From Oscillospiraceae bacterium (GTDB taxonomy: Bacteria > Bacillota > Clostridia > Oscillospirales > CAG-272), in NCBI GenBank assembly GCA_015064415.1, contig SVSG01000002.1, forward strand, positions 76,246-140,245: 64,000 nt of DNA, given 5' to 3'. The notes beneath the pieces are model-generated. The model searched no databases. It was not told the DNA's origin and saw only the letters and a list, made by a program, of their open reading frames with translations. Made by a program: the position numbers and the translations under genes. Of this stretch, positions 1 through 64,000 are shown in pieces (within the stretch, counting starts at the first letter, position 1; every line of letters starts with the position of its first letter).

Positions 1-410
1 CCACCTTCTACGCCAAGGAGCGCAGCGGTGCGGAATTCTTGCGTCGCATGCGCACGGGGGATTACACCGCGGGTGCCGTGGGCATCCGGATGTGCGTGGA
101 CGGCGCCCCGATGGGCTCCGAGCTTGCCTACCGCGACGGCATGATTTTGAACATACGTGTGGGAGATTTCTTTACACACGCCTTCAAGCCGCAGACCGCG
201 TACGAGCTGCGCGTTTACACCGATAAGGGGCTTGCGTATGCCTCGATGTTCGACGGTACCGAGGCGCAATCCGTTTCGCTTGCCGTACAAAAACGCGCCT
301 ACTACCGTGCGGAGATCTTTGATCTGACGCACGGCTACCGCGTGGCGGTCGGCAACCCGATCTGGCTGGATCTTGCGCCGTTGCAAGAGGAGCAACAGCA
401 AGAGGCGTAA
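1..410 (+). CDS. C-terminal fragment of a CDS entering from upstream; product unknown (only a weak impression of a PHP/CehA-type metallohydrolase C-terminal region)
   Basis: Frame is open from nt 3 to TAA 408-410 (track ORF 39-410 is its tail). A strong terminator follows directly. Confidence 0.55.
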   Translation, partial: TFYAKERSGAEFLRRMRTGDYTAGAVGIRMCVDGAPMGSELAYRDGMILNIRVGDFFTHAFKPQTAYELRVYTDKGLAYASMFDGTEAQSVSLAVQKRAYYRAEIFDLTHGYRVAVGNPIWLDLAPLQEEQQQEA

Positions 411-412
411 GC

Positions 413-447
413 AAAAGGCACCGCGCGCCGCGCGGTGCCTTTTGCTT
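413..447 (+). terminator. Rho-independent terminator
   Basis: AAAAGGCACCGCG / CGCGGTGCCTTTT 13-bp stem, 5-nt loop, T-rich tail. Confidence 0.8.
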
Positions 448-474
448 GACAAAGCGTGGGGAAAGTGGTATAAT
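446..474 (+). promoter_or_regulatory. Sigma-A-type promoter (TTGACA-17 nt-TATAAT with TG extension)
   Basis: TTGACA 446-451, TGgTATAAT ending at 474, 17-nt spacer. Confidence 0.6.
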
Positions 475-521
475 AAGTGAAAGAAAACGGAACCGCCCAT
501 ACGGGGGAAAGGAGAAAGGCC

Positions 522-902
522 GTGTCGATACACGAATCCGGTGAAAATTATTTGGAGCAGCTGTTGTTGCTTTCCAGAGAAAAAGAAAAGGTGCGCGCAG
601 TCGATCTTTGTGCGGCGCTTGGCTTCTCCCGTCCCACCGTCAGCGTGATGCTGCGCGAGCTGCGCGCGGGTGGCTTTGTGATCGTGGCCGACAACGGCGC
701 GCTTTCCCTGACGGAAAAGGGCGCGGCATTGGCGGAAAAGATCTACGAGCGCCATTGTGTCATTTGCGAATGTCTGGTTGCGCTCGGTGTGTCACGCGAG
801 ACCGCCAAGGCGGATGCCTGCAAGATCGAGCACGACATCAGCGAGGAGACGCTGGATTGCTTACGTGCGCACTTGGCGCGTGTACGCGGGAACGGAAAAT
901 AA
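522..902 (+). CDS. DtxR/MntR-family metal-dependent transcriptional regulator
   Basis: HESGENYLE start and wHTH-like [19 protein letters not shown] are typical of the family. Start moved to GTG 522 (GGAGA upstream) because the predicted TSS (~481) lies downstream of the track start 477. Confidence 0.8.
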
Positions 903-903
903 G

Positions 904-1356
904 ATGAAGCACGTGGACATTTATACCGACGGCGCCTGCCACGGCAATCCCGGCCCAGGCGGCTGGGGGGCGGTGCTGGTCTATGCCGGCCGCGAAAAGG
1001 AGCTCTCCGGCGGGGAGGCGCATACCACCAACAACAGAATGGAGCTGCAGGGGGTCATCGCGGCGCTGTCCGCCCTGAAGGAGCCCTGCGAGGTGACGCT
1101 GACCTCGGATTCGCGTTACGTGGTGGAGGCGATCAATGAAAAATGGGTTTACGGCTGGCGCGAGCGCGGCTGGCGCAAGGCGGATAAGTCACCCGCTTTG
1201 AACGTGGATCTCTGGGAGATCTTGCTCCCACTTCTGGAAAAGCACCGCGTGACCTTCGTTTGGGTCAAGGGGCATGCGGGGCATCCGTTCAACGAGCGGT
1301 GTGACCGCTTGGCGACCTCGTACGCGGCGCGTTTTGAAACGCCGGACGGCGTTTGA
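904..1356 (+). CDS. rnhA: Ribonuclease HI
   Basis: [42 protein letters not shown] match RNase H DEDD motifs. ATG 904 lies 1 nt after the regulator stop. Confidence 0.9.
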
Positions 1357-1381
1357 TCGAACAATTAATCAGAATATGAAG

Positions 1382-1418
1382 GATACGGCACTGCCCGAAG
1401 CGGCGCCGTATCTTTTTT
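1382..1418 (+). terminator. Rho-independent terminator
   Basis: GATACGGC...GCCGTATC stem followed by TTTTTT. Confidence 0.75.
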
Positions 1419-1640
1419 ACTTTTTGCGAAAAAAAGAATGTAAATGTGAACAAACTGTTTCCAAACGGCCGCGAAAAGTGAAAAAATGAGAAAAAATAAA
1501 AATTAACAATTTGGTAACAATTTGTGTTTGGTGTCCAAAAAGAAGGGGTGGAAGGTGAGCGGATTTGCCGTGGTATCGGTGATTTGAATGGGAATGTGCA
1601 CAAAAAACGCGATTCGGGGGTGCAATTTTGCCGTTTCCCC

Positions 1641-1669
1641 TTGACAAAATGCAACGAATGTATTAAAAT
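1641..1669 (+). promoter_or_regulatory. Candidate promoter of the giant gene
   Basis: TTGACA 1641-1646, 17-nt spacer, TAAAAT 1664-1669. GGAG lies ~10 nt before ATG 1742. Confidence 0.5.
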
Positions 1670-1741
1670 TATTACAAGATATTCTTACACGCGCGAAGGC
1701 GTATGTGAGGGTACCACTTCCAAGAGAGAAGGAGAAAAGTT

Positions 1742-4700
1742 ATGAAAAGAACACTTGCACTTCTGATTGCGGTTCTGATGGTCGTGGGTATGCTCCCCAT
1801 GACTGTGTTTGCCGCAGCAGGGCAGGAGCTGTCCGGCACGACGGGTCACACCCACGAGCAGACATCTCCCGCGCCCGACGCCACTGAGCCCGGGCAGTCC
1901 CAGACACCCAACGAGCCGACCGCGGAGGATTATTTCGCGGTGTACGACGAAGAGGGTGCATGGGTCGGCTACTACGCCACGCTGGCAGCCGCCGATAAGG
2001 CACTGGCAGATGGCTATACGCTCAAGGTGCTTCAGAATTACACCACTGATGCCGCTTATGCATTCGGTACCGAACGCGCAGGCGCAACCGTGGCTCCCAT
2101 CAGCTTCACCATCGACGGTGCGCTGGCAGACGGCAGCAACGCCGTGATCACGGCCAACGTGGCCGGTGCCGCATGGACCTTCGGTGCTGCATGCTGGGGC
2201 GCTAAGATCACCGTCAAGAACGTGACGATGATCGCTTCCGAGACGGCTGTTTCGGTTGCAACCGGTTCCGAGCTTTACCTCAACCTTACCCTGGAAAACT
2301 GCAAGCTGTATGCAGGCAACTCCTACTATGAAGTAGACGCCGCCGCATATGCTACGGCTCCCGCCGCTAACAACGGTGTGGCCCTGCAGGCCAACATGGC
2401 CGTTGTGCAGATCCTCGGTGAGCAGACCGTTCTGCGTGCCACCAACGGCGCCGCCATGTCTCTTGTGTTCAGCCAGACCTACGTGGAAAACGGTTACTTC
2501 TACAGCTCTGCCGCTGCACAGACCGTGAACGTTCAGGCAGGCGCGCTTTACGTGAACGATGCTGCTGTGGTGAATAACAAGCAGTATGCGCTTTCCGCAG
2601 CTTATGCAAACGTTTATATCCACGGTGGTCAGTACGCTGTCACGGCTGCCGCACAGGATGTGGTTGCTGCCGCAGTATATGCCGCTAACCAGTCCAAGAT
2701 CTACGTTTACAGCGCAACGATCGCCGCAGGCGCAGGTGCCTATGCCGCTTACGCTGCTGAGGCAAGCATTGCCCTGTACGCTGCAACGCTTTCCGCTGAT
2801 TCTGCCGCACTTTCCGTGGGCGGAAACGTGACCGTTGCCGAGATCTCCGCTAAGACCGAGGGCGCTGCAGCCGCTTCCGTTGCCATCGTTGGTGAGGGCA
2901 ATGCCGAGGCCCCTGCTCATACGATCTCTACCACTTATCAAACCACGGTTGCTCTGAATGCCATCGGCGAGACCGCCGTTTGCGCAAAGATCCTGAATGC
3001 AGCCGGTGAGGTCGTGTATTATCTTCCCGCCAGCAACGCGACGCTGCTTGCTACGCAGCTCGACGTGATGTTCGAGTCCATCCCCGACGGCGGTAAGCTG
3101 GTTCTTGCTACCGACGTGAAGCTTGCATCCGCCTTCCGTCTGCCGATGATGCCTGCCATGAACATCACGCTGGAAGGCGAGACTGCCGTAACGCTTTCCG
3201 GTGCCGTTGAAGGTTATCTGGCCGAGGCGACCACCTATGCAAACCTGACCCTTTCCAACGTGAAGCTGGAAAACACCGCGGGCAAGGGTGTGTACTTCGG
3301 TGCAAACGAGTTCGCTGACTTGGTTGCCATGGACAGCACTCTGACGCTGGAGAACGGATCCTCCGTGACGGCCGCTAAGGGCGAGGCCCTGTACGTGGCG
3401 ACCGGTGCGACTGTGACCGTTAAGGCCGGCGCGACCGTGCAGTCCGTTGAGGTTCCCGTGACCAATGCCGAGGCACTGGATGCCGTGGTTCTTGTTGAGG
3501 GCGGCGCCGCATTCGTGCTGGACGGCGGTTCCGTGCTGGCTCCCAAGGCCAACGCCATCACGCTGTTCATGTCCGTGAACGCAACTCGCTCCAGCGTGGT
3601 GGGTGAGGTTACTTACTCCAATACCTTCCGCAATGCTACATTTAATCTTAATGCGGGCTCCGTAACGGTTCCCGGTGCTCTTTCCTCTCTGCACCAGATT
3701 TCCGATTCCTCGAATCGTCCGATCTTTGTGGTGAGACCCGAGGTGACCTTCACCGCGGTGGATCCCGAAGGCGGTGCAGAATCCTTCCTCTTTAATACTA
3801 TAGAGAATCCCATCGAGCTTCTCGATGCCGAAGGCGCTCACGTGGCGTACTACGACAGCATCGCGGCTGCTCTTGCAGACGTCAAGGACGGTTACACCGT
3901 CTCCGTCTTGGCCGATCACCTGGAAACCGGCTTCTTCAGAGCTGAGTTCACCGAGATGGCTTGGACGCTGAATGGTAACGGCCATAAGATCTACATGCCC
4001 GAGATCAACTTCTACGGCATGGAGTTCCGCGGCAAGAACGTGACCGCTTCTCTGAACGATTTCACCCTGTACGCCGGTGGCTACGGTATCTTCCTGAACC
4101 CCGGTGACACCAATGCCGGTGTGGCCGTTGTGGCAACCAACGTATTCGTATACGGTTCCGGTGCCGCCAACACCAATGGCGATACCTACGTGGGCAATCC
4201 CGCCAACACCGCCGCTTATCGCGTGAACAACCGCGGTGGCGAGCTGGTACTGCTTGGTGAGGGCTCCGGTGCCTTTGTAAACGGCAACGGCGTGGGCTTC
4301 ACTTACCTGATCTACAACGGTGGTTACCTGACCATCAACGACGGTTACTACACGGGTGCCGGCATCGACTATCTGGTTCAGACCTACGGTAGCGGTGCAC
4401 GCGGCAACAATCCCGATTACACCCTGACCTACATCGCAGGCGGTAACTTCGTGGGCGCTGAGTCCAGCCGCTTCGGCTTCCGCTCCTACCACGGCGCGCT
4501 GACCATCTTCGGCGGCGGCAATGTGGTGACCAAGAACGGCGTGACCCTTCGCATTGGCGAGGGCAGCTCGAATGCCGGCTACGCCATGATCTTCGGCGGT
4601 AACTTCTATCATCTCTCTGACTCCAACTTCATCAACTGGAGCGGCGCTGCAGTGGATTACACCAGCGTGGCTTACTACGGCGGTACGATCTACTCGACCG

Positions 4701-7700
4701 CAGCCGCTGAGACCTCCAAGCTGCAGCAGACCGAGTCTGCCGCTACCTGGAGCACCGGCTATCAGTCCTTTGCTTACGGCATCTACACGGCCGAGGGTTA
4801 CACCAACGCCTTCTCCACCTACACCACCACCGAGGCCGAGCAGAAGCTTGGTCTTACGGCAGGCACTACCTACACGGCAGAGTCTGTTGTGGAGGATGAG
4901 AAGTGGCTTGCAGCAAGGGGCTACACCAAGGGTGATTACACCTTCAAGGCATACACCGGCAACGGTGACAACTATTTCGGCGTGTACGGCACGCAGCTGT
5001 GGCTTGCTACTTACGCAGTTGGCACTTACAACGGCGTGATCGAGCTGCAGAAGAATATGGAGTTCCTGCACTCTGCTGCAAGCTACTCCCGTATCAACGG
5101 TCCCGCAGCACGCGTGACTATCACCAGTGCTCCCGGTGAGTGCTACACCTACGCTTCCTCCAACTATGGCAACAATGCAACCGGCTCCTACGGCTCTACC
5201 TACTTCCTGTGGCTGAACGGCGGTACTTGGATCGTCAAGAACATCAGTCTTGTGAACCGCGGTAGCCAGTGTGTTCAGTTCAACTCCAGATTCAACGGCC
5301 AGAACCTCAGCCGCGCTACCTTGGTGATCGCCGAGGGCGGTGAGATCGCCGGCTTCACCTCCTCCGTGCTGATGGCTGATAAGGGCCTTTGCATCGTGGA
5401 AGAGGGCGGTCGCATCACGGCTGCTATGAACGGTGTGACCGGCAAGTACGGCAGCTTGAACTTGCTTCGTATGGATGGCGATTCCGATGCCAAGATCTAC
5501 GGTGATCTCGGCTTCCTGCGCGACGGCACGCTTCCCACCAGCGGCGGTTACCAGTGTATCAACTACAATGGCAACGGTGATATGGTACAGGGTACCGGTG
5601 AAAAGTGCGAGGTCTACATCGCTTCTACTGCACGCCTTGGCGGTGCTAAGGGTGCAACCAATACCCTTGTCAATACGGCTAACATTACCGACTATACCAA
5701 GACGCATGACGTCATCATTACTGCCGAGGCGGGCGCACAGTTCGTGACCGACGGTAGCGTGGCCAATGCCAACGCCGGCGTACAGCTCTTCTTCGACGGC
5801 GTGATCATCAAGAACGTCACCGAGCGCACGGATGCCGAGGGTGTTTACTTCCAGGGTAGCGGTTACATCTTCACGATGAACGGCGGCGGCGGTGAATTCT
5901 CCAACATTCAATACCGCGGCGGCTCCTTCATGCTGGTCGACAGTAAGGGCATGCCCAAGCAGGATGCACTTACCGTTACCTTCTCCGGCGACAACCATAT
6001 TTCCACCATTACCAACACCCTGTTCATGGTGATGAATGCCTCCTGTAACACGGATATTGTGATTGAGGATGGCTACTATCACAACGAGGTGAACGGCAAC
6101 CTGTTCTACGGTCAGCCCGATCCGATCGGCACCCCCGATTCCGAGGGTCTGCTTACCATCAACGGCGGTTACTTCTTCAAGGATAACGGCGCCGGCATGT
6201 TCAAGATGATGGGCTCCTACGACGTTGAGGTCAATGGCGGTACCTTTGATACCACCGCTTCCTCGATCTTCACCTTCTCTTATTCGAGTGGCACGACCCA
6301 CAATCCCGCCTCCGGTAATCTGACCATCAATGGCGGTACCTTCTACCTGAGTGCCGGTTACCTTGCTTCCGCAAACGTACTGACCGACTGCGGTAAGCTG
6401 ACCATCAACGACGGTTACTTCTATGCATGCGTTCGCGAGAACTATGCAGGCAATCTTGTCACTCCCACCGCATTCCTTTACATGGGCGGCGAGACCGTGA
6501 CCGAGATCAACGGCGGCGTCTTTGAGACAGAAGAGTTTGAGACCAACAAGCACTGCATGGTGCTTCGCACCCTGCAGAGTGCGAAAGCTATCGTAAACGA
6601 TTGGACCGTCTACTACCGCGCCGGTGAGGAATCTCCCATCCGTGTAGAGGGTGACTCCGTGGTCGAAATCTACGGTGGTTGGGTAGAGTCCAACGGTCGT
6701 TACGTTGCCCGTACCATGGGTGGCAAGAATACCACGACGGCTGTCACCACGGTTTCCAACGCAACCCTTAAGATCTATGGCGGCGTCATGATGCTGACGG
6801 ACGTGCATCCCGCATTCAACAACAGCTCCGGATACTGTGTTGTGGCAAACGGCGGTTCCGAGCAGTACGGTCACGTTTACATCTACGGCGGTCTGTTCAT
6901 CAACAACCGCGATGGCGCGCCTCTCAATCCCGGCAGCGTTTACTCCCGCTACGTTATGTACCGTTCCAACGCCTTCGGTGCATTTGAGATCTACGGCGGT
7001 ATTATGATGGCTACTCCCACGCAGGACCTCTTCTACAAGGCCGCTTGGAAGGAGGCCTCCGACACCGCTTCTATTCCCAGCACGAACCTGCCCATCGTCA
7101 AGGGCCTGACTCCCAAGTACGAGTTCGGCGGACGTGAATACTATTACAGCGCTTACGGCGTAGGCGATTCTCTCTTGGTTCCCGAGCTGCAGCCCAACGT
7201 ACAGGCCAGCATTTCCGAAGAGGGCAACGGCCTGACCTTCATCTCGGGTATGACCGCTGTTCACTATGACGCATTGCTCACTTGGGCAAGCGCACAGTCC
7301 TTCAACTACAACGGCATCAAGGACGGCTACAAGCTGAGCTACGGCACGCTGATCGCTCCCGCTGACACGCTGATCGCTACCATGGGCGTGTTCAACAAGG
7401 ATAGATTCGACGCACTTGAGCTTCCTTACATTGACGTTCCCGCAACCGAAGAGGATGCCACCGTGAACGAGGACGGCACGCTGGATATTTCCGCTACCGT
7501 TGAGAACATCACCGTGGAAAACAATACCACCCTTTACGTGGCACTGCCCTACGTGGTGCTGACCGTTGGTGTGGGTACCGCTGCAGAGTCCTCCGTCCGT
7601 TACTACGGCGAGTATAGCCTCAGCACCGGTGTGGCTTCTATGGCAACCACTGCCGCAGCAGCCCTTCGCGACAACACCGATATCGCCATTGGCGAATATC

Positions 7701-9922
7701 AGTATCCCAGCGTAGTTGTGTTGAATGCCTTCAGCCGCTACACGGTAGAGCAGCAGAACGTGCTGGTTACCTACCTTGCTCACGAGCACAACTTCAACAA
7801 CCAGGGCGTTTGTACCGATGCTGATTGCGCATACGACGCAAACGTTGAGATCGATCCCGACTTTGAAACTCAGGTCTACTCCGAGAACGGACTTGTCAAG
7901 TTCTACAAGATGAACCTGAAGAAGGACGTTGTTTACAGCATTTCCTTCAGCCGTAACACCGTTGAGTACACTGTGTACGATGCACAGGGTAATGCACTGA
8001 CCCTCAAGGACGGTACCTTCACCGCATCCGAGGACGGCGTTTACTACATCCGCGTGGATGGCCAGCGCGCAGGCGCTACCACGATGACTGTTTCCCACAT
8101 TCACAATGCCGGCTATACCGGTTCTTGTGTGGTATGTGAGCAGGAGCTTTCCGTTGAGATCTCTGTGGAAGAGCTTTACGAGCAGCTGGTGGTGAAGAAC
8201 AACCTGTACTTCTACAACATCGAGTTGGAAGCCGACATTAAGTACACGATCGCTACCGTAAACGGTAACTTCAAGATCTATAACGCAGAGGGTGTTGAGC
8301 AGGAAGTGGTTGAAAGCATCTTTACCTGCCCTGAGGATGGCGTATACTACATCGTAGTTGAGGCCACCTACACCTCCACCGGTTCCGTGCACGTGGCTCA
8401 TATCCATGATTTCGATTGCACCGGTCTTTGTAAGCTGGATTACTGTGACGTCTACGTAGGCGTTGCCATTTCCAACGTTTACAAGTACTCCGCAGGTCAG
8501 TCGGTCGTTTCCGGCGATAAGCTGTTCTTCAACATCCGCATGGAGGCAGGCAAGACCTACACCATTGCACCCGTTGGCTTTATCGGTCTGTTCTCTTTGT
8601 TCAATACAGAGGGTGAAAAGATGACCATCGGTAGCGGCGATACCTTCGCTTGTGAGGAAGCCGGTATCTACTATCTGGTGGTTGACGTACAGGCAAAGGT
8701 GACGGCTCGACTTCGCTTCGAGGTTGCTCACGGCCAGTGCGAGTTCGACAATAAGGGCGAATGCTTCTTCAAGCACGTCAGAAACGAGCTGGATGAAAAC
8801 GGTAACACCGTGGAAGAGACCGTTAGCTGCGGTAAGACCAACCGTACCCGTATTTACGATAACCAGTCTGTAACCCAGACGATCGTTCTTGGTAAGAAGA
8901 CTTACTTCACCATGATCTATGCAGGCGCAGGCGTTACTTACCTCATCGATATGCCCACCACTGTGGATTACTATCTGTGTGATGCAAGCGGCAACGTGAT
9001 CGAGCCCGTTGTGAACGGTGCGAACGGCGTTACTTACGTCAAGGCCACCAACGCGGATGGCACCCGCACGCAGGACACCTACGTAGACGTGGATACCCAG
9101 CGTGTGATCTATCTGGTCGTTACCACTAAGGCAGATGCAACCGAATCCGCTGATATCACCTTCACGGTTTCTCACGTGCATGATATCAACCACCGTGGCG
9201 TTTGTACGGTGAAGGATACCACCCAGAACACCGTTGTGGGTTGTACCGTGAACAAGCGTGAGAGCATGGTTCTTGATACCGAGACCGTTGTGAACTGCAC
9301 CGCTGATTCCGTACACTACTACGAGCTGTTCTTCACCATGGGCACCGAGTACACCGTTAACGTGGACAACGAAAACGTTGCTTGGGCTTTGATGAATGCA
9401 AACGGTGAGAAGGTTCATGCAAGCGGCATGACCGGTGCATACACCGCTACCGATAGCGGCGAGTACTACCTGATCTTGACCGGCACCGCCGGCTTGACCG
9501 AGGAGACCGCAGTCACCGTATCCGTAACCTCTCACGTGCACACGATCAACAACAAGGGTGAGTGCGCAGATGAGACCTGTGATCTCAAGCTGACCGAGTT
9601 CCAGAAGAATCTGGACGAGATGGTTGGCGTGACGACCGGCCAGTTGAAGGCAGGCACGCACTACTTCAAGGCTACCATGGAGGCAGGCAAGACCTATGCG
9701 CTTTCCTTCTCCGCAAACGGCATCACCTATAAGCTGTACGGCGGCGAGAACGCTGACGTTGAAATGACCGTTACCGACGGTGCCTTCGCGTGCACCGAGA
9801 GCGGCACTTACTACTACGTAGTAGTGGTTGCTCAGAACACGGCTCAGAGCGCTACCACGACCTTTACCGTGGTTGACACTCCCGTAGTCGAGACCCCTGA
9901 GCAGACGGAAGACGTCGAGTAA
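1742..9922 (+). CDS. Giant secreted protein (2726 aa): signal peptide, long beta-solenoid-like Gly/Asn/Thr/Tyr-rich region, six C-terminal ~100-150-aa modules; function unknown
   Basis: N-terminus MKRTLALLIAVLMVVGMLPMTVFAAAG (basic n-region, hydrophobic core, AAA cleavage-like site). Recurrent (I/V)xGGxF/IYGG turns. No LPXTG, SLH, dockerin or C-terminal hydrophobic tail recognised. Terminator follows. Confidence 0.9.
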   Translation: MKRTLALLIAVLMVVGMLPMTVFAAAGQELSGTTGHTHEQTSPAPDATEPGQSQTPNEPTAEDYFAVYDEEGAWVGYYATLAAADKALADGYTLKVLQNYTTDAAYAFGTERAGATVAPISFTIDGALADGSNAVITANVAGAAWTFGAACWGAKITVKNVTMIASETAVSVATGSELYLNLTLENCKLYAGNSYYEVDAAAYATAPAANNGVALQANMAVVQILGEQTVLRATNGAAMSLVFSQTYVENGYFYSSAAAQTVNVQAGALYVNDAAVVNNKQYALSAAYANVYIHGGQYAVTAAAQDVVAAAVYAANQSKIYVYSATIAAGAGAYAAYAAEASIALYAATLSADSAALSVGGNVTVAEISAKTEGAAAASVAIVGEGNAEAPAHTISTTYQTTVALNAIGETAVCAKILNAAGEVVYYLPASNATLLATQLDVMFESIPDGGKLVLATDVKLASAFRLPMMPAMNITLEGETAVTLSGAVEGYLAEATTYANLTLSNVKLENTAGKGVYFGANEFADLVAMDSTLTLENGSSVTAAKGEALYVATGATVTVKAGATVQSVEVPVTNAEALDAVVLVEGGAAFVLDGGSVLAPKANAITLFMSVNATRSSVVGEVTYSNTFRNATFNLNAGSVTVPGALSSLHQISDSSNRPIFVVRPEVTFTAVDPEGGAESFLFNTIENPIELLDAEGAHVAYYDSIAAALADVKDGYTVSVLADHLETGFFRAEFTEMAWTLNGNGHKIYMPEINFYGMEFRGKNVTASLNDFTLYAGGYGIFLNPGDTNAGVAVVATNVFVYGSGAANTNGDTYVGNPANTAAYRVNNRGGELVLLGEGSGAFVNGNGVGFTYLIYNGGYLTINDGYYTGAGIDYLVQTYGSGARGNNPDYTLTYIAGGNFVGAESSRFGFRSYHGALTIFGGGNVVTKNGVTLRIGEGSSNAGYAMIFGGNFYHLSDSNFINWSGAAVDYTSVAYYGGTIYSTAAAETSKLQQTESAATWSTGYQSFAYGIYTAEGYTNAFSTYTTTEAEQKLGLTAGTTYTAESVVEDEKWLAARGYTKGDYTFKAYTGNGDNYFGVYGTQLWLATYAVGTYNGVIELQKNMEFLHSAASYSRINGPAARVTITSAPGECYTYASSNYGNNATGSYGSTYFLWLNGGTWIVKNISLVNRGSQCVQFNSRFNGQNLSRATLVIAEGGEIAGFTSSVLMADKGLCIVEEGGRITAAMNGVTGKYGSLNLLRMDGDSDAKIYGDLGFLRDGTLPTSGGYQCINYNGNGDMVQGTGEKCEVYIASTARLGGAKGATNTLVNTANITDYTKTHDVIITAEAGAQFVTDGSVANANAGVQLFFDGVIIKNVTERTDAEGVYFQGSGYIFTMNGGGGEFSNIQYRGGSFMLVDSKGMPKQDALTVTFSGDNHISTITNTLFMVMNASCNTDIVIEDGYYHNEVNGNLFYGQPDPIGTPDSEGLLTINGGYFFKDNGAGMFKMMGSYDVEVNGGTFDTTASSIFTFSYSSGTTHNPASGNLTINGGTFYLSAGYLASANVLTDCGKLTINDGYFYACVRENYAGNLVTPTAFLYMGGETVTEINGGVFETEEFETNKHCMVLRTLQSAKAIVNDWTVYYRAGEESPIRVEGDSVVEIYGGWVESNGRYVARTMGGKNTTTAVTTVSNATLKIYGGVMMLTDVHPAFNNSSGYCVVANGGSEQYGHVYIYGGLFINNRDGAPLNPGSVYSRYVMYRSNAFGAFEIYGGIMMATPTQDLFYKAAWKEASDTASIPSTNLPIVKGLTPKYEFGGREYYYSAYGVGDSLLVPELQPNVQASISEEGNGLTFISGMTAVHYDALLTWASAQSFNYNGIKDGYKLSYGTLIAPADTLIATMGVFNKDRFDALELPYIDVPATEEDATVNEDGTLDISATVENITVENNTTLYVALPYVVLTVGVGTAAESSVRYYGEYSLSTGVASMATTAAAALRDNTDIAIGEYQYPSVVVLNAFSRYTVEQQNVLVTYLAHEHNFNNQGVCTDADCAYDANVEIDPDFETQVYSENGLVKFYKMNLKKDVVYSISFSRNTVEYTVYDAQGNALTLKDGTFTASEDGVYYIRVDGQRAGATTMTVSHIHNAGYTGSCVVCEQELSVEISVEELYEQLVVKNNLYFYNIELEADIKYTIATVNGNFKIYNAEGVEQEVVESIFTCPEDGVYYIVVEATYTSTGSVHVAHIHDFDCTGLCKLDYCDVYVGVAISNVYKYSAGQSVVSGDKLFFNIRMEAGKTYTIAPVGFIGLFSLFNTEGEKMTIGSGDTFACEEAGIYYLVVDVQAKVTARLRFEVAHGQCEFDNKGECFFKHVRNELDENGNTVEETVSCGKTNRTRIYDNQSVTQTIVLGKKTYFTMIYAGAGVTYLIDMPTTVDYYLCDASGNVIEPVVNGANGVTYVKATNADGTRTQDTYVDVDTQRVIYLVVTTKADATESADITFTVSHVHDINHRGVCTVKDTTQNTVVGCTVNKRESMVLDTETVVNCTADSVHYYELFFTMGTEYTVNVDNENVAWALMNANGEKVHASGMTGAYTATDSGEYYLILTGTAGLTEETAVTVSVTSHVHTINNKGECADETCDLKLTEFQKNLDEMVGVTTGQLKAGTHYFKATMEAGKTYALSFSANGITYKLYGGENADVEMTVTDGAFACTESGTYYYVVVVAQNTAQSATTTFTVVDTPVVETPEQTEDVE
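7781..9880 (+). repeat. Six tandem protein-coding modules inside the giant gene, each opening with HxHxxxxxGxC
   Basis: Module starts at nt 7781 (HEHNFNNQGVC), 8095 (HIHNAGYTGSC), 8399 (HIHDFDCTGLC), 8729 (HGQCEFDNKGEC), 9173 (HVHDINHRGVC), 9533 (HVHTINNKGEC). Shared core ..YF/YY..(E/K)AG(K)TY...Y.A.G......F.C.E.G.YY..V. Confidence 0.8.
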
Positions 9923-9940
9923 TCCCGTTTGAAACAAAAA

Positions 9941-9976
9941 ATCCCCAAGGCAATATGCCTTGGGGATTTTTTTGCG
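9941..9976 (+). terminator. Rho-independent terminator
   Basis: ATCCCCAAGGCA / TGCCTTGGGGAT stem followed by TTTTTTT. Confidence 0.85.
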
Positions 9977-9983
9977 TGGCGCA

Positions 9984-10012
9984 TTGCATTTTATGTAAAT
10001 TTATGGTACAAT
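9984..10012 (+). promoter_or_regulatory. Candidate promoter of nadE
   Basis: TTGCAT 9984-9989, 17-nt spacer, TGgTACAAT ending 10012. Confidence 0.5.
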
Positions 10013-10047
10013 AAAGATGATTGGTGAAATCCTTATAAGGAGTGAGA

Positions 10048-11976
10048 ATGATGAAGGATATTTTGCGCGCAGCGGTGGCCGTTCCCGCACTTCAGGTGGC
10101 CCGCGTTGCATGGAATCAAGAGCAAATTCAGAAGCGAATTGAAGAAGCGGCCGAGAATGGCGTGACGCTGTTGGTGTTTCCCGAGCTGTCGCTGACGGGT
10201 GCCAGCTGTGGAGATCTGTTTCTTTCCGACGTGCTTGAAAAGGCCGCAGCTGAGGCGTTGTGCGAGCTTGCCGCAACGGTGCCGAGCGGCATGCTGGTGT
10301 TTGTCGGCGCGCCGATCTCTGTGAAAGGGCAGCTGTATGATTGCGCGGTAGCACTTGGCGAAGGGCGGATTTTGGGTGCCGTTCCCAAGAGCTATCTTTC
10401 CGATTTTGCGACGGGAGGCGATCAGCGTCGCTTTGCCGCCGGTATAAGTTTGGACGCCACGCTTGCCACGCTGGGGTGCTTCACCTTCCCAATCGGCACC
10501 GAGCTTTTGTTCCGTGCCTCTGACGGCACCGTGGTGGGTGCTGAGATCGGCGCGGATGCCGCCGCCCCCTTGTCGCAGGGGACGCTTGCCGCTATGGCTG
10601 GCGCCGAGGTGATCGTCAATCTTTCCGCTATCGGCGCGTGTGTGGGCGGAAAAGCGCACGTTGGCGCGCAGATGCAGGCCGTATCGGCGCAAACGCATTC
10701 CGCCTACTTGTATGCGGGCGCCGGTAAGGATGAGTCTACCGCTGATCTTGTGTATGCAGGCATGGGAGCGATCGCGCTGAACGGTGATATGGTGGCGCAG
10801 AATGAGAAGTGTGTGGACGGCGACTATTTGCTGGTGGCCGATCTTGATCTTGGCCGTGTACGCTATGATCGCCGTTACAAGCGCACGTTTGCCGCATGCG
10901 CGGCACGCTATATGCCCGAATACGAATACGTGGAGTTTGGATATCCTTTGTGCGATTCTGATGGCGCGCGGCTCAAGCTTTCCCGTCTGCCCTTTATTCC
11001 GGATCGTGCAAGTGAAAGACAGGCGCGCTCGGCTGAGATCTTCGAGATGCAGGCCACGGCGCTGGCACGTAGGTTGTCGATCGTGGGTGGCAAGCTGGTG
11101 ATCGGCATTTCGGGCGGATTGGACTCCACGCTGGCCGTTTTGGTGGCGATCCGCGCGATGGAAAAGCTGAATTTGCCCGCAACCAATATCACGGCCGTGA
11201 CGATGCCGTGCTTTGGTACCACGGACGAGACCTTAAATAACGCCTTGGAGCTGATGGAGACGCTGGGAGTGACCACGCGTACCGTTCCGATCAAGGACGC
11301 GGTATTGCAGCATTTCAAGGACATCGGGCACGATCCCGCAGATTTTTCTGTGACCTATGAGAATTCGCAGGCGCGTGAGCGCACACAGGTGCTGATGGAT
11401 ATTGCCAATCAGGTGGGCGGCATCGTGCTTGGCACGGGCGACCTTTCCGAGCTGGCGCTTGGCTGGTGCACCTATAACGGCGACCACATGAGCATGTATG
11501 GCGTGAATGCCGACGTGCCGAAAACGCTGGTGCGCTGGATCATCACCGCGCTGGTGGAAGCGGGTGAATTCCCCGCCTCCTCTGCGGTGCTGCAACGCAT
11601 TCTGGACACGCCGATCAGCCCCGAGCTGTTGCCCCCCGATGCGGTGGGCAAGATCGCGCAAAAGACAGAGGATATCGTGGGCCCCTACGCCCTGCACGAC
11701 TTTTTCCTGTTCTGGGCGGTCCGTTATCAGTATACGCCTGCCAAGATCTTTGCCTTGGCAAAGATCGCTTTTGAGGGCGTTTTTGACGGCGCTACCATCA
11801 AGAAGTGGCTGACGGTGTTCTGGAGACGCTTCTTCAATCAGCAATTCAAGCGCAACTGCCTGCCCGACGGGGTCAAGGTGGGCTCTGTCGGCCTTTCGCC
11901 GCGCGGCGATTGGCAGATGCCCTCGGATGCATCCGCGGCGCTTTGGCTGCAAGAAATTGAGAATATCGACGCGTAA
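10048..11976 (+). CDS. nadE: Glutamine-dependent NAD+ synthetase
   Basis: N-terminal CN-hydrolase region (LLVFPELSLTG) plus PP-loop ISGGLDSTL and a C-terminal synthetase region. ATG 10048 sits 6 nt after TAAGGAG (track start GTG 10042). Confidence 0.9.
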   Translation: MMKDILRAAVAVPALQVARVAWNQEQIQKRIEEAAENGVTLLVFPELSLTGASCGDLFLSDVLEKAAAEALCELAATVPSGMLVFVGAPISVKGQLYDCAVALGEGRILGAVPKSYLSDFATGGDQRRFAAGISLDATLATLGCFTFPIGTELLFRASDGTVVGAEIGADAAAPLSQGTLAAMAGAEVIVNLSAIGACVGGKAHVGAQMQAVSAQTHSAYLYAGAGKDESTADLVYAGMGAIALNGDMVAQNEKCVDGDYLLVADLDLGRVRYDRRYKRTFAACAARYMPEYEYVEFGYPLCDSDGARLKLSRLPFIPDRASERQARSAEIFEMQATALARRLSIVGGKLVIGISGGLDSTLAVLVAIRAMEKLNLPATNITAVTMPCFGTTDETLNNALELMETLGVTTRTVPIKDAVLQHFKDIGHDPADFSVTYENSQARERTQVLMDIANQVGGIVLGTGDLSELALGWCTYNGDHMSMYGVNADVPKTLVRWIITALVEAGEFPASSAVLQRILDTPISPELLPPDAVGKIAQKTEDIVGPYALHDFFLFWAVRYQYTPAKIFALAKIAFEGVFDGATIKKWLTVFWRRFFNQQFKRNCLPDGVKVGSVGLSPRGDWQMPSDASAALWLQEIENIDA

Positions 11977-11990
11977 AGAAAGGACAAAAA

Positions 11991-12659
11991 ATGGAACTGA
12001 AGGGATTGAAAGCGGTCTTTCTTGGTGACAGCATCACGGAGGGGTACCGCGCGAGTGTGTTTGAAAACGTCTATTGGAAGGTGCTTGGCAGAAAGACCGG
12101 CCTTGGAGTGAAGGGGTACGGTATCGCGGGCTCCAGAATTGCGCGTCAGGCGCCGAGTGATCCGCCCAATGCGAGCGACGAGGATTTCGTACTGCGCGCG
12201 ATGCGCATGGACGAGGACGCAGACATTGTTTGCGTATTCGGCGGCACCAATGACTTCGGCCACGGCACGGCACCCATCGGCACACCCGCAGATCGCGATC
12301 CGTATACCTTTTACGGTGCGCTGAACAACTTGTATCGCACCTTGATCGAGCGTTATCCTCATGCGTTCATCTTTGTGATGACGCCCTTGCATCGCTCGCA
12401 CGAGGAGGAGGCAAGCTTCAATACCAAAAATCCGAATTCCTTGCCCTTGATCGAATACGTGCGCATCATCCGCGAGGTGGCGGAAAAGTACAGCTTGCCC
12501 GTGCTGGATCTCTTCCGAACGTCGGGGATCTACCCCACGGTGCAGACGGTGCGTGATGCGTATTTGCCGGATGGGCTGCATCCCAATGATCTGGGGCATG
12601 CAAAATTAGCAGGAATTGTAGAACAGTTCCTGCGGAACGCTTATTACGAAAAAGTATAA
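11991..12659 (+). CDS. SGNH/GDSL-family hydrolase
   Basis: FLGDSITEG block I, GGTND block, DGLHPN block V. Confidence 0.8.
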   Translation: MELKGLKAVFLGDSITEGYRASVFENVYWKVLGRKTGLGVKGYGIAGSRIARQAPSDPPNASDEDFVLRAMRMDEDADIVCVFGGTNDFGHGTAPIGTPADRDPYTFYGALNNLYRTLIERYPHAFIFVMTPLHRSHEEEASFNTKNPNSLPLIEYVRIIREVAEKYSLPVLDLFRTSGIYPTVQTVRDAYLPDGLHPNDLGHAKLAGIVEQFLRNAYYEKV

Positions 12660-12662
12660 TAC

Positions 12663-12698
12663 AAAAACAGCCCTTGCCATGTGGCAAGGGCTGTTTTT
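12663..12698. terminator. Bidirectional rho-independent terminator (SGNH gene / agu operon)
   Basis: ACAGCCCTTGCCA / TGGCAAGGGCTGT stem flanked by an A-run and a T-run. Confidence 0.85.
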
Positions 12699-12776
12699 GT
12701 ACTATTATCAAAAGGTGAATGTTTAAAACAAGAAAATAGAAACGAATAATTGGAAAATGCGGAATATAAATTGGAA

Positions 12777-13766
12777 TTACACCTCGGTATAGGATCCGAC
12801 CATGCTGAGAGTGGGATCACCGAGAGGGGCGCCGATGGTTGTGCCGCTCTCGCCGGTGAGTGCCTTGGCCGCATGCTCCAGCGAGGTGATCACGGCGCGG
12901 CGGTGGGGTGCGCTTTTGGTAAAGGCAATGGCGGCCTGTACCTTGGGGAGCATACTGCCGGGAGCAAAGTGACCCTCGGCACAGTAGCGCTCTGCTTCCT
13001 CCACGGTCATGTGGGCAAGCTTCGTTTCCTTTGGCGTGCCGTAGTGCAGACAGACGCGGTCCACTGCCGTGAGGATGAAAAGCACGTCGGCGCCGATCTC
13101 CTCCGCCAGCTTTTCCGCCGCCAGATCCTTGTCAATGACCGCCTCCACACCTCTGTAATAACCGGGGGCTTCTCTTATCACGGGGATGCCGCCGCCACCG
13201 CACGCGATCACCACGAACTCGTTATCCAAAAGGTTGCGGATCGAGCGCAGCTCGACGATGTGCTGCGGCAGAGGGCTGGGGACCATGCGGCGGTAGCCGC
13301 GCCCCGCGTCTTCTTTGAAATGAAGTGCAGGGTCCGCGGCTTGCATTGCCTGTGCCTCGGCCTTGCTGTAAAAGGCGCCGATGGGCTTTGTGGGATGCGA
13401 GAAGGCGGGGTCCTTTGGGGAGACCTCCACGCGCGTGATGACGCTTGCCACCTGCCAGGGCATCCCACGGCGGCGCAGCTCGCGCGAGAGCCCCGCTTGC
13501 AGATGATAGCCGATATACCCCTGCGTCATGGCAGTGCATTCTGCAAGGGGCATGGGCGCGATGCGGTTGTTTTTGTCCGCCCCCTCGGAAAAGGCGAGAT
13601 GCGTCATGCCCACCTGCGGGCCGTTGCCGTGCGTGACGATGATCTCCCAGCCACAGCTGATCAGGTCGATCAGTGCCCCCGCGCCCTTCTCGATCTGCGC
13701 CTGCTGCTCTTCGGGTGTGTTGCCCAGCGCGTTGCCACCAAGCGCTACGACGATGCGGGGCTCCAT
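12777..13766 (-). CDS. arcC: Carbamate kinase
   Basis: [25 protein letters not shown] motifs. ATG 13766 overlaps the aguA stop by 1 nt. The track ORF's longer N-terminus is rejected. Confidence 0.9.
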   Translation of the reverse strand: MEPRIVVALGGNALGNTPEEQQAQIEKGAGALIDLISCGWEIIVTHGNGPQVGMTHLAFSEGADKNNRIAPMPLAECTAMTQGYIGYHLQAGLSRELRRRGMPWQVASVITRVEVSPKDPAFSHPTKPIGAFYSKAEAQAMQAADPALHFKEDAGRGYRRMVPSPLPQHIVELRSIRNLLDNEFVVIACGGGGIPVIREAPGYYRGVEAVIDKDLAAEKLAEEIGADVLFILTAVDRVCLHYGTPKETKLAHMTVEEAERYCAEGHFAPGSMLPKVQAAIAFTKSAPHRRAVITSLEHAAKALTGESGTTIGAPLGDPTLSMVGSYTEV

Positions 13767-14863
13767 CACGCGCCTCCCTTGGGAACCTGCTGTGTGATGC
13801 AATGGATATTGCCGCCGCCAAGCAGAATCTCACGGGCGTAAATGCCCACCACGCGGCGCCCCGGGAAGGCCTCCTCCAGCGTTTTGCGCGCCTCCTCGTC
13901 TGCGGGATCGCAGAACGTGGGGAAGATGACGCCGCCGTTCACCACGTAAAAATTCACGTAGGAGGCGGCAAGTCTGTCGCCCTCCTTGCGGGGGAGGGTG
14001 CCCGCGATGGCGTCCACACCCTCGCTTTCCTCCTTGGTGATCGTGATGGGGGAGGGAAGGCGCAATTTGCGCACCTTCAGCTTTCTGCCCTTGGCGTCGG
14101 TCGTGTTTTCCAAAATGGCAAGGTTTTCTGCGCTGATCTCGTATTGCGGGTCGCTCTTGTCCTCGCACCAGGCAAGCAGACATTCGCCGGGGGCGGAAAA
14201 GCTGAAAATGTTGTCCACGTGGCCGTTGGTTTCGTCCAGATAAATGCCGCGCTTTAGCCAAATGATCTTTTCCACACCGAGATAGTCGCGCAAATGCGCC
14301 TCGATCTCGGATCTTTTGAGGTCGGGGTTGCGCCCGTCGCTGAGCAGGCACTCCTCGGTCACCACCACGGTGCCCTCGCCGTCCGTGTGGATCGAGCCGC
14401 CCTCCAGCACAAACCCCTCGGTGCGGTAGCGGTCGGCGTTCTCCAGCTCGCAGATCTTTTCCGCCATCGCGTCGTCCTTGTCCCAAGGGAAATACAGCCC
14501 GTCCACAAGGCCGCCCCAGGCGTTGAAATCCCAGTCCACGCCGCGCACCGTGTCACCGTTTTTGACGAACGTAGGGCCGCAATCGCGTACCCAGGCGTCA
14601 TTGTTGGACATTTCCACCACGCGGACTTTCTCGGGAAGCATGGCGCGGGCGTTGGCGTACTGGTCGGCGTTCACGCATACCGTAATGGGTTCAAATTCGG
14701 CAATTGCTGTAGCGACTTTTGCGAAGACGCGCTGGGCGGGCTTGCCGCCAAGGCGCCAGTTGTCGGGGCGCTGCGGCCAGATCATATACGTGCCCCTGTG
14801 GGGCTCAAATTCGCCCGGCATGCGGAAGCCGTCCGCACGGGGCGTGGTTTGTAAAAGCTTCAT
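13766..14863 (-). CDS. aguA: Agmatine deiminase
   Basis: [18 protein letters not shown]-terminus and C-terminal [11 protein letters not shown] active-site Cys motif. Confidence 0.9.
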
Positions 14864-14874
14864 ACGTTACCTCC

Positions 14875-16254
14875 TTAATGGCTTTGTGCCAGACGGCGCT
14901 TGCGCCTTCTTTTGCCCACGTCGGCGGCGATCCACTCGCCCACCAGCACCGCAAGAAGGGTGCCAAGCAACAGCGGCATTTTCTCGGGTAGCTCGGCGCG
15001 ACCAAAGGGGACGATGGCAAAGACCACTGCAAGGATCAAAAGGGCCATCGGCACATAGGTCATCAGCCAAAGCCGCACACGACCGCCACCCACACGGAAG
15101 GGGCGCGGCGTGGTGGGATCGACCTCGCGAAGCTTCAAAAAGGCGGGGAAAAGCAAAATATAAGACAAAAGCAGCATGATCATATTCAGGGCAAAAAAAC
15201 TCCAGAACACGTCCGCGGCGGGGATAAGGGGCGCCACCAGCACCACAAGCGAAGCGATCACGCCGTTGGTGAGGTTGGCACCCACGGGCATGCCGCGCGA
15301 GTCCTCGACGGCAAGGGCAGAGGGCAGTAAGCCCTCTTTGGCCGCGTAGCAGGCCACGTTATTGACTCCAAGCGACCAGGAGAGCAGATTTGCCGCCAGC
15401 GTGTAAAGGAAAATGATGCCGATGGGGATCAGAAGCGCGCCTGCATTTTCCCCAAGCAACAGGCGGAAGCTGTCCAGAATACCGCCCGAGGCGGAAAGCT
15501 CCTCGGTGGGGACCGCCACGCCGATGCCGAAGGCCGCGAGTAGATAGAAAAAGGCGATGATGATGCCGCCGAGCACAATGGCGCGCGGGATCTCGCGCTT
15601 GGGATTTTTCATTTCCGAGGCGAAGGTAGTCACCACCTCAAACCCGAGAAAATTGAACAGAATGACCGATACGAAGGAAAGGCCGCCGGAGCTAAAGGAG
15701 GGCAGAAAAGAGGCAAACGTATATGAGTTTGCCGAACCGCGCGTGAGCGCCACGTAAATTCCGAGCCCGCCGATGGAAAGCATTAGGGCGGCCTTCAGAA
15801 TAGCGGCGATATTGAGGATCCACTTGCTTTCACTGACCTTATAATTGCTGATCAGCACCACAAGCCAGATGAAGGAAAGCTGCAACGCAAGCGTGAGCAG
15901 CGTGGGAAATTCCCGCCCCACAAGGGTGCTTATGATGTCGGTGAAAAGGACGGCAAGCGAGCCCATCCAAAGCGAGAAATTGATATAATAGTAAAAGGAG
16001 ACGCGGCTGCCCCAGCGTCGCCCGAAGGCGCGCGTGACCCAGTCACAGATGCCGCCCTCTCCCTCGTAGGTGGTGCCAAGCTCTGCGGAGATAAGGCCGT
16101 AGGGCAGGAAAAAAGCGATCAGCAGCACGAACCACCAGAAGAATTGCGCGTTGCCGATGGCGGCGGCGGGGGCGGAGGATTCCACCACCAGCACCACGCA
16201 CACGGCCGCCAGCACCGCGTCAAATAAACGGAATTTTTTTACTTTTTCACTCAT
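14875..16254 (-). CDS. aguD: APC-family amino acid/polyamine permease, contextually the agmatine:putrescine antiporter
   Basis: ~12-TM hydrophobic protein starting MSEKVKKFRLFDAV (ATG 16254, GGAG upstream). The position between PTCase and agmatine deiminase matches aguBDAC operons. Confidence 0.75.
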   Translation of the reverse strand: MSEKVKKFRLFDAVLAAVCVVLVVESSAPAAAIGNAQFFWWFVLLIAFFLPYGLISAELGTTYEGEGGICDWVTRAFGRRWGSRVSFYYYINFSLWMGSLAVLFTDIISTLVGREFPTLLTLALQLSFIWLVVLISNYKVSESKWILNIAAILKAALMLSIGGLGIYVALTRGSANSYTFASFLPSFSSGGLSFVSVILFNFLGFEVVTTFASEMKNPKREIPRAIVLGGIIIAFFYLLAAFGIGVAVPTEELSASGGILDSFRLLLGENAGALLIPIGIIFLYTLAANLLSWSLGVNNVACYAAKEGLLPSALAVEDSRGMPVGANLTNGVIASLVVLVAPLIPAADVFWSFFALNMIMLLLSYILLFPAFLKLREVDPTTPRPFRVGGGRVRLWLMTYVPMALLILAVVFAIVPFGRAELPEKMPLLLGTLLAVLVGEWIAADVGKRRRKRRLAQSH

Positions 16255-16265
16255 AGGCCGCTCCT

Positions 16266-17270
16266 TCAAAGGATCCGGAACAGCATTTCGGCAAGCGCTG
16301 CTTCGGCGGCCTTTTGCTTGTACTCGGCGCAGATCTTGTCGCGCAGAAGATAGACGAGAATGCCGCGCATCGCGGTGAGGCGGTTTTCCGCCTGATCGAA
16401 TGCGACAGAGTAGGGCGCATCCAGCACCTCGTCCACCACCTCCTCGCCGCGCGTGGCGGGCAGGCAGTGCAGGAACTTGGCGTGCGGCGCGGCGGCGCGC
16501 ATCATCTTGTCGGTCACCTGATATTTGGGCATGAAGATCTTGAGACGCTCCTCGCGCGAAAGCTCCTTGTTGTAAAGCCCGTACCACACGTCGGTGTAGA
16601 CGAAATCGGCATCACGGAAGGCGTCCTCCATCACGTCGGTGACGCCGAAACGCCCACCCGATGCCTTGCAATTCGCACGGCCGATCGCCTGCATCTGCTC
16701 GGAGAGCTGATGGCCTTCTGGGCCGAATTGCACGAACTCCATACCAAGCTTTGTGGTAATCATCATCGTGGAGGCGCACACCTGCGTGGCGTCGCCGACA
16801 AAGACAATCTTGCATTCCTCCAAGCACTTGCCCGAGGGCAGATGCTCGACCATCGTGATGGCGTCGCCCAGCTCTTGCGTGGGGTGGTTATAGTCCGACA
16901 TGCCATTGATGACGGGGATACTTGCGACCTCGGCAAGCCCTTTGACGGTGTCGTGTGCATCCACGCGCGCCATCACGATATCCACAAGACGGGAAAGCAC
17001 GCGCCCCGTGTCCGCCATGCTCTCATGCCCACCAAGCTGGATCTGCCCGGGGGCGAGATACTGCGCGTGGCCGCCCAGCTGCTCCATCGCCGTTTCGAAG
17101 GAAACGCGGGTACGGGTGGAGCTTTGCTCGAAGATCATGCCCAGTGTTTTGTTCTTGAGCAGCGGGGGATAGTAGCCCATTCTGATGCAATGCTTCAGCG
17201 TGAGGGAAAGGTCGATGATGTCAAGGAGGTCCTCTTTTTTGTAGCATTCGGTTGTGATCAGGTCTTTCAT
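16266..17270 (-). CDS. aguB: Putrescine carbamoyltransferase
   Basis: STRTR carbamoyl-phosphate motif and HCLP. DVWYGLY stands where ornithine transcarbamylases carry DVWxSMG. Lies in an agu operon context. Confidence 0.8.
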
Positions 17271-17281
17271 GTTCTTCTCCT

Positions 17282-18346
17282 TTATTTTCTTACCAGATAT
17301 TTGCGCATATCAATGGCGCAGGCAATGAGGATGATCAGTCCCTTGATGATATATTGCATGTTGGCGTCCACGCCAAGGAAGTTGAGGCCGACGAAGATCA
17401 GGCGCAGTAAAAGCACGCCCAGCACCACGCCGCCGATCTTGCCCGTGCCCCCGACGAAGGAGACACCGCCGATCACGCATGCGGCGATGGCGTCCAGCTC
17501 GTAGTTAAGCCCCGTTGCCGCCGAGTTGGAGCCGATGCGTGCGGCCTCAATAAAGCCGGTCACGCCGTAAAGCGCGCCCGCCAGCACGAAGACCGCCACC
17601 GTGATCCATTTGACGTTGACGCCGGAAACGGTGGCCGCCTCCGCATTCGAGCCGATGGCAAACATATTCTTGCCAAAGGCGGTCTTATTCCACACCACCC
17701 ACAGGATCGCCGTCAGTGCGATCACATACCACACGTAATTGGGGATGGGCGTGCCGCCAAGCGAGAACACGCTTCCCTTGATAAAGCTGATATAGCCGTT
17801 GTCCAAGCCGGAAATGGATTGTCCGTTGTTGTTGCCGATCATCAGGAAAAGCAAAAGGCCGCCGTAGACGATCAGCTGGGTGGAAAGCGTGACGATGAAG
17901 GGGTGCAGATGGAAGGTAGCGGTACAGTATCCGTTCACAAAACCGACGAGCGCACCGAGGGCGATGACGATCAGAAATACCGCAAAAACGGGTAACGTAT
18001 CCAGGTTTGGGAACATTTTGGCTGCATATCCCGAGGATTGCAGCAGTGCCGCCGCCACGCAGGCGACAAGCCCCACCACGCGCCCCCCCGACAGGTCCGT
18101 GCCCGCAAGGATGATGGCCCCCGCCACCCCCAGTGCCATCGGCAGATTGGCAGCAGAGAGGGAGATGATGTTGATGATGGAGGGGAGGGAGAGAAAGCGG
18201 GGGTTGAGGCATTGGATGAAAACGATGGCGGCAAGCAAAAAGATATAAAGGGAATTGTTGATGAGCAGCTCGGCGAAGTACGTGCGACGCGCGCCCTTTT
18301 CCATTCCCTTGATTTTTTCAATGGCTTTGATCTTCATAAGCGTCAC
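17282..18346 (-). CDS. mglC: Galactose/methyl-galactoside ABC transporter permease
   Basis: Alignable by eye along its length with E. coli MglC (e.g. [24 protein letters not shown]). Confidence 0.8.
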
Positions 18347-18351
18347 TCCAA

Positions 18352-19872
18352 TCAGACGTTCTTGGTGGCAAGGTGCATGATCTCTTCCTGCGTGGTCGTG
18401 GCGGGGTCCACCTCACCCGTGATCTCGCCGCCGGACATCACGTAAATGCGGTGGCAAACGCCCAACAGCTCGGGCAGCTCGCTGGAGACCATCAGGATCG
18501 CCTTGCCGCTCTCCGCCAATTTTTGCATCAGCTGATAGATCTCGTATTTCGCGCCCACGTCAATGCCGCGCGTCGGCTCGTCCAGAAGCAGGATCTCGGG
18601 GCCCGTGAGCAGCCAGCGCCCAAGGATCACCTTTTGCTGGTTGCCGCCCGAGAGGGTGCGGATCTGCGTGCGGCGGGAGGCGGTCTTGACGGAAAGCTTT
18701 CCGATCATATCGTCCGTGGCCCGCCGTCTTTTACGCTCGGATAAGAAAAATCCCCCCGAACGGTAGTTGGAAAGCGAGCTGACGGTGGTGTTGTCCGTGA
18801 TGTCAAGGATCCCGAAAATGCCCGTGGCGCGCCGCTCCTCGGTGAGAAGGGCGAAGCCGTTTTTGATGGCGTTTTGCGGGGAGTGGTTGCGGATCTCCTT
18901 GCCGTGCAGGTAAAGCTTCCCCCCGCTTCTTGCGGCAAGACCGAAAAGGTTTTCCAACAGCTCCGAGCGCCCCGCGCCGGCAAGCCCCGCCAGCCCCACG
19001 ATCTCGCCCTCGCGCAGGGAAAGCGAGGCGGCACTCAGATGCGAGTAACGGGAGGAAATATCACGAATTTCCAGCACCGTATCCCCGATTTTCGTGTTTT
19101 TCGGGGGATAACGGTCGCCAAGCTCGCGCCCAACCATGAGGGAAATGATGCGCTCTAAGCTCATTTGCGCGGCGGGGGCTGTTTCCACGTTTTTGCCGTC
19201 GCGCATGACGGTGATCTCGTCGCAGATCTTGAGGATCTCCTCCATTTTGTGCGAAATATAAATGATCCCGCATCCGCGCTCGCGCAACGTGTTCACGATG
19301 CGAAAGAGGTGCGCCACCTCCTCGTCGGCAAGCGAAGAGGTGGGCTCGTCCAGCACGATCACCTTTGCGTGATAGGAGACCGCCTTGGCGATCTCCACCA
19401 TTTGCCGCTGTGCCACGGAAAGCTGAGACATCTTGCGCCGCGGGTCTATCACAAGGCCGAGCTCGGCAAAGATCTCCCGCGTTTTTCTTTCCATCTCGCG
19501 CTCTGAGGTGATGCCGAAGCGCGTGGGGTAACGCCCGAGCCAGATGTTGTCCATCACATTGCGCGCAAGGGCCTGATTGAGCTCCTGGTGGACCATCGCA
19601 ACGCCCTTTTCCAGCGCCTCGCGCGGGGAGCGGAAAAAGACCTCCTCCCCTTCGAGAAAAATCTTTCCCGCATCCCGCTGATACATGCCGAAAAGGCACT
19701 TCATCAGCGTGGATTTTCCCGCCCCGTTTTCCCCCATAAGGGCGTGAACGGTATGAGATTTCACCACAAGGGTGACGCGATCCAGCGCGCGGACACCGGG
19801 AAAGCTTTTCTCAATATCGCGCATTTCCAGAAGGGGCGTTTGCTCTTTAACCGAGATATTTTCCATAGGCAA
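18352..19872 (-). CDS. mglA: Galactose/methyl-galactoside ABC transporter ATP-binding protein (two ATPase domains)
   Basis: LLEMRDIEKSFPGVRALD..HALMGENGAGKSTLMKCLFG..LSGGNQQKVILGRWL closely parallels E. coli MglA. Confidence 0.85.
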   Translation of the reverse strand: MPMENISVKEQTPLLEMRDIEKSFPGVRALDRVTLVVKSHTVHALMGENGAGKSTLMKCLFGMYQRDAGKIFLEGEEVFFRSPREALEKGVAMVHQELNQALARNVMDNIWLGRYPTRFGITSEREMERKTREIFAELGLVIDPRRKMSQLSVAQRQMVEIAKAVSYHAKVIVLDEPTSSLADEEVAHLFRIVNTLRERGCGIIYISHKMEEILKICDEITVMRDGKNVETAPAAQMSLERIISLMVGRELGDRYPPKNTKIGDTVLEIRDISSRYSHLSAASLSLREGEIVGLAGLAGAGRSELLENLFGLAARSGGKLYLHGKEIRNHSPQNAIKNGFALLTEERRATGIFGILDITDNTTVSSLSNYRSGGFFLSERKRRRATDDMIGKLSVKTASRRTQIRTLSGGNQQKVILGRWLLTGPEILLLDEPTRGIDVGAKYEIYQLMQKLAESGKAILMVSSELPELLGVCHRIYVMSGGEITGEVDPATTTQEEIMHLATKNV

Positions 19873-20908
19873 TGCGGATCTTATTCACGTCCTCGTCCAC
19901 CGACAGCTCCTCGGTGCCGTCCATCAGTCCCGCGTCCGCTTTCAGGGTGTTTTGTGAGAGCAGCAACAGCGCCGACGCCATACCGTCGGCGTCCTGCATG
20001 ACGGTGCCCGCCATTTTGCCGTCCTTGACAAGCGCCTTGGCCGCCTCGGTGGCGTCCACCCCGAATACGGGGATCGCGTTGCCGTCCCCCTTGTTGTAGC
20101 CCGCGGCGTTGAGTGCGGAGATCGCCCCCTCCGCCATGCTGTCATTGTTGCAGATGACAAGCTCGATCATATTGCCGTTTGCCGCGTTGTGGGAGGCCAG
20201 CGCCGTGGTCATATAATCGTTTGCCGCAGCGGCCGACCATTGGCCGTTCTGGTCTACCAGATACCCGTTGGTGTTGCTTTTGTCATAGAAGCTCAGCGCG
20301 GCCTTACCCGCCGCCGTGAGCTTGGCGTTGGCACCCTCCACGCTGTATTTGGTGCGGTAGATGGCCTCGTTGTTGCCCTCCTCTCCCTTGAAGAGGATAT
20401 AAGAGATCTTGCCGTCCTTGTTCAGGTCGACGCGGTCAAAATGCTCGACCAGATATTCCCCGATCATCTCCCCCTGCAAAATGCCCGCTTCCACGGCGCG
20501 CGTGCCCACAAAGGCGCATTTCTCATAGGATTTGATGACGCTGTCGCTGACCTCGCGGTTGAAAAAGATCAGCGAGATCCCCGCGTCGCGTGCCAGCCCC
20601 ACGATCTCGGTGGCCGCATCGTCCGAGCCCGTGTTGACGATGTTCACAAGGATGGTCTTGGCCCCTTTGGTGATGGCGGTGCGGATCTGCTCGGTCTGGG
20701 TGGTCTGATTGCCTGCGGCGTCATAGTCCTGATAGGAGATGCCCGCGTCCTTGAGCTTGCTGTCCAGCGCGGTGCGTACGGTGGAGATATAGGTGTCACT
20801 GTAGGTGTAATAAAACACGTGTACGTCGCTTTCTTTTTTGCCACATCCCACAAAAAGCGTGGAAAGAAGGAAAAGCGAAAGACACACGGCAACGATTCTT
20901 TTTTTCAT
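19847..20908 (-). CDS. mglB: Galactose-binding lipoprotein (ABC substrate-binding protein)
   Basis: Start MKKRIVAVCLSLFLLSTLFVGC (lipobox VGC) at ATG 20908. Periplasmic-binding-protein type I sequence. The 3' end overlaps the mglA start. Confidence 0.8.
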   Translation of the reverse strand: MKKRIVAVCLSLFLLSTLFVGCGKKESDVHVFYYTYSDTYISTVRTALDSKLKDAGISYQDYDAAGNQTTQTEQIRTAITKGAKTILVNIVNTGSDDAATEIVGLARDAGISLIFFNREVSDSVIKSYEKCAFVGTRAVEAGILQGEMIGEYLVEHFDRVDLNKDGKISYILFKGEEGNNEAIYRTKYSVEGANAKLTAAGKAALSFYDKSNTNGYLVDQNGQWSAAAANDYMTTALASHNAANGNMIELVICNNDSMAEGAISALNAAGYNKGDGNAIPVFGVDATEAAKALVKDGKMAGTVMQDADGMASALLLLSQNTLKADAGLMDGTEELSVDEDVNKIRIAYGKYLG

Positions 20909-21031
20909 CTTTGATCCTGCCTTTCTTGCGCCGAGCGGGCGCTTTGCCATTATTATGTGTCGTTCGGGATTTGAATTGCCGTGGCGGCAGCAAAAAGGCG
21001 CAGGGAATTTTTGGAAGGCGTTTTTTGGCTC

Positions 21032-21083
21032 AAATGTTGACAAGTGAACATTTATCTGTTATAATGTTGACAAGTAAACATTT
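21032..21083 (+). promoter_or_regulatory. Promoter with two copies of a 22-bp pseudo-palindromic operator (probable MarR autoregulation site)
   Basis: AAATGTTGACAAGTGAACATTT (21032-21053) and tAATGTTGACAAGTAAACATTT (21062-21083), 30 bp apart. TTGACA 21037-21042, TGtTATAAT ending 21065. Confidence 0.6.
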
Positions 21084-21095
21084 CGAGGTGAGAAT

Positions 21096-21578
21096 ATGGA
21101 GGAACGCTTTGAAATACTTTCCCGCATGGTGTGGGGCGTGCACGGCAACGTGCAAAAGTTAAAGGTGCAGATCGCCGAGGAGCTTGGCATCAAGGGTGCA
21201 CACGTGTTTTTGATCTATTTGTTGCGCAATTATCCAAAGGGGCTGACCGCCGCAGAGCTTTGCGATATGAACAGCTCCACAAGCGGGCTGATCTCGCGCG
21301 AGACCTCCGAGCTGTTGCGCCTTGGCGTCATCACGGCGGACAAGGAAAGTGACCGCCGCCGGTACGGGTGCAAATATCTGCTGACCGAAAAGGGATGGGA
21401 GATGGCAAGGCGCATTTCCGATTTTGCCGTGGAGGTACAGCATTTCGTCAGCGACGACATCCCGAAAGAGGAGCTGGCTGTCTTTTACCGCACGTTCGGT
21501 ACGTTGCTGGATAATTTTGACAAGTATACGGGGCAAAAGCACCTCGTCGATTTTACAACACAGAACAAGGAGAAATAA
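21096..21578 (+). CDS. MarR-family transcriptional regulator
   Basis: Size and winged-helix region (LTAAELCDMNSSTSGLISRETSELLRLGVI..DRRR) are typical of MarR. Confidence 0.8.
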   Translation: MEERFEILSRMVWGVHGNVQKLKVQIAEELGIKGAHVFLIYLLRNYPKGLTAAELCDMNSSTSGLISRETSELLRLGVITADKESDRRRYGCKYLLTEKGWEMARRISDFAVEVQHFVSDDIPKEELAVFYRTFGTLLDNFDKYTGQKHLVDFTTQNKEK

Positions 21579-21579
21579 C

Positions 21580-22437
21580 ATGAGTGTAAAGATCATTGTG
21601 GATTCGGCCTCTGACATCAAGCTCAGCGCCGCCGAGCAAAAGGGAATGGGCTTTGCCCCCTTGAAAACGATTCTGGCCGGCACCGAGTACCGTGACGGTG
21701 TGGACATCACGCCCGATGCGTTCTATGAAAAGTTGGCCGCCAATAAAGAGCTTGCCAGCACAAGTCAGGTGACGATGGCGGAGTTTTCCGATCTGTTTGC
21801 CGCCGCCGTGGCCGAGGGCAACGAGGTGGTGATGATCACTCTTTCCAGTGGGCTTTCCGGTACCTATCAAGCCGCCACGGTGGCCGCCGCCGAGTACCCC
21901 GATAAGGTGTTCGTGGTGGACAGCTTAAACGCCACGGCAGGTGAGCAGGTGCTGATCTCTTACGCGTTGAAGCTGCGCGATGCAGGCAAGAGCGCGCGTG
22001 AGATCCGGGAGGAGCTGTGCGAGCTGAGAAAAAGAGTGCGCCTTTTTGTGCGCGTGGAGACGCTGGAGTATCTCAAGCGCGGCGGGCGCATCTCCAAGAC
22101 GGCGGCCTTTGTGGGCGGCCTTCTGCACTTCATGCCCGTACTGACGCTGAACGGTGAGGGAAAGCTGGAGAGCGTGGGCAAGGCACGCGGCATCAAGCTC
22201 AGCCACAAGATGCTGAACGACAGCGTGGCCGCCTGCGGCGGTATCGATTTCTCGATGCCCGTGCACATCACCTACGCGGGTGACGTGAACGACGGCACGG
22301 TGCAGGCGTATCTAGAGGACAGCAAGGACACCTTCTGCGGCAACGAGGACAAGATCGAGATCGGACAGCTTGGCTGTGTGATCGGCACGCACACGGGCCC
22401 CGGCGCGATCGTACTGGCATTCGTGCCCAAGGCATAA
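21580..22437 (+). CDS. DegV-family fatty-acid-binding protein
   Basis: MSVKIIVDSASDI start (ATG 21580), LSSGLSGTYQ, GTHTGPGA motifs. Confidence 0.85.
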   Translation: MSVKIIVDSASDIKLSAAEQKGMGFAPLKTILAGTEYRDGVDITPDAFYEKLAANKELASTSQVTMAEFSDLFAAAVAEGNEVVMITLSSGLSGTYQAATVAAAEYPDKVFVVDSLNATAGEQVLISYALKLRDAGKSAREIREELCELRKRVRLFVRVETLEYLKRGGRISKTAAFVGGLLHFMPVLTLNGEGKLESVGKARGIKLSHKMLNDSVAACGGIDFSMPVHITYAGDVNDGTVQAYLEDSKDTFCGNEDKIEIGQLGCVIGTHTGPGAIVLAFVPKA

Positions 22438-22452
22438 GGTGTATTTTCAGCG

Positions 22453-22482
22453 GCACACCGCCCGATCGGGCGGTGTGCTTTT
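22453..22482 (+). terminator. Rho-independent terminator
   Basis: GCACACCGCCCG / CGGGCGGTGTGC stem + TTTT. Confidence 0.8.
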
Positions 22483-22511
22483 ATATTTATATGTAAAATG
22501 ATCAAAAAGTA

Positions 22512-22540
22512 TTGACAAATGCGTGCGCAAGTGTTATAAT
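22512..22540 (+). promoter_or_regulatory. Promoter of the amino-acid ABC operon
   Basis: TTGACA 22512-22517, 17-nt spacer, TGtTATAAT ending 22540. Perfect palindrome TTTAGCGCGCTAAA at 22549-22562. Confidence 0.6.
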
Positions 22541-22597
22541 ATGGATGTTTTAGCGCGCTAAAGCACTAAAGTAAACAAAAGAAATGAGGAAAACGTT

Positions 22598-23455
22598 ATG
22601 AAAAGAACACTCACCCTTGCGCTGGCCATCCTGATGATCGCCTCCTGCGCCGTATGCTTCGCCTCCTGCAGCCAATACGAAATGAAATTTGGCAAGAACT
22701 TCTCCCCGCTGGATTCCCAGATGGACGTGCTGATGGGTCTGAACGCCAAGTCGATCGACGTCGGTGTGATGGACAGTGTCATGGCGATTTACTACGTAAG
22801 CAAGGACACCACCTACTCGGGCAGCTTGATGATCGTGGAAAATCTGGTGCTTGCCACTGAGCAGTACGGCATCGCCGCACGCAAGGGCAGCGGCTTGGCC
22901 AAGATGATCAGCAAGACCCTCATCGAGCTTGCCAACGACGGTACCGTCAACACGATCGCCGAGAAATACGGTCTGGCATCCGAGGTCTGCATTGACAAGA
23001 ACGCCACCGTGGCACAGCTGACCGCCGCTGAGCAGCAGGACTGGGATTACATCTGCGCACAGGGCAAGTTTATCGTGGGCTACACCGAGTTTGCCCCCAT
23101 CGCCTTCCCCGACGAGAACGGCACGCTGATCGGCTTTGACATCGAGCTTGCACGCGCCGTGGCCGCCAAGCTCAACCTGAATGTGGAATTCAAGCTGATC
23201 AACTGGAACACCAAGGAAGCAGAGCTGGAAAGCAAGACCATCGACTGCATTTGGAACGGCATGACCATCACCGCCGAGCGCGAGGAAAAGATGGAGGTCA
23301 CCATTCCTTACATGAATAACAAGCAGGTCGCCGTGATCCGCAAGGAGGACAAGGACCTTTATACCACCAAGGAAAGCATGAAGGACGCGCTTCTCGGCGC
23401 AGAGGACGGCTCTGCCGGCATGGAATGCTGCGTGGTGGTTGAGGAAGAAGAATAA
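22598..23455 (+). CDS. Amino-acid ABC transporter substrate-binding lipoprotein with apparently circularly permuted domain order
   Basis: Lipoprotein signal (LMIASC / FASC). aa 35-126 resemble the C-terminal part of GlnH/HisJ-type binding proteins. aa 156-281 resemble their N-terminal part. Confidence 0.8.
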   Translation: MKRTLTLALAILMIASCAVCFASCSQYEMKFGKNFSPLDSQMDVLMGLNAKSIDVGVMDSVMAIYYVSKDTTYSGSLMIVENLVLATEQYGIAARKGSGLAKMISKTLIELANDGTVNTIAEKYGLASEVCIDKNATVAQLTAAEQQDWDYICAQGKFIVGYTEFAPIAFPDENGTLIGFDIELARAVAAKLNLNVEFKLINWNTKEAELESKTIDCIWNGMTITAEREEKMEVTIPYMNNKQVAVIRKEDKDLYTTKESMKDALLGAEDGSAGMECCVVVEEEE

Positions 23456-23463
23456 GGTATTTT

Positions 23464-24120
23464 ATGAGCTTTTGGCAAATTACCCTACAGCTGTTAGAGG
23501 GCTTTGGTTATACCCTGGTCATCTTCGGCGTAACGCTGGCGGCGGCGATCCCCCTGGGGCTTTTGATCGCTCTTGGCTCTATGTCGCGTTTCCGCCCCGT
23601 TTGCGTGCCGTGTCGCGGCCTTGTCTGGATCATTAGAGGCACGCCCTTGATGCTGCAGATCATCGTGTTCGCGTACGGCCCCGGCCTTTGGCTGGATATC
23701 CCGATCCGTACGATCCAGGAGCAAATGCTGATGGTATGCATCGCGTTTGCCATCAATTACGCCTGCTATTTTTCCGAGATCTTCCGCGGCGGCATCCAAA
23801 GCATCTCGCAAGGGCAGTATGAGGCAGGGCAGGTGCTTGGCATGACGGGACGCCAGATCTTCTTCCGTGTGGTGCTGCTGCAGGTGGTCAAGCGGATCAT
23901 TCCGCCTATCTCCAACGAGATCATCACACTGGTGAAGGACACCGCGCTTGCCAGCGTGGTGGTGCATCTGGATCTGTTCACCGTTGCCAAGCAGATCGTC
24001 AACCGAGAGGTGATTTTGTGGCCGCTGTTCTACGCGGGACTGTTTTACCTCCTGTTCAACGGCTTGCTTACCGTGTTGCTTGGCAAGCTGGAAAAGAAAC
24101 TTGACTATTTCAAGGTGTAA
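23464..24120 (+). CDS. Amino-acid ABC transporter permease
   Basis: ~5-TM protein with an EAA-like loop region, placed between the binding protein and the ATPase. Confidence 0.85.
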
Positions 24121-24122
24121 TT

Positions 24123-24926
24123 ATGGCGTTTTTTGAAGTTAAAAATATCACGAAAACATTCGGTAATACCGAGGTGCTGAAGGGCATTGATTTTTCCGTG
24201 GAGAAGGGGCAGGTCGTGTCGATCATCGGCTCCTCCGGCAGCGGAAAGACCACGCTTTTGCGGTGCATCAACTTTCTGGAAACGCCCGATACGGGTGAGA
24301 TCGTTGTGGACGGTGAGACCGTTCTGGACGATCCCGCGCGTGCGGGAAAGATCTCCGAGCAGGAGCTCCGCAAAAGAAGATTGCACTTCGGCCTTGTGTT
24401 CCAATCCTTCAATCTGTTCCCCCAGTACACCGCCAAGGAAAATCTGACGCTGGCGGCGCAGTTGCAGGCAAAGGAGAGATTGAAGGCGCAGGGAATGCAC
24501 AAAAATCGGGAGACCGTAGCTGCCGAAATGCAAAAAATATCCGAAAAAGCGGATGACGTGCTTGCCCGTATGGGGCTGGCGGATAAGGCAGGATTTTACC
24601 CCTGCGCGCTGTCGGGCGGACAGTGCCAGCGCGTGGCCATCGGGCGGGCGCTGATGCTGGAGCCGGAGATCCTTTGCTTTGACGAGCCGACCTCTGCGCT
24701 TGACCCCGAGCTTACGGGCGAGGTGTTGCGCGTGATCAAGTCCTTGCGCGAGGAAAATCACACCATGATCATTGTCACGCATGAGATGGAATTTGCAAAA
24801 AGCATCTCGGACAAGGTGATCTTTATGGCAGACGGCGTGATCGAGGAGGAGGGAACCCCCGAGGAGGTTTTCGACAATCCGAAGAGCGAGCGCACGCGCG
24901 CGTTCCTTGCACACGATACAAAATGA
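24123..24926 (+). CDS. Amino-acid ABC transporter ATP-binding protein
   Basis: Walker [10 protein letters not shown], signature [15 protein letters not shown], Walker [13 protein letters not shown]. Confidence 0.9.
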
Positions 24927-24927
24927 T

Positions 24928-24965
24928 AAAAAGCCCCCGAAAGCAGTTGCTTTCGGGGGCTTTTT
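24928..24965 (+). terminator. Rho-independent terminator
   Basis: AGCCCCCGAAAGC / GCTTTCGGGGGCT stem + TTTT. Confidence 0.85.
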
Positions 24966-25006
24966 GTGCTATAATAAAAGGGATTTCAAGCGCGGAGGTG
25001 CTTTCT

Positions 25007-25906
25007 ATGAAGGTTTTGAATTTCGGTTCGTTGAATATCGACTACGTGTATGCCGTGGATCATTTCGTGCGCGCGGGGGAGACGATCTCCTCCAACGGCT
25101 TGCAGCTGTTTTGCGGCGGCAAGGGGCTCAATCAATCGGTGGCGTTTGCAAGATCGGGCGCTGAGACCTATCACGCGGGCGCCGTCGGCAAGGACGGCGG
25201 CATGCTGACGGATATGCTGAAAAGTGCGGGCGCGAACACGGATTTCGTGCGTGTGCGCGAGGATTGCGCCTCCGGACACGCGATCATTCAGGTCTCGAAG
25301 AGCGGTGAGAATTGCATTTTGCTGCATGGCGGCGCCAATCAGAGCATTGACGAGGCATTTGTGGACGAGGTGCTGGCGCAATTTGGCGCGGACGATCTTC
25401 TGATGCTGCAAAACGAGATCAACAATTTGGATTACATCATTCGCGGGGCCAAGGCGCGCAGGATGTTCACGGTGCTGAACCCCTCGCCCTTTGACGAGAA
25501 GATTCTGGCGCTGGATCTCTCGCTTCTGGATGCGATCATCGTCAATGAGACGGAGGGCAACGGGCTTTCCGGTAAGACAAAGGCCGAGGAGATCGTGGCG
25601 GAGCTGCTTTCCCGTTATCCCGCAATGAAAATCGTGCTGACGCTGGGCAAGCACGGCGCGATGTACGCGGATGCGACGGTACGTACCTTCTGTGACATCA
25701 TGCCGATGCCCGTGAAGGACACCACGGCGGCAGGGGATACCTTTACGGGGTATTTCTTCTCGACGCTTTTGCAGGGCGCCACGCCCGAGCGTGCCTTGAA
25801 GACCGCTACCGCCGCCTCGGCGCTGGCGGTGTCCCGCATGGGCGCCGCGCCCTCGATCCCCTCGCTGGAGGAGGTCAACGCGCTGCTTGCCGAGCGCGGA
25901 TGGTAA
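25007..25906 (+). CDS. Ribokinase/PfkB-family sugar kinase
   Basis: GSLNIDYV, GGKGLNQ, NETE and DTTAAGDTFTG motifs. ATG 25007 chosen because the track start lies inside the upstream terminator. Confidence 0.8.
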   Translation: MKVLNFGSLNIDYVYAVDHFVRAGETISSNGLQLFCGGKGLNQSVAFARSGAETYHAGAVGKDGGMLTDMLKSAGANTDFVRVREDCASGHAIIQVSKSGENCILLHGGANQSIDEAFVDEVLAQFGADDLLMLQNEINNLDYIIRGAKARRMFTVLNPSPFDEKILALDLSLLDAIIVNETEGNGLSGKTKAEEIVAELLSRYPAMKIVLTLGKHGAMYADATVRTFCDIMPMPVKDTTAAGDTFTGYFFSTLLQGATPERALKTATAASALAVSRMGAAPSIPSLEEVNALLAERGW

Positions 25907-25914
25907 AAGAAAAC

Positions 25915-25950
25915 AAAAAGCCGAATTGCAATCGCAATTCGGCTTTTTTT
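25915..25950. terminator. Bidirectional rho-independent terminator
   Basis: AGCCGAATTGC / GCAATTCGGCT stem flanked by an A-run and a T-run. Confidence 0.85.
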
Positions 25951-25957
25951 GATACCG

Positions 25958-26566
25958 TTATGGCACTAAATTTGAAAAATCCACCCATTCCAAGGGCGGG
26001 ATCTCGCCTTTTGGGGCGATCGAGAGCGCGTAGCGCGTGCCGTCTTTTTCAAAGACGGCAGAGGTGGTGTTTGCGGTGTCGATCTCGCGAAGATCACCGG
26101 AAAGGCCGGTGCCGTGATACTTGCCGACGGCCTCCTTGGCCGTCCACAAACGGATCAGCGTGGTGTCGGGATCGTCGGAGTTTGCAAATTCCGTTTGCTC
26201 GCGCTCGCTGAAATAGCGCGCGGCAAATTTTTCTCGCAGCGGGCGGATCTTTTCAATATCCAGCCCGACGGGGTGATTTTTCGATACGGCAACCGCCACC
26301 AGCGTCCCCGTGTGCGAAATGCTGAACTGCACGGGGCTGCCTTCAAAATAGGGCTTTCCGTTTGGGGTGACAGCCCAGTTTTCGCATACCGTTTCGGGGG
26401 ATATTTGCCCTGCGGCATAGACGGCAAGCAGATAGCCCACCACGCGCGTGCGGAAAACGTCCGCATGCATATTCTTTTGCGGCAAGCGACTTTCGGGGAG
26501 CGCACTTGCCGCTTTTTTCAGTACGTCCTGCGGGATATTGCCCGCGTCACACAAAAAAATGCGCAT
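25958..26566 (-). CDS. 4'-phosphopantetheinyl transferase (Sfp type)
   Basis: FSISHTG..GLDIEKI..WTAKEAVGK motifs. ATG 26566 lies 1 nt after the recG stop. The longer track N-terminus is rejected. Confidence 0.8.
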   Translation of the reverse strand: MRIFLCDAGNIPQDVLKKAASALPESRLPQKNMHADVFRTRVVGYLLAVYAAGQISPETVCENWAVTPNGKPYFEGSPVQFSISHTGTLVAVAVSKNHPVGLDIEKIRPLREKFAARYFSEREQTEFANSDDPDTTLIRLWTAKEAVGKYHGTGLSGDLREIDTANTTSAVFEKDGTRYALSIAPKGEIPPLEWVDFSNLVP

Positions 26567-26567
26567 A

Positions 26568-28709
26568 TCAGTTGATGGTCTCGGGGGAAAGGGTGAAGGC
26601 ACGGTCAAGCGCCGTGCGCAGAGCGGGATGCGATGCAAGCGTGGAATCGGCGGCCGTGAGGGCGCGCGCGTCCTCGAAGGCGGCGGAAAGCAAGCCCGTA
26701 TCGTCGCACAGCGCGGCAAGGCGGAATTTGACACCGCCGCTCTGGCGGATGCCCTCGTCAGCGGCACCCGAAAGGAAGTCGCCGGGGCCGCGCAGCGCGA
26801 GGTCTTTTTCCGCAATTTCAAATCCGTCATAGGTGGCTTTCATCGTGGCAAGGCGGCGCGCGGCGGTACTTTCGCCCGCAAGCGAGGTGGCGGACATCAG
26901 CACGCAATAGGACTTGCGCTTGCCGCGTCCCACGCGTCCGCGCAGCTGGTGAAGCTGCGAAAGTCCGAACCGTTCGGCATTTTCCACGACCATCAGGCAC
27001 GCGTTTGGTACGTTGACACCCACTTCGATGACCGTGGTGGAGACCAGCACCTGCACCTCGCCTGCGGCGAAGGATTGCATGATGCTTTCCTTTTCCTTGC
27101 TTTTCATTTTGCCGTGCACCACACCGATCGAAAGTGTGGGAAGCGCGGCCTTCAGCTCCTCGGCATACTGCACGGCGGCCTTGAGGGGGGCGCGCTCCAG
27201 GGGCGCTTCCTCACCGATCTCGGAAAGCAACAGCTCATCCGGCTCGGCATCGCGCTCCTCAACGGCGGGGCAGACCACGTAGACCTGACCGCCCTCGGCG
27301 CAGTTTTTTTCGATAAAGCCGTTCAAGCGCTCGCGGTAGCTCTCGTCCACCACAAAGGTGTCCACGCGCTGACGTCCTGCGGGCATTTCGTCGATGCGGG
27401 AAAGCGAAAGATCACCGTAAAGCGCAAGCGCAAGCGAGCGCGGGATGGGCGTGGCGCTCATCACCAAAACGTGCGCGTGCGTGGCCTTTTCGGAAAGGAT
27501 GGCACGCTGATTGACGCCGAAGCGGTGCTGCTCGTCCGTGACGATCAGCCCGGGTGCGGCAAAGCCCACACCGTCGGAAAGCAGGGCCTGCGTGCCGATC
27601 ACAATGGGCAAGCGCGTGGCGGGATCCTCGTCCAGCAGTGCTTCCTTGATCTTGCGCTTTTTTGCCGCCGTGGTGGCGCCGATCAAAAGCTCGGCACGGA
27701 TACCGAGAGATTGGAAAATGGGAGAAAGATCCTCAAAATGCTGGCGCGCGAGGATCACGGTGGGTGCCATCAGCGCGGCCTGCCTGCCGCTTTGCACGGC
27801 AAACAGCATGGCGGCGGCGGCGCATACGGTCTTGCCGCAGCCCACGTCGCCCACCACGATGCGGCTCATCGGTGTGCTTGTCATCATATCGGCGCGGATC
27901 TCGGCAATGGCGCGCTTTTGCGCGCCCGTCAGCTCGTAGGGCAATTGTGCTGTGAGGGGGGCAAGATCTGCCGCAGTACAGGCAAAGGCACCGCCCTTTT
28001 CCTTGCCCTTCTCGCGCGTCATGGCAAGACCCAGGGCGAAGAGGAAAAATTCGTCAAAGATCAATCGCTTTTTGGCGGCGGCAAGCGAGATATAGTCGGT
28101 GGGATTGTGGATGTTGCGCAACGCGAAGCCGAGCGTGGCAAGGCGGCGCTCCTTGCGGATATGGTCGGGCAGGGGATCGGTCATCGTGGCCGTGGCGGCC
28201 AGCACCTGTTCCATATTCTGCCCGATCAGCTTGGGGGAAAGCCCCTCCGAGAGGCGGTAGACGGGCAACAGATCCGGCAGGGGCTGATCCTCGCGCCATT
28301 CCTCGCTTTCGGGGGAGAGCATTTTATAGCTTTTTTTGTTCTTGCCCGTTTTTTGCACCTTGCCCCAGAAGCGGAAGGTGGAGCCGAGCAGAAAGCGGTG
28401 CTTGAGATAGTCCTGATTGAAAAAGGTGATCTCGCACGTGCCGCTCTCATCATAGGCGCGGAACTTGAGAAGGGTCATACGCCCGCGGATGCGGGCGCTG
28501 CGCGGCTCGGTGCCGACGGTCAGCACAAGGGCACAGCGCTGATCCTCCGGTGCATCGCAAAGCAGGCATACGTCCCCGCGATTTTCGTAACTGCGGGGGA
28601 AATGATAGAGCAGATCCTCGGTGGTGCGGATGCCCAGCTTTTCATAGGCGGTCGCCTTGGCGGGACCCACGCCCTTCAGATTTCTGATACTGTTTTCGGG
28701 TGCTTTCAT
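26568..28709 (-). CDS. recG: ATP-dependent DNA helicase RecG
   Basis: Wedge-domain N-terminus, Walker A GDVGCGKT, DEQHRFG box, helicase C motifs (QLHQLRGRVGRG). Confidence 0.92.
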   Translation of the reverse strand: MKAPENSIRNLKGVGPAKATAYEKLGIRTTEDLLYHFPRSYENRGDVCLLCDAPEDQRCALVLTVGTEPRSARIRGRMTLLKFRAYDESGTCEITFFNQDYLKHRFLLGSTFRFWGKVQKTGKNKKSYKMLSPESEEWREDQPLPDLLPVYRLSEGLSPKLIGQNMEQVLAATATMTDPLPDHIRKERRLATLGFALRNIHNPTDYISLAAAKKRLIFDEFFLFALGLAMTREKGKEKGGAFACTAADLAPLTAQLPYELTGAQKRAIAEIRADMMTSTPMSRIVVGDVGCGKTVCAAAAMLFAVQSGRQAALMAPTVILARQHFEDLSPIFQSLGIRAELLIGATTAAKKRKIKEALLDEDPATRLPIVIGTQALLSDGVGFAAPGLIVTDEQHRFGVNQRAILSEKATHAHVLVMSATPIPRSLALALYGDLSLSRIDEMPAGRQRVDTFVVDESYRERLNGFIEKNCAEGGQVYVVCPAVEERDAEPDELLLSEIGEEAPLERAPLKAAVQYAEELKAALPTLSIGVVHGKMKSKEKESIMQSFAAGEVQVLVSTTVIEVGVNVPNACLMVVENAERFGLSQLHQLRGRVGRGKRKSYCVLMSATSLAGESTAARRLATMKATYDGFEIAEKDLALRGPGDFLSGAADEGIRQSGGVKFRLAALCDDTGLLSAAFEDARALTAADSTLASHPALRTALDRAFTLSPETIN

Positions 28710-28738
28710 CCGGCACCTCCTTTCGGGATTTTACGCTT

Positions 28739-30031
28739 TTACCACTTGCAATCGATAAGGCCGTCCGCGGCGGCGGTAAGCGTCACGCCGTAGGGCGCGG
28801 ACATCTTGCCGAGGTATTCGACCACGCGCTCCGGCTTGATGCGGCGGGGCAGACCGATCTCGGACTTGTTGCCCTCCATCGCGCCCATGATGGGCAAAAG
28901 GCGCAGGGATTTGAGCGTGCCGTCCTTCTCGCTTTCCCAGATCGGGATGACGGAAAGGAACATACGGGGGTCGGTCATCAGACCGCAGGTGAAGTTTCTG
29001 GAGCGGGTGGCAAGCAGCTCGTGCATCGTGGCGTTGGGGTCGACGCCGTGCTTTTCAAAGAAGTCGGCGGGGCCGAACTCCACGTTATAAAGCTGAAGAA
29101 TGAAGTCACCGAGCGAGTAGAAGATGGGGCAGCCCTTGTAGACCTCGATGGGGCGGAGCAGGTGCGGTCCGTGACCGACAACGGCGTGTGCGCCCGCGTC
29201 AATGCAGGTGTGCGCGAAGTCGACAAGGAATTTGGAGGGGCTTTCCTTCTCCGTGCCGCTGATCTGGTGAGAGTGGACGGAGATCATGATGTAATCTGCT
29301 TGGAGCTTTGCTTCAAAGATCGCCTTTTTCACGCGCTCGATGTCGCGCTTGTCGATCTCGGTGACGTACTCGGTCGTGGGGCCCTCGCGGAAGGACAGCG
29401 TGCCAAGCACGGCCTCGCCGTCGGCAAGCAGGGGCAAATAGCCCTCCTTGCGCGTGATGTCGCTGGCGGCGTTGATGTGCGAGCGATCCGCAATGTCACG
29501 GATGAAGGCAAGCTCCTCCTTGGTGACCTGCATATGACCCTTCACGCGCAGACCGTTGATGCCCGCGCGCCCGGGCACGCGCTCAGTTTGTCTGCCTGCC
29601 ATCATGGGCTCGTTGAAGGTGGTGTTGACGGCGATCAATGCCACGCGCCCATTGGGGGTCTCCAGGTAGCGGGGGGCGGCGGCCTCGGCAAGATTGTGCC
29701 CCACGCCTGCGTGGACAAGCTCGGTCTCGTTCAATGCCTCCAGCGTGCTGTAAAGCCCCTCGTAAGAGAAGTCCAGCGCGTGGTTGTTGTTGAAGGAGGT
29801 CATGTTGAAGCCGAACTTTTGCAGATCCCCGAGCACGCGGGGGGTGGTGCGGATATAGGTGCCGCCGCTGAACTGCGAGCCGGGGCATTCGCCCTCCTCG
29901 TTGAGGGTGGTCTCCAGGTTGAAGAAGCGTGCGTCGCCCTGTTCGATAAAGGGGGCAAGCTCGTCAAATCCGACGAAATCATTTTGGATGCGGCGTTGAA
30001 TGATGGCATCTCCTGCTGCGGTAAATTTCAT
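28739..30031 (-). CDS. CapA-family (poly-gamma-glutamate synthesis-like) metallophosphatase
   Basis: FNLET, NNHALD and GHGPH motifs characteristic of CapA/PGA_cap proteins. Confidence 0.75.
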   Translation of the reverse strand: MKFTAAGDAIIQRRIQNDFVGFDELAPFIEQGDARFFNLETTLNEEGECPGSQFSGGTYIRTTPRVLGDLQKFGFNMTSFNNNHALDFSYEGLYSTLEALNETELVHAGVGHNLAEAAAPRYLETPNGRVALIAVNTTFNEPMMAGRQTERVPGRAGINGLRVKGHMQVTKEELAFIRDIADRSHINAASDITRKEGYLPLLADGEAVLGTLSFREGPTTEYVTEIDKRDIERVKKAIFEAKLQADYIMISVHSHQISGTEKESPSKFLVDFAHTCIDAGAHAVVGHGPHLLRPIEVYKGCPIFYSLGDFILQLYNVEFGPADFFEKHGVDPNATMHELLATRSRNFTCGLMTDPRMFLSVIPIWESEKDGTLKSLRLLPIMGAMEGNKSEIGLPRRIKPERVVEYLGKMSAPYGVTLTAAADGLIDCKW

Positions 30032-30048
30032 GATACGTATCCTCCGTT

Positions 30049-31182
30049 TTATGTGTTTTCGTTCAATTTTGCGGCCACCTTGAGGGCGATCTCAAGCCCC
30101 GGTACCAAAGATTTTTTCTCGATCCATTCCTCGCGGGTGTGCATGCCGCCGCCCGTGTAAACGCCGATGCAAACGGCGGGGACACCGAGCGAGAGGGGAA
30201 TGTTGCAGTCGGTGGAGCTGGAGGCGAAGCGCGGCGCGCGGCCGTCCACCTCCTCCACCACGGCGGCGCAGGTGTCGATCAGCGTCTGCAGTGCCACGGG
30301 ATCCACGCCGCGTGCGCAGGGGCGGTCGCCCACCATGGTGACCTTGACCTTCACGTCGTCGGTTTCGGCGGCCTTGAAGATCTGCTTGAATTTTTGTTGC
30401 ATAATGTCGATGCACTCGGCGTTGTCCGAGCGGTATTCGCAAAGCATGCGGGCGCTTTGCGCGATCGTGTTGACCGAGGTGCCGCCCTCGATGGTGCCGA
30501 CGTTGTAGGTCACGCGGCTGCCCTCGCGTACGGGGGGCTCGACGGTGTAGATGGCGCGGATCATCTCGGCAAGCGCGTCGATGGCGCTCTTTTTGCCAAA
30601 GGCAAGGTAGGAGTGCCCGCCCTCTGTCGTGACCTCGACCTCATAACGGTGGGAGCCCACGCAGCGGTCATTGATGGTGTGAATGTTCGAGTCAAAGCTG
30701 ACGAATTGCTTGACGCGTCCCTCGTAATCCGCAAAAATCTTGCGCACGCCCTTGAGATTGCCAAGTCCCTCCTCGCAGGAGTTTGCCACAAAGAGAATGC
30801 CGCCCTTGGGGGTGATATTGTTTTCCACGTAGTATCTTGCCAGATACATCATCACGACAAGACTGGCGGTGTCGTCACCCACGCCGGGGCAACGCACGGT
30901 CACGCCGTCATCCGTGTAGGGCATCGGCGCCTCGTCGGGGAAAACCGTGTCGGTGTGTGCCACGTACACGGTCAGCGCGTTGCTTTCTTTGGCGTTCAGG
31001 GGGAAGACCACGTTCTTGGCATCGTCGATATAAACACCCGTGGCGCCGATCGACTCAAACCATTTTTTACAGAAGGCGGCGCGCGCATCCTCCTTGCCCG
31101 AGGGCGCGGGAATGAGACAAAGCTCTTTTAAAAGGGCATAGAGCCCTTGCTCGTTTTCTTGCACGTAGGTTTTGAAATCCAT
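30049..31182 (-). CDS. M20-family metallopeptidase/deacylase
   Basis: AHTDTVFP, GVGDDT, EEGLGNLKG motifs. Start MDFKTY (ATG 31182, AAGGAG upstream), because the predicted TSS is only ~8 nt before the track start. Confidence 0.75.
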   Translation of the reverse strand: MDFKTYVQENEQGLYALLKELCLIPAPSGKEDARAAFCKKWFESIGATGVYIDDAKNVVFPLNAKESNALTVYVAHTDTVFPDEAPMPYTDDGVTVRCPGVGDDTASLVVMMYLARYYVENNITPKGGILFVANSCEEGLGNLKGVRKIFADYEGRVKQFVSFDSNIHTINDRCVGSHRYEVEVTTEGGHSYLAFGKKSAIDALAEMIRAIYTVEPPVREGSRVTYNVGTIEGGTSVNTIAQSARMLCEYRSDNAECIDIMQQKFKQIFKAAETDDVKVKVTMVGDRPCARGVDPVALQTLIDTCAAVVEEVDGRAPRFASSSTDCNIPLSLGVPAVCIGVYTGGGMHTREEWIEKKSLVPGLEIALKVAAKLNENT

Positions 31183-31226
31183 AGAAGCTCCTTTGTCGTT
31201 AATAATAAGCATTATATATTAGCTTA

Positions 31227-31255
31227 ATTATAGCAATCCGATAGGGGATTGTCAA
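31227..31255 (-). promoter_or_regulatory. Promoter of the M20-capA-recG-PPTase operon
   Basis: Minus strand TTGACA (31250-31255), 17-nt spacer, TATAAT (31227-31232). Confidence 0.55.
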
Positions 31256-31293
31256 GCAAAATAAGCAGAGTTTGAAAAAAATGCTACCATCCC

Positions 31294-31322
31294 TTGACAG
31301 AATGCGCAAAGTGCGCTATAAT
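31294..31322 (+). promoter_or_regulatory. Promoter of the LRR lipoprotein gene
   Basis: TTGACA 31294-31299, 17-nt spacer, TATAAT 31317-31322. Confidence 0.6.
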
Positions 31323-31382
31323 ATTATGTGATATTATGCGTGCGCACAGGCGCGTACGCTCTTTTGAGGAGGATACCGCAAA

Positions 31383-32339
31383 ATGAAAAGAATATTTGCC
31401 CTGATGCTGGCGCTGTTGACGGTGCTTTCGCTTGTGGCCTGCTCGTCGGATGACGAGGAGGGGGAAGACGGCGGATTCGATATGTCTGTTACCACCAACG
31501 AGTTGGTGTATCGCCCCGCGGAAAATCCCAATCAGGATGCGTTTTATTACGAGTACATCAACGGTAACGAGATCTCGATCGTCGGTTATTCCGGCACCCA
31601 CGTGCTGCACGCCGTGACCGTTCCCGACATGATCGACGAGCGTAAGGTGACCGATATTGCCGCTGACGCTTTCAAGAGCGTGACCAGCATCTCTGCCGTG
31701 ACGCTGCCCGATTCCATCGTTACCATCGGTGATATGGCCTTCTACGGCTGCACCGAGATGACCGCCATCAACATGCCCGCCTCGCTTGTCAGCTTGGGTG
31801 AGGCCGCTTTTGCCGGTTGCATTCGCCTTGGCTCTGCCAAGATGCCCGAAACGCTGACCTCGATCGGCTACGCCGCCTTCTACAACTGCAAGAGCTTGAC
31901 GGAAGCAAGCCTGTCCGCAGCCATCAAGGAGCTGCCCAACCAGCTCTTCATGAACTGCGAGCGACTGAAGACCGTTACCTGGAGCGCAGAGGGCCTTGAG
32001 ATCGGCAACTTCGCGTTCCTTGGTTGTGCACAGCTGGAAAGCGTGAACATCCCCGCAACGCTGACCAAGATCGGTAATTACGCCTTCTCCGGTTGCGCAA
32101 AGCTGACCGTTGCCTCCATCCCTGCCGGCGTGCAGAGCATCGGCGTCTCCGCCTTCAATGCATGTACCACCCTGCAGGAGATTCCCTTCGCAACGACGGA
32201 GGGCTGGTACGTGGCAAGAAATCTGGATGCCATCGACCTTGTCTGGAAGAACGTGAACGTTGAGGACGCCGCCGCAAACGTGGCAAACCTGACCGACACC
32301 TACAACGCCTTCTACTGGAAGCGCATCGTATCTGAATAA
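31383..32339 (+). CDS. Leucine-rich-repeat (BspA-like) surface lipoprotein
   Basis: Signal MKRIFALMLALLTVLSLVAC (lipobox LVAC). ~23-aa repeats of the form ..IP.S(L/V)..IG..AF..C..L. Confidence 0.8.
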   Translation: MKRIFALMLALLTVLSLVACSSDDEEGEDGGFDMSVTTNELVYRPAENPNQDAFYYEYINGNEISIVGYSGTHVLHAVTVPDMIDERKVTDIAADAFKSVTSISAVTLPDSIVTIGDMAFYGCTEMTAINMPASLVSLGEAAFAGCIRLGSAKMPETLTSIGYAAFYNCKSLTEASLSAAIKELPNQLFMNCERLKTVTWSAEGLEIGNFAFLGCAQLESVNIPATLTKIGNYAFSGCAKLTVASIPAGVQSIGVSAFNACTTLQEIPFATTEGWYVARNLDAIDLVWKNVNVEDAAANVANLTDTYNAFYWKRIVSE

Positions 32340-32345
32340 TGAAGC

Positions 32346-32377
32346 AAAAAAAGAGCCGCGCAAGCGGCTCTTTTTTT
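32346..32377. terminator. Bidirectional rho-independent terminator
   Basis: AGAGCCGC / GCGGCTCT stem flanked by an A-run and a T-run. Confidence 0.8.
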
Positions 32378-32379
32378 GC

Positions 32380-33489
32380 TCAGCGCAGTAGCCCTTGAAA
32401 AAAAGGCGTTTGCGTGAGCGTTTGCATGCCGCACAGCACCAGCGCGCGATCACAAGCGGAGGCGAGTGCGGCAAGGTCGATTTTTGAGCAGTAACGCGGG
32501 TCGATGGCGAGAATGCGGTAATGGCGCGCGAGAAAAGGAAACAGGGAGTTGGCAAAGCTGTCCTTGATCACCAAAAGCGCGGGACGCGTATCTTCTTCCC
32601 CGAGGTCGATCTGCAACAGACCGCAATTGCCGCCAAGAAAAAGCGCGTATTGATCGCTTGTGGTGAGCTTTGCCGTGTCATAAAGCCCTGCAAATTCGGC
32701 GGGCTTTCCGTCGCGCAAAACGCGGTAGCTTTCCTCACCCGTGTAACGAAAAACCGATATCGTATCGGGGTTAACGTGCAAAAAGCCCGCTGCGGCGGCA
32801 CTGGTACCAAGGAAGCTTTGCGAGAGCGTTTGCACGTTGAAATCGCTTTTGGGATGCGGCGTGTAGCCCAGATAGCGCGAAAGCCGCACGTAGGCAAAAT
32901 ATGCGCCCTCCTGCGTCCAGTGGTGGTCGGTGCGGTACCATTGCACATCCTCGGTGGCATCCAAAAAGGTGACAACGCCTGCGGGGAGCTGTTCCCAGAC
33001 CGCCTGCTCCCGCGCCGTGTTATAGAGCGCGGGCAGTACCTCACAGCGCACGTCGATGCGGCGGGGCGCGACGGCTGTGGTGAGGGGAAGATCGCCTAAA
33101 TTTTTTTGCAGGCGGGGAAGCGCGGACAGGTTTTGCTTGAAAATTTGCTCGTTTACCGCAAGACGGCGGCAAAGCGAGCCGTCGCGGCAAAGGATCACGC
33201 CGTGTGCCTCGCCGCGCCAAAGCGCCAGCTCCCCCGTGGCGTATACGGCACGCCCGATGCCGCGAAACGGTACCCGTTCCGCAGCGTAAGAGTCCAGCGC
33301 GGCCGTGTAGGTGCCGTCCGCCAGCGCTTCGGTGGAAAAAACGGGAAAAGCAGAAAGGAGACGGTTTTCCGCAGCGGAAAATCGCGGCGCGGGAAAGCCG
33401 CATAGCCCCACGGTGCCAAGAAGCAGGATCGCCGACATAAAAATCAGCAGAATTTTGTCGCCCGATCTTGATTTTCTCATACCGTTCAC
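32380..33489 (-). CDS. DHHW-family membrane-anchored protein
   Basis: N-terminal TM (ILLIFMSAILLLGTVGL) and the eponymous YRTDHHWT motif. Start is GTG 33489 or ATG 33480. Confidence 0.75.
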   Translation of the reverse strand: MNGMRKSRSGDKILLIFMSAILLLGTVGLCGFPAPRFSAAENRLLSAFPVFSTEALADGTYTAALDSYAAERVPFRGIGRAVYATGELALWRGEAHGVILCRDGSLCRRLAVNEQIFKQNLSALPRLQKNLGDLPLTTAVAPRRIDVRCEVLPALYNTAREQAVWEQLPAGVVTFLDATEDVQWYRTDHHWTQEGAYFAYVRLSRYLGYTPHPKSDFNVQTLSQSFLGTSAAAAGFLHVNPDTISVFRYTGEESYRVLRDGKPAEFAGLYDTAKLTTSDQYALFLGGNCGLLQIDLGEEDTRPALLVIKDSFANSLFPFLARHYRILAIDPRYCSKIDLAALASACDRALVLCGMQTLTQTPFFQGLLR

Positions 33490-33551
33490 CGCCTTTTTTG
33501 TTTTTTAATAGGTTTTGCGGATTTGCAAAATATATAAAAGGAACATTTTGT

Positions 33552-34015
33552 AAAGCTTTGAAAAAACGTGCCGTACTGTGTTGCTCCTTGAAAAGCGGCT
33601 TGACATAGGAAACTACGCTTCGCCTTGCTCGCTCGGCCCACCTTGTCCGGCGCTTTTTTCTTTGCTTTATGTGTTGAAGTTTCGGGGGGATTTGAATTAT
33701 TTTTCGCGGATGCGAAAAATAAGAAAGAAGGGGCGCCCCTTTTCAAAGGGGTGCCCCTAAAGCTTTGAAAAAACGTGCCATACTGCGTTGCTCCTCGAAA
33801 AGCGGCTTGACGTAGGAGACTACGCCTTCGCCTTGCTTTTCTCTGGCGCCCGCGCCGCTGAAAGTCGGCGCAAGACACACCTTCGGTGGTCCCGCCTTGT
33901 CCGGCGCGTTTTTTCTTTGTTTTATGTGTTGAAGTTTCGGGTGGGAAGATTGAATTATTTTTCGCGGATGCGAAAAATAAGAAAGAAGGGCAGCCCCTTT
34001 TCAAAGGGGTGCCCT
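33552..34015. repeat. Tandem duplication of a non-coding unit (copy 1 33552-33758, copy 2 33759-34015), each ending in a terminator-like hairpin
   Basis: Both copies start AAAGCTTTGAAAAAACGTGCC and end ..AAGAAAGAAGGG(c/g)..CCCCTTTTCAAAGGGGTGCCC. Copy 2 carries an extra ~50-nt GC-rich insert (about 33838-33890). Confidence 0.85.
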
Positions 34016-34024
34016 TCTTTTTTA
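33975..34024 (-). terminator. pnp terminator (hairpin of repeat copy 2)
   Basis: GAAGGGCAcCCC / GGGGcTGCCCTTC stem with T-rich tracts on both sides, 12 nt downstream of the pnp stop. Confidence 0.75.
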
Positions 34025-34035
34025 TAATAAACAAA

Positions 34036-36159
34036 TCAGTTCAAAGCGTCCTTGATGGAGAATTCCATGCGGTTCTTCTTCTGATCGATGCCCATATACT
34101 TGACCTTGACAACGTCGCCCAGCTTGAGCACGTCCTCAACCTTGTCGATACGGGTCTTGGCGATCTTGGAGATGTGCACCATGCACTCCTTACCGGGCAG
34201 GTACTCGACGAAGCAGCCGAACTCCTTGATGCCGGTGACCTTGCCCTCGAATACGGTGCCCACCTCGGGATCGTATGCGATAGCGGCGATGGCCTTGCGT
34301 GCGATGTCTGCGCTCTCACCGTTGATGGCGGCAATGCGGATGGTGCCGTCGTCATCGATGTCAATCTTTGCACCGGACTCAGCGGTGATCTTCTGGATCA
34401 CGGCGCCGCCCTTACCGATGACCTCGCGGATCTTGTCGGGGTCGATCTTCATGGTGGTCATTTTGGGTGCGTACTTGGAGACCTCAGCACGGGGTGCGGG
34501 GATCGCCTTGAGCAGTACCTCGTCGATGATATAATCGCGGCCCTTGTGGGTCATCTCAAGAGCGGCCTTGATGATCTCGGGCGTCAGGCCGTCGACCTTC
34601 AGGTCCATCTGAATGGAGGTGATACCCTTGTGCGTACCGGCCACCTTGAAGTCCATATCGCCGTAGAAGTCCTCCAGGCCCTGGATGTCCATCATGACGT
34701 CCCAAGTGCCGTCCTCGGCGGTGATCAGACCGCAGGAAATACCTGCAACGGGTGCCTTGATCGGCACGCCTGCATCCATCAGTGCAAGGGTGGAGCCGCA
34801 TACGGAGCCCTGAGAGGTGGAACCGTTGGAGGAAACCACGTCGGACACAAGACGAATGGCGTAGGGGAACTCCTCCTCAGAGGGAAGCACGGGCACGAGA
34901 GATCTCTCGGCAAGTGCACCGTGGCCGATCTCGCGACGGCCGGGGGAGCGGGTGGACTTGGCCTCGCCGGTGGAGAAGCCGGGCATGTTGTAGTGGTGCA
35001 TATAGCGCTTGCTGGTCTCGCTGTCGATACCGTCCAGCATCTGGGCCTCGCCCAGCGTGCCAAGGGTGGCAACGGTCATGACCTGGGTCTGACCGCGGGT
35101 AAAGAGACCGGAGCCGTGGGTGCGGGGCAGAAGGCCTACCTCAGCGCCAAGGGGACGGATCTGATCCATGCGGCGGCCGTCTACACGCTTCTTGTCGTTG
35201 AGCAGCCATGCGCGCACGATCTTCTTCTGCATCTTGTAAAGCAGCTCCTCCATCTGGCCGGAAAGTCCCTCGTACTTCTCGGAGAACTTCTCGACGATGG
35301 CATCGTAAATGGGAGCCACGCGAGCGTCACGCACGCTCTTGTCATCGGTGTCAAGCGCAACCTTGAGGTCTGCTTCGCAGAAAGCAAAGATCTCGTCGAA
35401 CATGTCGTGGTCGAGCTCGCAGGAGGGGTAATCGAACTTGGGCTTGCCGATCTCGTCAACGATGCCGCCAATGAAGATAAGCAGGTCCTTGATCTCGCGG
35501 TGAGCAAGCATAATGGCGTCATACATGGTCTGATCGTCCACTTCGTTTGCGCCTGCCTCGATCATAACGACCTTCTCGGCGGAAGCGGCAACGGTCAGCT
35601 GCAGATCGCTCTTCTTGTTCTGCTCGGCGGTGGGGTTGATGACAAGCTTGCCGTCAACAAGGCCGACCAGAGCGCCACCGATCGGGCCGTTCCACGGGAT
35701 GTCGGAAATGGAAAGGGCGATGGAGGCACCGATCATCGCGGTGATCTCGGGAGAGCAGTCGGGGTCAACGGACATCACCGTGAGGGTGAGTGCCACGTCG
35801 TTGCGCAGATCCTTGGGGAACAAGGGGCGCACGGGACGGTCGATCACACGGGAGGTGAGAACGGCCTTTTCGGAGGGCTTACCCTCGCGCTTGAGGTAGC
35901 CGCCGGGGATCTTGCCTGCCGCATACATTCTCTCGTCAAAGTCGACGGAAAGGGGCAGGAAGTCGATGCCGTCGCGGGGACGGACAGAGGCGGTGGCACA
36001 GCAAAGGATAGCGGTCTCGCCGTAACGGATGAGGCAAGAGCCGTTGGCAAGGCCAGCGAGCTTACCGGTCTCAACCACCAGAGGGCGGCCGGCCAGCGTG
36101 TAGCGGAACACCTTGTAGTTCTTAAACTCCATAGGGGTGCTGATAGCATTTTCGGACAT
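34036..36159 (-). CDS. pnp: Polyribonucleotide nucleotidyltransferase (PNPase)
   Basis: Two RNase PH-like domains, then KH (VIGKGGAVIQKI) and S1 (GKVTGIKEFGCFVE). ATG 36159 lies 8 nt after AAGGAG. Confidence 0.95.
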   Translation of the reverse strand: MSENAISTPMEFKNYKVFRYTLAGRPLVVETGKLAGLANGSCLIRYGETAILCCATASVRPRDGIDFLPLSVDFDERMYAAGKIPGGYLKREGKPSEKAVLTSRVIDRPVRPLFPKDLRNDVALTLTVMSVDPDCSPEITAMIGASIALSISDIPWNGPIGGALVGLVDGKLVINPTAEQNKKSDLQLTVAASAEKVVMIEAGANEVDDQTMYDAIMLAHREIKDLLIFIGGIVDEIGKPKFDYPSCELDHDMFDEIFAFCEADLKVALDTDDKSVRDARVAPIYDAIVEKFSEKYEGLSGQMEELLYKMQKKIVRAWLLNDKKRVDGRRMDQIRPLGAEVGLLPRTHGSGLFTRGQTQVMTVATLGTLGEAQMLDGIDSETSKRYMHHYNMPGFSTGEAKSTRSPGRREIGHGALAERSLVPVLPSEEEFPYAIRLVSDVVSSNGSTSQGSVCGSTLALMDAGVPIKAPVAGISCGLITAEDGTWDVMMDIQGLEDFYGDMDFKVAGTHKGITSIQMDLKVDGLTPEIIKAALEMTHKGRDYIIDEVLLKAIPAPRAEVSKYAPKMTTMKIDPDKIREVIGKGGAVIQKITAESGAKIDIDDDGTIRIAAINGESADIARKAIAAIAYDPEVGTVFEGKVTGIKEFGCFVEYLPGKECMVHISKIAKTRIDKVEDVLKLGDVVKVKYMGIDQKKNRMEFSIKDALN

Positions 36160-36283
36160 GGTTTTTTCTCCTTGTTTTTTTATTTTCACCCATGTGCTTT
36201 AACAATTAAATACGCGTCCCTCGCGTGGACGGGCGCATATTTAACTGCTAAACCGCATGGGGGAATGACTTAAAAATGGAATA

Positions 36284-36322
36284 GGAGTGCAGAGCAGGGT
36301 ATATCACACTGCTCTACACTCC
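36284..36322 (-). promoter_or_regulatory. Intercistronic rpsO-pnp stem-loop (attenuating terminator / processing hairpin)
   Basis: GGAGTGtAGAGCAG...CTGCTCTgCACTCC long stem 10 nt after the rpsO stop, followed by a T-rich tract. Confidence 0.6.
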
Positions 36323-36331
36323 CGCACGCAA

Positions 36332-36595
36332 TTACTTGCGCAGGTTCAGCTTCTCGACGATGGCGCGGTAGCGCTCGATGTCGATCTTCTGCAGGTAGCC
36401 CAGAAGGTTTCTTCTGTGGCCGACCATCTTCAGCATGCCGCGGCGGCTGTGGTGGTCCTTGTGGTTTGCCTTAAGGTGCTCGGTCAGAGCGTTGATGCGA
36501 TGGGTAAGGATCGCGATCTGAACCTCAGGGGAGCCGGTATCACCCTCGTGGATGGCATACTCGGCAATAATGGCCTGCTTTTCGTCCTTCAACAT
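36332..36595 (-). CDS. rpsO: 30S ribosomal protein S15
   Basis: 87 aa. [30 protein letters not shown]-type sequence. Confidence 0.95.
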
Positions 36596-36701
36596 TTTTC
36601 TTTTTCACCTTTCTGTAATCTATGGCGTACCCCCAGCGGTGGGTAGGTGAGTGCCGCATGGCGGCGGTATCCCACGACCGAGTGGACGTCACGCAGATGC
36701 T

Positions 36702-36730
36702 ATTATAACACATTCCCCCGTTTTTGTAAA
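36702..36730 (-). promoter_or_regulatory. rpsO promoter
   Basis: Minus strand TTTACA (36725-36730), 17-nt spacer, TGtTATAAT (TATAAT 36702-36707). Leaves a ~95-nt GC-rich leader. Confidence 0.55.
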
Positions 36731-36774
36731 GGGGTTTTTGAAAAAAATTTATATAATATATAATGTATGGCAGA

Positions 36775-37854
36775 TCAGTCAAGCGTCCAGATCGTATATT
36801 GGATGCGGTTTTCGTTCAGAGATTTGTTGTCCTTCATATAATAAACCGTGACAAGCTCTCCCTTTCCGTTTTCCGTGGTGGAGGGGTAACCGAGGTCCCA
36901 GTCAAGGCCGTCCTCGCGCAGGATGATCTCCTCGCTCCACGTGTGGCCGTTGTCGCGGCTGATACGCGCACGGATGCCCATGGGCATCTGGCGGCGGCCG
37001 TAGGTGAGCACGATCTCGCCCTTTGAGGTCACGAAAATGTGCGCGGGCATGCCGCACCAGCCCGTGGGCTGCGGCTCGCTGAAGCTCTTGCCGCCGTCAG
37101 TGGAGCGCGAGAGGTAAACGGTGTAGAGATTTTTGTATTTGTTTTGTACGCGGATGGCGACGAGAATGTCACCGTTGGGCATCTCGGCGGCATAGGGCTC
37201 GCAGAAAACGGTGTCCGCGTCCGGGGAGGGGGCAAGAAGCTGCGGTTCGGCCAGCACGTTGCCATTGGCATCCACACGCAACACGTAAATGCCGCGCGTG
37301 CCGACCTCAGTGCTGCCAAGCGAGCCCACGTGCAGGATCTCGCCGTTGCGCGTGATCATCGGGCCGTGCGGGGAGGTGGTGGGAATATGTACGGGCTCGC
37401 TGAAGGTGTAGCCGTTGTCCTTGGACACCGCCAGCGTGGGGCCTGCGTAGCGCGTCTCGTCCGCGTCGGTGATTTCGGCATTGCGGCGCTCGATCATCTC
37501 GCGCTCCTTGGTGGTGCGGGGGCCGTGGAGCCAATGCGTGAGAAATCTTGCGTGGCCGGCGCGTCCCGTGGCAAAGGAGGTCATCAGAATTTTGCCGGGG
37601 GCCACTTCGCAAAGTCCCGCGTCACGGTCGTCAAGCGGGGTGTTTTGAACGGTGTAAGGCGTGCTCCACGTGTAGCCACCGTCCGTCGAGCGTGCGGCCT
37701 TCACGCGGCCGAAGGGGCAGATGTGCTTTAATCTCTCACCCGACCAGGCGGCAAGCATGCTGCCGTCGGAAAGCGAAATGACGGTGGGCCAGGCATGATA
37801 GGCGGCAAATTTCTCACCGCGGGGGCTGACGAAGCCGTGCTTGATGATCTTCAT
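36775..37854 (-). CDS. BNR/Asp-box repeat beta-propeller protein (sialidase-like fold), no signal peptide
   Basis: Four Asp-boxes: STDGGYTWS, SKDNGYTFS, STDGGKSFS, SRDNGHTWS. ATG 37854 after AAGGAGG. Confidence 0.7.
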   Translation of the reverse strand: MKIIKHGFVSPRGEKFAAYHAWPTVISLSDGSMLAAWSGERLKHICPFGRVKAARSTDGGYTWSTPYTVQNTPLDDRDAGLCEVAPGKILMTSFATGRAGHARFLTHWLHGPRTTKEREMIERRNAEITDADETRYAGPTLAVSKDNGYTFSEPVHIPTTSPHGPMITRNGEILHVGSLGSTEVGTRGIYVLRVDANGNVLAEPQLLAPSPDADTVFCEPYAAEMPNGDILVAIRVQNKYKNLYTVYLSRSTDGGKSFSEPQPTGWCGMPAHIFVTSKGEIVLTYGRRQMPMGIRARISRDNGHTWSEEIILREDGLDWDLGYPSTTENGKGELVTVYYMKDNKSLNENRIQYTIWTLD

Positions 37855-37976
37855 AACTTTCCTCCTTATAAAAGGGTATTGCATTAAGACCATTTTAGCG
37901 CATTTGCCGCCGAAATGCAAGTAAAAAAACGAAAAATGCGCAAGGAAAAAACGACGAAAATAAAAAAGAACGTCGG

Positions 37977-38333
37977 TTATTGTTCATTTTTGCGCAAAAG
38001 GCCGAGGGTACCCGAAAGGATGAGAAGGGCGCCAAACAAACGCCGCAGGACCTCCTGCGGAAGAAAAAAGGCCAGCTTGCTGCCAAGGTAAGCGCCGATC
38101 AGACCCGCAGGAATGAGAAAAAGGAGCATTCCCCACAAAAGCTTGGTGCGGAAAGCGTGCACGCAAAGCGCCGAGAGGGAGGAGGCAAGGAAGAAAAGGA
38201 GGTTGAGCCCCTGCGCCGTAAGCTGCGGTACGTGCTGTACCGCGGTGAGGAAGATCACCAACAGCCCCGCGCTCCCCACACCGAGCCCTGAAAGCGTTGC
38301 CACCGCAAGCGAAACAAAAAATAAGATCCACAT
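37977..38333 (-). CDS. Half-size (4-TM) TSUP/TauE-SafE-family membrane protein, downstream half
   Basis: 118 aa, four hydrophobic segments, Gly-rich TM1 (LSGLGVGSAGLL). ATG 38333 lies 1 nt after the upstream stop. Confidence 0.7.
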   Translation of the reverse strand: MWILFFVSLAVATLSGLGVGSAGLLVIFLTAVQHVPQLTAQGLNLLFFLASSLSALCVHAFRTKLLWGMLLFLIPAGLIGAYLGSKLAFFLPQEVLRRLFGALLILSGTLGLLRKNEQ

Positions 38334-38334
38334 C

Positions 38335-38718
38335 TTAAAACACCAATAAAATACCGGAAAACAGCACAACGGTGGCGAAAATTTTGTTCATAAGGCGGAT
38401 CGGGATGCGTTTGAGCAAGAAGGCACCGAGCGCACCGCCGAGCGCGGCGGGCAGGAGTAGCGCCCAAAGGGAAGGGACGGGGAGGGCCCCGCCTTTTTTG
38501 TATTGCCACACCGAAAAAAGGGAAAGCGGCAGCATCACGGCAAGGGCGGTGGCGTAAAATCTGTGCCCGTCCGCTATCTTTTCGCCAAAAAAGCGGCGCA
38601 TCCCAAAGACGAGGGGAATGCCGCCGCCCGCCCCCAAAAGGGCGTTCAGAAAGCCCGCTATCAGCCCCAAAAGGGGTAAGAGCACCCACTTTTTAAAACC
38701 GGAAATCATAAAATCCAT
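38335..38718 (-). CDS. Half-size (4-TM) TSUP/TauE-SafE-family membrane protein, upstream half
   Basis: 127 aa, four hydrophobic segments, LNALLGAGGGIPLV motif typical of TauE/SafE. Confidence 0.7.
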   Translation of the reverse strand: MDFMISGFKKWVLLPLLGLIAGFLNALLGAGGGIPLVFGMRRFFGEKIADGHRFYATALAVMLPLSLFSVWQYKKGGALPVPSLWALLLPAALGGALGAFLLKRIPIRLMNKIFATVVLFSGILLVF

Positions 38719-38773
38719 CCTTTTACAATTGAAAAAATGTCGAAAATTATTTTGTAAACATTAAAATATGTTC

Positions 38774-38802
38774 TTGCAAAAAAGAAAATAACATGTTATA
38801 CT
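38774..38802 (+). promoter_or_regulatory. Candidate ftsK promoter
   Basis: TTGCAA 38774-38779, 17-nt spacer, TGtTATACT ending 38802. Confidence 0.5.
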
Positions 38803-38905
38803 AATAATTGGAATAAGTAACAAGAGACTTTCACGGGTTATTTTTTGCAGGTTTTCCCTCAAAATACAGGGAAACGGGTGGAAGTTTTCGGAAAGGACGA
38901 AAGGT

Positions 38906-41900
38906 ATGCGCAACGAAAAGGATGAAAACAAGACCCCTCGCGTGACACGTCACAGCGGAACGCAGGTGGGCGGCGAGACGCATCGCCCCACCCAAAGGCC
39001 GTACGCGTTTGAGCGCGAGGATGACAACGATCACGCAAACGAGTACACGCGCCCCGCGCGCGGACAAGCCGCGTCGGGTGCGGGAGCACCGCGACGCCCG
39101 CAAGCGGGTGAGGCGCAGCAAGGGGAGCCCTCCCGCCGCACACGCGAGACGGAGGCGGGGGAACAAAAGGCGCCCCATGCACAGCACAGGGGCACCGCCC
39201 CTGCGCGGGAGAACGGCTCTGCGGGAGCGTCGCGTGAGGGCAAGCAGAATTTGCCCGTCAAATCAAGATCAAATTTGCCGAAGTCAACGAAAAGCGGGGA
39301 GGCGCCGCGTCGCGGCGGAAATCCGGATCGCACGGTGCATCAGTTGTTCCCCTATATTCTGTTCTGCCTTTCGATCTTTGCCGCGGTCAGCTTTTTCCTG
39401 CGCGACGTGATCGGCATGAGCGACGGCGCGGGCGCGTTCGGCAGCTTTCTGGCTGATTTTCTCGGCGGCCTTTTCGGGCTGGTGTCTTACGCGGTGCCCG
39501 TTTTCTCGTTTTTGCTGGCTTTGCGCTGGCGCACCTACGTCAGACGCGGCCTGCTTGCCAAAAAGCTGTTTCTTTCCGCCTCTTTCGTGATCCTGCTTTC
39601 CGCCATCTTCCACGTGTTTCAGGAGAGTGCCTCCACACGTGCCATGGTGGACGTGGGTGCCGCTGAGCTTTATCACAACGGTGTGGCACACGTGGGGGGC
39701 GGCTTCTTCGGCGGCTTTGTCGGGGAATATCTGAGTTATATTTTCCGCCTGCCCGGCACGATCATTCTGGCGATCCCGCTTTTGCTGATCATTGGTATTT
39801 ACCTGATCGGCATGACGCCTGCGGGCATTGTATCCCGCATTGCCTGCAAGTGGCGCATGATGCAGGAAAAACGCGATGCGCGCCGCGCCGAAATGTATGA
39901 CGGCGTGGAGGAGCGCCCCCGCAAAAAGACCGAGCACGAGCAAAAGCCCACCCACGGTACGGCGGCACCGCAAACGCAAAATACGCTTGCGGTGGCAGGA
40001 TGGCGCGAGCCGCGCCCCCTGGAGAAGCGCGCTCTCGCACGCGGGCATTACACGTTTTCGGACGTGGAGGATGAGCCCATCCCCGCGCCCCGTACCGTAC
40101 GGGAGGAGCCGCCTCCTGCAGCACCCGCCCCCGTGGAGCCCGTGACGGAGATGCTGGTGGACGACGAGGATTTTTCCACGCCCACACCCGCCGAAGCGCC
40201 CGTGCCCCCTGTGGCACCGCAACCCGTGCAGGCGCCTGTGGCGCCCGCAGTAGATCCCGTTTCGCCGAGCGTTGAAAGCGATCCTTCGCCCGCACATAGC
40301 GAAGAGGAGGATCCCGCGCACAAGCAAGCGCGCGTGTACGCGCCCTTTGCCCTGCCGGTCCGTCCTTTCCCGGAGCCCGAACCCGTTTCTCACCCCGCAC
40401 CCGAGGCACATGAGGGCGCGACGGACGCGACCGTGAGTGAAGGCAAGCCGGAGGAAACGCGCAGCGAGCCGTATACCACCTTTACAAGACCGACTGCTTA
40501 TCCGCAGTCGCAACCCGTGCAGCCGCCCGTGCAACAGCAAGCAGAGGCATTCGAAGAGCCGTCGCAGGATGGCGAGGAGGTGCTGGGCTCCTTCGGACGG
40601 GGCGGCAATTCCACCCCTGCCCCGCAAAGAGTGACGCCCCCCGCATACACGCCCAATCGCGTGGAAAATCCCGCAGAGCGTTACGTGCACCGCGAAGTAC
40701 CCTTCTGCCACGTGCCCCTTGGCGATCCCGCGCCCGTGACGTCGGAGAGCGTACAAGAGTCCGCGCCGCTCCCGCAGGAGAGCTTTGCGGAGCCGAGCGT
40801 GCCGCAGGAGGCCCCTGAGGAGGCACTTGGCTTTGCACGAGAAGTGCCGCAGAGCACGGCACCCGCACACGAGACGCAGACGCCGCCCCCCGTACAATCT
40901 GTACAAGAGGAAGAAAAGTGTGACTTTGCGCCTGCTTCTTCGCCCGCTTCCGCATTTGTCCCCGTGATGCAGGAGGAGAGCGCGGAGCCCGAGGAGGAAG
41001 AGGAGATCGGCGTGCAGGATGACGAGGAGCTTTCCTATCGTCCCTCATACGGCGCAAGCTCCCGCACCGTGACCTTTGACCGCGAGCACATCGAGCCCCC
41101 TGTGACCCCTCACGCCCCTCCCGCGGCGCAGGAGCGCAACAGCGTTCCCGTGTATACCGAGCCCGTGGAGGCAGCTGCGCCCCCCGTGCCGCAACGGGTA
41201 TTCACACCGCAGCCCGTGCGCGCCACCGTTCCGAAGGCCGTGCCCGTCAAGAGCGAGCCGATCGCCGAGGAGCTTCCCCCGCAGGAGCCGATGCCCCCGC
41301 GCGAGTATACCAAGCCGACGCTGGATCTGCTCAATGAGGACAAGAACGTGCGCACGCAGGATTTCTATGAAGAAATTGAAGAGACCAAGGATATCCTGCG
41401 CCAGACGATGGCCAGCTTCAATATCAAAATTCAGGAGGAGATCAACTATTCTCACGGTCCCTCCGTCACGCGCTACGAAATGCGCCCCGTGGCGGGCACC
41501 AGCGTGCGCTCCGTCATCAACCGTACCGAGGATATTTCGCTGAATCTGGCCTCATCCGTCCGTATCGAGGCGCCCATCCCCGGCAAGCCCGCCATCGGCA
41601 TCGAGGTGCCGAACAAGGTGCGCGAGACCGTGTATATGCGCACGATGCTGGAGTCCGAGCAGTTCAAGAACTCCACCGACCCGTTGGACGTGCCCTTGGG
41701 GCTGGACGTTGGCGGCGGCGTGCGGATGTGCAACCTTGCCAAGATGCCCCACCTGCTGGTGGCGGGCACCACGGGCTCGGGTAAGTCGGTCTGTATCAAC
41801 TCGATTTTGGTGAGTCTGATCTACAAGACCTCGCCCGCCGATCTGCGCCTGATCCTGATCGACCCCAAGCAGATCGAATTTGCCCCCTACGAGCACGTGC

Positions 41901-42826
41901 CGCATCTGTATATGCCGATCGTGACCGACATGCAACGCGCCGCAGGCGCGCTGGCGTGTGCAGTGCAGGAGATGGAGCGCCGCTTCTCGCTGATCAGGGA
42001 CGTCGGCGTGCGCAATATCGAAGGGTATAACGAGGCCGTGAAGAACGACCCCGAGCGCGAGCACCTGCCCTATATCATCATCGTGATCGACGAGTTTGCC
42101 GATCTGAAGATGAGCTGTAACAACAACGACCCCGAAACCTTCACCTGCCGTATCGCACAGAAGGCGCGTGCCGCGGGCATGCACCTGATCATCGGTACGC
42201 AAAGACCCTCCGTGGATGTCATCACGGGTAAGCTCAAGACCAACATCCCCTCGCGTATCGCCTTTATGGTGAAGCAGCAGGTCGACTCGCGTACCATTCT
42301 GGACGTCAACGGCGCGGAGACGCTGACGGGGCGCGGCGATATGCTGTATATGCCCACCAACTCCACGGACAAGCAGCCCGTCCGTATTCAGGGCGCGTTC
42401 GTGTCTGACGGCGAGCTGGAGCGCGTGATCTCTTACGTGAAGCGCCACAACGATCCCGTGCAGTACAACAAAGCGTTCATGGATCAGATCGAGGTCGAAA
42501 TGGCCCGCTCTGCCAAGAATGACCGCAAGGGCGACGATATGGACTACGGTGACGAGGAGGAGGGCGGCGAGGATCCCAAGTTCGTTGAGGCCGTGGAGCT
42601 TGCCGTGCAATCCCAGAAGATCGCCACCTCGCTTCTGCAGCGCCGTCTTGGCGTGGGCTACGGCCGTGCCGCCAAGATCATCGACCGCATGGAGGAGCTG
42701 GGGCTTGTGAGCCCTGCCGAGGGCAACAAGTCGCGCAAGCTTTTGCCTGCGGCACAAGGATATCTGGATCATCTGGCGGGGGGAGAGTCCTACCCCGATG
42801 AGGATTACGGAGACGATTTCGCCTGA
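38906..42826 (+). CDS. ftsK: DNA translocase FtsK (long form: Arg-rich N-terminus, 4-5 TM, ~480-aa Pro/Glu/Ala-rich linker, alpha/beta motor, gamma wHTH)
   Basis: Walker A VAGTTGSGKS, Walker B IIVIDEFADL, GTQRPSVDVITG, gamma domain LLQRRLGVGYGRAAKIIDRMEELG. Confidence 0.9.
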   Translation: MRNEKDENKTPRVTRHSGTQVGGETHRPTQRPYAFEREDDNDHANEYTRPARGQAASGAGAPRRPQAGEAQQGEPSRRTRETEAGEQKAPHAQHRGTAPARENGSAGASREGKQNLPVKSRSNLPKSTKSGEAPRRGGNPDRTVHQLFPYILFCLSIFAAVSFFLRDVIGMSDGAGAFGSFLADFLGGLFGLVSYAVPVFSFLLALRWRTYVRRGLLAKKLFLSASFVILLSAIFHVFQESASTRAMVDVGAAELYHNGVAHVGGGFFGGFVGEYLSYIFRLPGTIILAIPLLLIIGIYLIGMTPAGIVSRIACKWRMMQEKRDARRAEMYDGVEERPRKKTEHEQKPTHGTAAPQTQNTLAVAGWREPRPLEKRALARGHYTFSDVEDEPIPAPRTVREEPPPAAPAPVEPVTEMLVDDEDFSTPTPAEAPVPPVAPQPVQAPVAPAVDPVSPSVESDPSPAHSEEEDPAHKQARVYAPFALPVRPFPEPEPVSHPAPEAHEGATDATVSEGKPEETRSEPYTTFTRPTAYPQSQPVQPPVQQQAEAFEEPSQDGEEVLGSFGRGGNSTPAPQRVTPPAYTPNRVENPAERYVHREVPFCHVPLGDPAPVTSESVQESAPLPQESFAEPSVPQEAPEEALGFAREVPQSTAPAHETQTPPPVQSVQEEEKCDFAPASSPASAFVPVMQEESAEPEEEEEIGVQDDEELSYRPSYGASSRTVTFDREHIEPPVTPHAPPAAQERNSVPVYTEPVEAAAPPVPQRVFTPQPVRATVPKAVPVKSEPIAEELPPQEPMPPREYTKPTLDLLNEDKNVRTQDFYEEIEETKDILRQTMASFNIKIQEEINYSHGPSVTRYEMRPVAGTSVRSVINRTEDISLNLASSVRIEAPIPGKPAIGIEVPNKVRETVYMRTMLESEQFKNSTDPLDVPLGLDVGGGVRMCNLAKMPHLLVAGTTGSGKSVCINSILVSLIYKTSPADLRLILIDPKQIEFAPYEHVPHLYMPIVTDMQRAAGALACAVQEMERRFSLIRDVGVRNIEGYNEAVKNDPEREHLPYIIIVIDEFADLKMSCNNNDPETFTCRIAQKARAAGMHLIIGTQRPSVDVITGKLKTNIPSRIAFMVKQQVDSRTILDVNGAETLTGRGDMLYMPTNSTDKQPVRIQGAFVSDGELERVISYVKRHNDPVQYNKAFMDQIEVEMARSAKNDRKGDDMDYGDEEEGGEDPKFVEAVELAVQSQKIATSLLQRRLGVGYGRAAKIIDRMEELGLVSPAEGNKSRKLLPAAQGYLDHLAGGESYPDEDYGDDFA

Positions 42827-42882
42827 TCGCAAACAAACGCCCCCGCAAAGGGGGCGTGAACCAAAATACAGGAGGTACGATT

Positions 42883-44511
42883 ATGATTGGAAAGCTGTTG
42901 GCCTTGCTGGCCGCGTTTGGCGCGGGTGTCGGCGGTACGCTGCTGACGCAAAAGGCAAGAAGGGCGCAGGCAAGCGCCCAAAAGGAGACGGATACCGAAC
43001 CGGAGCTGCTTGAGGACACGGAGGTGCCCGAAAAGGAAGCCGAGCCCCTTGCACAAACGGAGCCGGTGCAAAGCGAGGAGGAGCGCGTGAAGCAGATCCT
43101 GCTTGACACCCTCAAAAGCTTTGAGGTGGACGTGTGCGAGGAGGTCATCTGTCAGCGCGGCCCCACGGTGACGCGCTACATCTTCCGCCCGCAACCCGGT
43201 GTCAGCGCACGAAGCATTTTGGAGCTGGAGGGTGATTTTTCCCTGAACGTGCAGGCAAACGTGCGCGTTGAGTGCCCCATCCCCGGCAAGTGCGCCTTTG
43301 CCGTGGAGGTGCCGAACAAGGAGCGCAAGACCGTATACCTGAGCGAGCTTTTGAGATCTGAGCAGTTCCAAAGCGCCACGGGCGCACTGGAGGTGCCGCT
43401 GGGGCTGACTGCCGGCGGCGCACTGCAGACCTGCGACCTTGCCAAAATGCCGCACCTGCTGGTGGCGGGCACCACGGGCTCCGGCAAATCGGTGTGCATC
43501 CATACCATGCTGGTCAGTCTGATCACCAAATATTCCCCCGCAGACGTGCGCCTTGTGCTGATCGATCCGAAGCAGGTCGAGTTTTCCGCGTATGCCAAGC
43601 TGCCCCACCTGTACGTGCCGATCCTCACGGATGCGAAGCGTACCACGGCGGCTCTTGCTTGTCTGAGGGAAGAAATGGAGCGCCGCTTCTCACTGCTTCG
43701 CGAGGCCGGCGCGCGCAACGTCGCGAGCTACAACGAGGCCGTGAAGAACGATCCCGCGCGCGAGCGTCTGCCTTATATCGTGATCGTCATTGACGAGCTG
43801 GCCGATCTGATGCTTTGCGGCGGATCGGAGCTTGAAGGATATCTTTGCATGATCGCGCAAAAGGCGCGTGCGGCGGGATTGCATCTGATCGTCGGCACCC
43901 AGCGTCCGAGTGTGGACGTGATCACGGGTGTGCTGAAGGCCAACATCCCCTCGCGCATCGCGTGCGCGGTGCGCAGTGTAGAAGATTCGCTTGTTCTGCT
44001 GGATACCGAGGGCGCGCAGACGCTGGTGGGACGCGGTGATATGCTGTATCAGACAGTTGGCAACGGCGGACATCCCGTTCGCGTGCAGGGCGCTTTTGTG
44101 TCCGAGAGCGAGATCGAGCAAGCGGTTTCGGCGGCAAAGGGCCGCTACGGCGCCGTGCAATACAACAAGGCGTTTGTCGAGCAGATCGACGTCGAGATTG
44201 CGCGCATGATGCAAAGCGCATGCGAGCTTGAGGATGAGGAAACGGAAGAGAAGCAAGCGCGCGGGGAGGACGAAAAGTTCGAGGAGGCCGTGCGCCTGAT
44301 CGTAAGGGTGGGAAAAGCGTCCACCTCGCTTCTGCAGCGTCACCTTGGCGTGGGCTACGGCCGCGCCCTGCGCATGATCGACCGCATGGAGGAGCTGGGC
44401 TTTGTCACGCCGCGCGAGGGAAATACGGCGCGTGGGGTGTTGCCCGCTGCGCTGGCGTACGCAGAGGAGCTTGCCTCGACAGAAAGCACCACCGAGGACG
44501 AGCTTGTATAA
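42883..44511 (+). CDS. Second FtsK/SpoIIIE-family DNA translocase (short form, single N-terminal TM, short acidic linker)
   Basis: ATG 42883 after AGGAGG. IGKLLALLAAFGAGVGGTLL TM. Motor and gamma domains align with the upstream ftsK (VAGTTGSGKS, IVIDELADL, LLQRHLGVGYGRALRMIDRMEELG). Confidence 0.88.
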   Translation: MIGKLLALLAAFGAGVGGTLLTQKARRAQASAQKETDTEPELLEDTEVPEKEAEPLAQTEPVQSEEERVKQILLDTLKSFEVDVCEEVICQRGPTVTRYIFRPQPGVSARSILELEGDFSLNVQANVRVECPIPGKCAFAVEVPNKERKTVYLSELLRSEQFQSATGALEVPLGLTAGGALQTCDLAKMPHLLVAGTTGSGKSVCIHTMLVSLITKYSPADVRLVLIDPKQVEFSAYAKLPHLYVPILTDAKRTTAALACLREEMERRFSLLREAGARNVASYNEAVKNDPARERLPYIVIVIDELADLMLCGGSELEGYLCMIAQKARAAGLHLIVGTQRPSVDVITGVLKANIPSRIACAVRSVEDSLVLLDTEGAQTLVGRGDMLYQTVGNGGHPVRVQGAFVSESEIEQAVSAAKGRYGAVQYNKAFVEQIDVEIARMMQSACELEDEETEEKQARGEDEKFEEAVRLIVRVGKASTSLLQRHLGVGYGRALRMIDRMEELGFVTPREGNTARGVLPAALAYAEELASTESTTEDELV

Positions 44512-44514
44512 ATG

Positions 44515-44546
44515 CAAAAAAACACCCGAAGCTCGGGTGTTTTTTG
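44515..44546 (+). terminator. Rho-independent terminator (cassette A)
   Basis: A-run, ACACCCG / CGGGTGT stem, TTTTT. Confidence 0.8.
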
Positions 44547-44556
44547 CATTTATCCC

Positions 44557-44585
44557 TTGACCTTTTTCGCAAAATGCTTTATAAT
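44557..44585 (+). promoter_or_regulatory. Promoter of paralog P1 (cassette A)
   Basis: TTGACC 44557-44562, 17-nt spacer, TATAAT 44580-44585. Inverted repeat TTAAAGC-ata-GCTTTAA at 44590-44606. Confidence 0.6.
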
Positions 44586-44622
44586 GCCCTTAAAGCATAG
44601 CTTTAAAAAAGGAGAAATTGTC

Positions 44623-45921
44623 ATGAAAATCGGATTTGCACGCCTTGACGTCACGCCTCCCAAGGGGACGTGTATCGCCTCGCGCTATTTTTACTTTGTG
44701 CCCGCAGAAGGGTGTCTGGATGCGCTGGAGCTCAACGCGCTGGCCGCCTCGGACGGGGAGAACGTCGCCGTGATCATTGCCGCAGACTTCGGCGGTATGA
44801 CGCAAAAATACATGAATTTGTTCCGCGCTCGCGTCAGCGAGCGCACGGGCCTTCCCGTGGAGCAGATCTTCATCACCACGTTGCACCAGCACACCTCCAT
44901 CGTGGTGTCCGACCCCGCTGAGTCCGACACGCCGATGTGTGACCCCGTGGTCTTGGAATGGCTGTACCGCAAGTTCTGCGACGCGGCGGAGATCGCGATC
45001 GAGGATATGAGCGAGGCGACCATGCTGGTGGGGGCAGAGAAGACCGCTGAGCAGATCACCTTTATCCGTCGTAACGATAAGGTGGAGGATCCCACGGCGC
45101 CCGACGGACATCGCTTCGTGTCCTACGGCCCCGAGCCCGATCAGAACGTGTACGTGGCGCGCTTCGTGCGCGAGGGGAAGAAGGACGTGGCGCTGGTCAA
45201 CTTCGGTACGCACCCCGACGTGGTCAATGAAAAGTCCTTCTCAAACGACTGGCTGGGTGCCACCCGCCGCTTTGTGGAGGGGGATATGCCGCAGGTGCAT
45301 TGTATGCTGCTCAACGGCTTCCAGGGAGACGTCAATCATTTCAATTATTATACCGCGACCGCAGAGGAGCGCAAGCTGATGCGAGGTCATACGCATGCCG
45401 CCAAGATGGGGCGCGTGATCGCGGATACCGTGGAGAAGATGTGGGAAAATCTTGTGCCGTGTGATGCTCAGTTTGTGAAAACGCAGACCGATATGGTCTA
45501 TACCCGCACGCGCACGGATGGCATCGAGCGTTACGATGAGGCGAAGGCGTACTGCGAGGCATATAAGCTGGATCATCACGCCAAGGGGCCGATGGGGATC
45601 GCCGAGGCACAGCGCATTGTGGAGATCCGCGAGAGCGCGCCGATCTATCAGAAGATCCCCGTTTGCACCATTGAGCTCGGCGGTCTTTTGATCGCGGGCA
45701 TCGGCGCGGAGCCCTTTACCAAATACGGCTACGCCATCCGCGCGCTGGCGGGGGACAAGGCGCTTGTCATGACGGCGTGCCTGATGAATGGGTACGAGTG
45801 CTATATGCCGCACACCGACGATTTCCAAAAGCGGGATTACGCCGTGACGCGCAGCCGCTTTACCCCCGCCCTTTTTGGTGAGACGATGGCGGCCTTTGAA
45901 GGGATGCTGCAAAATAAGTGA
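44623..45921 (+). CDS. Ceramidase-like putative metallo-amidohydrolase, paralog P1 (most divergent copy)
   Basis: ATG 44623 after AAGGAG. MKIGFARLDVTPP, LHQHTS, THPD, QGDVNH, AEPFT, NGYECYMP. Lacks the GGYE motif (RDYA instead). The track N-terminal extension runs through the terminator/promoter. Confidence 0.85.
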   Translation: MKIGFARLDVTPPKGTCIASRYFYFVPAEGCLDALELNALAASDGENVAVIIAADFGGMTQKYMNLFRARVSERTGLPVEQIFITTLHQHTSIVVSDPAESDTPMCDPVVLEWLYRKFCDAAEIAIEDMSEATMLVGAEKTAEQITFIRRNDKVEDPTAPDGHRFVSYGPEPDQNVYVARFVREGKKDVALVNFGTHPDVVNEKSFSNDWLGATRRFVEGDMPQVHCMLLNGFQGDVNHFNYYTATAEERKLMRGHTHAAKMGRVIADTVEKMWENLVPCDAQFVKTQTDMVYTRTRTDGIERYDEAKAYCEAYKLDHHAKGPMGIAEAQRIVEIRESAPIYQKIPVCTIELGGLLIAGIGAEPFTKYGYAIRALAGDKALVMTACLMNGYECYMPHTDDFQKRDYAVTRSRFTPALFGETMAAFEGMLQNK

Positions 45922-45973
45922 TGCTTAAAGAATGCTTTTTGCGTGAAAAAGGACATTAATCTGCTTTTTTTTG

Positions 45974-45982
45974 TGGTATAAT
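45974..45982 (+). promoter_or_regulatory. Extended -10 element (TGgTATAAT) ahead of the MBL lipoprotein gene
   Basis: TGGTATAAT 45974-45982. No good -35 hexamer. GGAGG 8 nt before ATG 46014. Confidence 0.45.
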
Positions 45983-46013
45983 GAAGGCAATCATATCAAG
46001 GGAGGATATCTCA

Positions 46014-48386
46014 ATGAAAAAAACGAGAATACTCAGCTTTTTCTTGGCTATTCTGATGCTTTGCTCCTGTGGGGTGCTGCTGGCTTCCTGCGGCGGCGAT
46101 GGCGGTATTGAGATCAGCAACGAGCAACAGAGCGTGGATCTGAGCAAATTTTCCATTTATTACAGCGACGATCTGCAGGAAAACAACGTTTTTCGCGATA
46201 TGGCAACGCTTCTGGCGCAGGCCGTGAGCGCAAGAACGGGCAAGGCGATCACCGCAAGAACCTTTGATAAGGCGCCTGCCGAGGCGGATCAGCCCGAGAT
46301 CCTGATCGGTAATACGTCGCGTGCGGAAAGCGTGAACGCGCTGGCCTCTGTGGACGGCGACGGCTTTGCCATTTACACAAGCGAAAATAAGATCGCGATC
46401 ACGGGCAGCTCCAAGATGTTCACGATGTATGCGCTTTGCTATTTCTTCAACAATTATTTCAGCGGGGAGGGCAACGGCGCGACCGTGACGCTGCCTGTCG
46501 AGATCCACGCCGATGAGGTTCCGCTTGTGCCGCTGGCAAATAAGGACGGCTATGCGGTCTCCTTCGTGTACGGCGCGGATCTGAACGATTCTACCAAGTA
46601 TACCGGCGCCCCCGGTGTCAGCGGTACCGGCCACGACCACCGCGATTATCCGTTTGCTGCCGTGGAGAATATCGTGAATAAGCTTTCCGATATGGCGAAG
46701 CTTGGCAAGCGAGGCGTGACGAAATACAAGGACTCTACTGCCGCCGCGGGCGCGGAGTTTATGGTGGGCATCGTAGAGCGCGAGCCCGTAAAGCAAGCGC
46801 TTTCCAAGCTGAAGGGAAGTGAATATTGCTTCTGTGTACAGAACGGACAGATTTATATGACCGCGTGGAACGATGCCGCGCTTGCGGCTTGCTATACCTT
46901 TGTGGAGGGCTTTCTGGAGATCGCCGCGATCACGGCAGAGGATGGCAGCGTGACGGTCGCCTTGCCCGAGGGCTTTACGTTGTTTGGCAACGGCAACCCC
47001 GCGTGGGTGACGGATTTCCCCAAGCCCGACGGCCTGCAGCTTTATAATACGTTGGATACCGCAGAGAATTCCTTGCAGTATCTTTACCTTGGCGAGGGCG
47101 TGAGCGCGGAGGCCTTCCGTGCCTACGGCGAGAAGCTGAAGGGGGAGGGGTACACCGTCCTTGCCGAAAACGAGATCGAGGAAAGCTTGTTCGCCACCTT
47201 TGTGAACAAGGAGGCGGGCCTTATGATCTACGTGGCGTACAATGCCTACGCGCACCAGAGTGAGTATGCCCACAAGTACGAGCGCGCGCTGCGCGTGGTG
47301 GTCTGCCCCACAAGCACGCATGCCGTACCGGATGCTGCGATCCTGAATGCCAATCAAAACTATAAAAAGGTGACCGACACCGCCGTGACCCAGATCGCGC
47401 TGGAGAAGGGCTACGTCGGTATGAGCTACGTGATCACGCTGGAGGATGGGCGCTTTATCATCTTTGACGGCGGAAAGACGGGTAGCGGCTCCCTGGCCGC
47501 AGATCATCTTTGGGACGTACTCAATGCCTCGTATAAACGGATCTACGGCAAGGAACCCACGAAGAACGATCCCGTACGCGTGGCGGCCTGGGTCATCACA
47601 CACTCTCACGGCGACCATTACAACGTGGCAAAAAGTTTGCTGAAAAATTACGGTGCCAGCGGTTTGCTTGATCTGGAGTATCTGATCGGCAACTATCCCT
47701 CCAAGTCCGCCGTATGGCCCATATATAACGCTGACATCGGTATGATGACGGAAGAGGGTACCATTGAAAGTCTGCAGCGGGTGACGGATTTCACCTATCT
47801 GAAGGTGCATGCAGGGCAGAAGTACTATTTCGCCAATCTGGAGATCGAGGTCATCACCACCTATGACGATCTCAATCCCACCCGTGTGCACGTGCAGAAC
47901 GATACCAACACCGTGCTTCGCTTTACCCTCAAAAAGCAGGGCAAGGAGGATTACACGATGCTGTGGTTGGGCGACGCCAACGCCAGACAAAGCCGCTTTA
48001 TGTGTGCGATGTACGGGAATTATCTGAAATCCGATATGGTACAGGTGGCGCACCACGGCAATACGGGCTGTGAAACCGACCTGTACAGCACCGTGAACGC
48101 CCCCGTGGTCTTTTTCCCCAACCGTCTGGAGTCCTATCAGATGTATCTGGATCCCGCCAACAGAAAGAAGTCTGTGCCCTACGAGGTGGATCAGGCACTT
48201 ATCTATGACAATCCCAACACCAAATACGTGTTTGTGGCGCACGAGTATCATACCACGATCCGATTCGATGCAGATAACAAGCCGATGCTGGATCAGATCT
48301 ATGATGGCGTTGCAGGTCCCGAGACGGTGATCGAGTACGTGACCAACGTGCAGATCGGCGGCGCCGCGATCAAGGTCAGAGACTGA
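46014..48386 (+). CDS. Secreted lipoprotein with C-terminal ComEC-like metallo-beta-lactamase-fold domain
   Basis: MKKTRILSFFLAILMLCSCGVLLASC (lipobox LASC). THSHGDH at nt 47601-47618, LWLGDAN, VAHHGN at ~48045-48062. N-terminal ~480 aa unassigned. Confidence 0.85.
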   Translation: MKKTRILSFFLAILMLCSCGVLLASCGGDGGIEISNEQQSVDLSKFSIYYSDDLQENNVFRDMATLLAQAVSARTGKAITARTFDKAPAEADQPEILIGNTSRAESVNALASVDGDGFAIYTSENKIAITGSSKMFTMYALCYFFNNYFSGEGNGATVTLPVEIHADEVPLVPLANKDGYAVSFVYGADLNDSTKYTGAPGVSGTGHDHRDYPFAAVENIVNKLSDMAKLGKRGVTKYKDSTAAAGAEFMVGIVEREPVKQALSKLKGSEYCFCVQNGQIYMTAWNDAALAACYTFVEGFLEIAAITAEDGSVTVALPEGFTLFGNGNPAWVTDFPKPDGLQLYNTLDTAENSLQYLYLGEGVSAEAFRAYGEKLKGEGYTVLAENEIEESLFATFVNKEAGLMIYVAYNAYAHQSEYAHKYERALRVVVCPTSTHAVPDAAILNANQNYKKVTDTAVTQIALEKGYVGMSYVITLEDGRFIIFDGGKTGSGSLAADHLWDVLNASYKRIYGKEPTKNDPVRVAAWVITHSHGDHYNVAKSLLKNYGASGLLDLEYLIGNYPSKSAVWPIYNADIGMMTEEGTIESLQRVTDFTYLKVHAGQKYYFANLEIEVITTYDDLNPTRVHVQNDTNTVLRFTLKKQGKEDYTMLWLGDANARQSRFMCAMYGNYLKSDMVQVAHHGNTGCETDLYSTVNAPVVFFPNRLESYQMYLDPANRKKSVPYEVDQALIYDNPNTKYVFVAHEYHTTIRFDADNKPMLDQIYDGVAGPETVIEYVTNVQIGGAAIKVRD

Positions 48387-48396
48387 CATAAAATAA

Positions 48397-48427
48397 GAAA
48401 AAACACCCGACGTGTTCGGGTGTTTTT
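48397..48427 (+). terminator. Rho-independent terminator (cassette B)
   Basis: AACACCCGA / TCGGGTGTT stem + TTTTT. Confidence 0.8.
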
Positions 48428-48439
48428 CTGCGTTTGGGA

Positions 48440-48468
48440 TTGACACCCCGCGAAAAAGGGGGTATAAT
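48440..48468 (+). promoter_or_regulatory. Promoter of P2-P3 (cassette B)
   Basis: TTGACA 48440-48445, 17-nt spacer, TATAAT 48463-48468. The -10 sits inside palindrome GGGGTATaATACCCC (48459-48473). Confidence 0.6.
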
Positions 48469-48510
48469 ACCCCTTGAAGAAATCTTTTTCCATGCAAGGA
48501 GGAATTTGCT

Positions 48511-49820
48511 GTGCTGCAGGCAGGATTTGCAAGAGTGGACGTCACGCCCCCGATGGGCAGCCCCGTGGACGGCTATTTCAAGGATCGCGTGGCGAGAGGG
48601 ATCCTTGACCCCATCGAGCTGAACGCCATCGCATTTTCGGACGGCGAGAAGCGTGCCGTGATGATCACGGGCGATTTTCTCGGCATTGAAATATTCCACG
48701 TGACCAATATCAAGGAGCACGTTACCCGCCAAACGGGTCTTAAAAACGAGGAGATCTTTATCAGTGCTACACATTCGCACACCTCGGTTTTCGTAAGAGA
48801 AAATCCTGCGAAAAATCTGCCGCAGGAGTACATCAATATGCTGTATCGCAAGTTCGCGGATGCGGCGCAGATGGCGCTTTCCGATCTTGCGGATGCCACG
48901 CTTTATACCGCGCAAAAGGAAACCGCCGCGCCGATCGGCTTTGTGCGCCGCTATCGCCTTTCCGACGGGCGCGTGGCGACCAATCCCGGTGCCGCCGTCC
49001 TGCCCCTTGTCACGGGCAGATGTGACGAATCCGACAATACGGTGCGCATTTTGCGCTTTTGTCGCGAGGGCAAAAAGGATATTACGTTGCTGAATTTCTC
49101 CACGCATCCCGATGTGATCTCGGGTGAGTATTATTCCGCCGACTGGCCCGGCTTTGCCCGTCGCTTCGTGGAGGCGGAGCACCCCGACACCCACTGCCTG
49201 CAATTCACGGGCACGGAGGGGGACAGCAATCACGTGGATTTCTTGAAGCCGGAGGAGGAGCGTTTCCCACACGGCAGGGGCTATGCGCACAGCCGCTATA
49301 TGGGGCGGATGCGGTGAATGCCGTGTGGGAGAACATGACCGCGCACGCGGACGGCGCCTTGCAGACAAAGCAGACCTCGGTGTTCGTGAGATCGAACACC
49401 GTCGGTGAGGAAAAGTACGATGAGTGCAAGAAGATGTATACGGATTTTTATGCGGGCAAGCTGGATTACAAGCCCACGGGCGAGCAGTTGGCGTTTGCGC
49501 GCCGCGTGATCCACATCCGCGAGAGTATGGGCATTTACCGCGAGCTGCCGATCGGCGTGATCGGTATTTCGGACGTGCGCATCGTCACCTTTGCGGGCGA
49601 GCCCTTCACCGCCTACGGGGAGAGCGTGCGCGCGCTTGCGGGTGGAAAATTTGCCATCGCGCTGGCATTGACGAACGGCTATCAGGGCTATTTGCCGCAC
49701 GCCCGCGCCTTTGCGGAGGGCGGCTATGAGGCGGCGAACTCGCACTTCACCTCCACGCTACAAGAGCAGGCGATGGAGGCGGTGGAAAACGCATTCAAGG
49801 AAATGGAGAATGGAAAATGA
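48511..49820 (+). pseudogene. Ceramidase-like paralog P2, reading frame broken by a 10-nt deletion (junction 49307|49308)
   Basis: Track ORFs 48511-49317 and 49314-49820 together equal one paralog. P9 reads TATATGGGGCG-CGTGATCGCC-GATGCGGTGAA where P2 reads TATATGGGGCG-GATGCGGTGAA. GTG start after AAGGAGG. Confidence 0.75.
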
Positions 49821-51115
49821 AAGCAGGATTTGGCAGATTGGATATAACGCCCCCCTTGGGCACCCCTCTTGCGGGATATTACGAGCAGCGCCTTGCCGAT
49901 GGCGTGCGCGACCCGCTTTCTCTCAACGCGCTGGCCCTCTCGGACGGGGAAAGCACCGCTGTGATGATCACCGCAGATATGCTGGGCATCCGCCGTACCT
50001 ATTCTGAGGAAATTCGCAATTTAGTGGCCGAACGGGTGGGAATTCCCGTGGATCATGTGATGCTGATGTCCCTGCATCAGCACACCTCGATGCGCCTGGC
50101 GGACGCGTGGGAGCGCAGTGCCGTGACGGACAAAACCTATCTGGACGTTTTTTATCGCAAGGTGTGTGATGTGGCGCAGATGGCGATCGCGGATCTTTCG
50201 GACGCCACCGTGAGCTATGCCGAGCGGGAAACTGCGGAGCCGATCGCGTTCATCCGTCGCTATTTTATGAAGGACGGCAGCGTGCGCACCAACCCCGGCA
50301 AGCACCGCGACGAGGTGGTGGCACCCGTGGGTGAGCAGGATCACAACGTGCGCCTGGTGAAATTTGTGCGCGAGGGCGCGAAAAATATCGCCCTTGTCAA
50401 CTTTTCCACCCACCCCGACACGATAGGCGGCAAAAAGATCTCGGCAGACTGGCCCGGCTTTGTGCGCCGCTTTGTGGAGGAGGATCACCCCGATACGCAT
50501 TGCATTTGCGTGAACGGCGCGCAAGGGGACAGCAACCACGTGGACCCTTGGCGCGAGGGGAAGCAAAGCGGCTATTTCCGCGCGGAGCATATGGGGCGCG
50601 TGATCGCAGATACCGCGAATACGGTGTGGGAAAACGGCGACGTTTGCCATGATGCGAAGCTGTTTTCCGGTGTGAAGCTGGTGTATAATTACACCAACAC
50701 CAAGGGCTCGGAATATTACGACGAGTGCGCCGCGCTGTACTACGGGCATTGGAACGGCGAGCAGGTGCCCTCCAAAACCGAGCACGGCTACAGTCTTGGT
50801 GAGTGCGAGCGCATCGTGAAGCTACGCGAGCGCGGGCAGATCTTCCAATGCGTGCCCGTGAACGTGATCGGCTTCGGCAAGCTGGCATTTGTGGGCTACG
50901 GCGGCGAGCCGTTTCTGCATTATGCGCAAGGCGCGCGCGAGGCGGCGCCCGACAAGCACGTCATCGTTGCCTGCTGTGCCAACGGCTATGAGGATTATCT
51001 GCCCACCGATGCGGCGTTTGACGAGGGCGGCTACGAGGCGACCAGCACCGCCTTCACCAAGGGGCTGGAGCGTGACTGCGTGGCGGCGGCATCCGAGCTT
51101 CTGGCGCAGATCTGA
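49817..51115 (+). CDS. Ceramidase-like putative metallo-amidohydrolase, paralog P3
   Basis: MKAGFGRLDITPP, LHQHTS, THPD, QGDSNH, GGEPF, NGYEDYLP, GGYE. ATG overlaps the stop of the P2 distal frame (ATGA). Confidence 0.9.
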   Translation: MKAGFGRLDITPPLGTPLAGYYEQRLADGVRDPLSLNALALSDGESTAVMITADMLGIRRTYSEEIRNLVAERVGIPVDHVMLMSLHQHTSMRLADAWERSAVTDKTYLDVFYRKVCDVAQMAIADLSDATVSYAERETAEPIAFIRRYFMKDGSVRTNPGKHRDEVVAPVGEQDHNVRLVKFVREGAKNIALVNFSTHPDTIGGKKISADWPGFVRRFVEEDHPDTHCICVNGAQGDSNHVDPWREGKQSGYFRAEHMGRVIADTANTVWENGDVCHDAKLFSGVKLVYNYTNTKGSEYYDECAALYYGHWNGEQVPSKTEHGYSLGECERIVKLRERGQIFQCVPVNVIGFGKLAFVGYGGEPFLHYAQGAREAAPDKHVIVACCANGYEDYLPTDAAFDEGGYEATSTAFTKGLERDCVAAASELLAQI

Positions 51116-51118
51116 GTG

Positions 51119-51148
51119 AAAAAACACCCGATTAATCGGGTGTTTTTT
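51119..51148 (+). terminator. Rho-independent terminator (cassette C)
   Basis: A-run, ACACCCG-attaat-CGGGTGT, TTTTTT. Confidence 0.8.
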
Positions 51149-51158
51149 CGTTTTGGGG

Positions 51159-51187
51159 TTGACACCCCCACAAAAACGCGTTATAAT
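51159..51187 (+). promoter_or_regulatory. Promoter of P4-P7 (cassette C)
   Basis: TTGACA 51159-51164, 17-nt spacer, TATAAT 51182-51187. Inverted repeat TAAAGGTT-at-AACCTTTA at 51193-51210. Confidence 0.6.
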
Positions 51188-51229
51188 GCCCTTAAAGGTT
51201 ATAACCTTTACCACAAGGAGGATAACATT

Positions 51230-52552
51230 ATGTTAAAAGCAGGATTTGCAAGATTGGATATGACGCCCCCTTTCGGCTCTCCCCTGGCGGGCTATTATGA
51301 AACGCGCGAAGCGGAGGGCGTGCTGGACCCCGTGTATCTCAATGCTCTCGCGCTGAACGAGGGAGAAAAGACCATCATTGTGATCACCGCGGACGTGCTG
51401 ATCATCCGTATGGACGTGTGCGACACCTTACGCGCCATGATCGAGGAGCGCACGGGTGTGCCCGCCGATCACATTCTGATCAACTCGTTGCACCCGCACA
51501 CCTCGCTGCGTATCGGCGGCAAGCCCGGCCCCGGCACCTCCATCATTACGGACCGTGCTTATCTGGACGTGCTTTACCGCAAGTTCTGCGACGTGGCGCA
51601 GATGGCGATCAGCGATCTTGCCGATGCCACCTATGAGACTGCTGTGCAGCACGCGGTTGCCGATATTTCCTTTGTGCGCCGTTACTTTATGAAGGACGGC
51701 GTGCTTAAGACCAATCCCGGCAGTCACGCCCCCGAGGAGATCGATAGACCCGCGGCAAGATCGGACAATGACGTGCGATTGGTGCTGTTCCGACGCGAGG
51801 GCGTGAAGGATATTGCGCTGGTCAACTTTGCCACCCACCCCGACGTCATCGGCGGCAAAAAGATCTCTGCCGACTGGCCGGGGTTTGCGCGCCGCTTTGT
51901 GGAAGAGGATCACAAGGATGTGCATTGCATCCTGATGAACGGCTTCCAGGGTGATACCAACCATATCAACTTTATGGTGGAAAAGGAAAAGCGCTTCCCG
52001 AACGGCAAGCGCTATCTGCACTCCGAGTATATGGGACGTGTCATTGCCGACACCGTCAACCTGATGTGGGACAAGACCGTGCCCGAGGATAAGACGGGCA
52101 TTTTTGCCGAGGTGAGCTATATTTTCAACAAGTGTAGCACGCGCGGCGAGGAGCATTACGAGGAATGCCATGCCTTCTACGTCAAATATAAGAGTGGGGA
52201 TTACAGCGAGAAGGAAACCAAATCCGGCATCGCGATGGCCGAGGCGTGCCGTATCGCCCGCATCCCCGAGCAGCCCGTGTACCACAAGATCCCGATCACG
52301 GTGCTTGGCATGGGCAAGCTTGCCTTCTTCGGCATCGGCGGCGAGCCCTTTACCGAATACGGATACATCGCCCGTGAGGCATTCCCCGAAAAGTTTGTGA
52401 TGACCGCAACCTGCGCCAACGGCGGCGAGGGGTATCTCCCGAGCCAGCAGGCATTCTCGCAGGGTGGTTACGAGGTGATCTCCTCGCACTTTACCGACAC
52501 GCTGGAAAAGACCGTGATGGATGCATCGCTTGAAATGCTTGGAAAGTTTTAA
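51230..52552 (+). CDS. Ceramidase-like putative metallo-amidohydrolase, paralog P4
   Basis: ATG 51230 after AAGGAGG. MLKAGFARLDMTPP, LHPHTS, THPD, QGDTNH, GGEPFT, NGGEGYLP, GGYE. Confidence 0.9.
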   Translation: MLKAGFARLDMTPPFGSPLAGYYETREAEGVLDPVYLNALALNEGEKTIIVITADVLIIRMDVCDTLRAMIEERTGVPADHILINSLHPHTSLRIGGKPGPGTSIITDRAYLDVLYRKFCDVAQMAISDLADATYETAVQHAVADISFVRRYFMKDGVLKTNPGSHAPEEIDRPAARSDNDVRLVLFRREGVKDIALVNFATHPDVIGGKKISADWPGFARRFVEEDHKDVHCILMNGFQGDTNHINFMVEKEKRFPNGKRYLHSEYMGRVIADTVNLMWDKTVPEDKTGIFAEVSYIFNKCSTRGEEHYEECHAFYVKYKSGDYSEKETKSGIAMAEACRIARIPEQPVYHKIPITVLGMGKLAFFGIGGEPFTEYGYIAREAFPEKFVMTATCANGGEGYLPSQQAFSQGGYEVISSHFTDTLEKTVMDASLEMLGKF

Positions 52553-52564
52553 GGAGAAAAAGAT

Positions 52565-53878
52565 ATGTTGAAAGCAGGTTTTGCAAGAACGGATATGACG
52601 CCCCCCTTCGGTACGCCCCTTGCGGGGTATTACGAGGCACGCTATGCCGACGGCATTTTGGATCCCTTGTACCTCAACGCCCTCGCGCTTTCGGACGGGG
52701 AAGGGACGATCGTGGTGATCACCGCCGACGTGCTGATGGTGCGCATGGACGTGTGCGATATGCTGCGCGCAATGATTGAGGAAAGGACGGGGGTGCCCGC
52801 CGATCACATTCTGATCAACTCCTTGCACCCGCACACCTCGCTGCGCATCGGCGGTAAGGTAGAAAAGGGCGGCGTGGTGGTCACGGATCAGGCGTATCTG
52901 GACGTTTTGTACCGCAAATTCTGTGATGTGGCGCAGATGGCGGTGGATGATATGACGGAGGCCACCTACGGCACCGCTGTACAGCGCGCCGTGGAGGAGA
53001 TCTCCTTCGTGCGCCGCTACTTCCTGAAGGACGGCACCCTCAAGACAAATCCCGGCGGTGTTCCCGTGGAAGAGCTGGACAGATACGCGGCAAGATCCGA
53101 CAATGACGTGCGGTTGGTGCTGTTCAAGCGCGAGGGGAAGAAGGACATCGCCCTTGTGAATTTTGCCTGCCATCCCGACGTGATCGGCGGTACCAAGATC
53201 TCGGCGGACTGGCCGGGTCTTACGCGCACCTTTGTGGAGGCGGAGCACAAGGATGCACATTGCATCCTGATGAACGGCTTCCAGGGTGACACCAACCATT
53301 ACAACTTTTTCAAAGGAAAAGAGGGTTGCAAGAAGGGTTACACGCACAGCAACTATATGGCGCGTGTGATCACGGACACCGTGAACCTCATCTGGGATAA
53401 GACCAAGGAGCAGGAAGCAGGCAACGTGTATGCCGAAATGCGCCACGTGTTCAACAAATGCAGCACGCGCGGCGAGGAGCATTACGAGGAATGCCGTGCC
53501 TTCTACCTCCGCTACAAGAGCGGCGATTACAGCGTAAGAAAGACGGAAAGCGGCATCGATCTGCCCGAGGCGGCACGCATTGCGCGCATCCCCGAGCAGC
53601 CCGTGTACCACAAGATCCCGATCACGGTGCTGGGGATCGGCAAGCTGGCGTTCTTCGGCCTTGGCGGCGAGCCCTTTACCGAATACGGCTACATCGCACG
53701 CGAGGCGTGCCCCGACAAATTTGTGTTGACCGCGACCTGCGCCAACGGCGGCGAGGGGTATCTGCCCAGTAAGCAGGCATTCGACCAGGGCGGGTATGAG
53801 GTCGTAACCTCCAACTTCACGCCCAATTTGCAGGAAGACGTCATGAAGGCGTCGCTTGCGATGCTGAAAAGCTTTTAA
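52565..53878 (+). CDS. Ceramidase-like putative metallo-amidohydrolase, paralog P5 (closest relative of P4)
   Basis: Same motif set. Shares long identical peptide runs with P4 (LRAMIEERTGVPADHILINSLHPHTSLRIGGK). Confidence 0.9.
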   Translation: MLKAGFARTDMTPPFGTPLAGYYEARYADGILDPLYLNALALSDGEGTIVVITADVLMVRMDVCDMLRAMIEERTGVPADHILINSLHPHTSLRIGGKVEKGGVVVTDQAYLDVLYRKFCDVAQMAVDDMTEATYGTAVQRAVEEISFVRRYFLKDGTLKTNPGGVPVEELDRYAARSDNDVRLVLFKREGKKDIALVNFACHPDVIGGTKISADWPGLTRTFVEAEHKDAHCILMNGFQGDTNHYNFFKGKEGCKKGYTHSNYMARVITDTVNLIWDKTKEQEAGNVYAEMRHVFNKCSTRGEEHYEECRAFYLRYKSGDYSVRKTESGIDLPEAARIARIPEQPVYHKIPITVLGIGKLAFFGLGGEPFTEYGYIAREACPDKFVLTATCANGGEGYLPSKQAFDQGGYEVVTSNFTPNLQEDVMKASLAMLKSF

Positions 53879-53890
53879 GAGGGCGGTGTT

Positions 53891-55210
53891 ATGATAAAGG
53901 CCGGATTTGCCAGGGTGGACGTGACGCCACCCTTGGGGACCCCCATCGCGGGGTATTTCAGCGTGCGCCTTGCCGAAGGGGTGCTGGACCCCATTGAGCT
54001 GAATGCCGTTGCCTTTGGCAACGAGCACGAGAGCGCCCTTTTGATCGCCGCGGATTTTACGGGAATGACGATGGCGCGCATCACGCCGCTTCGCGCACGG
54101 ATCGCCGCTATGACGGGCGTGCCCGCCGAGCGGATCCTCATCACCTCGCTGCATCAGCACACCTCGATCTACGTGGGTGACGAGATCGGTGATGCGGAGG
54201 ATTACGCCATGATCAAGGATGGTGCGTATCTGGATTTTCTGGACCGCAAATTCTGCGACGTGGCAAAAATGGCGCTGTCGGATATGAGCGAGGCACGCCT
54301 TTTGGCAAATGAGGGCGCGACGGAAAAAATGATCGCCTTCACCCGCCGTTACGTGATGCCGGATCGCACGATCCGCACCAATCCCCCAAGCAAATACGGG
54401 GTTCCCGTGCGCCGCACCGAGGCACCGGATAACACCGTGCGCCTGCTGCGCTTTGTGCGCGAAGGGAAGTGCGAGATCGATATTGTGAATTTTTCCACCC
54501 ACCCCGACGTGATCTCGGGCAATCTTCTTTCCGCAGACTGGCCCGGATTTGTGCGCCGCTTTGTGGAAAGCGACCGTCCCGACGTTGCTTGCCTTTGTAT
54601 GGTCGGCTGTCAGGGCGACAGCAACCATCTGGACTTTTTCAAGCCGAAGGAGGAGCGATTCCCCGAAGGGATGGGATATCCGCACAGCCGCTATATGGGG
54701 CGTATGATCGCCGATACCGTCGGCGCGCTTTTGCAGGATGGCACCGAGCACACGGGTGACACCGTGTTTGGCGGTGTGAAGCTGATCTATAACAAGACCA
54801 ACACCGCGGGTGAGGAGTATTATGACGAGGCGGTACAGTTCATTGCCGATTACGAGGCAGGTGAGCCGAAAAAGACCGCGCACGTCACGGATATTGCCTA
54901 CGCCATGCGTGTGCGCCGCCTGTTGACCGCTCCCATTCGCCGCGCCGTGCCCGTCACGGTGCTGGGGATCGGTGACGTGGCCTTCGTCGGCTACGGTGGT
55001 GAGCCCTTTACTCACTACGGCACCGCCGCAAGAGCGGGGGCTGAGGATAAGACCGTGCTTTGCGCGTGCTGTGCCAACGGCTACGAGGGGTATCTGCTGA
55101 CCGAGCAGGCCTTCCGCGAGGGCGGTTATGAGGCCGCGACCTCGCTGTATACCCCCGGACTTGAAAAGCAATGTGTCGATGCGGCACTTACAATGTTGAA
55201 GCAATTTTAA
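53891..55210 (+). CDS. Ceramidase-like putative metallo-amidohydrolase, paralog P6
   Basis: MIKAGFARVDVTPP, LHQHTS, THPD, QGDSNH, GGEPFT, NGYEGYLL, GGYE. Confidence 0.9.
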   Translation: MIKAGFARVDVTPPLGTPIAGYFSVRLAEGVLDPIELNAVAFGNEHESALLIAADFTGMTMARITPLRARIAAMTGVPAERILITSLHQHTSIYVGDEIGDAEDYAMIKDGAYLDFLDRKFCDVAKMALSDMSEARLLANEGATEKMIAFTRRYVMPDRTIRTNPPSKYGVPVRRTEAPDNTVRLLRFVREGKCEIDIVNFSTHPDVISGNLLSADWPGFVRRFVESDRPDVACLCMVGCQGDSNHLDFFKPKEERFPEGMGYPHSRYMGRMIADTVGALLQDGTEHTGDTVFGGVKLIYNKTNTAGEEYYDEAVQFIADYEAGEPKKTAHVTDIAYAMRVRRLLTAPIRRAVPVTVLGIGDVAFVGYGGEPFTHYGTAARAGAEDKTVLCACCANGYEGYLLTEQAFREGGYEAATSLYTPGLEKQCVDAALTMLKQF

Positions 55211-55220
55211 GGAGAAAGTT

Positions 55221-56534
55221 ATGTTACAAGCAGGATTTGCCAGAATGGATATTACCTTGCCGCTTGGCACGGGGATGGCGGGCTATTTTGCCCCCCGTCC
55301 TGCCAAGGGCGTGTTGGACCCCCTTTCCCTGAATGCCATCGCGTTTTCGGACGGGAAGGAAACCGCCGTGATCATCACCGTGGACGCGCTGGGTATGCGC
55401 TATATGTTCTGCGATGAGGTGTGCGCCTTGATCGCGGAAAAGACGGGCGTGCCCGCCGACCACGTGATTTTGAACGCGTTGCACCAGCACACCTCCTTTG
55501 TGATGCGCCCGAAGGGCGGCACGTGTGCTCTGCAGGATCAAAATTACATCGACGTGCTGTACCGCAAGTTTGCGGACGTGGCGAAGATGGCGGTGGATGA
55601 TCTTGCCGACGCGAAGCTTTTGGTGAGCGTGGCACCCGCCACAGCCCCCCTTTCCTTCGTGCGCCGTTACCGTATGAAGGATGGCAGCGTCAAGACCAAT
55701 CCGAACGGGGAAAAGTACGCAGGGCAGATCGTGGGGCCCGCAGACCGGTCGGACAATGACGTGCGCCTTCTGCGCTTTGTGCGCGAAGGGAAGCGCGAGA
55801 TCGCGCTGGTCAACTTCTGCACGCATCCCGACGTCATCGGCGGACATAGGATCTCTGCCGACTGGCCCGGCTTCGTGCGCCGCTTCGTCGAGGAGGAGCA
55901 CGATGCACATTGCATTCTTGTCAACGGCTTCCAGGGCGACGTGAACCACATCAACTTCCAGCTGCCCAAGGAGGAGCGCTTCCCCGCAGGCAGTGGCTAT
56001 AAGCACAGCGAATATATGGGTCGCGTGATCGCGGACACCGTGAATCTGATCTGGGAGAAGGGTGAGGAAAAGGCAGGCGGTGCCGTGCGCGCCGCGCAGA
56101 CCGCCATTTACAACAAGACCCGCACCGACGGGGCTGCGGATTACGAGATCTGCAAGCTGATCTACGACGAGTTTATGAGAACCTTTGAAGTCCCCACAGA
56201 TGCGGCGATCACGGATCTTGCCTATCTGCGCCGCGTGGTGGAGATGCGCGCCGACCCGATCTGGCGCCGCGTGCCCGTGTCCGCCATTGCCGTGGGGGAT
56301 ATTGCCTTTGTGGGTCTTGGCGGCGAGCCCTTTACGCATTACGCAACGGCCATCCGCGAGGGCGCACCGGGCAAAATGGTGATCTCGCTGACCTGCGCCA
56401 ACGGCTTTGAGGGGTATCTGCCCACCGCCGCCGCCTTCCGCGAGGGCGGCTACGAGGCGACGGCCTCTGCCTTCACCCCCGATCTGGAACAGCAATGCGT
56501 CGACGCCGCCGTGGAGCTGTTGAAAATGCTTTGA
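55221..56534 (+). CDS. Ceramidase-like putative metallo-amidohydrolase, paralog P7
   Basis: MLQAGFARMDITLP, LHQHTS, THPD, QGDVNH, GGEPFT, NGFEGYLP, GGYE. Confidence 0.9.
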   Translation: MLQAGFARMDITLPLGTGMAGYFAPRPAKGVLDPLSLNAIAFSDGKETAVIITVDALGMRYMFCDEVCALIAEKTGVPADHVILNALHQHTSFVMRPKGGTCALQDQNYIDVLYRKFADVAKMAVDDLADAKLLVSVAPATAPLSFVRRYRMKDGSVKTNPNGEKYAGQIVGPADRSDNDVRLLRFVREGKREIALVNFCTHPDVIGGHRISADWPGFVRRFVEEEHDAHCILVNGFQGDVNHINFQLPKEERFPAGSGYKHSEYMGRVIADTVNLIWEKGEEKAGGAVRAAQTAIYNKTRTDGAADYEICKLIYDEFMRTFEVPTDAAITDLAYLRRVVEMRADPIWRRVPVSAIAVGDIAFVGLGGEPFTHYATAIREGAPGKMVISLTCANGFEGYLPTAAAFREGGYEATASAFTPDLEQQCVDAAVELLKML

Positions 56535-56541
56535 GAAACAC

Positions 56542-56570
56542 AAAAAGAGAGGGATTTTCCCTCTCTTTTT
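56542..56570 (+). terminator. Rho-independent terminator (cassette E)
   Basis: AGAGAGGG-atttt-CCCTCTCT + TTTTT. Confidence 0.8.
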
Positions 56571-56581
56571 CGCTTATTTAC

Positions 56582-56610
56582 TTGACATTGCGCGTATAAA
56601 AGGGTATAAT
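56582..56610 (+). promoter_or_regulatory. Promoter of P8 (cassette E)
   Basis: TTGACA 56582-56587, 17-nt spacer, TATAAT 56605-56610. Inverted repeat TGGAAG-aca-CTTCCA at 56616-56630. Confidence 0.6.
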
Positions 56611-56644
56611 GACCGTGGAAGACACTTCCAAGGAGGATTTTCAT

Positions 56645-57976
56645 ATGTTGAAAGCAGGATTTGCCCGCGTGGACGTCACGCCCGCGCTTGGTACTTATTT
56701 GTCCGGATATTTTGAGGCAAGATATGCCGACGGTATGCTGGACCCCATTCAGCTCAATGCCATCGCTGTGGGCGACGGCGAGGACAGCGTGCTGATCATC
56801 GCCTCGGACTTCCTTGGCATCCGTGAAAACTACGCCACCCGCATCCGCAAGGTGATCGCAGAGCGCACGGGCATCAAGATGGATCACGTGATGGTGACCG
56901 CACTGCACCAGCACACCTCGATCTGCCTGCGCGAGGCGAACGATAACAACGTGTTAGAGGATCACGATTACATGCAGCTGATGTACCGCAAGTTTGCGGA
57001 CGTGGCTCAGATGGCACTTGCCGATATGGCCGATTGCAAGATGACCTATGCCGAGCAGCAGGCGGAAAAGCCGCTTTCCTTCGTGCGCCGCTATATGCTG
57101 TCGGACGGAACGGTCAAGACCAATCCCAACGCCGACAAGATCGGTGATCTGAAGATCCTGGGTCCCACGGAGGATTCGGATAACACCGTACGCCTTGTGA
57201 AGTTCGTGCGCGAGGACGGCAAGAACATCGCGCTTGTCAACTTCTCCACCCACCCCGATGTGGTGGGTGGCACCAAGTATTCCGCCGACTGGCCCGGCTT
57301 CGTGCGCCGTTACGTGGAGCAAGAGCACGAGAACACCCGTTGCATGCTGCTCAACGGCTGTCAGGGCGACACCAACCACATCAACTTTATGCTGCCCACC
57401 AAGGAGGAGCGCTTCCCCCACGGCCGTGGCTACGCGCACGCCGAGCTGATGGGTCGTACCATTGCCAATACCGTGAACACCATCTGGGATAAGACCCGTG
57501 AGGTGGCAGGCGAGGGCATTGGTGCCGGCGTGACCACCGTTTACAACAAGACCCGCACCGACAAGGAGGAGTTCTTTGACGAGTGCTGGGACGTGTACGA
57601 GGCACGCGCGCTCAATCACGATTACAGCGTAAGCAAATCGAAGTCCGGCATCGCGATGGCAGAGGCCTACCGTGTGGTCAAGATCCGCACCGAGTCGCCG
57701 CTGTATCAGAAGATCCCCGTTACCACGCTGCGCGTGGGCGAGATCGGCTTCGTCGGCTTTGGCGGCGAGCCCTTCACCCATTACGCCACCGCCGTGCGCG
57801 AGAACTTCCCCGGCAAGATCGTGATCGCCGCTTGCTGTGCCAACGGCTATCAGGGCTATCTGCCCACCGCCAAGGCGTTCGAGCAGGGCGGCTACGAGGC
57901 GATCAGCTCGCCCTTCAGCCCTGAGCTGGAGAGCCAGTGCGTTGCCGCCGCCACCGAGCTTTTTGAGAAGATCTGA
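56645..57976 (+). CDS. Ceramidase-like putative metallo-amidohydrolase, paralog P8
   Basis: ATG 56645 after AAGGAGG. MLKAGFARVDVTPA, LHQHTS, THPD, QGDTNH, GGEPFT, NGYQGYLP, GGYE. Confidence 0.9.
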   Translation: MLKAGFARVDVTPALGTYLSGYFEARYADGMLDPIQLNAIAVGDGEDSVLIIASDFLGIRENYATRIRKVIAERTGIKMDHVMVTALHQHTSICLREANDNNVLEDHDYMQLMYRKFADVAQMALADMADCKMTYAEQQAEKPLSFVRRYMLSDGTVKTNPNADKIGDLKILGPTEDSDNTVRLVKFVREDGKNIALVNFSTHPDVVGGTKYSADWPGFVRRYVEQEHENTRCMLLNGCQGDTNHINFMLPTKEERFPHGRGYAHAELMGRTIANTVNTIWDKTREVAGEGIGAGVTTVYNKTRTDKEEFFDECWDVYEARALNHDYSVSKSKSGIAMAEAYRVVKIRTESPLYQKIPVTTLRVGEIGFVGFGGEPFTHYATAVRENFPGKIVIAACCANGYQGYLPTAKAFEQGGYEAISSPFSPELESQCVAAATELFEKI

Positions 57977-57984
57977 TCATTTTG

Positions 57985-58012
57985 AAAAACGCACCCGTAC
58001 GGGTGCGTTTTT
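57985..58012 (+). terminator. Rho-independent terminator (cassette D)
   Basis: ACGCACCCG-ta-CGGGTGCGT + TTTTT. Confidence 0.8.
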
Positions 58013-58044
58013 CTTTTTCTTTTGTGCAAATTTCGGCTTTGGGG

Positions 58045-58073
58045 TTGACTTGACAGAAAAAATGCATTATAAT
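58045..58073 (+). promoter_or_regulatory. Promoter of P9-P11 (cassette D)
   Basis: TTGACT 58045-58050, 17-nt spacer, TATAAT 58068-58073. Inverted repeat AATGCCC-gta-GGGCATT at 58071-58087. Confidence 0.55.
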
Positions 58074-58110
58074 GCCCGTAGGGCATTCGCCCCCAAAAAG
58101 GAGATTGTTC

Positions 58111-59421
58111 ATGATACAAGCAGGATTTGCCAGAGTGGACGTCACGCCCCCTCTGGGTACGCCGATTTCCGGCTATTTTAACGCGCGCTACGCCAAGGAC
58201 GTGCGCGATCCGTTGCAGATCAACGCGCTGGCCATTGGCAACGGCAGGGAAAGCATACTGATCCTTTCCTTTGACGTGGTCGCCATTGCGCAGAATTACG
58301 CGGACGAGCTGCGCGAGAGGATCTCACAAAAAACGGGTGTACCCGCCTCGCACGTGATGCTGTGCGCCCTGCATCAGCACACCGCGATCTGTCTTGGCGG
58401 GCGTGAGATATTCTGGCCTGTAAAGGACGAGCTGTATCTGCGTCATTTCTACCGCAAGGTCGTGGACGCGGCACAAATGGCCATTGCCGATATGACCGAG
58501 ACACGCGTGTTCACCGCCGAGACACAAACTGCAAAGGAGATCGCCTTCGTGCGCCGCTATTGGATGGCGGACGGCAAGATGCGCACCAATCCCAACACCG
58601 AAAAGCACGGCAAGCCCGTGCGCCGCTGTGACGAATCCGACAACACGGTGCGCCTGATCCGTTTCTGTCGCGAGGGTAAAAAGGACATCGCCTACGTCAA
58701 TTTCTCCACCCACCCCGACGTGATCGGGGGCAGCCGCTTTTCCGCCGACTGGCCCGGGTTTGTGCGCCGTTTTGTGGAGACGGAAAACGATGCGCTTTGC
58801 ATCAGCGTGACGGGCTTTCAGGGGGACAGCAACCACTTGGATTTCTTCAAATCCAAGGAGGAGCGCTTCCCGCACGGCAAGGGCTATGATCACAGCCGCT
58901 ATATGGGGCGCGTGATCGCCGATGCGGTGAAAAAGATCTGGAACGGGGGCACGGAGCATACGGCAGATGCGATCTGCGGTGACGTGCAGACCGTTTATAA
59001 CAAAACCAATACCGCAGGGATGGAATACTATGACGAGGCGGCGCAATACGTCAAGGACTTTGAGGCGGGCATGCCGCAAAAGACTGCGCACATTGGTGAC
59101 GTGGCCACCGCGTACCGCATTCTGGACTTGCGCACAGCACCCTTGTATCAGCCCGTGGTCGTGACGGTGCTGTCGCTTGGTGACATCCTTTTTGCGGGAC
59201 TTGGCGGCGAGCCGTTCACGGCCTACACCCACGCCGCGCACGCGGCGGCAAAGGGCAAAACGGTGTTCTGCTCCTGTTGTACCAACGGTTATCAGGGGTA
59301 TTTGCCGCACAAGCGCGCCTTCGAAGAGGGCGGCTATGAGGTGAGCAATACCTTCTTCACCCCTTCGCTTGAAGCGCAGATCGTGGAAAAAATGGGCGAA
59401 ATGCTGGGGAATTTTGATTAA
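58111..59421 (+). CDS. Ceramidase-like putative metallo-amidohydrolase, paralog P9
   Basis: ATG 58111 after AAGGAG. MIQAGFARVDVTPP, LHQHTA, THPD, QGDSNH, GGEPFT, NGYQGYLP, GGYE. Confidence 0.9.
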   Translation: MIQAGFARVDVTPPLGTPISGYFNARYAKDVRDPLQINALAIGNGRESILILSFDVVAIAQNYADELRERISQKTGVPASHVMLCALHQHTAICLGGREIFWPVKDELYLRHFYRKVVDAAQMAIADMTETRVFTAETQTAKEIAFVRRYWMADGKMRTNPNTEKHGKPVRRCDESDNTVRLIRFCREGKKDIAYVNFSTHPDVIGGSRFSADWPGFVRRFVETENDALCISVTGFQGDSNHLDFFKSKEERFPHGKGYDHSRYMGRVIADAVKKIWNGGTEHTADAICGDVQTVYNKTNTAGMEYYDEAAQYVKDFEAGMPQKTAHIGDVATAYRILDLRTAPLYQPVVVTVLSLGDILFAGLGGEPFTAYTHAAHAAAKGKTVFCSCCTNGYQGYLPHKRAFEEGGYEVSNTFFTPSLEAQIVEKMGEMLGNFD

Positions 59422-59435
59422 AAAAGGGGACTGTT

Positions 59436-60743
59436 ATGATACAAGCAGGATTTGCACGAGTGGATATTACGCCGCCGCTTGGCAGCCCGATGTCGGGGTA
59501 TTTTTACAAGAGATTTGCCGAGGGCGTGCTGGATCCGCTGTCGGTCAACGCGCTTGCCTTCGGCAACGGCGCGCAAACTGCCGTCATCCTTTCCGCCGAT
59601 ATTGCGGGGATGACGGAAAATTACGCGGACGAGGTGCGCGCACTGGTAGAGCAAAGGACAGGCGTGCCTGCCGTTTACGTGATGATCTGCGCATTGCATC
59701 AGCACACCTCCGTGTGCGTGGCACCGAATGGAAATCACGATGCGATCAAGGATAGCGTCTATCTGCATATGCTGTATCGCAAAATGGCGGACGCCGCCGT
59801 GATGGCGGTGAAGGATATGAGCGAGGCGGAGGTCTCCGTCGCCGCAGAGCAGACCGCAGAGCAGATCGCCTTTGTGCGCCGCTACGTGATGCCGGACGGC
59901 ACGGTGGCGACCAATCCTTCCCGCCGCGGCCCCCTGCCCGTGCGCCCGTGTGACGAGCCGGACAACACCGTGCGCCTCATTCGCTTCAAGCGCGAGGGCA
60001 AAAAGGACATTGCCTACGTCAACTTCTCCACCCACCCCGACGTCATTTCGGGCAGTAAGCTTTCCGCTGATTGGCTCGGCTTTACGCGCCGCTTTGTCGA
60101 GGAGGACAATGCCGACGTGCATTGCATCTGCATCACGGGCTTTCAGGGGGACAGCAACCATTGTGACCATCTCACCCGCAACGAGCGCACCCTCTCCCGC
60201 GAGTTCGGCTATCAGCACAGCGAGCATATGGGACGCGTGATCGCAGATACCGTGAAGCGCATCTGGGATCACACCGAGGTGCACACGGGGGAGACGATCT
60301 TCGCCGAAAAGCAGGTCGTTTACAATAAGACCAACACCGAGGGCGAGGAGGAATATGCCGCGCAAAAGGCGTTTTACGAGGATTACGAGGCGGGCAAATT
60401 TGAAAAGCCCCCGCACATCTCGCTGCTCGCACGCGCCAAACGTATCATCAACCTGCGCACCACGGCGCTGTACCACGCGATCCCCATTACGGTACTGGGC
60501 CTTGGGGATCTTGCCTTTGTCGGCATTGGCGGCGAGCCGTTTACCTATTACACCTATGCCACCGTGGCGCTGGCGAAGGGTAAGACCGTGTTCTGCTCCA
60601 GCAACAGCAACGGCTACGTGGGCTATCTGCCGCACGAGCGCGCATACAGCGAGGGCGGCTATGAAACGAGCAGCACCGTGTTTACCAAGGAGCTGCAAGG
60701 TCAGATCCTTTCGACGGTGAAGGATATGTTGGAAAAATTTTAA
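59436..60743 (+). CDS. Ceramidase-like putative metallo-amidohydrolase, paralog P10
   Basis: MIQAGFARVDITPP, LHQHTS, THPD, QGDSNH, GGEPFT, NGYVGYLP, GGYE. Confidence 0.9.
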   Translation: MIQAGFARVDITPPLGSPMSGYFYKRFAEGVLDPLSVNALAFGNGAQTAVILSADIAGMTENYADEVRALVEQRTGVPAVYVMICALHQHTSVCVAPNGNHDAIKDSVYLHMLYRKMADAAVMAVKDMSEAEVSVAAEQTAEQIAFVRRYVMPDGTVATNPSRRGPLPVRPCDEPDNTVRLIRFKREGKKDIAYVNFSTHPDVISGSKLSADWLGFTRRFVEEDNADVHCICITGFQGDSNHCDHLTRNERTLSREFGYQHSEHMGRVIADTVKRIWDHTEVHTGETIFAEKQVVYNKTNTEGEEEYAAQKAFYEDYEAGKFEKPPHISLLARAKRIINLRTTALYHAIPITVLGLGDLAFVGIGGEPFTYYTYATVALAKGKTVFCSSNSNGYVGYLPHERAYSEGGYETSSTVFTKELQGQILSTVKDMLEKF

Positions 60744-60766
60744 TAAGGATAAAGGAGAGTAAAACT

Positions 60767-62092
60767 ATGATTCAAGCAGGATTTGCAAGAGTGGACATCA
60801 CGCCCCCTCTCGGCACCCCCATTTCGGGCTATTTTTACCAGCGTCTCGCTGACGGCGTGCTGGACCCGTTGCAGCTGAATGCCTTGGCATTCGGCAACGG
60901 CGAGGACACCGCCCTGATCATTGCCTGTGACCTGATCGGTATGGTGATGACAAGCGGCAACGAGGTGCGCGCACTGATCTCGGAAAAGACGGGCGTGCCC
61001 GCCGAGCGCATCATGCTGTGCTGTCTGCATCAGCACACCTCCATCCGCATCGGTGATAAGCTGGGGAACAAAGATTACAGCAGCTTTGACGATCCTTCCT
61101 ATCTGTCGATGCTGTACCGTCGCTTTGCAGACGTTGCCAAAATGGCGGTCGACGATATGAGCGAGGCAGTACCTTGCACCGCTGAGGCGCAGGCCGTGCG
61201 CGACATCGCCTTCGTGCGTCGCTACTGGCTGGAGGATGGTACGGTTGCCACCAACCCGTCCAGCAAGGGCCCCAAGCCCGTGCGCCGTTGCGACGAGTCG
61301 GATAATACCGTACGCCTGATCCGCTTTAAGAGAGAGGGCAAAAAGGACATCGCCTACGTCAATTTCTCCACCCACCCCGACGTCATTTCCGGCTGTAAGC
61401 TTTCTGCTGACTGGCCCGGATTTGTGCGCCGCTTCGTGGAAAAGGAGCAGGACGCCCTGTGCCTTTGCGTGGTTGGCTGTCAGGGTGACAGCAACCATTG
61501 TGATTACTTTAAGCCCGCCACGGAAGGCGAGGGTTGTATGTTCCCCGTAGGCAAGCGCTATCCGCACAGCGAGTACATGGGTCGCTCGATCGCGGATACC
61601 GTCGCGCTGATCTGGGATAAGACCGTCGCGCACACGGGCGAGACCGTGTTTGGCGGCTTTGAGGTCGTTTATAACAAGACCAATACCGAGGGCGAGGAAA
61701 AGTACGCCGAGCAAAAGCAGTTCTACGACGATTACGAGGCGGGCAAGTTTGAAAAAGCCCCGCACATCACCCAGCTTGCCTACGCCAAGCGCATCATCGG
61801 ACTGCGCACCTCCCCCATTTACCGTGCCGTTCCCGTCACGGTGCTGGGTCTTGGTGACATTGCCTTCGTCGGCTTTGGCGGCGAGCCCTTTACCGATTAC
61901 ACCCACCAAAGCCACGCGGTGGCACAGGGTAAGACTGTGTTCTGCTCCTGCTGCACCAACGGCTACGAGGGCTATCTGCCTCACGCGCGCGCCTTTGAGG
62001 AGGGCGGCTACGAGGCAAGCAGCTCCTTCTTCACCCCCTGCCTTGAGGAGCAGTGCATCGAGGCAGTTGCCGGAATGGTGAAAAAGTTTTAA
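60767..62092 (+). CDS. Ceramidase-like putative metallo-amidohydrolase, paralog P11
   Basis: MIQAGFARVDITPP, LHQHTS, THPD, QGDSNH, GGEPFT, NGYEGYLP, GGYE. Confidence 0.9.
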   Translation: MIQAGFARVDITPPLGTPISGYFYQRLADGVLDPLQLNALAFGNGEDTALIIACDLIGMVMTSGNEVRALISEKTGVPAERIMLCCLHQHTSIRIGDKLGNKDYSSFDDPSYLSMLYRRFADVAKMAVDDMSEAVPCTAEAQAVRDIAFVRRYWLEDGTVATNPSSKGPKPVRRCDESDNTVRLIRFKREGKKDIAYVNFSTHPDVISGCKLSADWPGFVRRFVEKEQDALCLCVVGCQGDSNHCDYFKPATEGEGCMFPVGKRYPHSEYMGRSIADTVALIWDKTVAHTGETVFGGFEVVYNKTNTEGEEKYAEQKQFYDDYEAGKFEKAPHITQLAYAKRIIGLRTSPIYRAVPVTVLGLGDIAFVGFGGEPFTDYTHQSHAVAQGKTVFCSCCTNGYEGYLPHARAFEEGGYEASSSFFTPCLEEQCIEAVAGMVKKF

Positions 62093-62094
62093 GC

Positions 62095-62129
62095 AAAAAA
62101 GTGGACGGATGTAAATCCGTCCACTTTTT
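62095..62129 (+). terminator. Rho-independent terminator (cassette F)
   Basis: GTGGACGGAT-gtaa-ATCCGTCCAC flanked by an A-run and TTTTT. Confidence 0.85.
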
Positions 62130-62150
62130 CTTTGTTTTTGGGGAATTGGC

Positions 62151-62179
62151 TTGACCGCGGTGGCCAAATGCTTTATAAT
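62151..62179 (+). promoter_or_regulatory. Promoter of the metallophosphoesterase gene (cassette F)
   Basis: TTGACC 62151-62156, 17-nt spacer, TATAAT 62174-62179. Shares AAATGCTTTATAATG with the P1 promoter. Confidence 0.6.
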
Positions 62180-62255
62180 GAAGGTGAGATTTTTGCAAGA
62201 GCTTGCATATGGGCCGATCTGCAAAAGCAAAATTGCGAATCAGTAGGAGAACGGT

Positions 62256-63167
62256 ATGAAATTTTTGATCTTTTCCGACTTTCACTATGAGCCGCCGCGC
62301 TTTCTTTGTACGGGCGTGGAGGGCATCAGACACATGCAACGCCGCGCCGAGGAGGAGGGATGCGACTTCATCATGCAGGCGGGGGATTTTTGCCACAGCG
62401 CAAAGGACGTGCCTGAGCTTTTGGAGGCGTACAACAATTTCCACATTCCGTCCTATCACGTGCTCGGCAACCACGATGCGGAGTTTACCCCTTACGAGAA
62501 AACGGTAGCACTTTACGGCATGCCGAACGAGTACTATCACTTTGACGTAGGCGGGTACCGTATGATCATCCTTAACCCCAATTACTACCGGGACGGGTCG
62601 AGTTTTGTGCATTTTTCCATGGCAAATTGGCTCCAGCACAACACTGAGCGCGACTGGTTCCCGAAGGAACAGCTGGACTGGCTGGAAAAGACGATCGCCG
62701 ACTCCCCGTACCCGTGCGTGATCGTCAGCCACCAGAGCTTGGAGCGCGTGGACGGTGTGAAAAACCGTCAGGCGGCGCTGGATATTATCAACGCCGCCAA
62801 CAAGCGCAAAAAGCATAGCGTGATCTTGTGTATCAACGGGCATTATCACCGCGACAATTTGCGCGTGATGGAGGGTGTGTGTTATCTCGACCTCAACGGC
62901 GCATCGAGCGATTGGATCGAAAAGCGCCACCACTGCTACCCCGATGAGCTGCACGAAAAGGTGACGAAGCTGCACCACCTCATTGTCAATGAAAGTCCGT
63001 TGTATGCCGTGATCGAGCTTACGGGCACGACCATCGACATCAAGGGCAGCGAGACAGAAATGCTTTGCGGCGTGACCTACCGCGACGTGGCGGGCTCCGA
63101 CGGCTATGACCGTTGCGGTCGCCCCTGGAAGCCGCGCATCGACAGCAACAAGATCACGCTGGAATGA
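62256..63167 (+). CDS. Calcineurin-like metallophosphoesterase
   Basis: SDFHYE, QAGDF, LGNHD, NGHYHRD motifs in canonical order. Confidence 0.85.
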   Translation: MKFLIFSDFHYEPPRFLCTGVEGIRHMQRRAEEEGCDFIMQAGDFCHSAKDVPELLEAYNNFHIPSYHVLGNHDAEFTPYEKTVALYGMPNEYYHFDVGGYRMIILNPNYYRDGSSFVHFSMANWLQHNTERDWFPKEQLDWLEKTIADSPYPCVIVSHQSLERVDGVKNRQAALDIINAANKRKKHSVILCINGHYHRDNLRVMEGVCYLDLNGASSDWIEKRHHCYPDELHEKVTKLHHLIVNESPLYAVIELTGTTIDIKGSETEMLCGVTYRDVAGSDGYDRCGRPWKPRIDSNKITLE

Positions 63168-63169
63168 AG

Positions 63170-63220
63170 AAAAAAGAACGGTTTTCTCCACCCGTTTTGG
63201 GGGTAAACCGTTCTTTTTTT
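63170..63220. terminator. Bidirectional terminator (metallophosphoesterase gene / rnpB)
   Basis: AAAAAAGAACGGTT...AACCGTTCTTTTTT outer stem with a partly paired interior. Confidence 0.7.
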
Positions 63221-63226
63221 AAAAAT

Positions 63227-63576
63227 AACTCCGCCGATAAGCCGGGTTCTGTCGTGGGACGGCCATCAATCTGCGCGCCACGTCACCGTGACGCTTCGGG
63301 ATCTCTCCCGTGCCACCCGGGGGAATGTGTCGGGCCAACGTCCCCCATGCGGTGTTGCTTCGGATAGGGTTTACAGCAAACCTATGTTACCATAGGAGTG
63401 GGTGAGCTCTTACCTCGCCTTTCCATCCTTACCCTTGCGGGCGGTTTCTTTCTGTTGCACTTTCCCGGCAGTCGCCTGCGGCTGACGTTATCAGCTATCC
63501 TGCCCTGTGAAGCCCGGACTTTCCTCACGCTACTACCTTTCGGCATGATAGCGCGCGGCCGCCTGGCGGAGTTATG
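63227..63576 (-). ncRNA. rnpB: RNase P RNA, bacterial type A
   Basis: Minus strand carries GAGGAAAGTCCGGGC (P4 5' strand), GGAAAGTGCAACAGAAAG, and ACAGAACCCGGCTTATCGGCGGAGTT at the 3' end. The latter pairs with the 5' AACTCCGCC (P1). Own TTGACA-17-TATAAT promoter. Confidence 0.9.
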
Positions 63577-63581
63577 CCGCT

Positions 63582-63610
63582 ATTATAACATGTGGAGGCC
63601 TTTTTGTCAA
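63582..63610 (-). promoter_or_regulatory. rnpB promoter
   Basis: Minus strand TTGACA (63605-63610), 17-nt spacer, TGtTATAAT (TATAAT 63582-63587). Confidence 0.65.
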
Positions 63611-63619
63611 GGCAACACA

Positions 63620-63648
63620 TTGACATTAAAAGTAAAATATGATATACT
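63620..63648 (+). promoter_or_regulatory. Candidate promoter of the terminal partial CDS
   Basis: TTGACA 63620-63625, 17-nt spacer, TGaTATACT ending 63648. Confidence 0.5.
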
Positions 63649-63685
63649 TGATGCAATGAAAAATGACGAAAAAGGAGGGGACGGC

Positions 63686-64000
63686 GTGCAATTTCTCATA
63701 CTTCTGGCGCAAATACTGTTTCTCGGCACCGTGCCCGTGCTTTTTTTCGGGCTTATTTTGTGGCTGATCCGCCACATGATCATCTTCCTGCTTGGCGGCC
63801 CCGTCGGGCGGAAGGTGCAGAAATTTCTGTTCGCCTGCACGGCCCCCGTCCGTGCCGCGGGGCACGTGATGGCGGCGGTGCTGTTCTGGCATCGGGTAGA
63901 GCGCGTGCGCTTTCTTCGCTGGAACGCCCCTGACGGCGAGCTCGCCTTTGTCGAGCATTCCTATCATCCGCGCAATCCCGTGGCGCTGCTTGGCAATTTC
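63686..64000 (+). CDS. 5' part of a membrane-protein CDS running out of the window; product unknown
   Basis: GTG 63686 lies 6 nt after AAAGGAGGGG. Frame is open to nt 64000 (105 codons) and GC3-rich like neighbouring genes. Hydrophobic start VQFLILLAQILFLGTVPVLFFGLILWLI. Not in the track because it has no stop. Confidence 0.5.
   Translation, partial: MQFLILLAQILFLGTVPVLFFGLILWLIRHMIIFLLGGPVGRKVQKFLFACTAPVRAAGHVMAAVLFWHRVERVRFLRWNAPDGELAFVEHSYHPRNPVALLGNF

Follow-up and report, generated by a model that had tools for sequence, protein, structure and literature searches.

What eleven tandem copies of one gene could do for a bacterium is the question raised by this locus. The window, that is, the whole stretch of 64,000 nt that was analysed, comprises positions 76,246–140,245 of contig SVSG01000002.1 from an uncultured gut Oscillospiraceae bacterium (Clostridia, CAG-272; assembly GCA_015064415.1). 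At 44623–62092 it carries eleven paralogs of 432–443 aa on the + strand, of which 10 are intact; checking confirmed all eleven ORFs at the coordinates originally predicted. The paralogs align end to end over 457 columns with a pairwise identity of 38–76%, and a tblastn search of the rest of the 64-kb window for a twelfth copy found none. The genes are as follows.

44623–45921 (+), P1, the most divergent paralog (38–43% identity to the rest), seven active-site residues retained
45981–48386 (+), lipoprotein with a weak metallo-beta-lactamase (MBL) match, likely start 46014 (MKKTRILSFF...C)
48511–49820 (+), P2, disrupted, ORFs 48511–49317 and 49314–49820
49817–51115 (+), P3, start overlapping the P2 stop by 4 nt, sole copy above the Pfam gathering score
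51230–52552 (+), P4, 76% identical to P5
52565–53878 (+), P5, intact paralog
53891–55210 (+), P6, intact paralog
55221–56534 (+), P7, intact paralog
56645–57976 (+), P8, intact paralog, predicted monocistronic unit
58111–59421 (+), P9, intact paralog
59436–60743 (+), P10, intact paralog
60767–62092 (+), P11, intact paralog, used for the AlphaFold model
62256–63167 (+), calcineurin-like metallophosphoesterase, cytoplasmic, with its own predicted promoter

The alignment bore out most of the motifs that had been read from the sequence: the GF(A/G)RxDxT start, HxHT, HPD, GDxNH, and EPF were found in 11 out of 11 copies, and GGYE in 10, the exception being P1 (RDYA). The motif NG(Y/G)xxY(L/M), claimed for every copy, needs a small correction, as P7 reads NGFEGYL and so falls outside the ‘NG(Y/G)’ pattern. 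No copy has a signal peptide or TM segment, as had been stated; the highest 19-residue Kyte–Doolittle mean was 1.73, and this peak sits on predicted buried beta strands rather than on a TM segment. The paralogs are thus predicted from their sequences to be soluble, cytoplasmic proteins.

The original prediction took the family to be ceramidase-like, and this was upheld by Pfam, by a profile search, and by Foldseek on an AlphaFold model. Ceramidase_alk (PF04734) was, as anticipated, the only Pfam family recurring across the copies, but its gathering score was passed by only one copy out of 10. The family profile matched exclusively neutral ceramidases in the PDB (4wgk, E 8e-24; 2zws, E 7e-19). 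The model of P11 (pLDDT 93.7, pTM 0.93), when compared with the PDB, likewise retrieved solely neutral ceramidases below E 1e-3, namely 4wgk and 2zws/2zxc, with values of 6e-25 to 4.5e-23 and TM scores of 0.67–0.77 (4wgk, 6e-25, TMq 0.77; 2zws, 1e-23), so that the fold of the human and bacterial enzymes was recovered from the predicted structure. The window copies therefore have in common with human ASAH2 (4wgk) and the Pseudomonas aeruginosa ceramidase (2zws/2zxc) the fold of the catalytic domain, the G-x-(A/G)-R-x-D-x-T start, and the constellation HxH, Arg, His, Glu, Tyr, Tyr, although identity is merely 13–15%. They are also shorter (about 435 aa versus about 650–690 aa in the solved chains) and, unlike neutral ceramidase, have no C-terminal Ig-like domain, signal peptide, or membrane anchor. 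Within the neutral-ceramidase superfamily, these proteins form a short branch with one domain and no signal peptide. The wider family is large, with 18,307 clusters at 50% identity at E ≤ 1e-3 and 1,624 at E ≤ 1e-30, and is spread over Clostridia, Kiritimatiellia, and other phyla. Its members are of equal length, can be aligned end to end at 26–88% identity, keep the same invariant residues, and are labelled ‘hypothetical protein’ or, in JGI, ‘neutral ceramidase’.

Seven mapped residues, H88, H90, R151, H203, E373, Y403, and Y415, are invariant in the window copies and align, in this order, with His194, His196, Arg257, His303, Glu540, Tyr579, and Tyr591 of the human enzyme. By this alignment, H88, H203, E373, and Y403 are the putative Zn-ligand positions of neutral ceramidase, and H90, R151, and Y415 the predicted positions of the catalytic His, Arg, and Tyr. 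In human ceramidase His196, Arg257, Tyr579, and Tyr591 have been named as critical (PMC6952831). The first six of the seven were unchanged across 44 sequences, down to 26% identity; all 171 full-length copies from 76 related loci and the window share H88, H90, R151, and H203, and E373, Y403, and Y415 were retained in 167–170 of them. Specificity-type positions, fixed within an ortholog group and differing between groups (83–96, 201, 238, 312–352, 393/397, and 419/421), form clusters: some flank the catalytic motifs, others fall on two helices in the central region.

Given the common fold and active-site constellation, Zn-dependent hydrolysis of acyl amides is the most likely chemistry. Zn-bound water would attack the carbonyl of an acyl amide (or ester), as in neutral ceramidase, and the position of the specificity-type residues suggests that the paralogs may differ in substrate. 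The company kept by relatives points to the kind of substrate. The same short domain is fused in secreted relatives to GH106, GH110, tannase/feruloyl-esterase, and SGNH modules, and its gene neighbours in other genomes include GH78, GH39-like, AXE1-like, Gfo/Idh/MocA, AraC, and sugar-ABC genes; this context is carbohydrate-related and not sphingolipid-related, which favours glycan-linked deacylation over ceramide hydrolysis. The block is thus probably a battery of zinc-dependent deacylases, soluble, cytoplasmic, and specific to the lineage, that acts on glycan-linked acyl groups rather than on ceramide, the likelier substrates being N- or O-acylated sugars or oligosaccharide fragments imported to the cytoplasm. 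This substrate class may apply to the window copies only by analogy, as the CAZyme-fused proteins are no more than about 35% identical to them and belong to other phyla. Metal-dependent carbohydrate deacetylases and esterases of the CAZy CE4, CE9, CE11, and CE14 type have the same role as that proposed here, in which metal-activated water removes N- or O-acyl groups from a sugar, and they are found in like company to the relatives of the window copies (glycoside hydrolases, esterases, sugar transporters); their fold, however, is entirely different. To our knowledge, no ceramidase-fold member has been assigned to any CE family.

It is unlikely that the copies are instead true ceramidases or lipid N-acyl amidases at the inner membrane face, acting on dietary plant, host, or Bacteroidota sphingolipids or on other N-acyl lipids, with the copies specialised by chain length or head group and nearby phosphoesterases stripping phospho-head groups. 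Neutral ceramidases are the sole structural and sequence relatives of known function, and the mapped catalytic and amide-recognising residues are all retained. Nevertheless, the copies score only 18–22 bits against the NCBIfam neutral-ceramidase equivalog, whose cutoff is 1200, and the Ig-like domain is missing. Human Leu358–Lys387 and Ala451–Ile487, which are said to set the lipid pocket apart from that of the bacterial enzyme, fall in a central region that is about 66 residues shorter in the window copies and unalignable. The proteins are cytoplasmic and soluble, and there are no lipid-uptake genes nearby. A fusion to GH110 could fit glycolipid trimming too, but the fusion and neighbour partners as a whole (rhamnosidases, feruloyl esterase/tannase, SGNH, AXE1-like, GH39-like, sugar ABC transporters) speak against a lipid substrate.

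Phosphoesterase-type genes do recur near family members, as this lipid-directed reading would have it: a Metallophos gene follows the array, four loci carry an Exo_endo_phos lipoprotein, the window has its MBL lipoprotein, and locus L087 contains two Metallophos genes. The metallophosphoesterase has the same position after the array in seven related loci (L002, L004, L025, L077, L078, L082, and L083). As the fold is generic, this conserved position does not establish a functional link. The original prediction placed it inside the block together with the lipoprotein, which is correct for the lipoprotein, whereas the metallophosphoesterase lies just downstream. No homolog of the lipoprotein was found among the 76 related loci, and in L001, L002, and L022, which have a P1 ortholog (L001_1, L002_1, and L022_1), the next array copy follows directly; the lipoprotein gene therefore appears to have been inserted into the array and is probably no functional partner of it. 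In agreement with the original prediction, no transporter, regulator, or pathway partner is present in the block, nor does a glycoside hydrolase adjoin the array in the window, which counts against the glycan-linked reading.

Another reading, which we regard as rather improbable, is that of a housekeeping amidase (cell-wall or metabolite recycling, damage repair) whose array would reflect dosage or a sub-functionalised expansion, not a nutrient-catabolic battery. The array occupies a conserved core position (FtsK – array – Metallophos – pyruvate kinase), its conserved neighbours being FtsK, the metallophosphoesterase, and two membrane proteins without assigned function. Many single-copy relatives are found among housekeeping genes, inside core operons: between aroB and aroA, beside ruvCAB, and beside sigma-factor-like (by eye) and serine-acetyltransferase-like genes. 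Such surroundings are as compatible with a general role in the cytoplasm as with a catabolic one. The predicted promoters are near-consensus and constitutive-looking, with no regulator nearby. The array is predicted to comprise about six units; a terminator hairpin, a near-consensus promoter, and a strong RBS mark each of them, and the hairpins and promoters are listed below.

about 44518–44548, terminator-like hairpin, ends the FtsK-like gene and precedes the P1 promoter
44557–44585 (+), promoter-like site upstream of P1, TTGACC-17-TATAAT
48398–48428 (unstranded), terminator, GC-rich hairpin then T run, after the lipoprotein gene
48440–48468 (+), predicted promoter of the P2–P3 unit, perfect consensus TTGACA-17-TATAAT
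about 51120–51150, terminator-like hairpin, precedes the P4–P7 promoter
51159–51187 (+), predicted promoter of the P4–P7 unit, perfect consensus
56542–56570 (unstranded), terminator-like hairpin after P7, palindromic, bidirectional
56582–56610 (+), predicted promoter of P8, perfect consensus
57984–58013 (+), intrinsic terminator after P8, 13-bp stem then T run
58045–58073 (+), promoter-like site of the P9–P11 unit, TTGACT-17-TATAAT
62096–62129 (+), intrinsic terminator after P11
62151–62179 (+), predicted promoter of the metallophosphoesterase gene

Near-consensus promoters are used throughout the window, however, so those of the array carry little weight. A housekeeping role also poorly explains 11–12 diverged copies each kept across species and repeated independent expansions, and it leaves unexplained the CAZyme fusions and sugar-utilisation neighbours in other lineages.

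Selection was estimated on nine of the intact copies and on both halves of P2. Values of dN/dS were 0.03–0.13 against a conspecific MAG (at dS 0.03–0.20) and 0.10–0.24 against orthologs in other species; the measured copies are under strong purifying selection. For most window paralogs, orthologs specific to that copy occur in several related MAGs, and these are 66–88% identical in other species, compared with 38–65% between non-sister paralogs. The copies are old tandem duplications, and the claim of a battery rather than decaying duplicates held. It is very unlikely that they are neutrally drifting or decaying duplicates without maintained function: copy number varies even within the species, an in-frame stop interrupts one copy in L031, and at least two assemblies show the P2 frameshift, but 10 of the 11 copies are intact with their mapped residues invariant, 58 columns are invariant across ortholog groups, and the dN/dS values contradict decay. 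The P2 frameshift is a 10-nt deletion near 49311 that removed the ‘IAD(T/A)’ codons, and an identical deletion in L084, an independent metagenome assembly that is 99.99% identical, indicates a real mutation rather than an assembly error. The catalytic motifs of P2 are otherwise intact and both of its halves still give dN/dS of 0.14–0.37 against orthologs, so the loss is recent; P2 is a recent pseudogene.

In Firmicutes, diverged paralogs arranged in tandem often serve as immunity or decoy proteins or in defence. A non-catalytic role of this kind, against polymorphic toxins or in a defence system, is extremely unlikely here: although the tandem, diverged, recombining layout resembles immunity-gene arrays, such as those of type VII secretion system (T7SS) immunity paralogs described in PMC9484751, the copies are 435-aa enzymes unlike small immunity proteins, nearly all of the 171 copies strictly retain the catalytic residues, the array adjoins no toxin, T7SS, or defence gene, and PADLOC gave no hits.

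The survey of related genomes gave a copy number of 1 to at least 12, with about 46 of the 76 loci having a single copy within the DNA fetched per locus. No paper describing the family or its tandem arrays was found, in line with the original prediction, which knew of no described system of this architecture, but the architecture itself is not unique: arrays of 4–11 copies are present in many related MAGs, and independent expansions of the family occur in other lineages. Compared with other single-domain Ceramidase_alk-like proteins, which are often single-copy and in some cases secreted or CAZyme-fused, the window has 11 tandem cytoplasmic copies. The conspecific MAG has one extra copy between P10 and P11 (12 in total), and P4 and P5 are the youngest duplicate pair of the array; taken together with the inactivation of P2, gene gain and loss are ongoing. 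Long antisense ORFs also overlie the array (e.g., 51428–55270, 1280 aa); they arise only because the codons TTA, CTA, and TCA are nearly absent.

The original prediction placed eleven same-strand ORFs between 44623 and 62092, and all eleven (P1 to P11) were found there on the forward strand, each at its proposed position. Their translations aligned end to end over 457 columns with pairwise identities of 38-76%, P4 and P5 being the nearest pair (76%), P9, P10 and P11 sharing 58-65%, and P1 being an outlier at 38-43% to the remaining copies. No further copy of the family was found by tblastn elsewhere in the window, which is 100% identical to a stretch of a 115-kb JGI metagenome contig (sample 3300031555, Ga0318466_10003633). 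Among the ten intact copies, 72 alignment columns are invariant, including (P11 numbering) G5, F6, R8, D10, T12, H88, H90, T91, R151, R152, H203, P204, D205, D215, W216, Q239, G240, D241, N243, H244, E373, P374, F375, N398, G399, Y403 and Y415. The motifs proposed for the family hold, except that P7 has NGF and so falls outside NG(Y/G); GGYE is kept in all copies but P1, which has RDYA. As predicted, the paralogs contain no signal peptide or transmembrane segment. Their N-termini begin at a conserved M-x-x-A-G-F-A-R-x-D motif, and the maximum 19-residue hydropathy mean is 1.73, compared with 2.64 in the adjoining lipoprotein. Long ORFs on the opposite strand were rejected as genes, since they are explained by codon bias, the codons TTA, CTA and TCA being nearly absent (GC3 ~0.75).

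P2 is indeed disrupted: a 10-nt deletion has removed the IAD(T/A) codons and broken the gene into two ORFs. An assembly artefact was ruled out, because the identical deletion occurs in L084, an independent assembly from a different sample that is 99.99% identical. Given that the deletion site is intact in the P2 orthologs of four other genomes and that the deletion is shared with L084, the inactivation is real and recent. The dN/dS values of the P2 halves (0.14-0.37) fit a recent loss.

Ceramidase_alk (PF04734) was, as anticipated, the sole Pfam family recurring across the copies, though weakly. P3 scored 38.7 bits and passed the gathering score of 32.1 bits, five copies scored 19-27 bits and four gave no match. 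With the NCBIfam neutral ceramidase model NF041649, two copies scored 17.6 and 22.2 bits, far under the equivalog cut-off of 1200 bits, and the others gave no match. PF04734 is known to yield many partial matches (PMC4443539). In PDB searches, a ten-paralog profile retrieved neutral ceramidases only (4wgk, 2e-7), and a 44-sequence profile taking in members down to 26% identity reached 4wgk at 8e-24 and 2zws at 7e-19. The expected structural likeness was also found: in a Foldseek search of the PDB, the AlphaFold2 model of P11 (39-sequence alignment; pLDDT 93.7, pTM 0.93) matched 4wgk and 2zws/2zxc only (E 6e-25 to 4.5e-23, TMq 0.67-0.77), with human neutral ceramidase as the best match (E 6e-25, query TM 0.77), the Pseudomonas enzyme at E 1e-23, and everything else at E > 1e-3 and TM < 0.2. 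Separately, residues 33-138 of P3 weakly matched Pfam DUF2070 (E 0.005, positions 421-521 of the 561-position model); this family of predicted membrane proteins may hold a remotely related domain.

The HMM alignment pairs the conserved residues of the array with those of the two solved enzymes as follows.

Correspondence of P11 residues with neutral ceramidases
H88 / H90: human His194 / His196; Pseudomonas His97 / His99
R151: human Arg257; Pseudomonas Arg160
H203: human His303; Pseudomonas His204
E373: human Glu540; Pseudomonas Glu411
Y403: human Tyr579; Pseudomonas Tyr448
Y415: human Tyr591; Pseudomonas Tyr460

We take the Zn ligands of the human enzyme to be His194, His303, Glu540 and Tyr579. 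Its His196, Arg257, Tyr579 and Tyr591 are critical for catalysis (reviewed in PMC6952831). As judged from the alignment, H88, H203, E373 and Y403, together with H90, R151 and Y415, match the Zn-ligand and catalytic set of ceramidase. All seven are invariant in the ten intact copies; of the 171 full-length family copies in 76 related loci and the window, every one has identical H88, H90, R151 and H203, and 167-170 keep E373, Y403 and Y415.

The paralogs belong to the neutral-ceramidase superfamily, and their chemistry is most likely Zn-dependent acyl hydrolysis in the neutral-ceramidase style. While the predicted fold of the catalytic domain is common to both, the paralogs are ~435 aa long as against ~650-690 aa in the solved ceramidase chains. 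Neutral ceramidase carries an additional Ig-like domain (reviewed in PMC6952831); the paralogs lack this C-terminal domain and stop where the catalytic domain closes, the profile alignment reaching residue ~518 of the 688-residue 4wgk chain and no second Pfam domain being present. Neutral ceramidase is a secreted or membrane-anchored ectoenzyme, whereas the array paralogs have no secretion signal. The central region is ~66 residues shorter in the paralogs than in 4wgk and unalignable (query 223-349 versus chain 232-424), and it takes in Leu358-Lys387 and Ala451-Ile487, the two elements named in a comparison of the human and bacterial pockets (PMC6952831). By their defining features, namely domain architecture, location, curated thresholds and pocket region, the paralogs are not ceramidases. 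We consider true ceramidase activity an improbable reading.

The predicted transcription units suggest that the array is split into several units rather than forming a single operon. Within units, genes are spaced by 10-23 nt or overlap by 4 nt. The longer gaps, of 110-134 nt, each contain three elements in fixed order: a GC-rich hairpin with a T run, a promoter with a perfect or 11/12 match to TTGACA-17-TATAAT, and an AAGGAGG ribosome-binding site. The units predicted from these elements are P1; the lipoprotein gene; P2-P3; P4-P7; P8; P9-P11; and then the metallophosphoesterase gene with its own promoter. Perfect 12/12 promoters are not a hallmark of the array, because equally perfect ones occur across the window. 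There are nine per 64 kb, array ones included, which is an unusually high density, and those outside the array are listed here.

446, 21037, 22512 and 31294, forward strand: perfect consensus promoters
31227, reverse strand: perfect consensus promoter
63582 (63610-63582), reverse strand: perfect consensus promoter of the RNase P RNA

Their presence throughout the window indicates that they mark real transcription starts, yet not array-specific ones. Intergenic regions of the window often show a terminator hairpin (AAAAAACACCCG...CGGGTGTTTTTT), a consensus promoter and AAGGAGG, in that order. In agreement with the original prediction, no regulator is encoded in the block; none adjoins it either.

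Two FtsK/SpoIIIE paralogs lie upstream of the array.

38906-42826: FtsK/SpoIIIE paralog 1, 1306 aa, full-length, with a 4TM region
42856-44511: FtsK/SpoIIIE paralog 2, 551 aa, with a short hydrophobic N-terminus as read by eye

Among close relatives, a second FtsK-cluster ORF adjoining the first is also present in locus L022. The lipoprotein gene between P1 and P2 (45981-48386) encodes ~790 aa with a sub-threshold metallo-beta-lactamase (MBL) match. No homologue of this protein was found in 76 related loci, nor a PDB relative by sequence. In the three loci carrying a P1 ortholog (L001, L002 and L022), the next copy follows directly; this arrangement, together with the absence of lipoprotein homologues, indicates that the lipoprotein gene is an insertion. 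By eye, its N-terminal domain resembles those of DUF6528 and Exo_endo_phos lipoproteins near single-copy family genes elsewhere.

The array is followed by a gene for a cytoplasmic calcineurin-like phosphoesterase, with synteny preserved in L002, L004, L025, L077, L078 and two near-identical assemblies, L082 and L083. A search by sequence found no PDB relative of this protein, and its AF2 model (pLDDT 95) matched purple acid phosphatases, GpdQ, Rv0805 and SMPDL3A to a similar degree (TM 0.54-0.60). We rejected the gene as a pointer to a sphingomyelinase-like function, the model fold being generic and uninformative. Beyond it lies a bacterial class A RNase P RNA (63222-63574, reverse strand, 243 bits), the sole Rfam match in the window. 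A role of the array in anti-phage defence or immunity was likewise rejected, given that P1, P7, P11, the MBL lipoprotein and the metallophosphoesterase gave no PADLOC match and that the window contains no toxin or T7SS genes.

A family profile searched against 1.84 billion representative proteins retrieved 18,307 clusters (50% identity) under a cut-off of E <= 1e-3 and 1,624 under E <= 1e-30, mostly of single-domain proteins of 430-490 aa. We define a single-domain ceramidase-fold family as proteins of ~430-490 aa that can be aligned end to end and share the invariant set H88, H90, R151, H203, D215, G240, E373 and Y403; the array paralogs qualify. Where relatives are annotated at all, they are called 'hypothetical protein' or (by JGI) 'neutral ceramidase'. 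The close relatives are all from uncultured Clostridia MAGs, labelled Eubacteriales, Oscillospiraceae, Faecousia, Vescimonas, Flemingiibacterium or Acutalibacteraceae, and for many the gut of goat, sheep, roe deer or cattle is named. Two distant relatives have unusual architectures: P0268 (846 aa) contains two ceramidase-fold domains fused in tandem, with a variant GGTHNHNG motif, and in P0163 (569 aa) a ceramidase-fold domain is fused to an HTH_3 DNA-binding domain at the N-terminus.

By tblastn in 76 related loci, there are 11 tandem copies in L002, eight in L001, L005 and L031, seven in L067, six in L022 and L046, and four or five in L023, L027, L044, L047, L050 and L051; in the DNA fetched, about 46 of the 76 loci have a single copy. 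L078 has nine. The architecture had been thought undescribed. We found no publication on the short branch or its arrays in a literature search that covered the family, PF04734, ceramidase-like proteins of bacteria and tandem paralogs, but the architecture is not unique, as arrays recur in many related MAGs. They are a common trait of an uncultured lineage and no singularity of this genome. The nearest relatives share a conserved order of FtsK, array, metallophosphoesterase, two membrane proteins and pyruvate kinase, and this position holds anything from one or two copies (L020, L024, L007) up to 11.

Best-hit analysis and a neighbour-joining tree assigned distinct orthologs in several species-level MAGs to most of the window paralogs, in the groups P1, P2, P3, P4/5, P6, P7, P8 and P9-11. 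Identity is 66-88% inside these groups versus 38-65% between non-sister window paralogs, and gene order is colinear in two MAGs with paralog-specific orthologs. In other lineages the copies form separate clades of their own, which indicates independent expansions. The prediction that these are selected copies rather than decaying duplicates was upheld by dN/dS, which was purifying throughout. Against L077, a conspecific-level MAG (GCA_054279715.1, ~95-97% nucleotide identity to the window), P6-P11 gave 0.03-0.13 at dS 0.03-0.20 (concatenated, 0.09); against orthologs in other species, values were 0.10-0.24 at a dS of 0.6-1.2, near saturation. Taken together, the fold, the residues and dN/dS support the original prediction of a battery of ceramidase-like metallohydrolases kept by selection, which stands overall.

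Copy turnover is continuing. L077 has one copy more than the window.

L077 7725-9038 (contig JAZPSO010000438.1), corresponding to window 60743-60767: extra family copy between P10 and P11, 437 aa, 82% identical to P11

The copy number is thus polymorphic within the species (11 versus 12). L005 has three P4/5-group members and L031 one copy with an in-frame stop; an apparent internal stop in L022_2 proved to be its ordinary stop codon. Thirty alignment columns are conserved inside ortholog groups and have four or more residues between groups. These between-group variable positions cluster at 83-96 (flanking HxHT), 201, 238, 312-352 (two helices of the unalignable central region), 393/397 and 419/421, a pattern that would fit divergent substrate specificity.

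All clues to the substrate come from relatives and none from the window. In ten loci of other Clostridia, a short Gfo/Idh/MocA-like protein is encoded directly 3' of a single-copy gene, and overlapping sets of these loci also contain a cytoplasmic GH78 rhamnosidase, a GH39-like protein, a lipoprotein that we read as solute-binding-protein-like (no Pfam match), and DUF6528 and Exo_endo_phos lipoproteins. AraC-family regulators occur less than 10 kb from the family gene in ten loci, including beside the independent arrays L031 and L047, and an AXE1-like esterase flanks the arrays of L047 and L050. The neighbour protein c9 (650 aa) matched nothing in Pfam or the PDB. A secreted clade, Kiritimatiellia included, can be aligned with P11 over the full length (35% identity, E 1e-81), and in this clade the domain occurs in fusions.

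P0469: ceramidase-fold domain with GH106 rhamnosidase
P0160 and P0470: ceramidase-fold domain with GH110-type barrels and beta-helix
P0462: ceramidase-fold domain with tannase/feruloyl esterase
P0157: ceramidase-fold domain with GDSL/SGNH esterase

The tannase-fusion gene directly follows a GH106 gene and adjoins a Gfo/Idh/MocA gene, and another member of the secreted clade has an M20 peptidase, a sulfatase and a sugar ABC transporter as neighbours. Where the protein is located tracks the glycoside-hydrolase machinery: it is cytoplasmic in Gram-positives that import oligosaccharides, and in the Kiritimatiellia-containing clade, presumably Gram-negative, a signal peptide is present or the domain is fused to secreted modules. 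The association with glycoside hydrolases, carbohydrate esterases and sugar transporters is thus seen in the fusions and neighbours of relatives but not at the window array, which is flanked by FtsK, the metallophosphoesterase and the RNase P RNA.

Counter-evidence comes from several single-copy genes that sit in housekeeping operons (ruvCAB, aroB/aroA), others having a sigma-factor-like gene (read by eye) or a serine-acetyltransferase-like gene as neighbour. In L080 (8920-14671) and L081, from another Clostridia lineage, a single-copy gene lies between DHQ synthase (aroB) and EPSP synthase (aroA), with a DUF362/ferredoxin protein and a GHMP kinase encoded next, and is thus embedded in a shikimate-pathway operon. 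The housekeeping contexts would favour a general cytoplasmic amidase role. Weighing them against the glycan clues, we rank glycan-linked deacylation first, with about an even chance provided that the proteins are enzymes, and place the general role, which we consider unlikely, level with true ceramidase activity below it.

To our knowledge, only one reaction has so far been linked to the neutral-ceramidase fold: the hydrolysis of ceramide by enzymes that are secreted or anchored in the membrane. Glycan-linked deacylation allows a fuller proposal, which we offer tentatively: the short family may be unrecognised carbohydrate-active Zn-dependent de-N/O-acylases, a new carbohydrate-esterase-type family on the neutral-ceramidase fold, and the 11-12 paralogs of ruminant-gut Clostridia would each strip a different acyl decoration from imported plant or microbial glycan fragments. 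Candidate decorations would be acetyl, feruloyl-like or unusual N-acyl groups, perhaps carried by rhamnose-containing glycans. Lineage-specific tandem expansion of enzyme families is a familiar phenomenon. What stands out is that this family is large, uncharacterised and mis-annotated by analogy, and that its recurring CAZyme link could define a carbohydrate-active family. The window reveals a sister branch numbering at least 18,000 clusters (50% identity), single-domain and often cytoplasmic, that has been repeatedly amplified into arrays of selected paralogs in herbivore-gut Clostridia and whose domain is joined in other phyla to rhamnosidase, alpha-galactosidase, feruloyl-esterase and SGNH modules. 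Should this branch deacylate glycans, it would constitute a new enzyme family for the degradation of fibre or microbial glycans, and the 'neutral ceramidase' annotations of some members would be corrected. For mapping what determines specificity, the ten intact and clearly orthologous paralogs offer a ready-made set.

Housekeeping genes make up the rest of the window: NAD synthase, a carbamoyltransferase with agmatine-deiminase-like and carbamate-kinase-like genes beside it (read by eye), DegV, RecG, PNPase, an M20 peptidase and PGA_cap. A BNR_2/Asp-box protein, a sialidase-like beta-propeller without an obvious signal peptide, is encoded on the reverse strand at 36775-37920. A forward-strand ORF of 2726 aa (1742-9922) gave no Pfam match at E <= 1e-4; the reverse strand (1685-9937) is open for 2750 codons over it, the codon-usage score favours the forward strand, and the 2726-aa ORF may encode a giant protein of an uncharacterised family.
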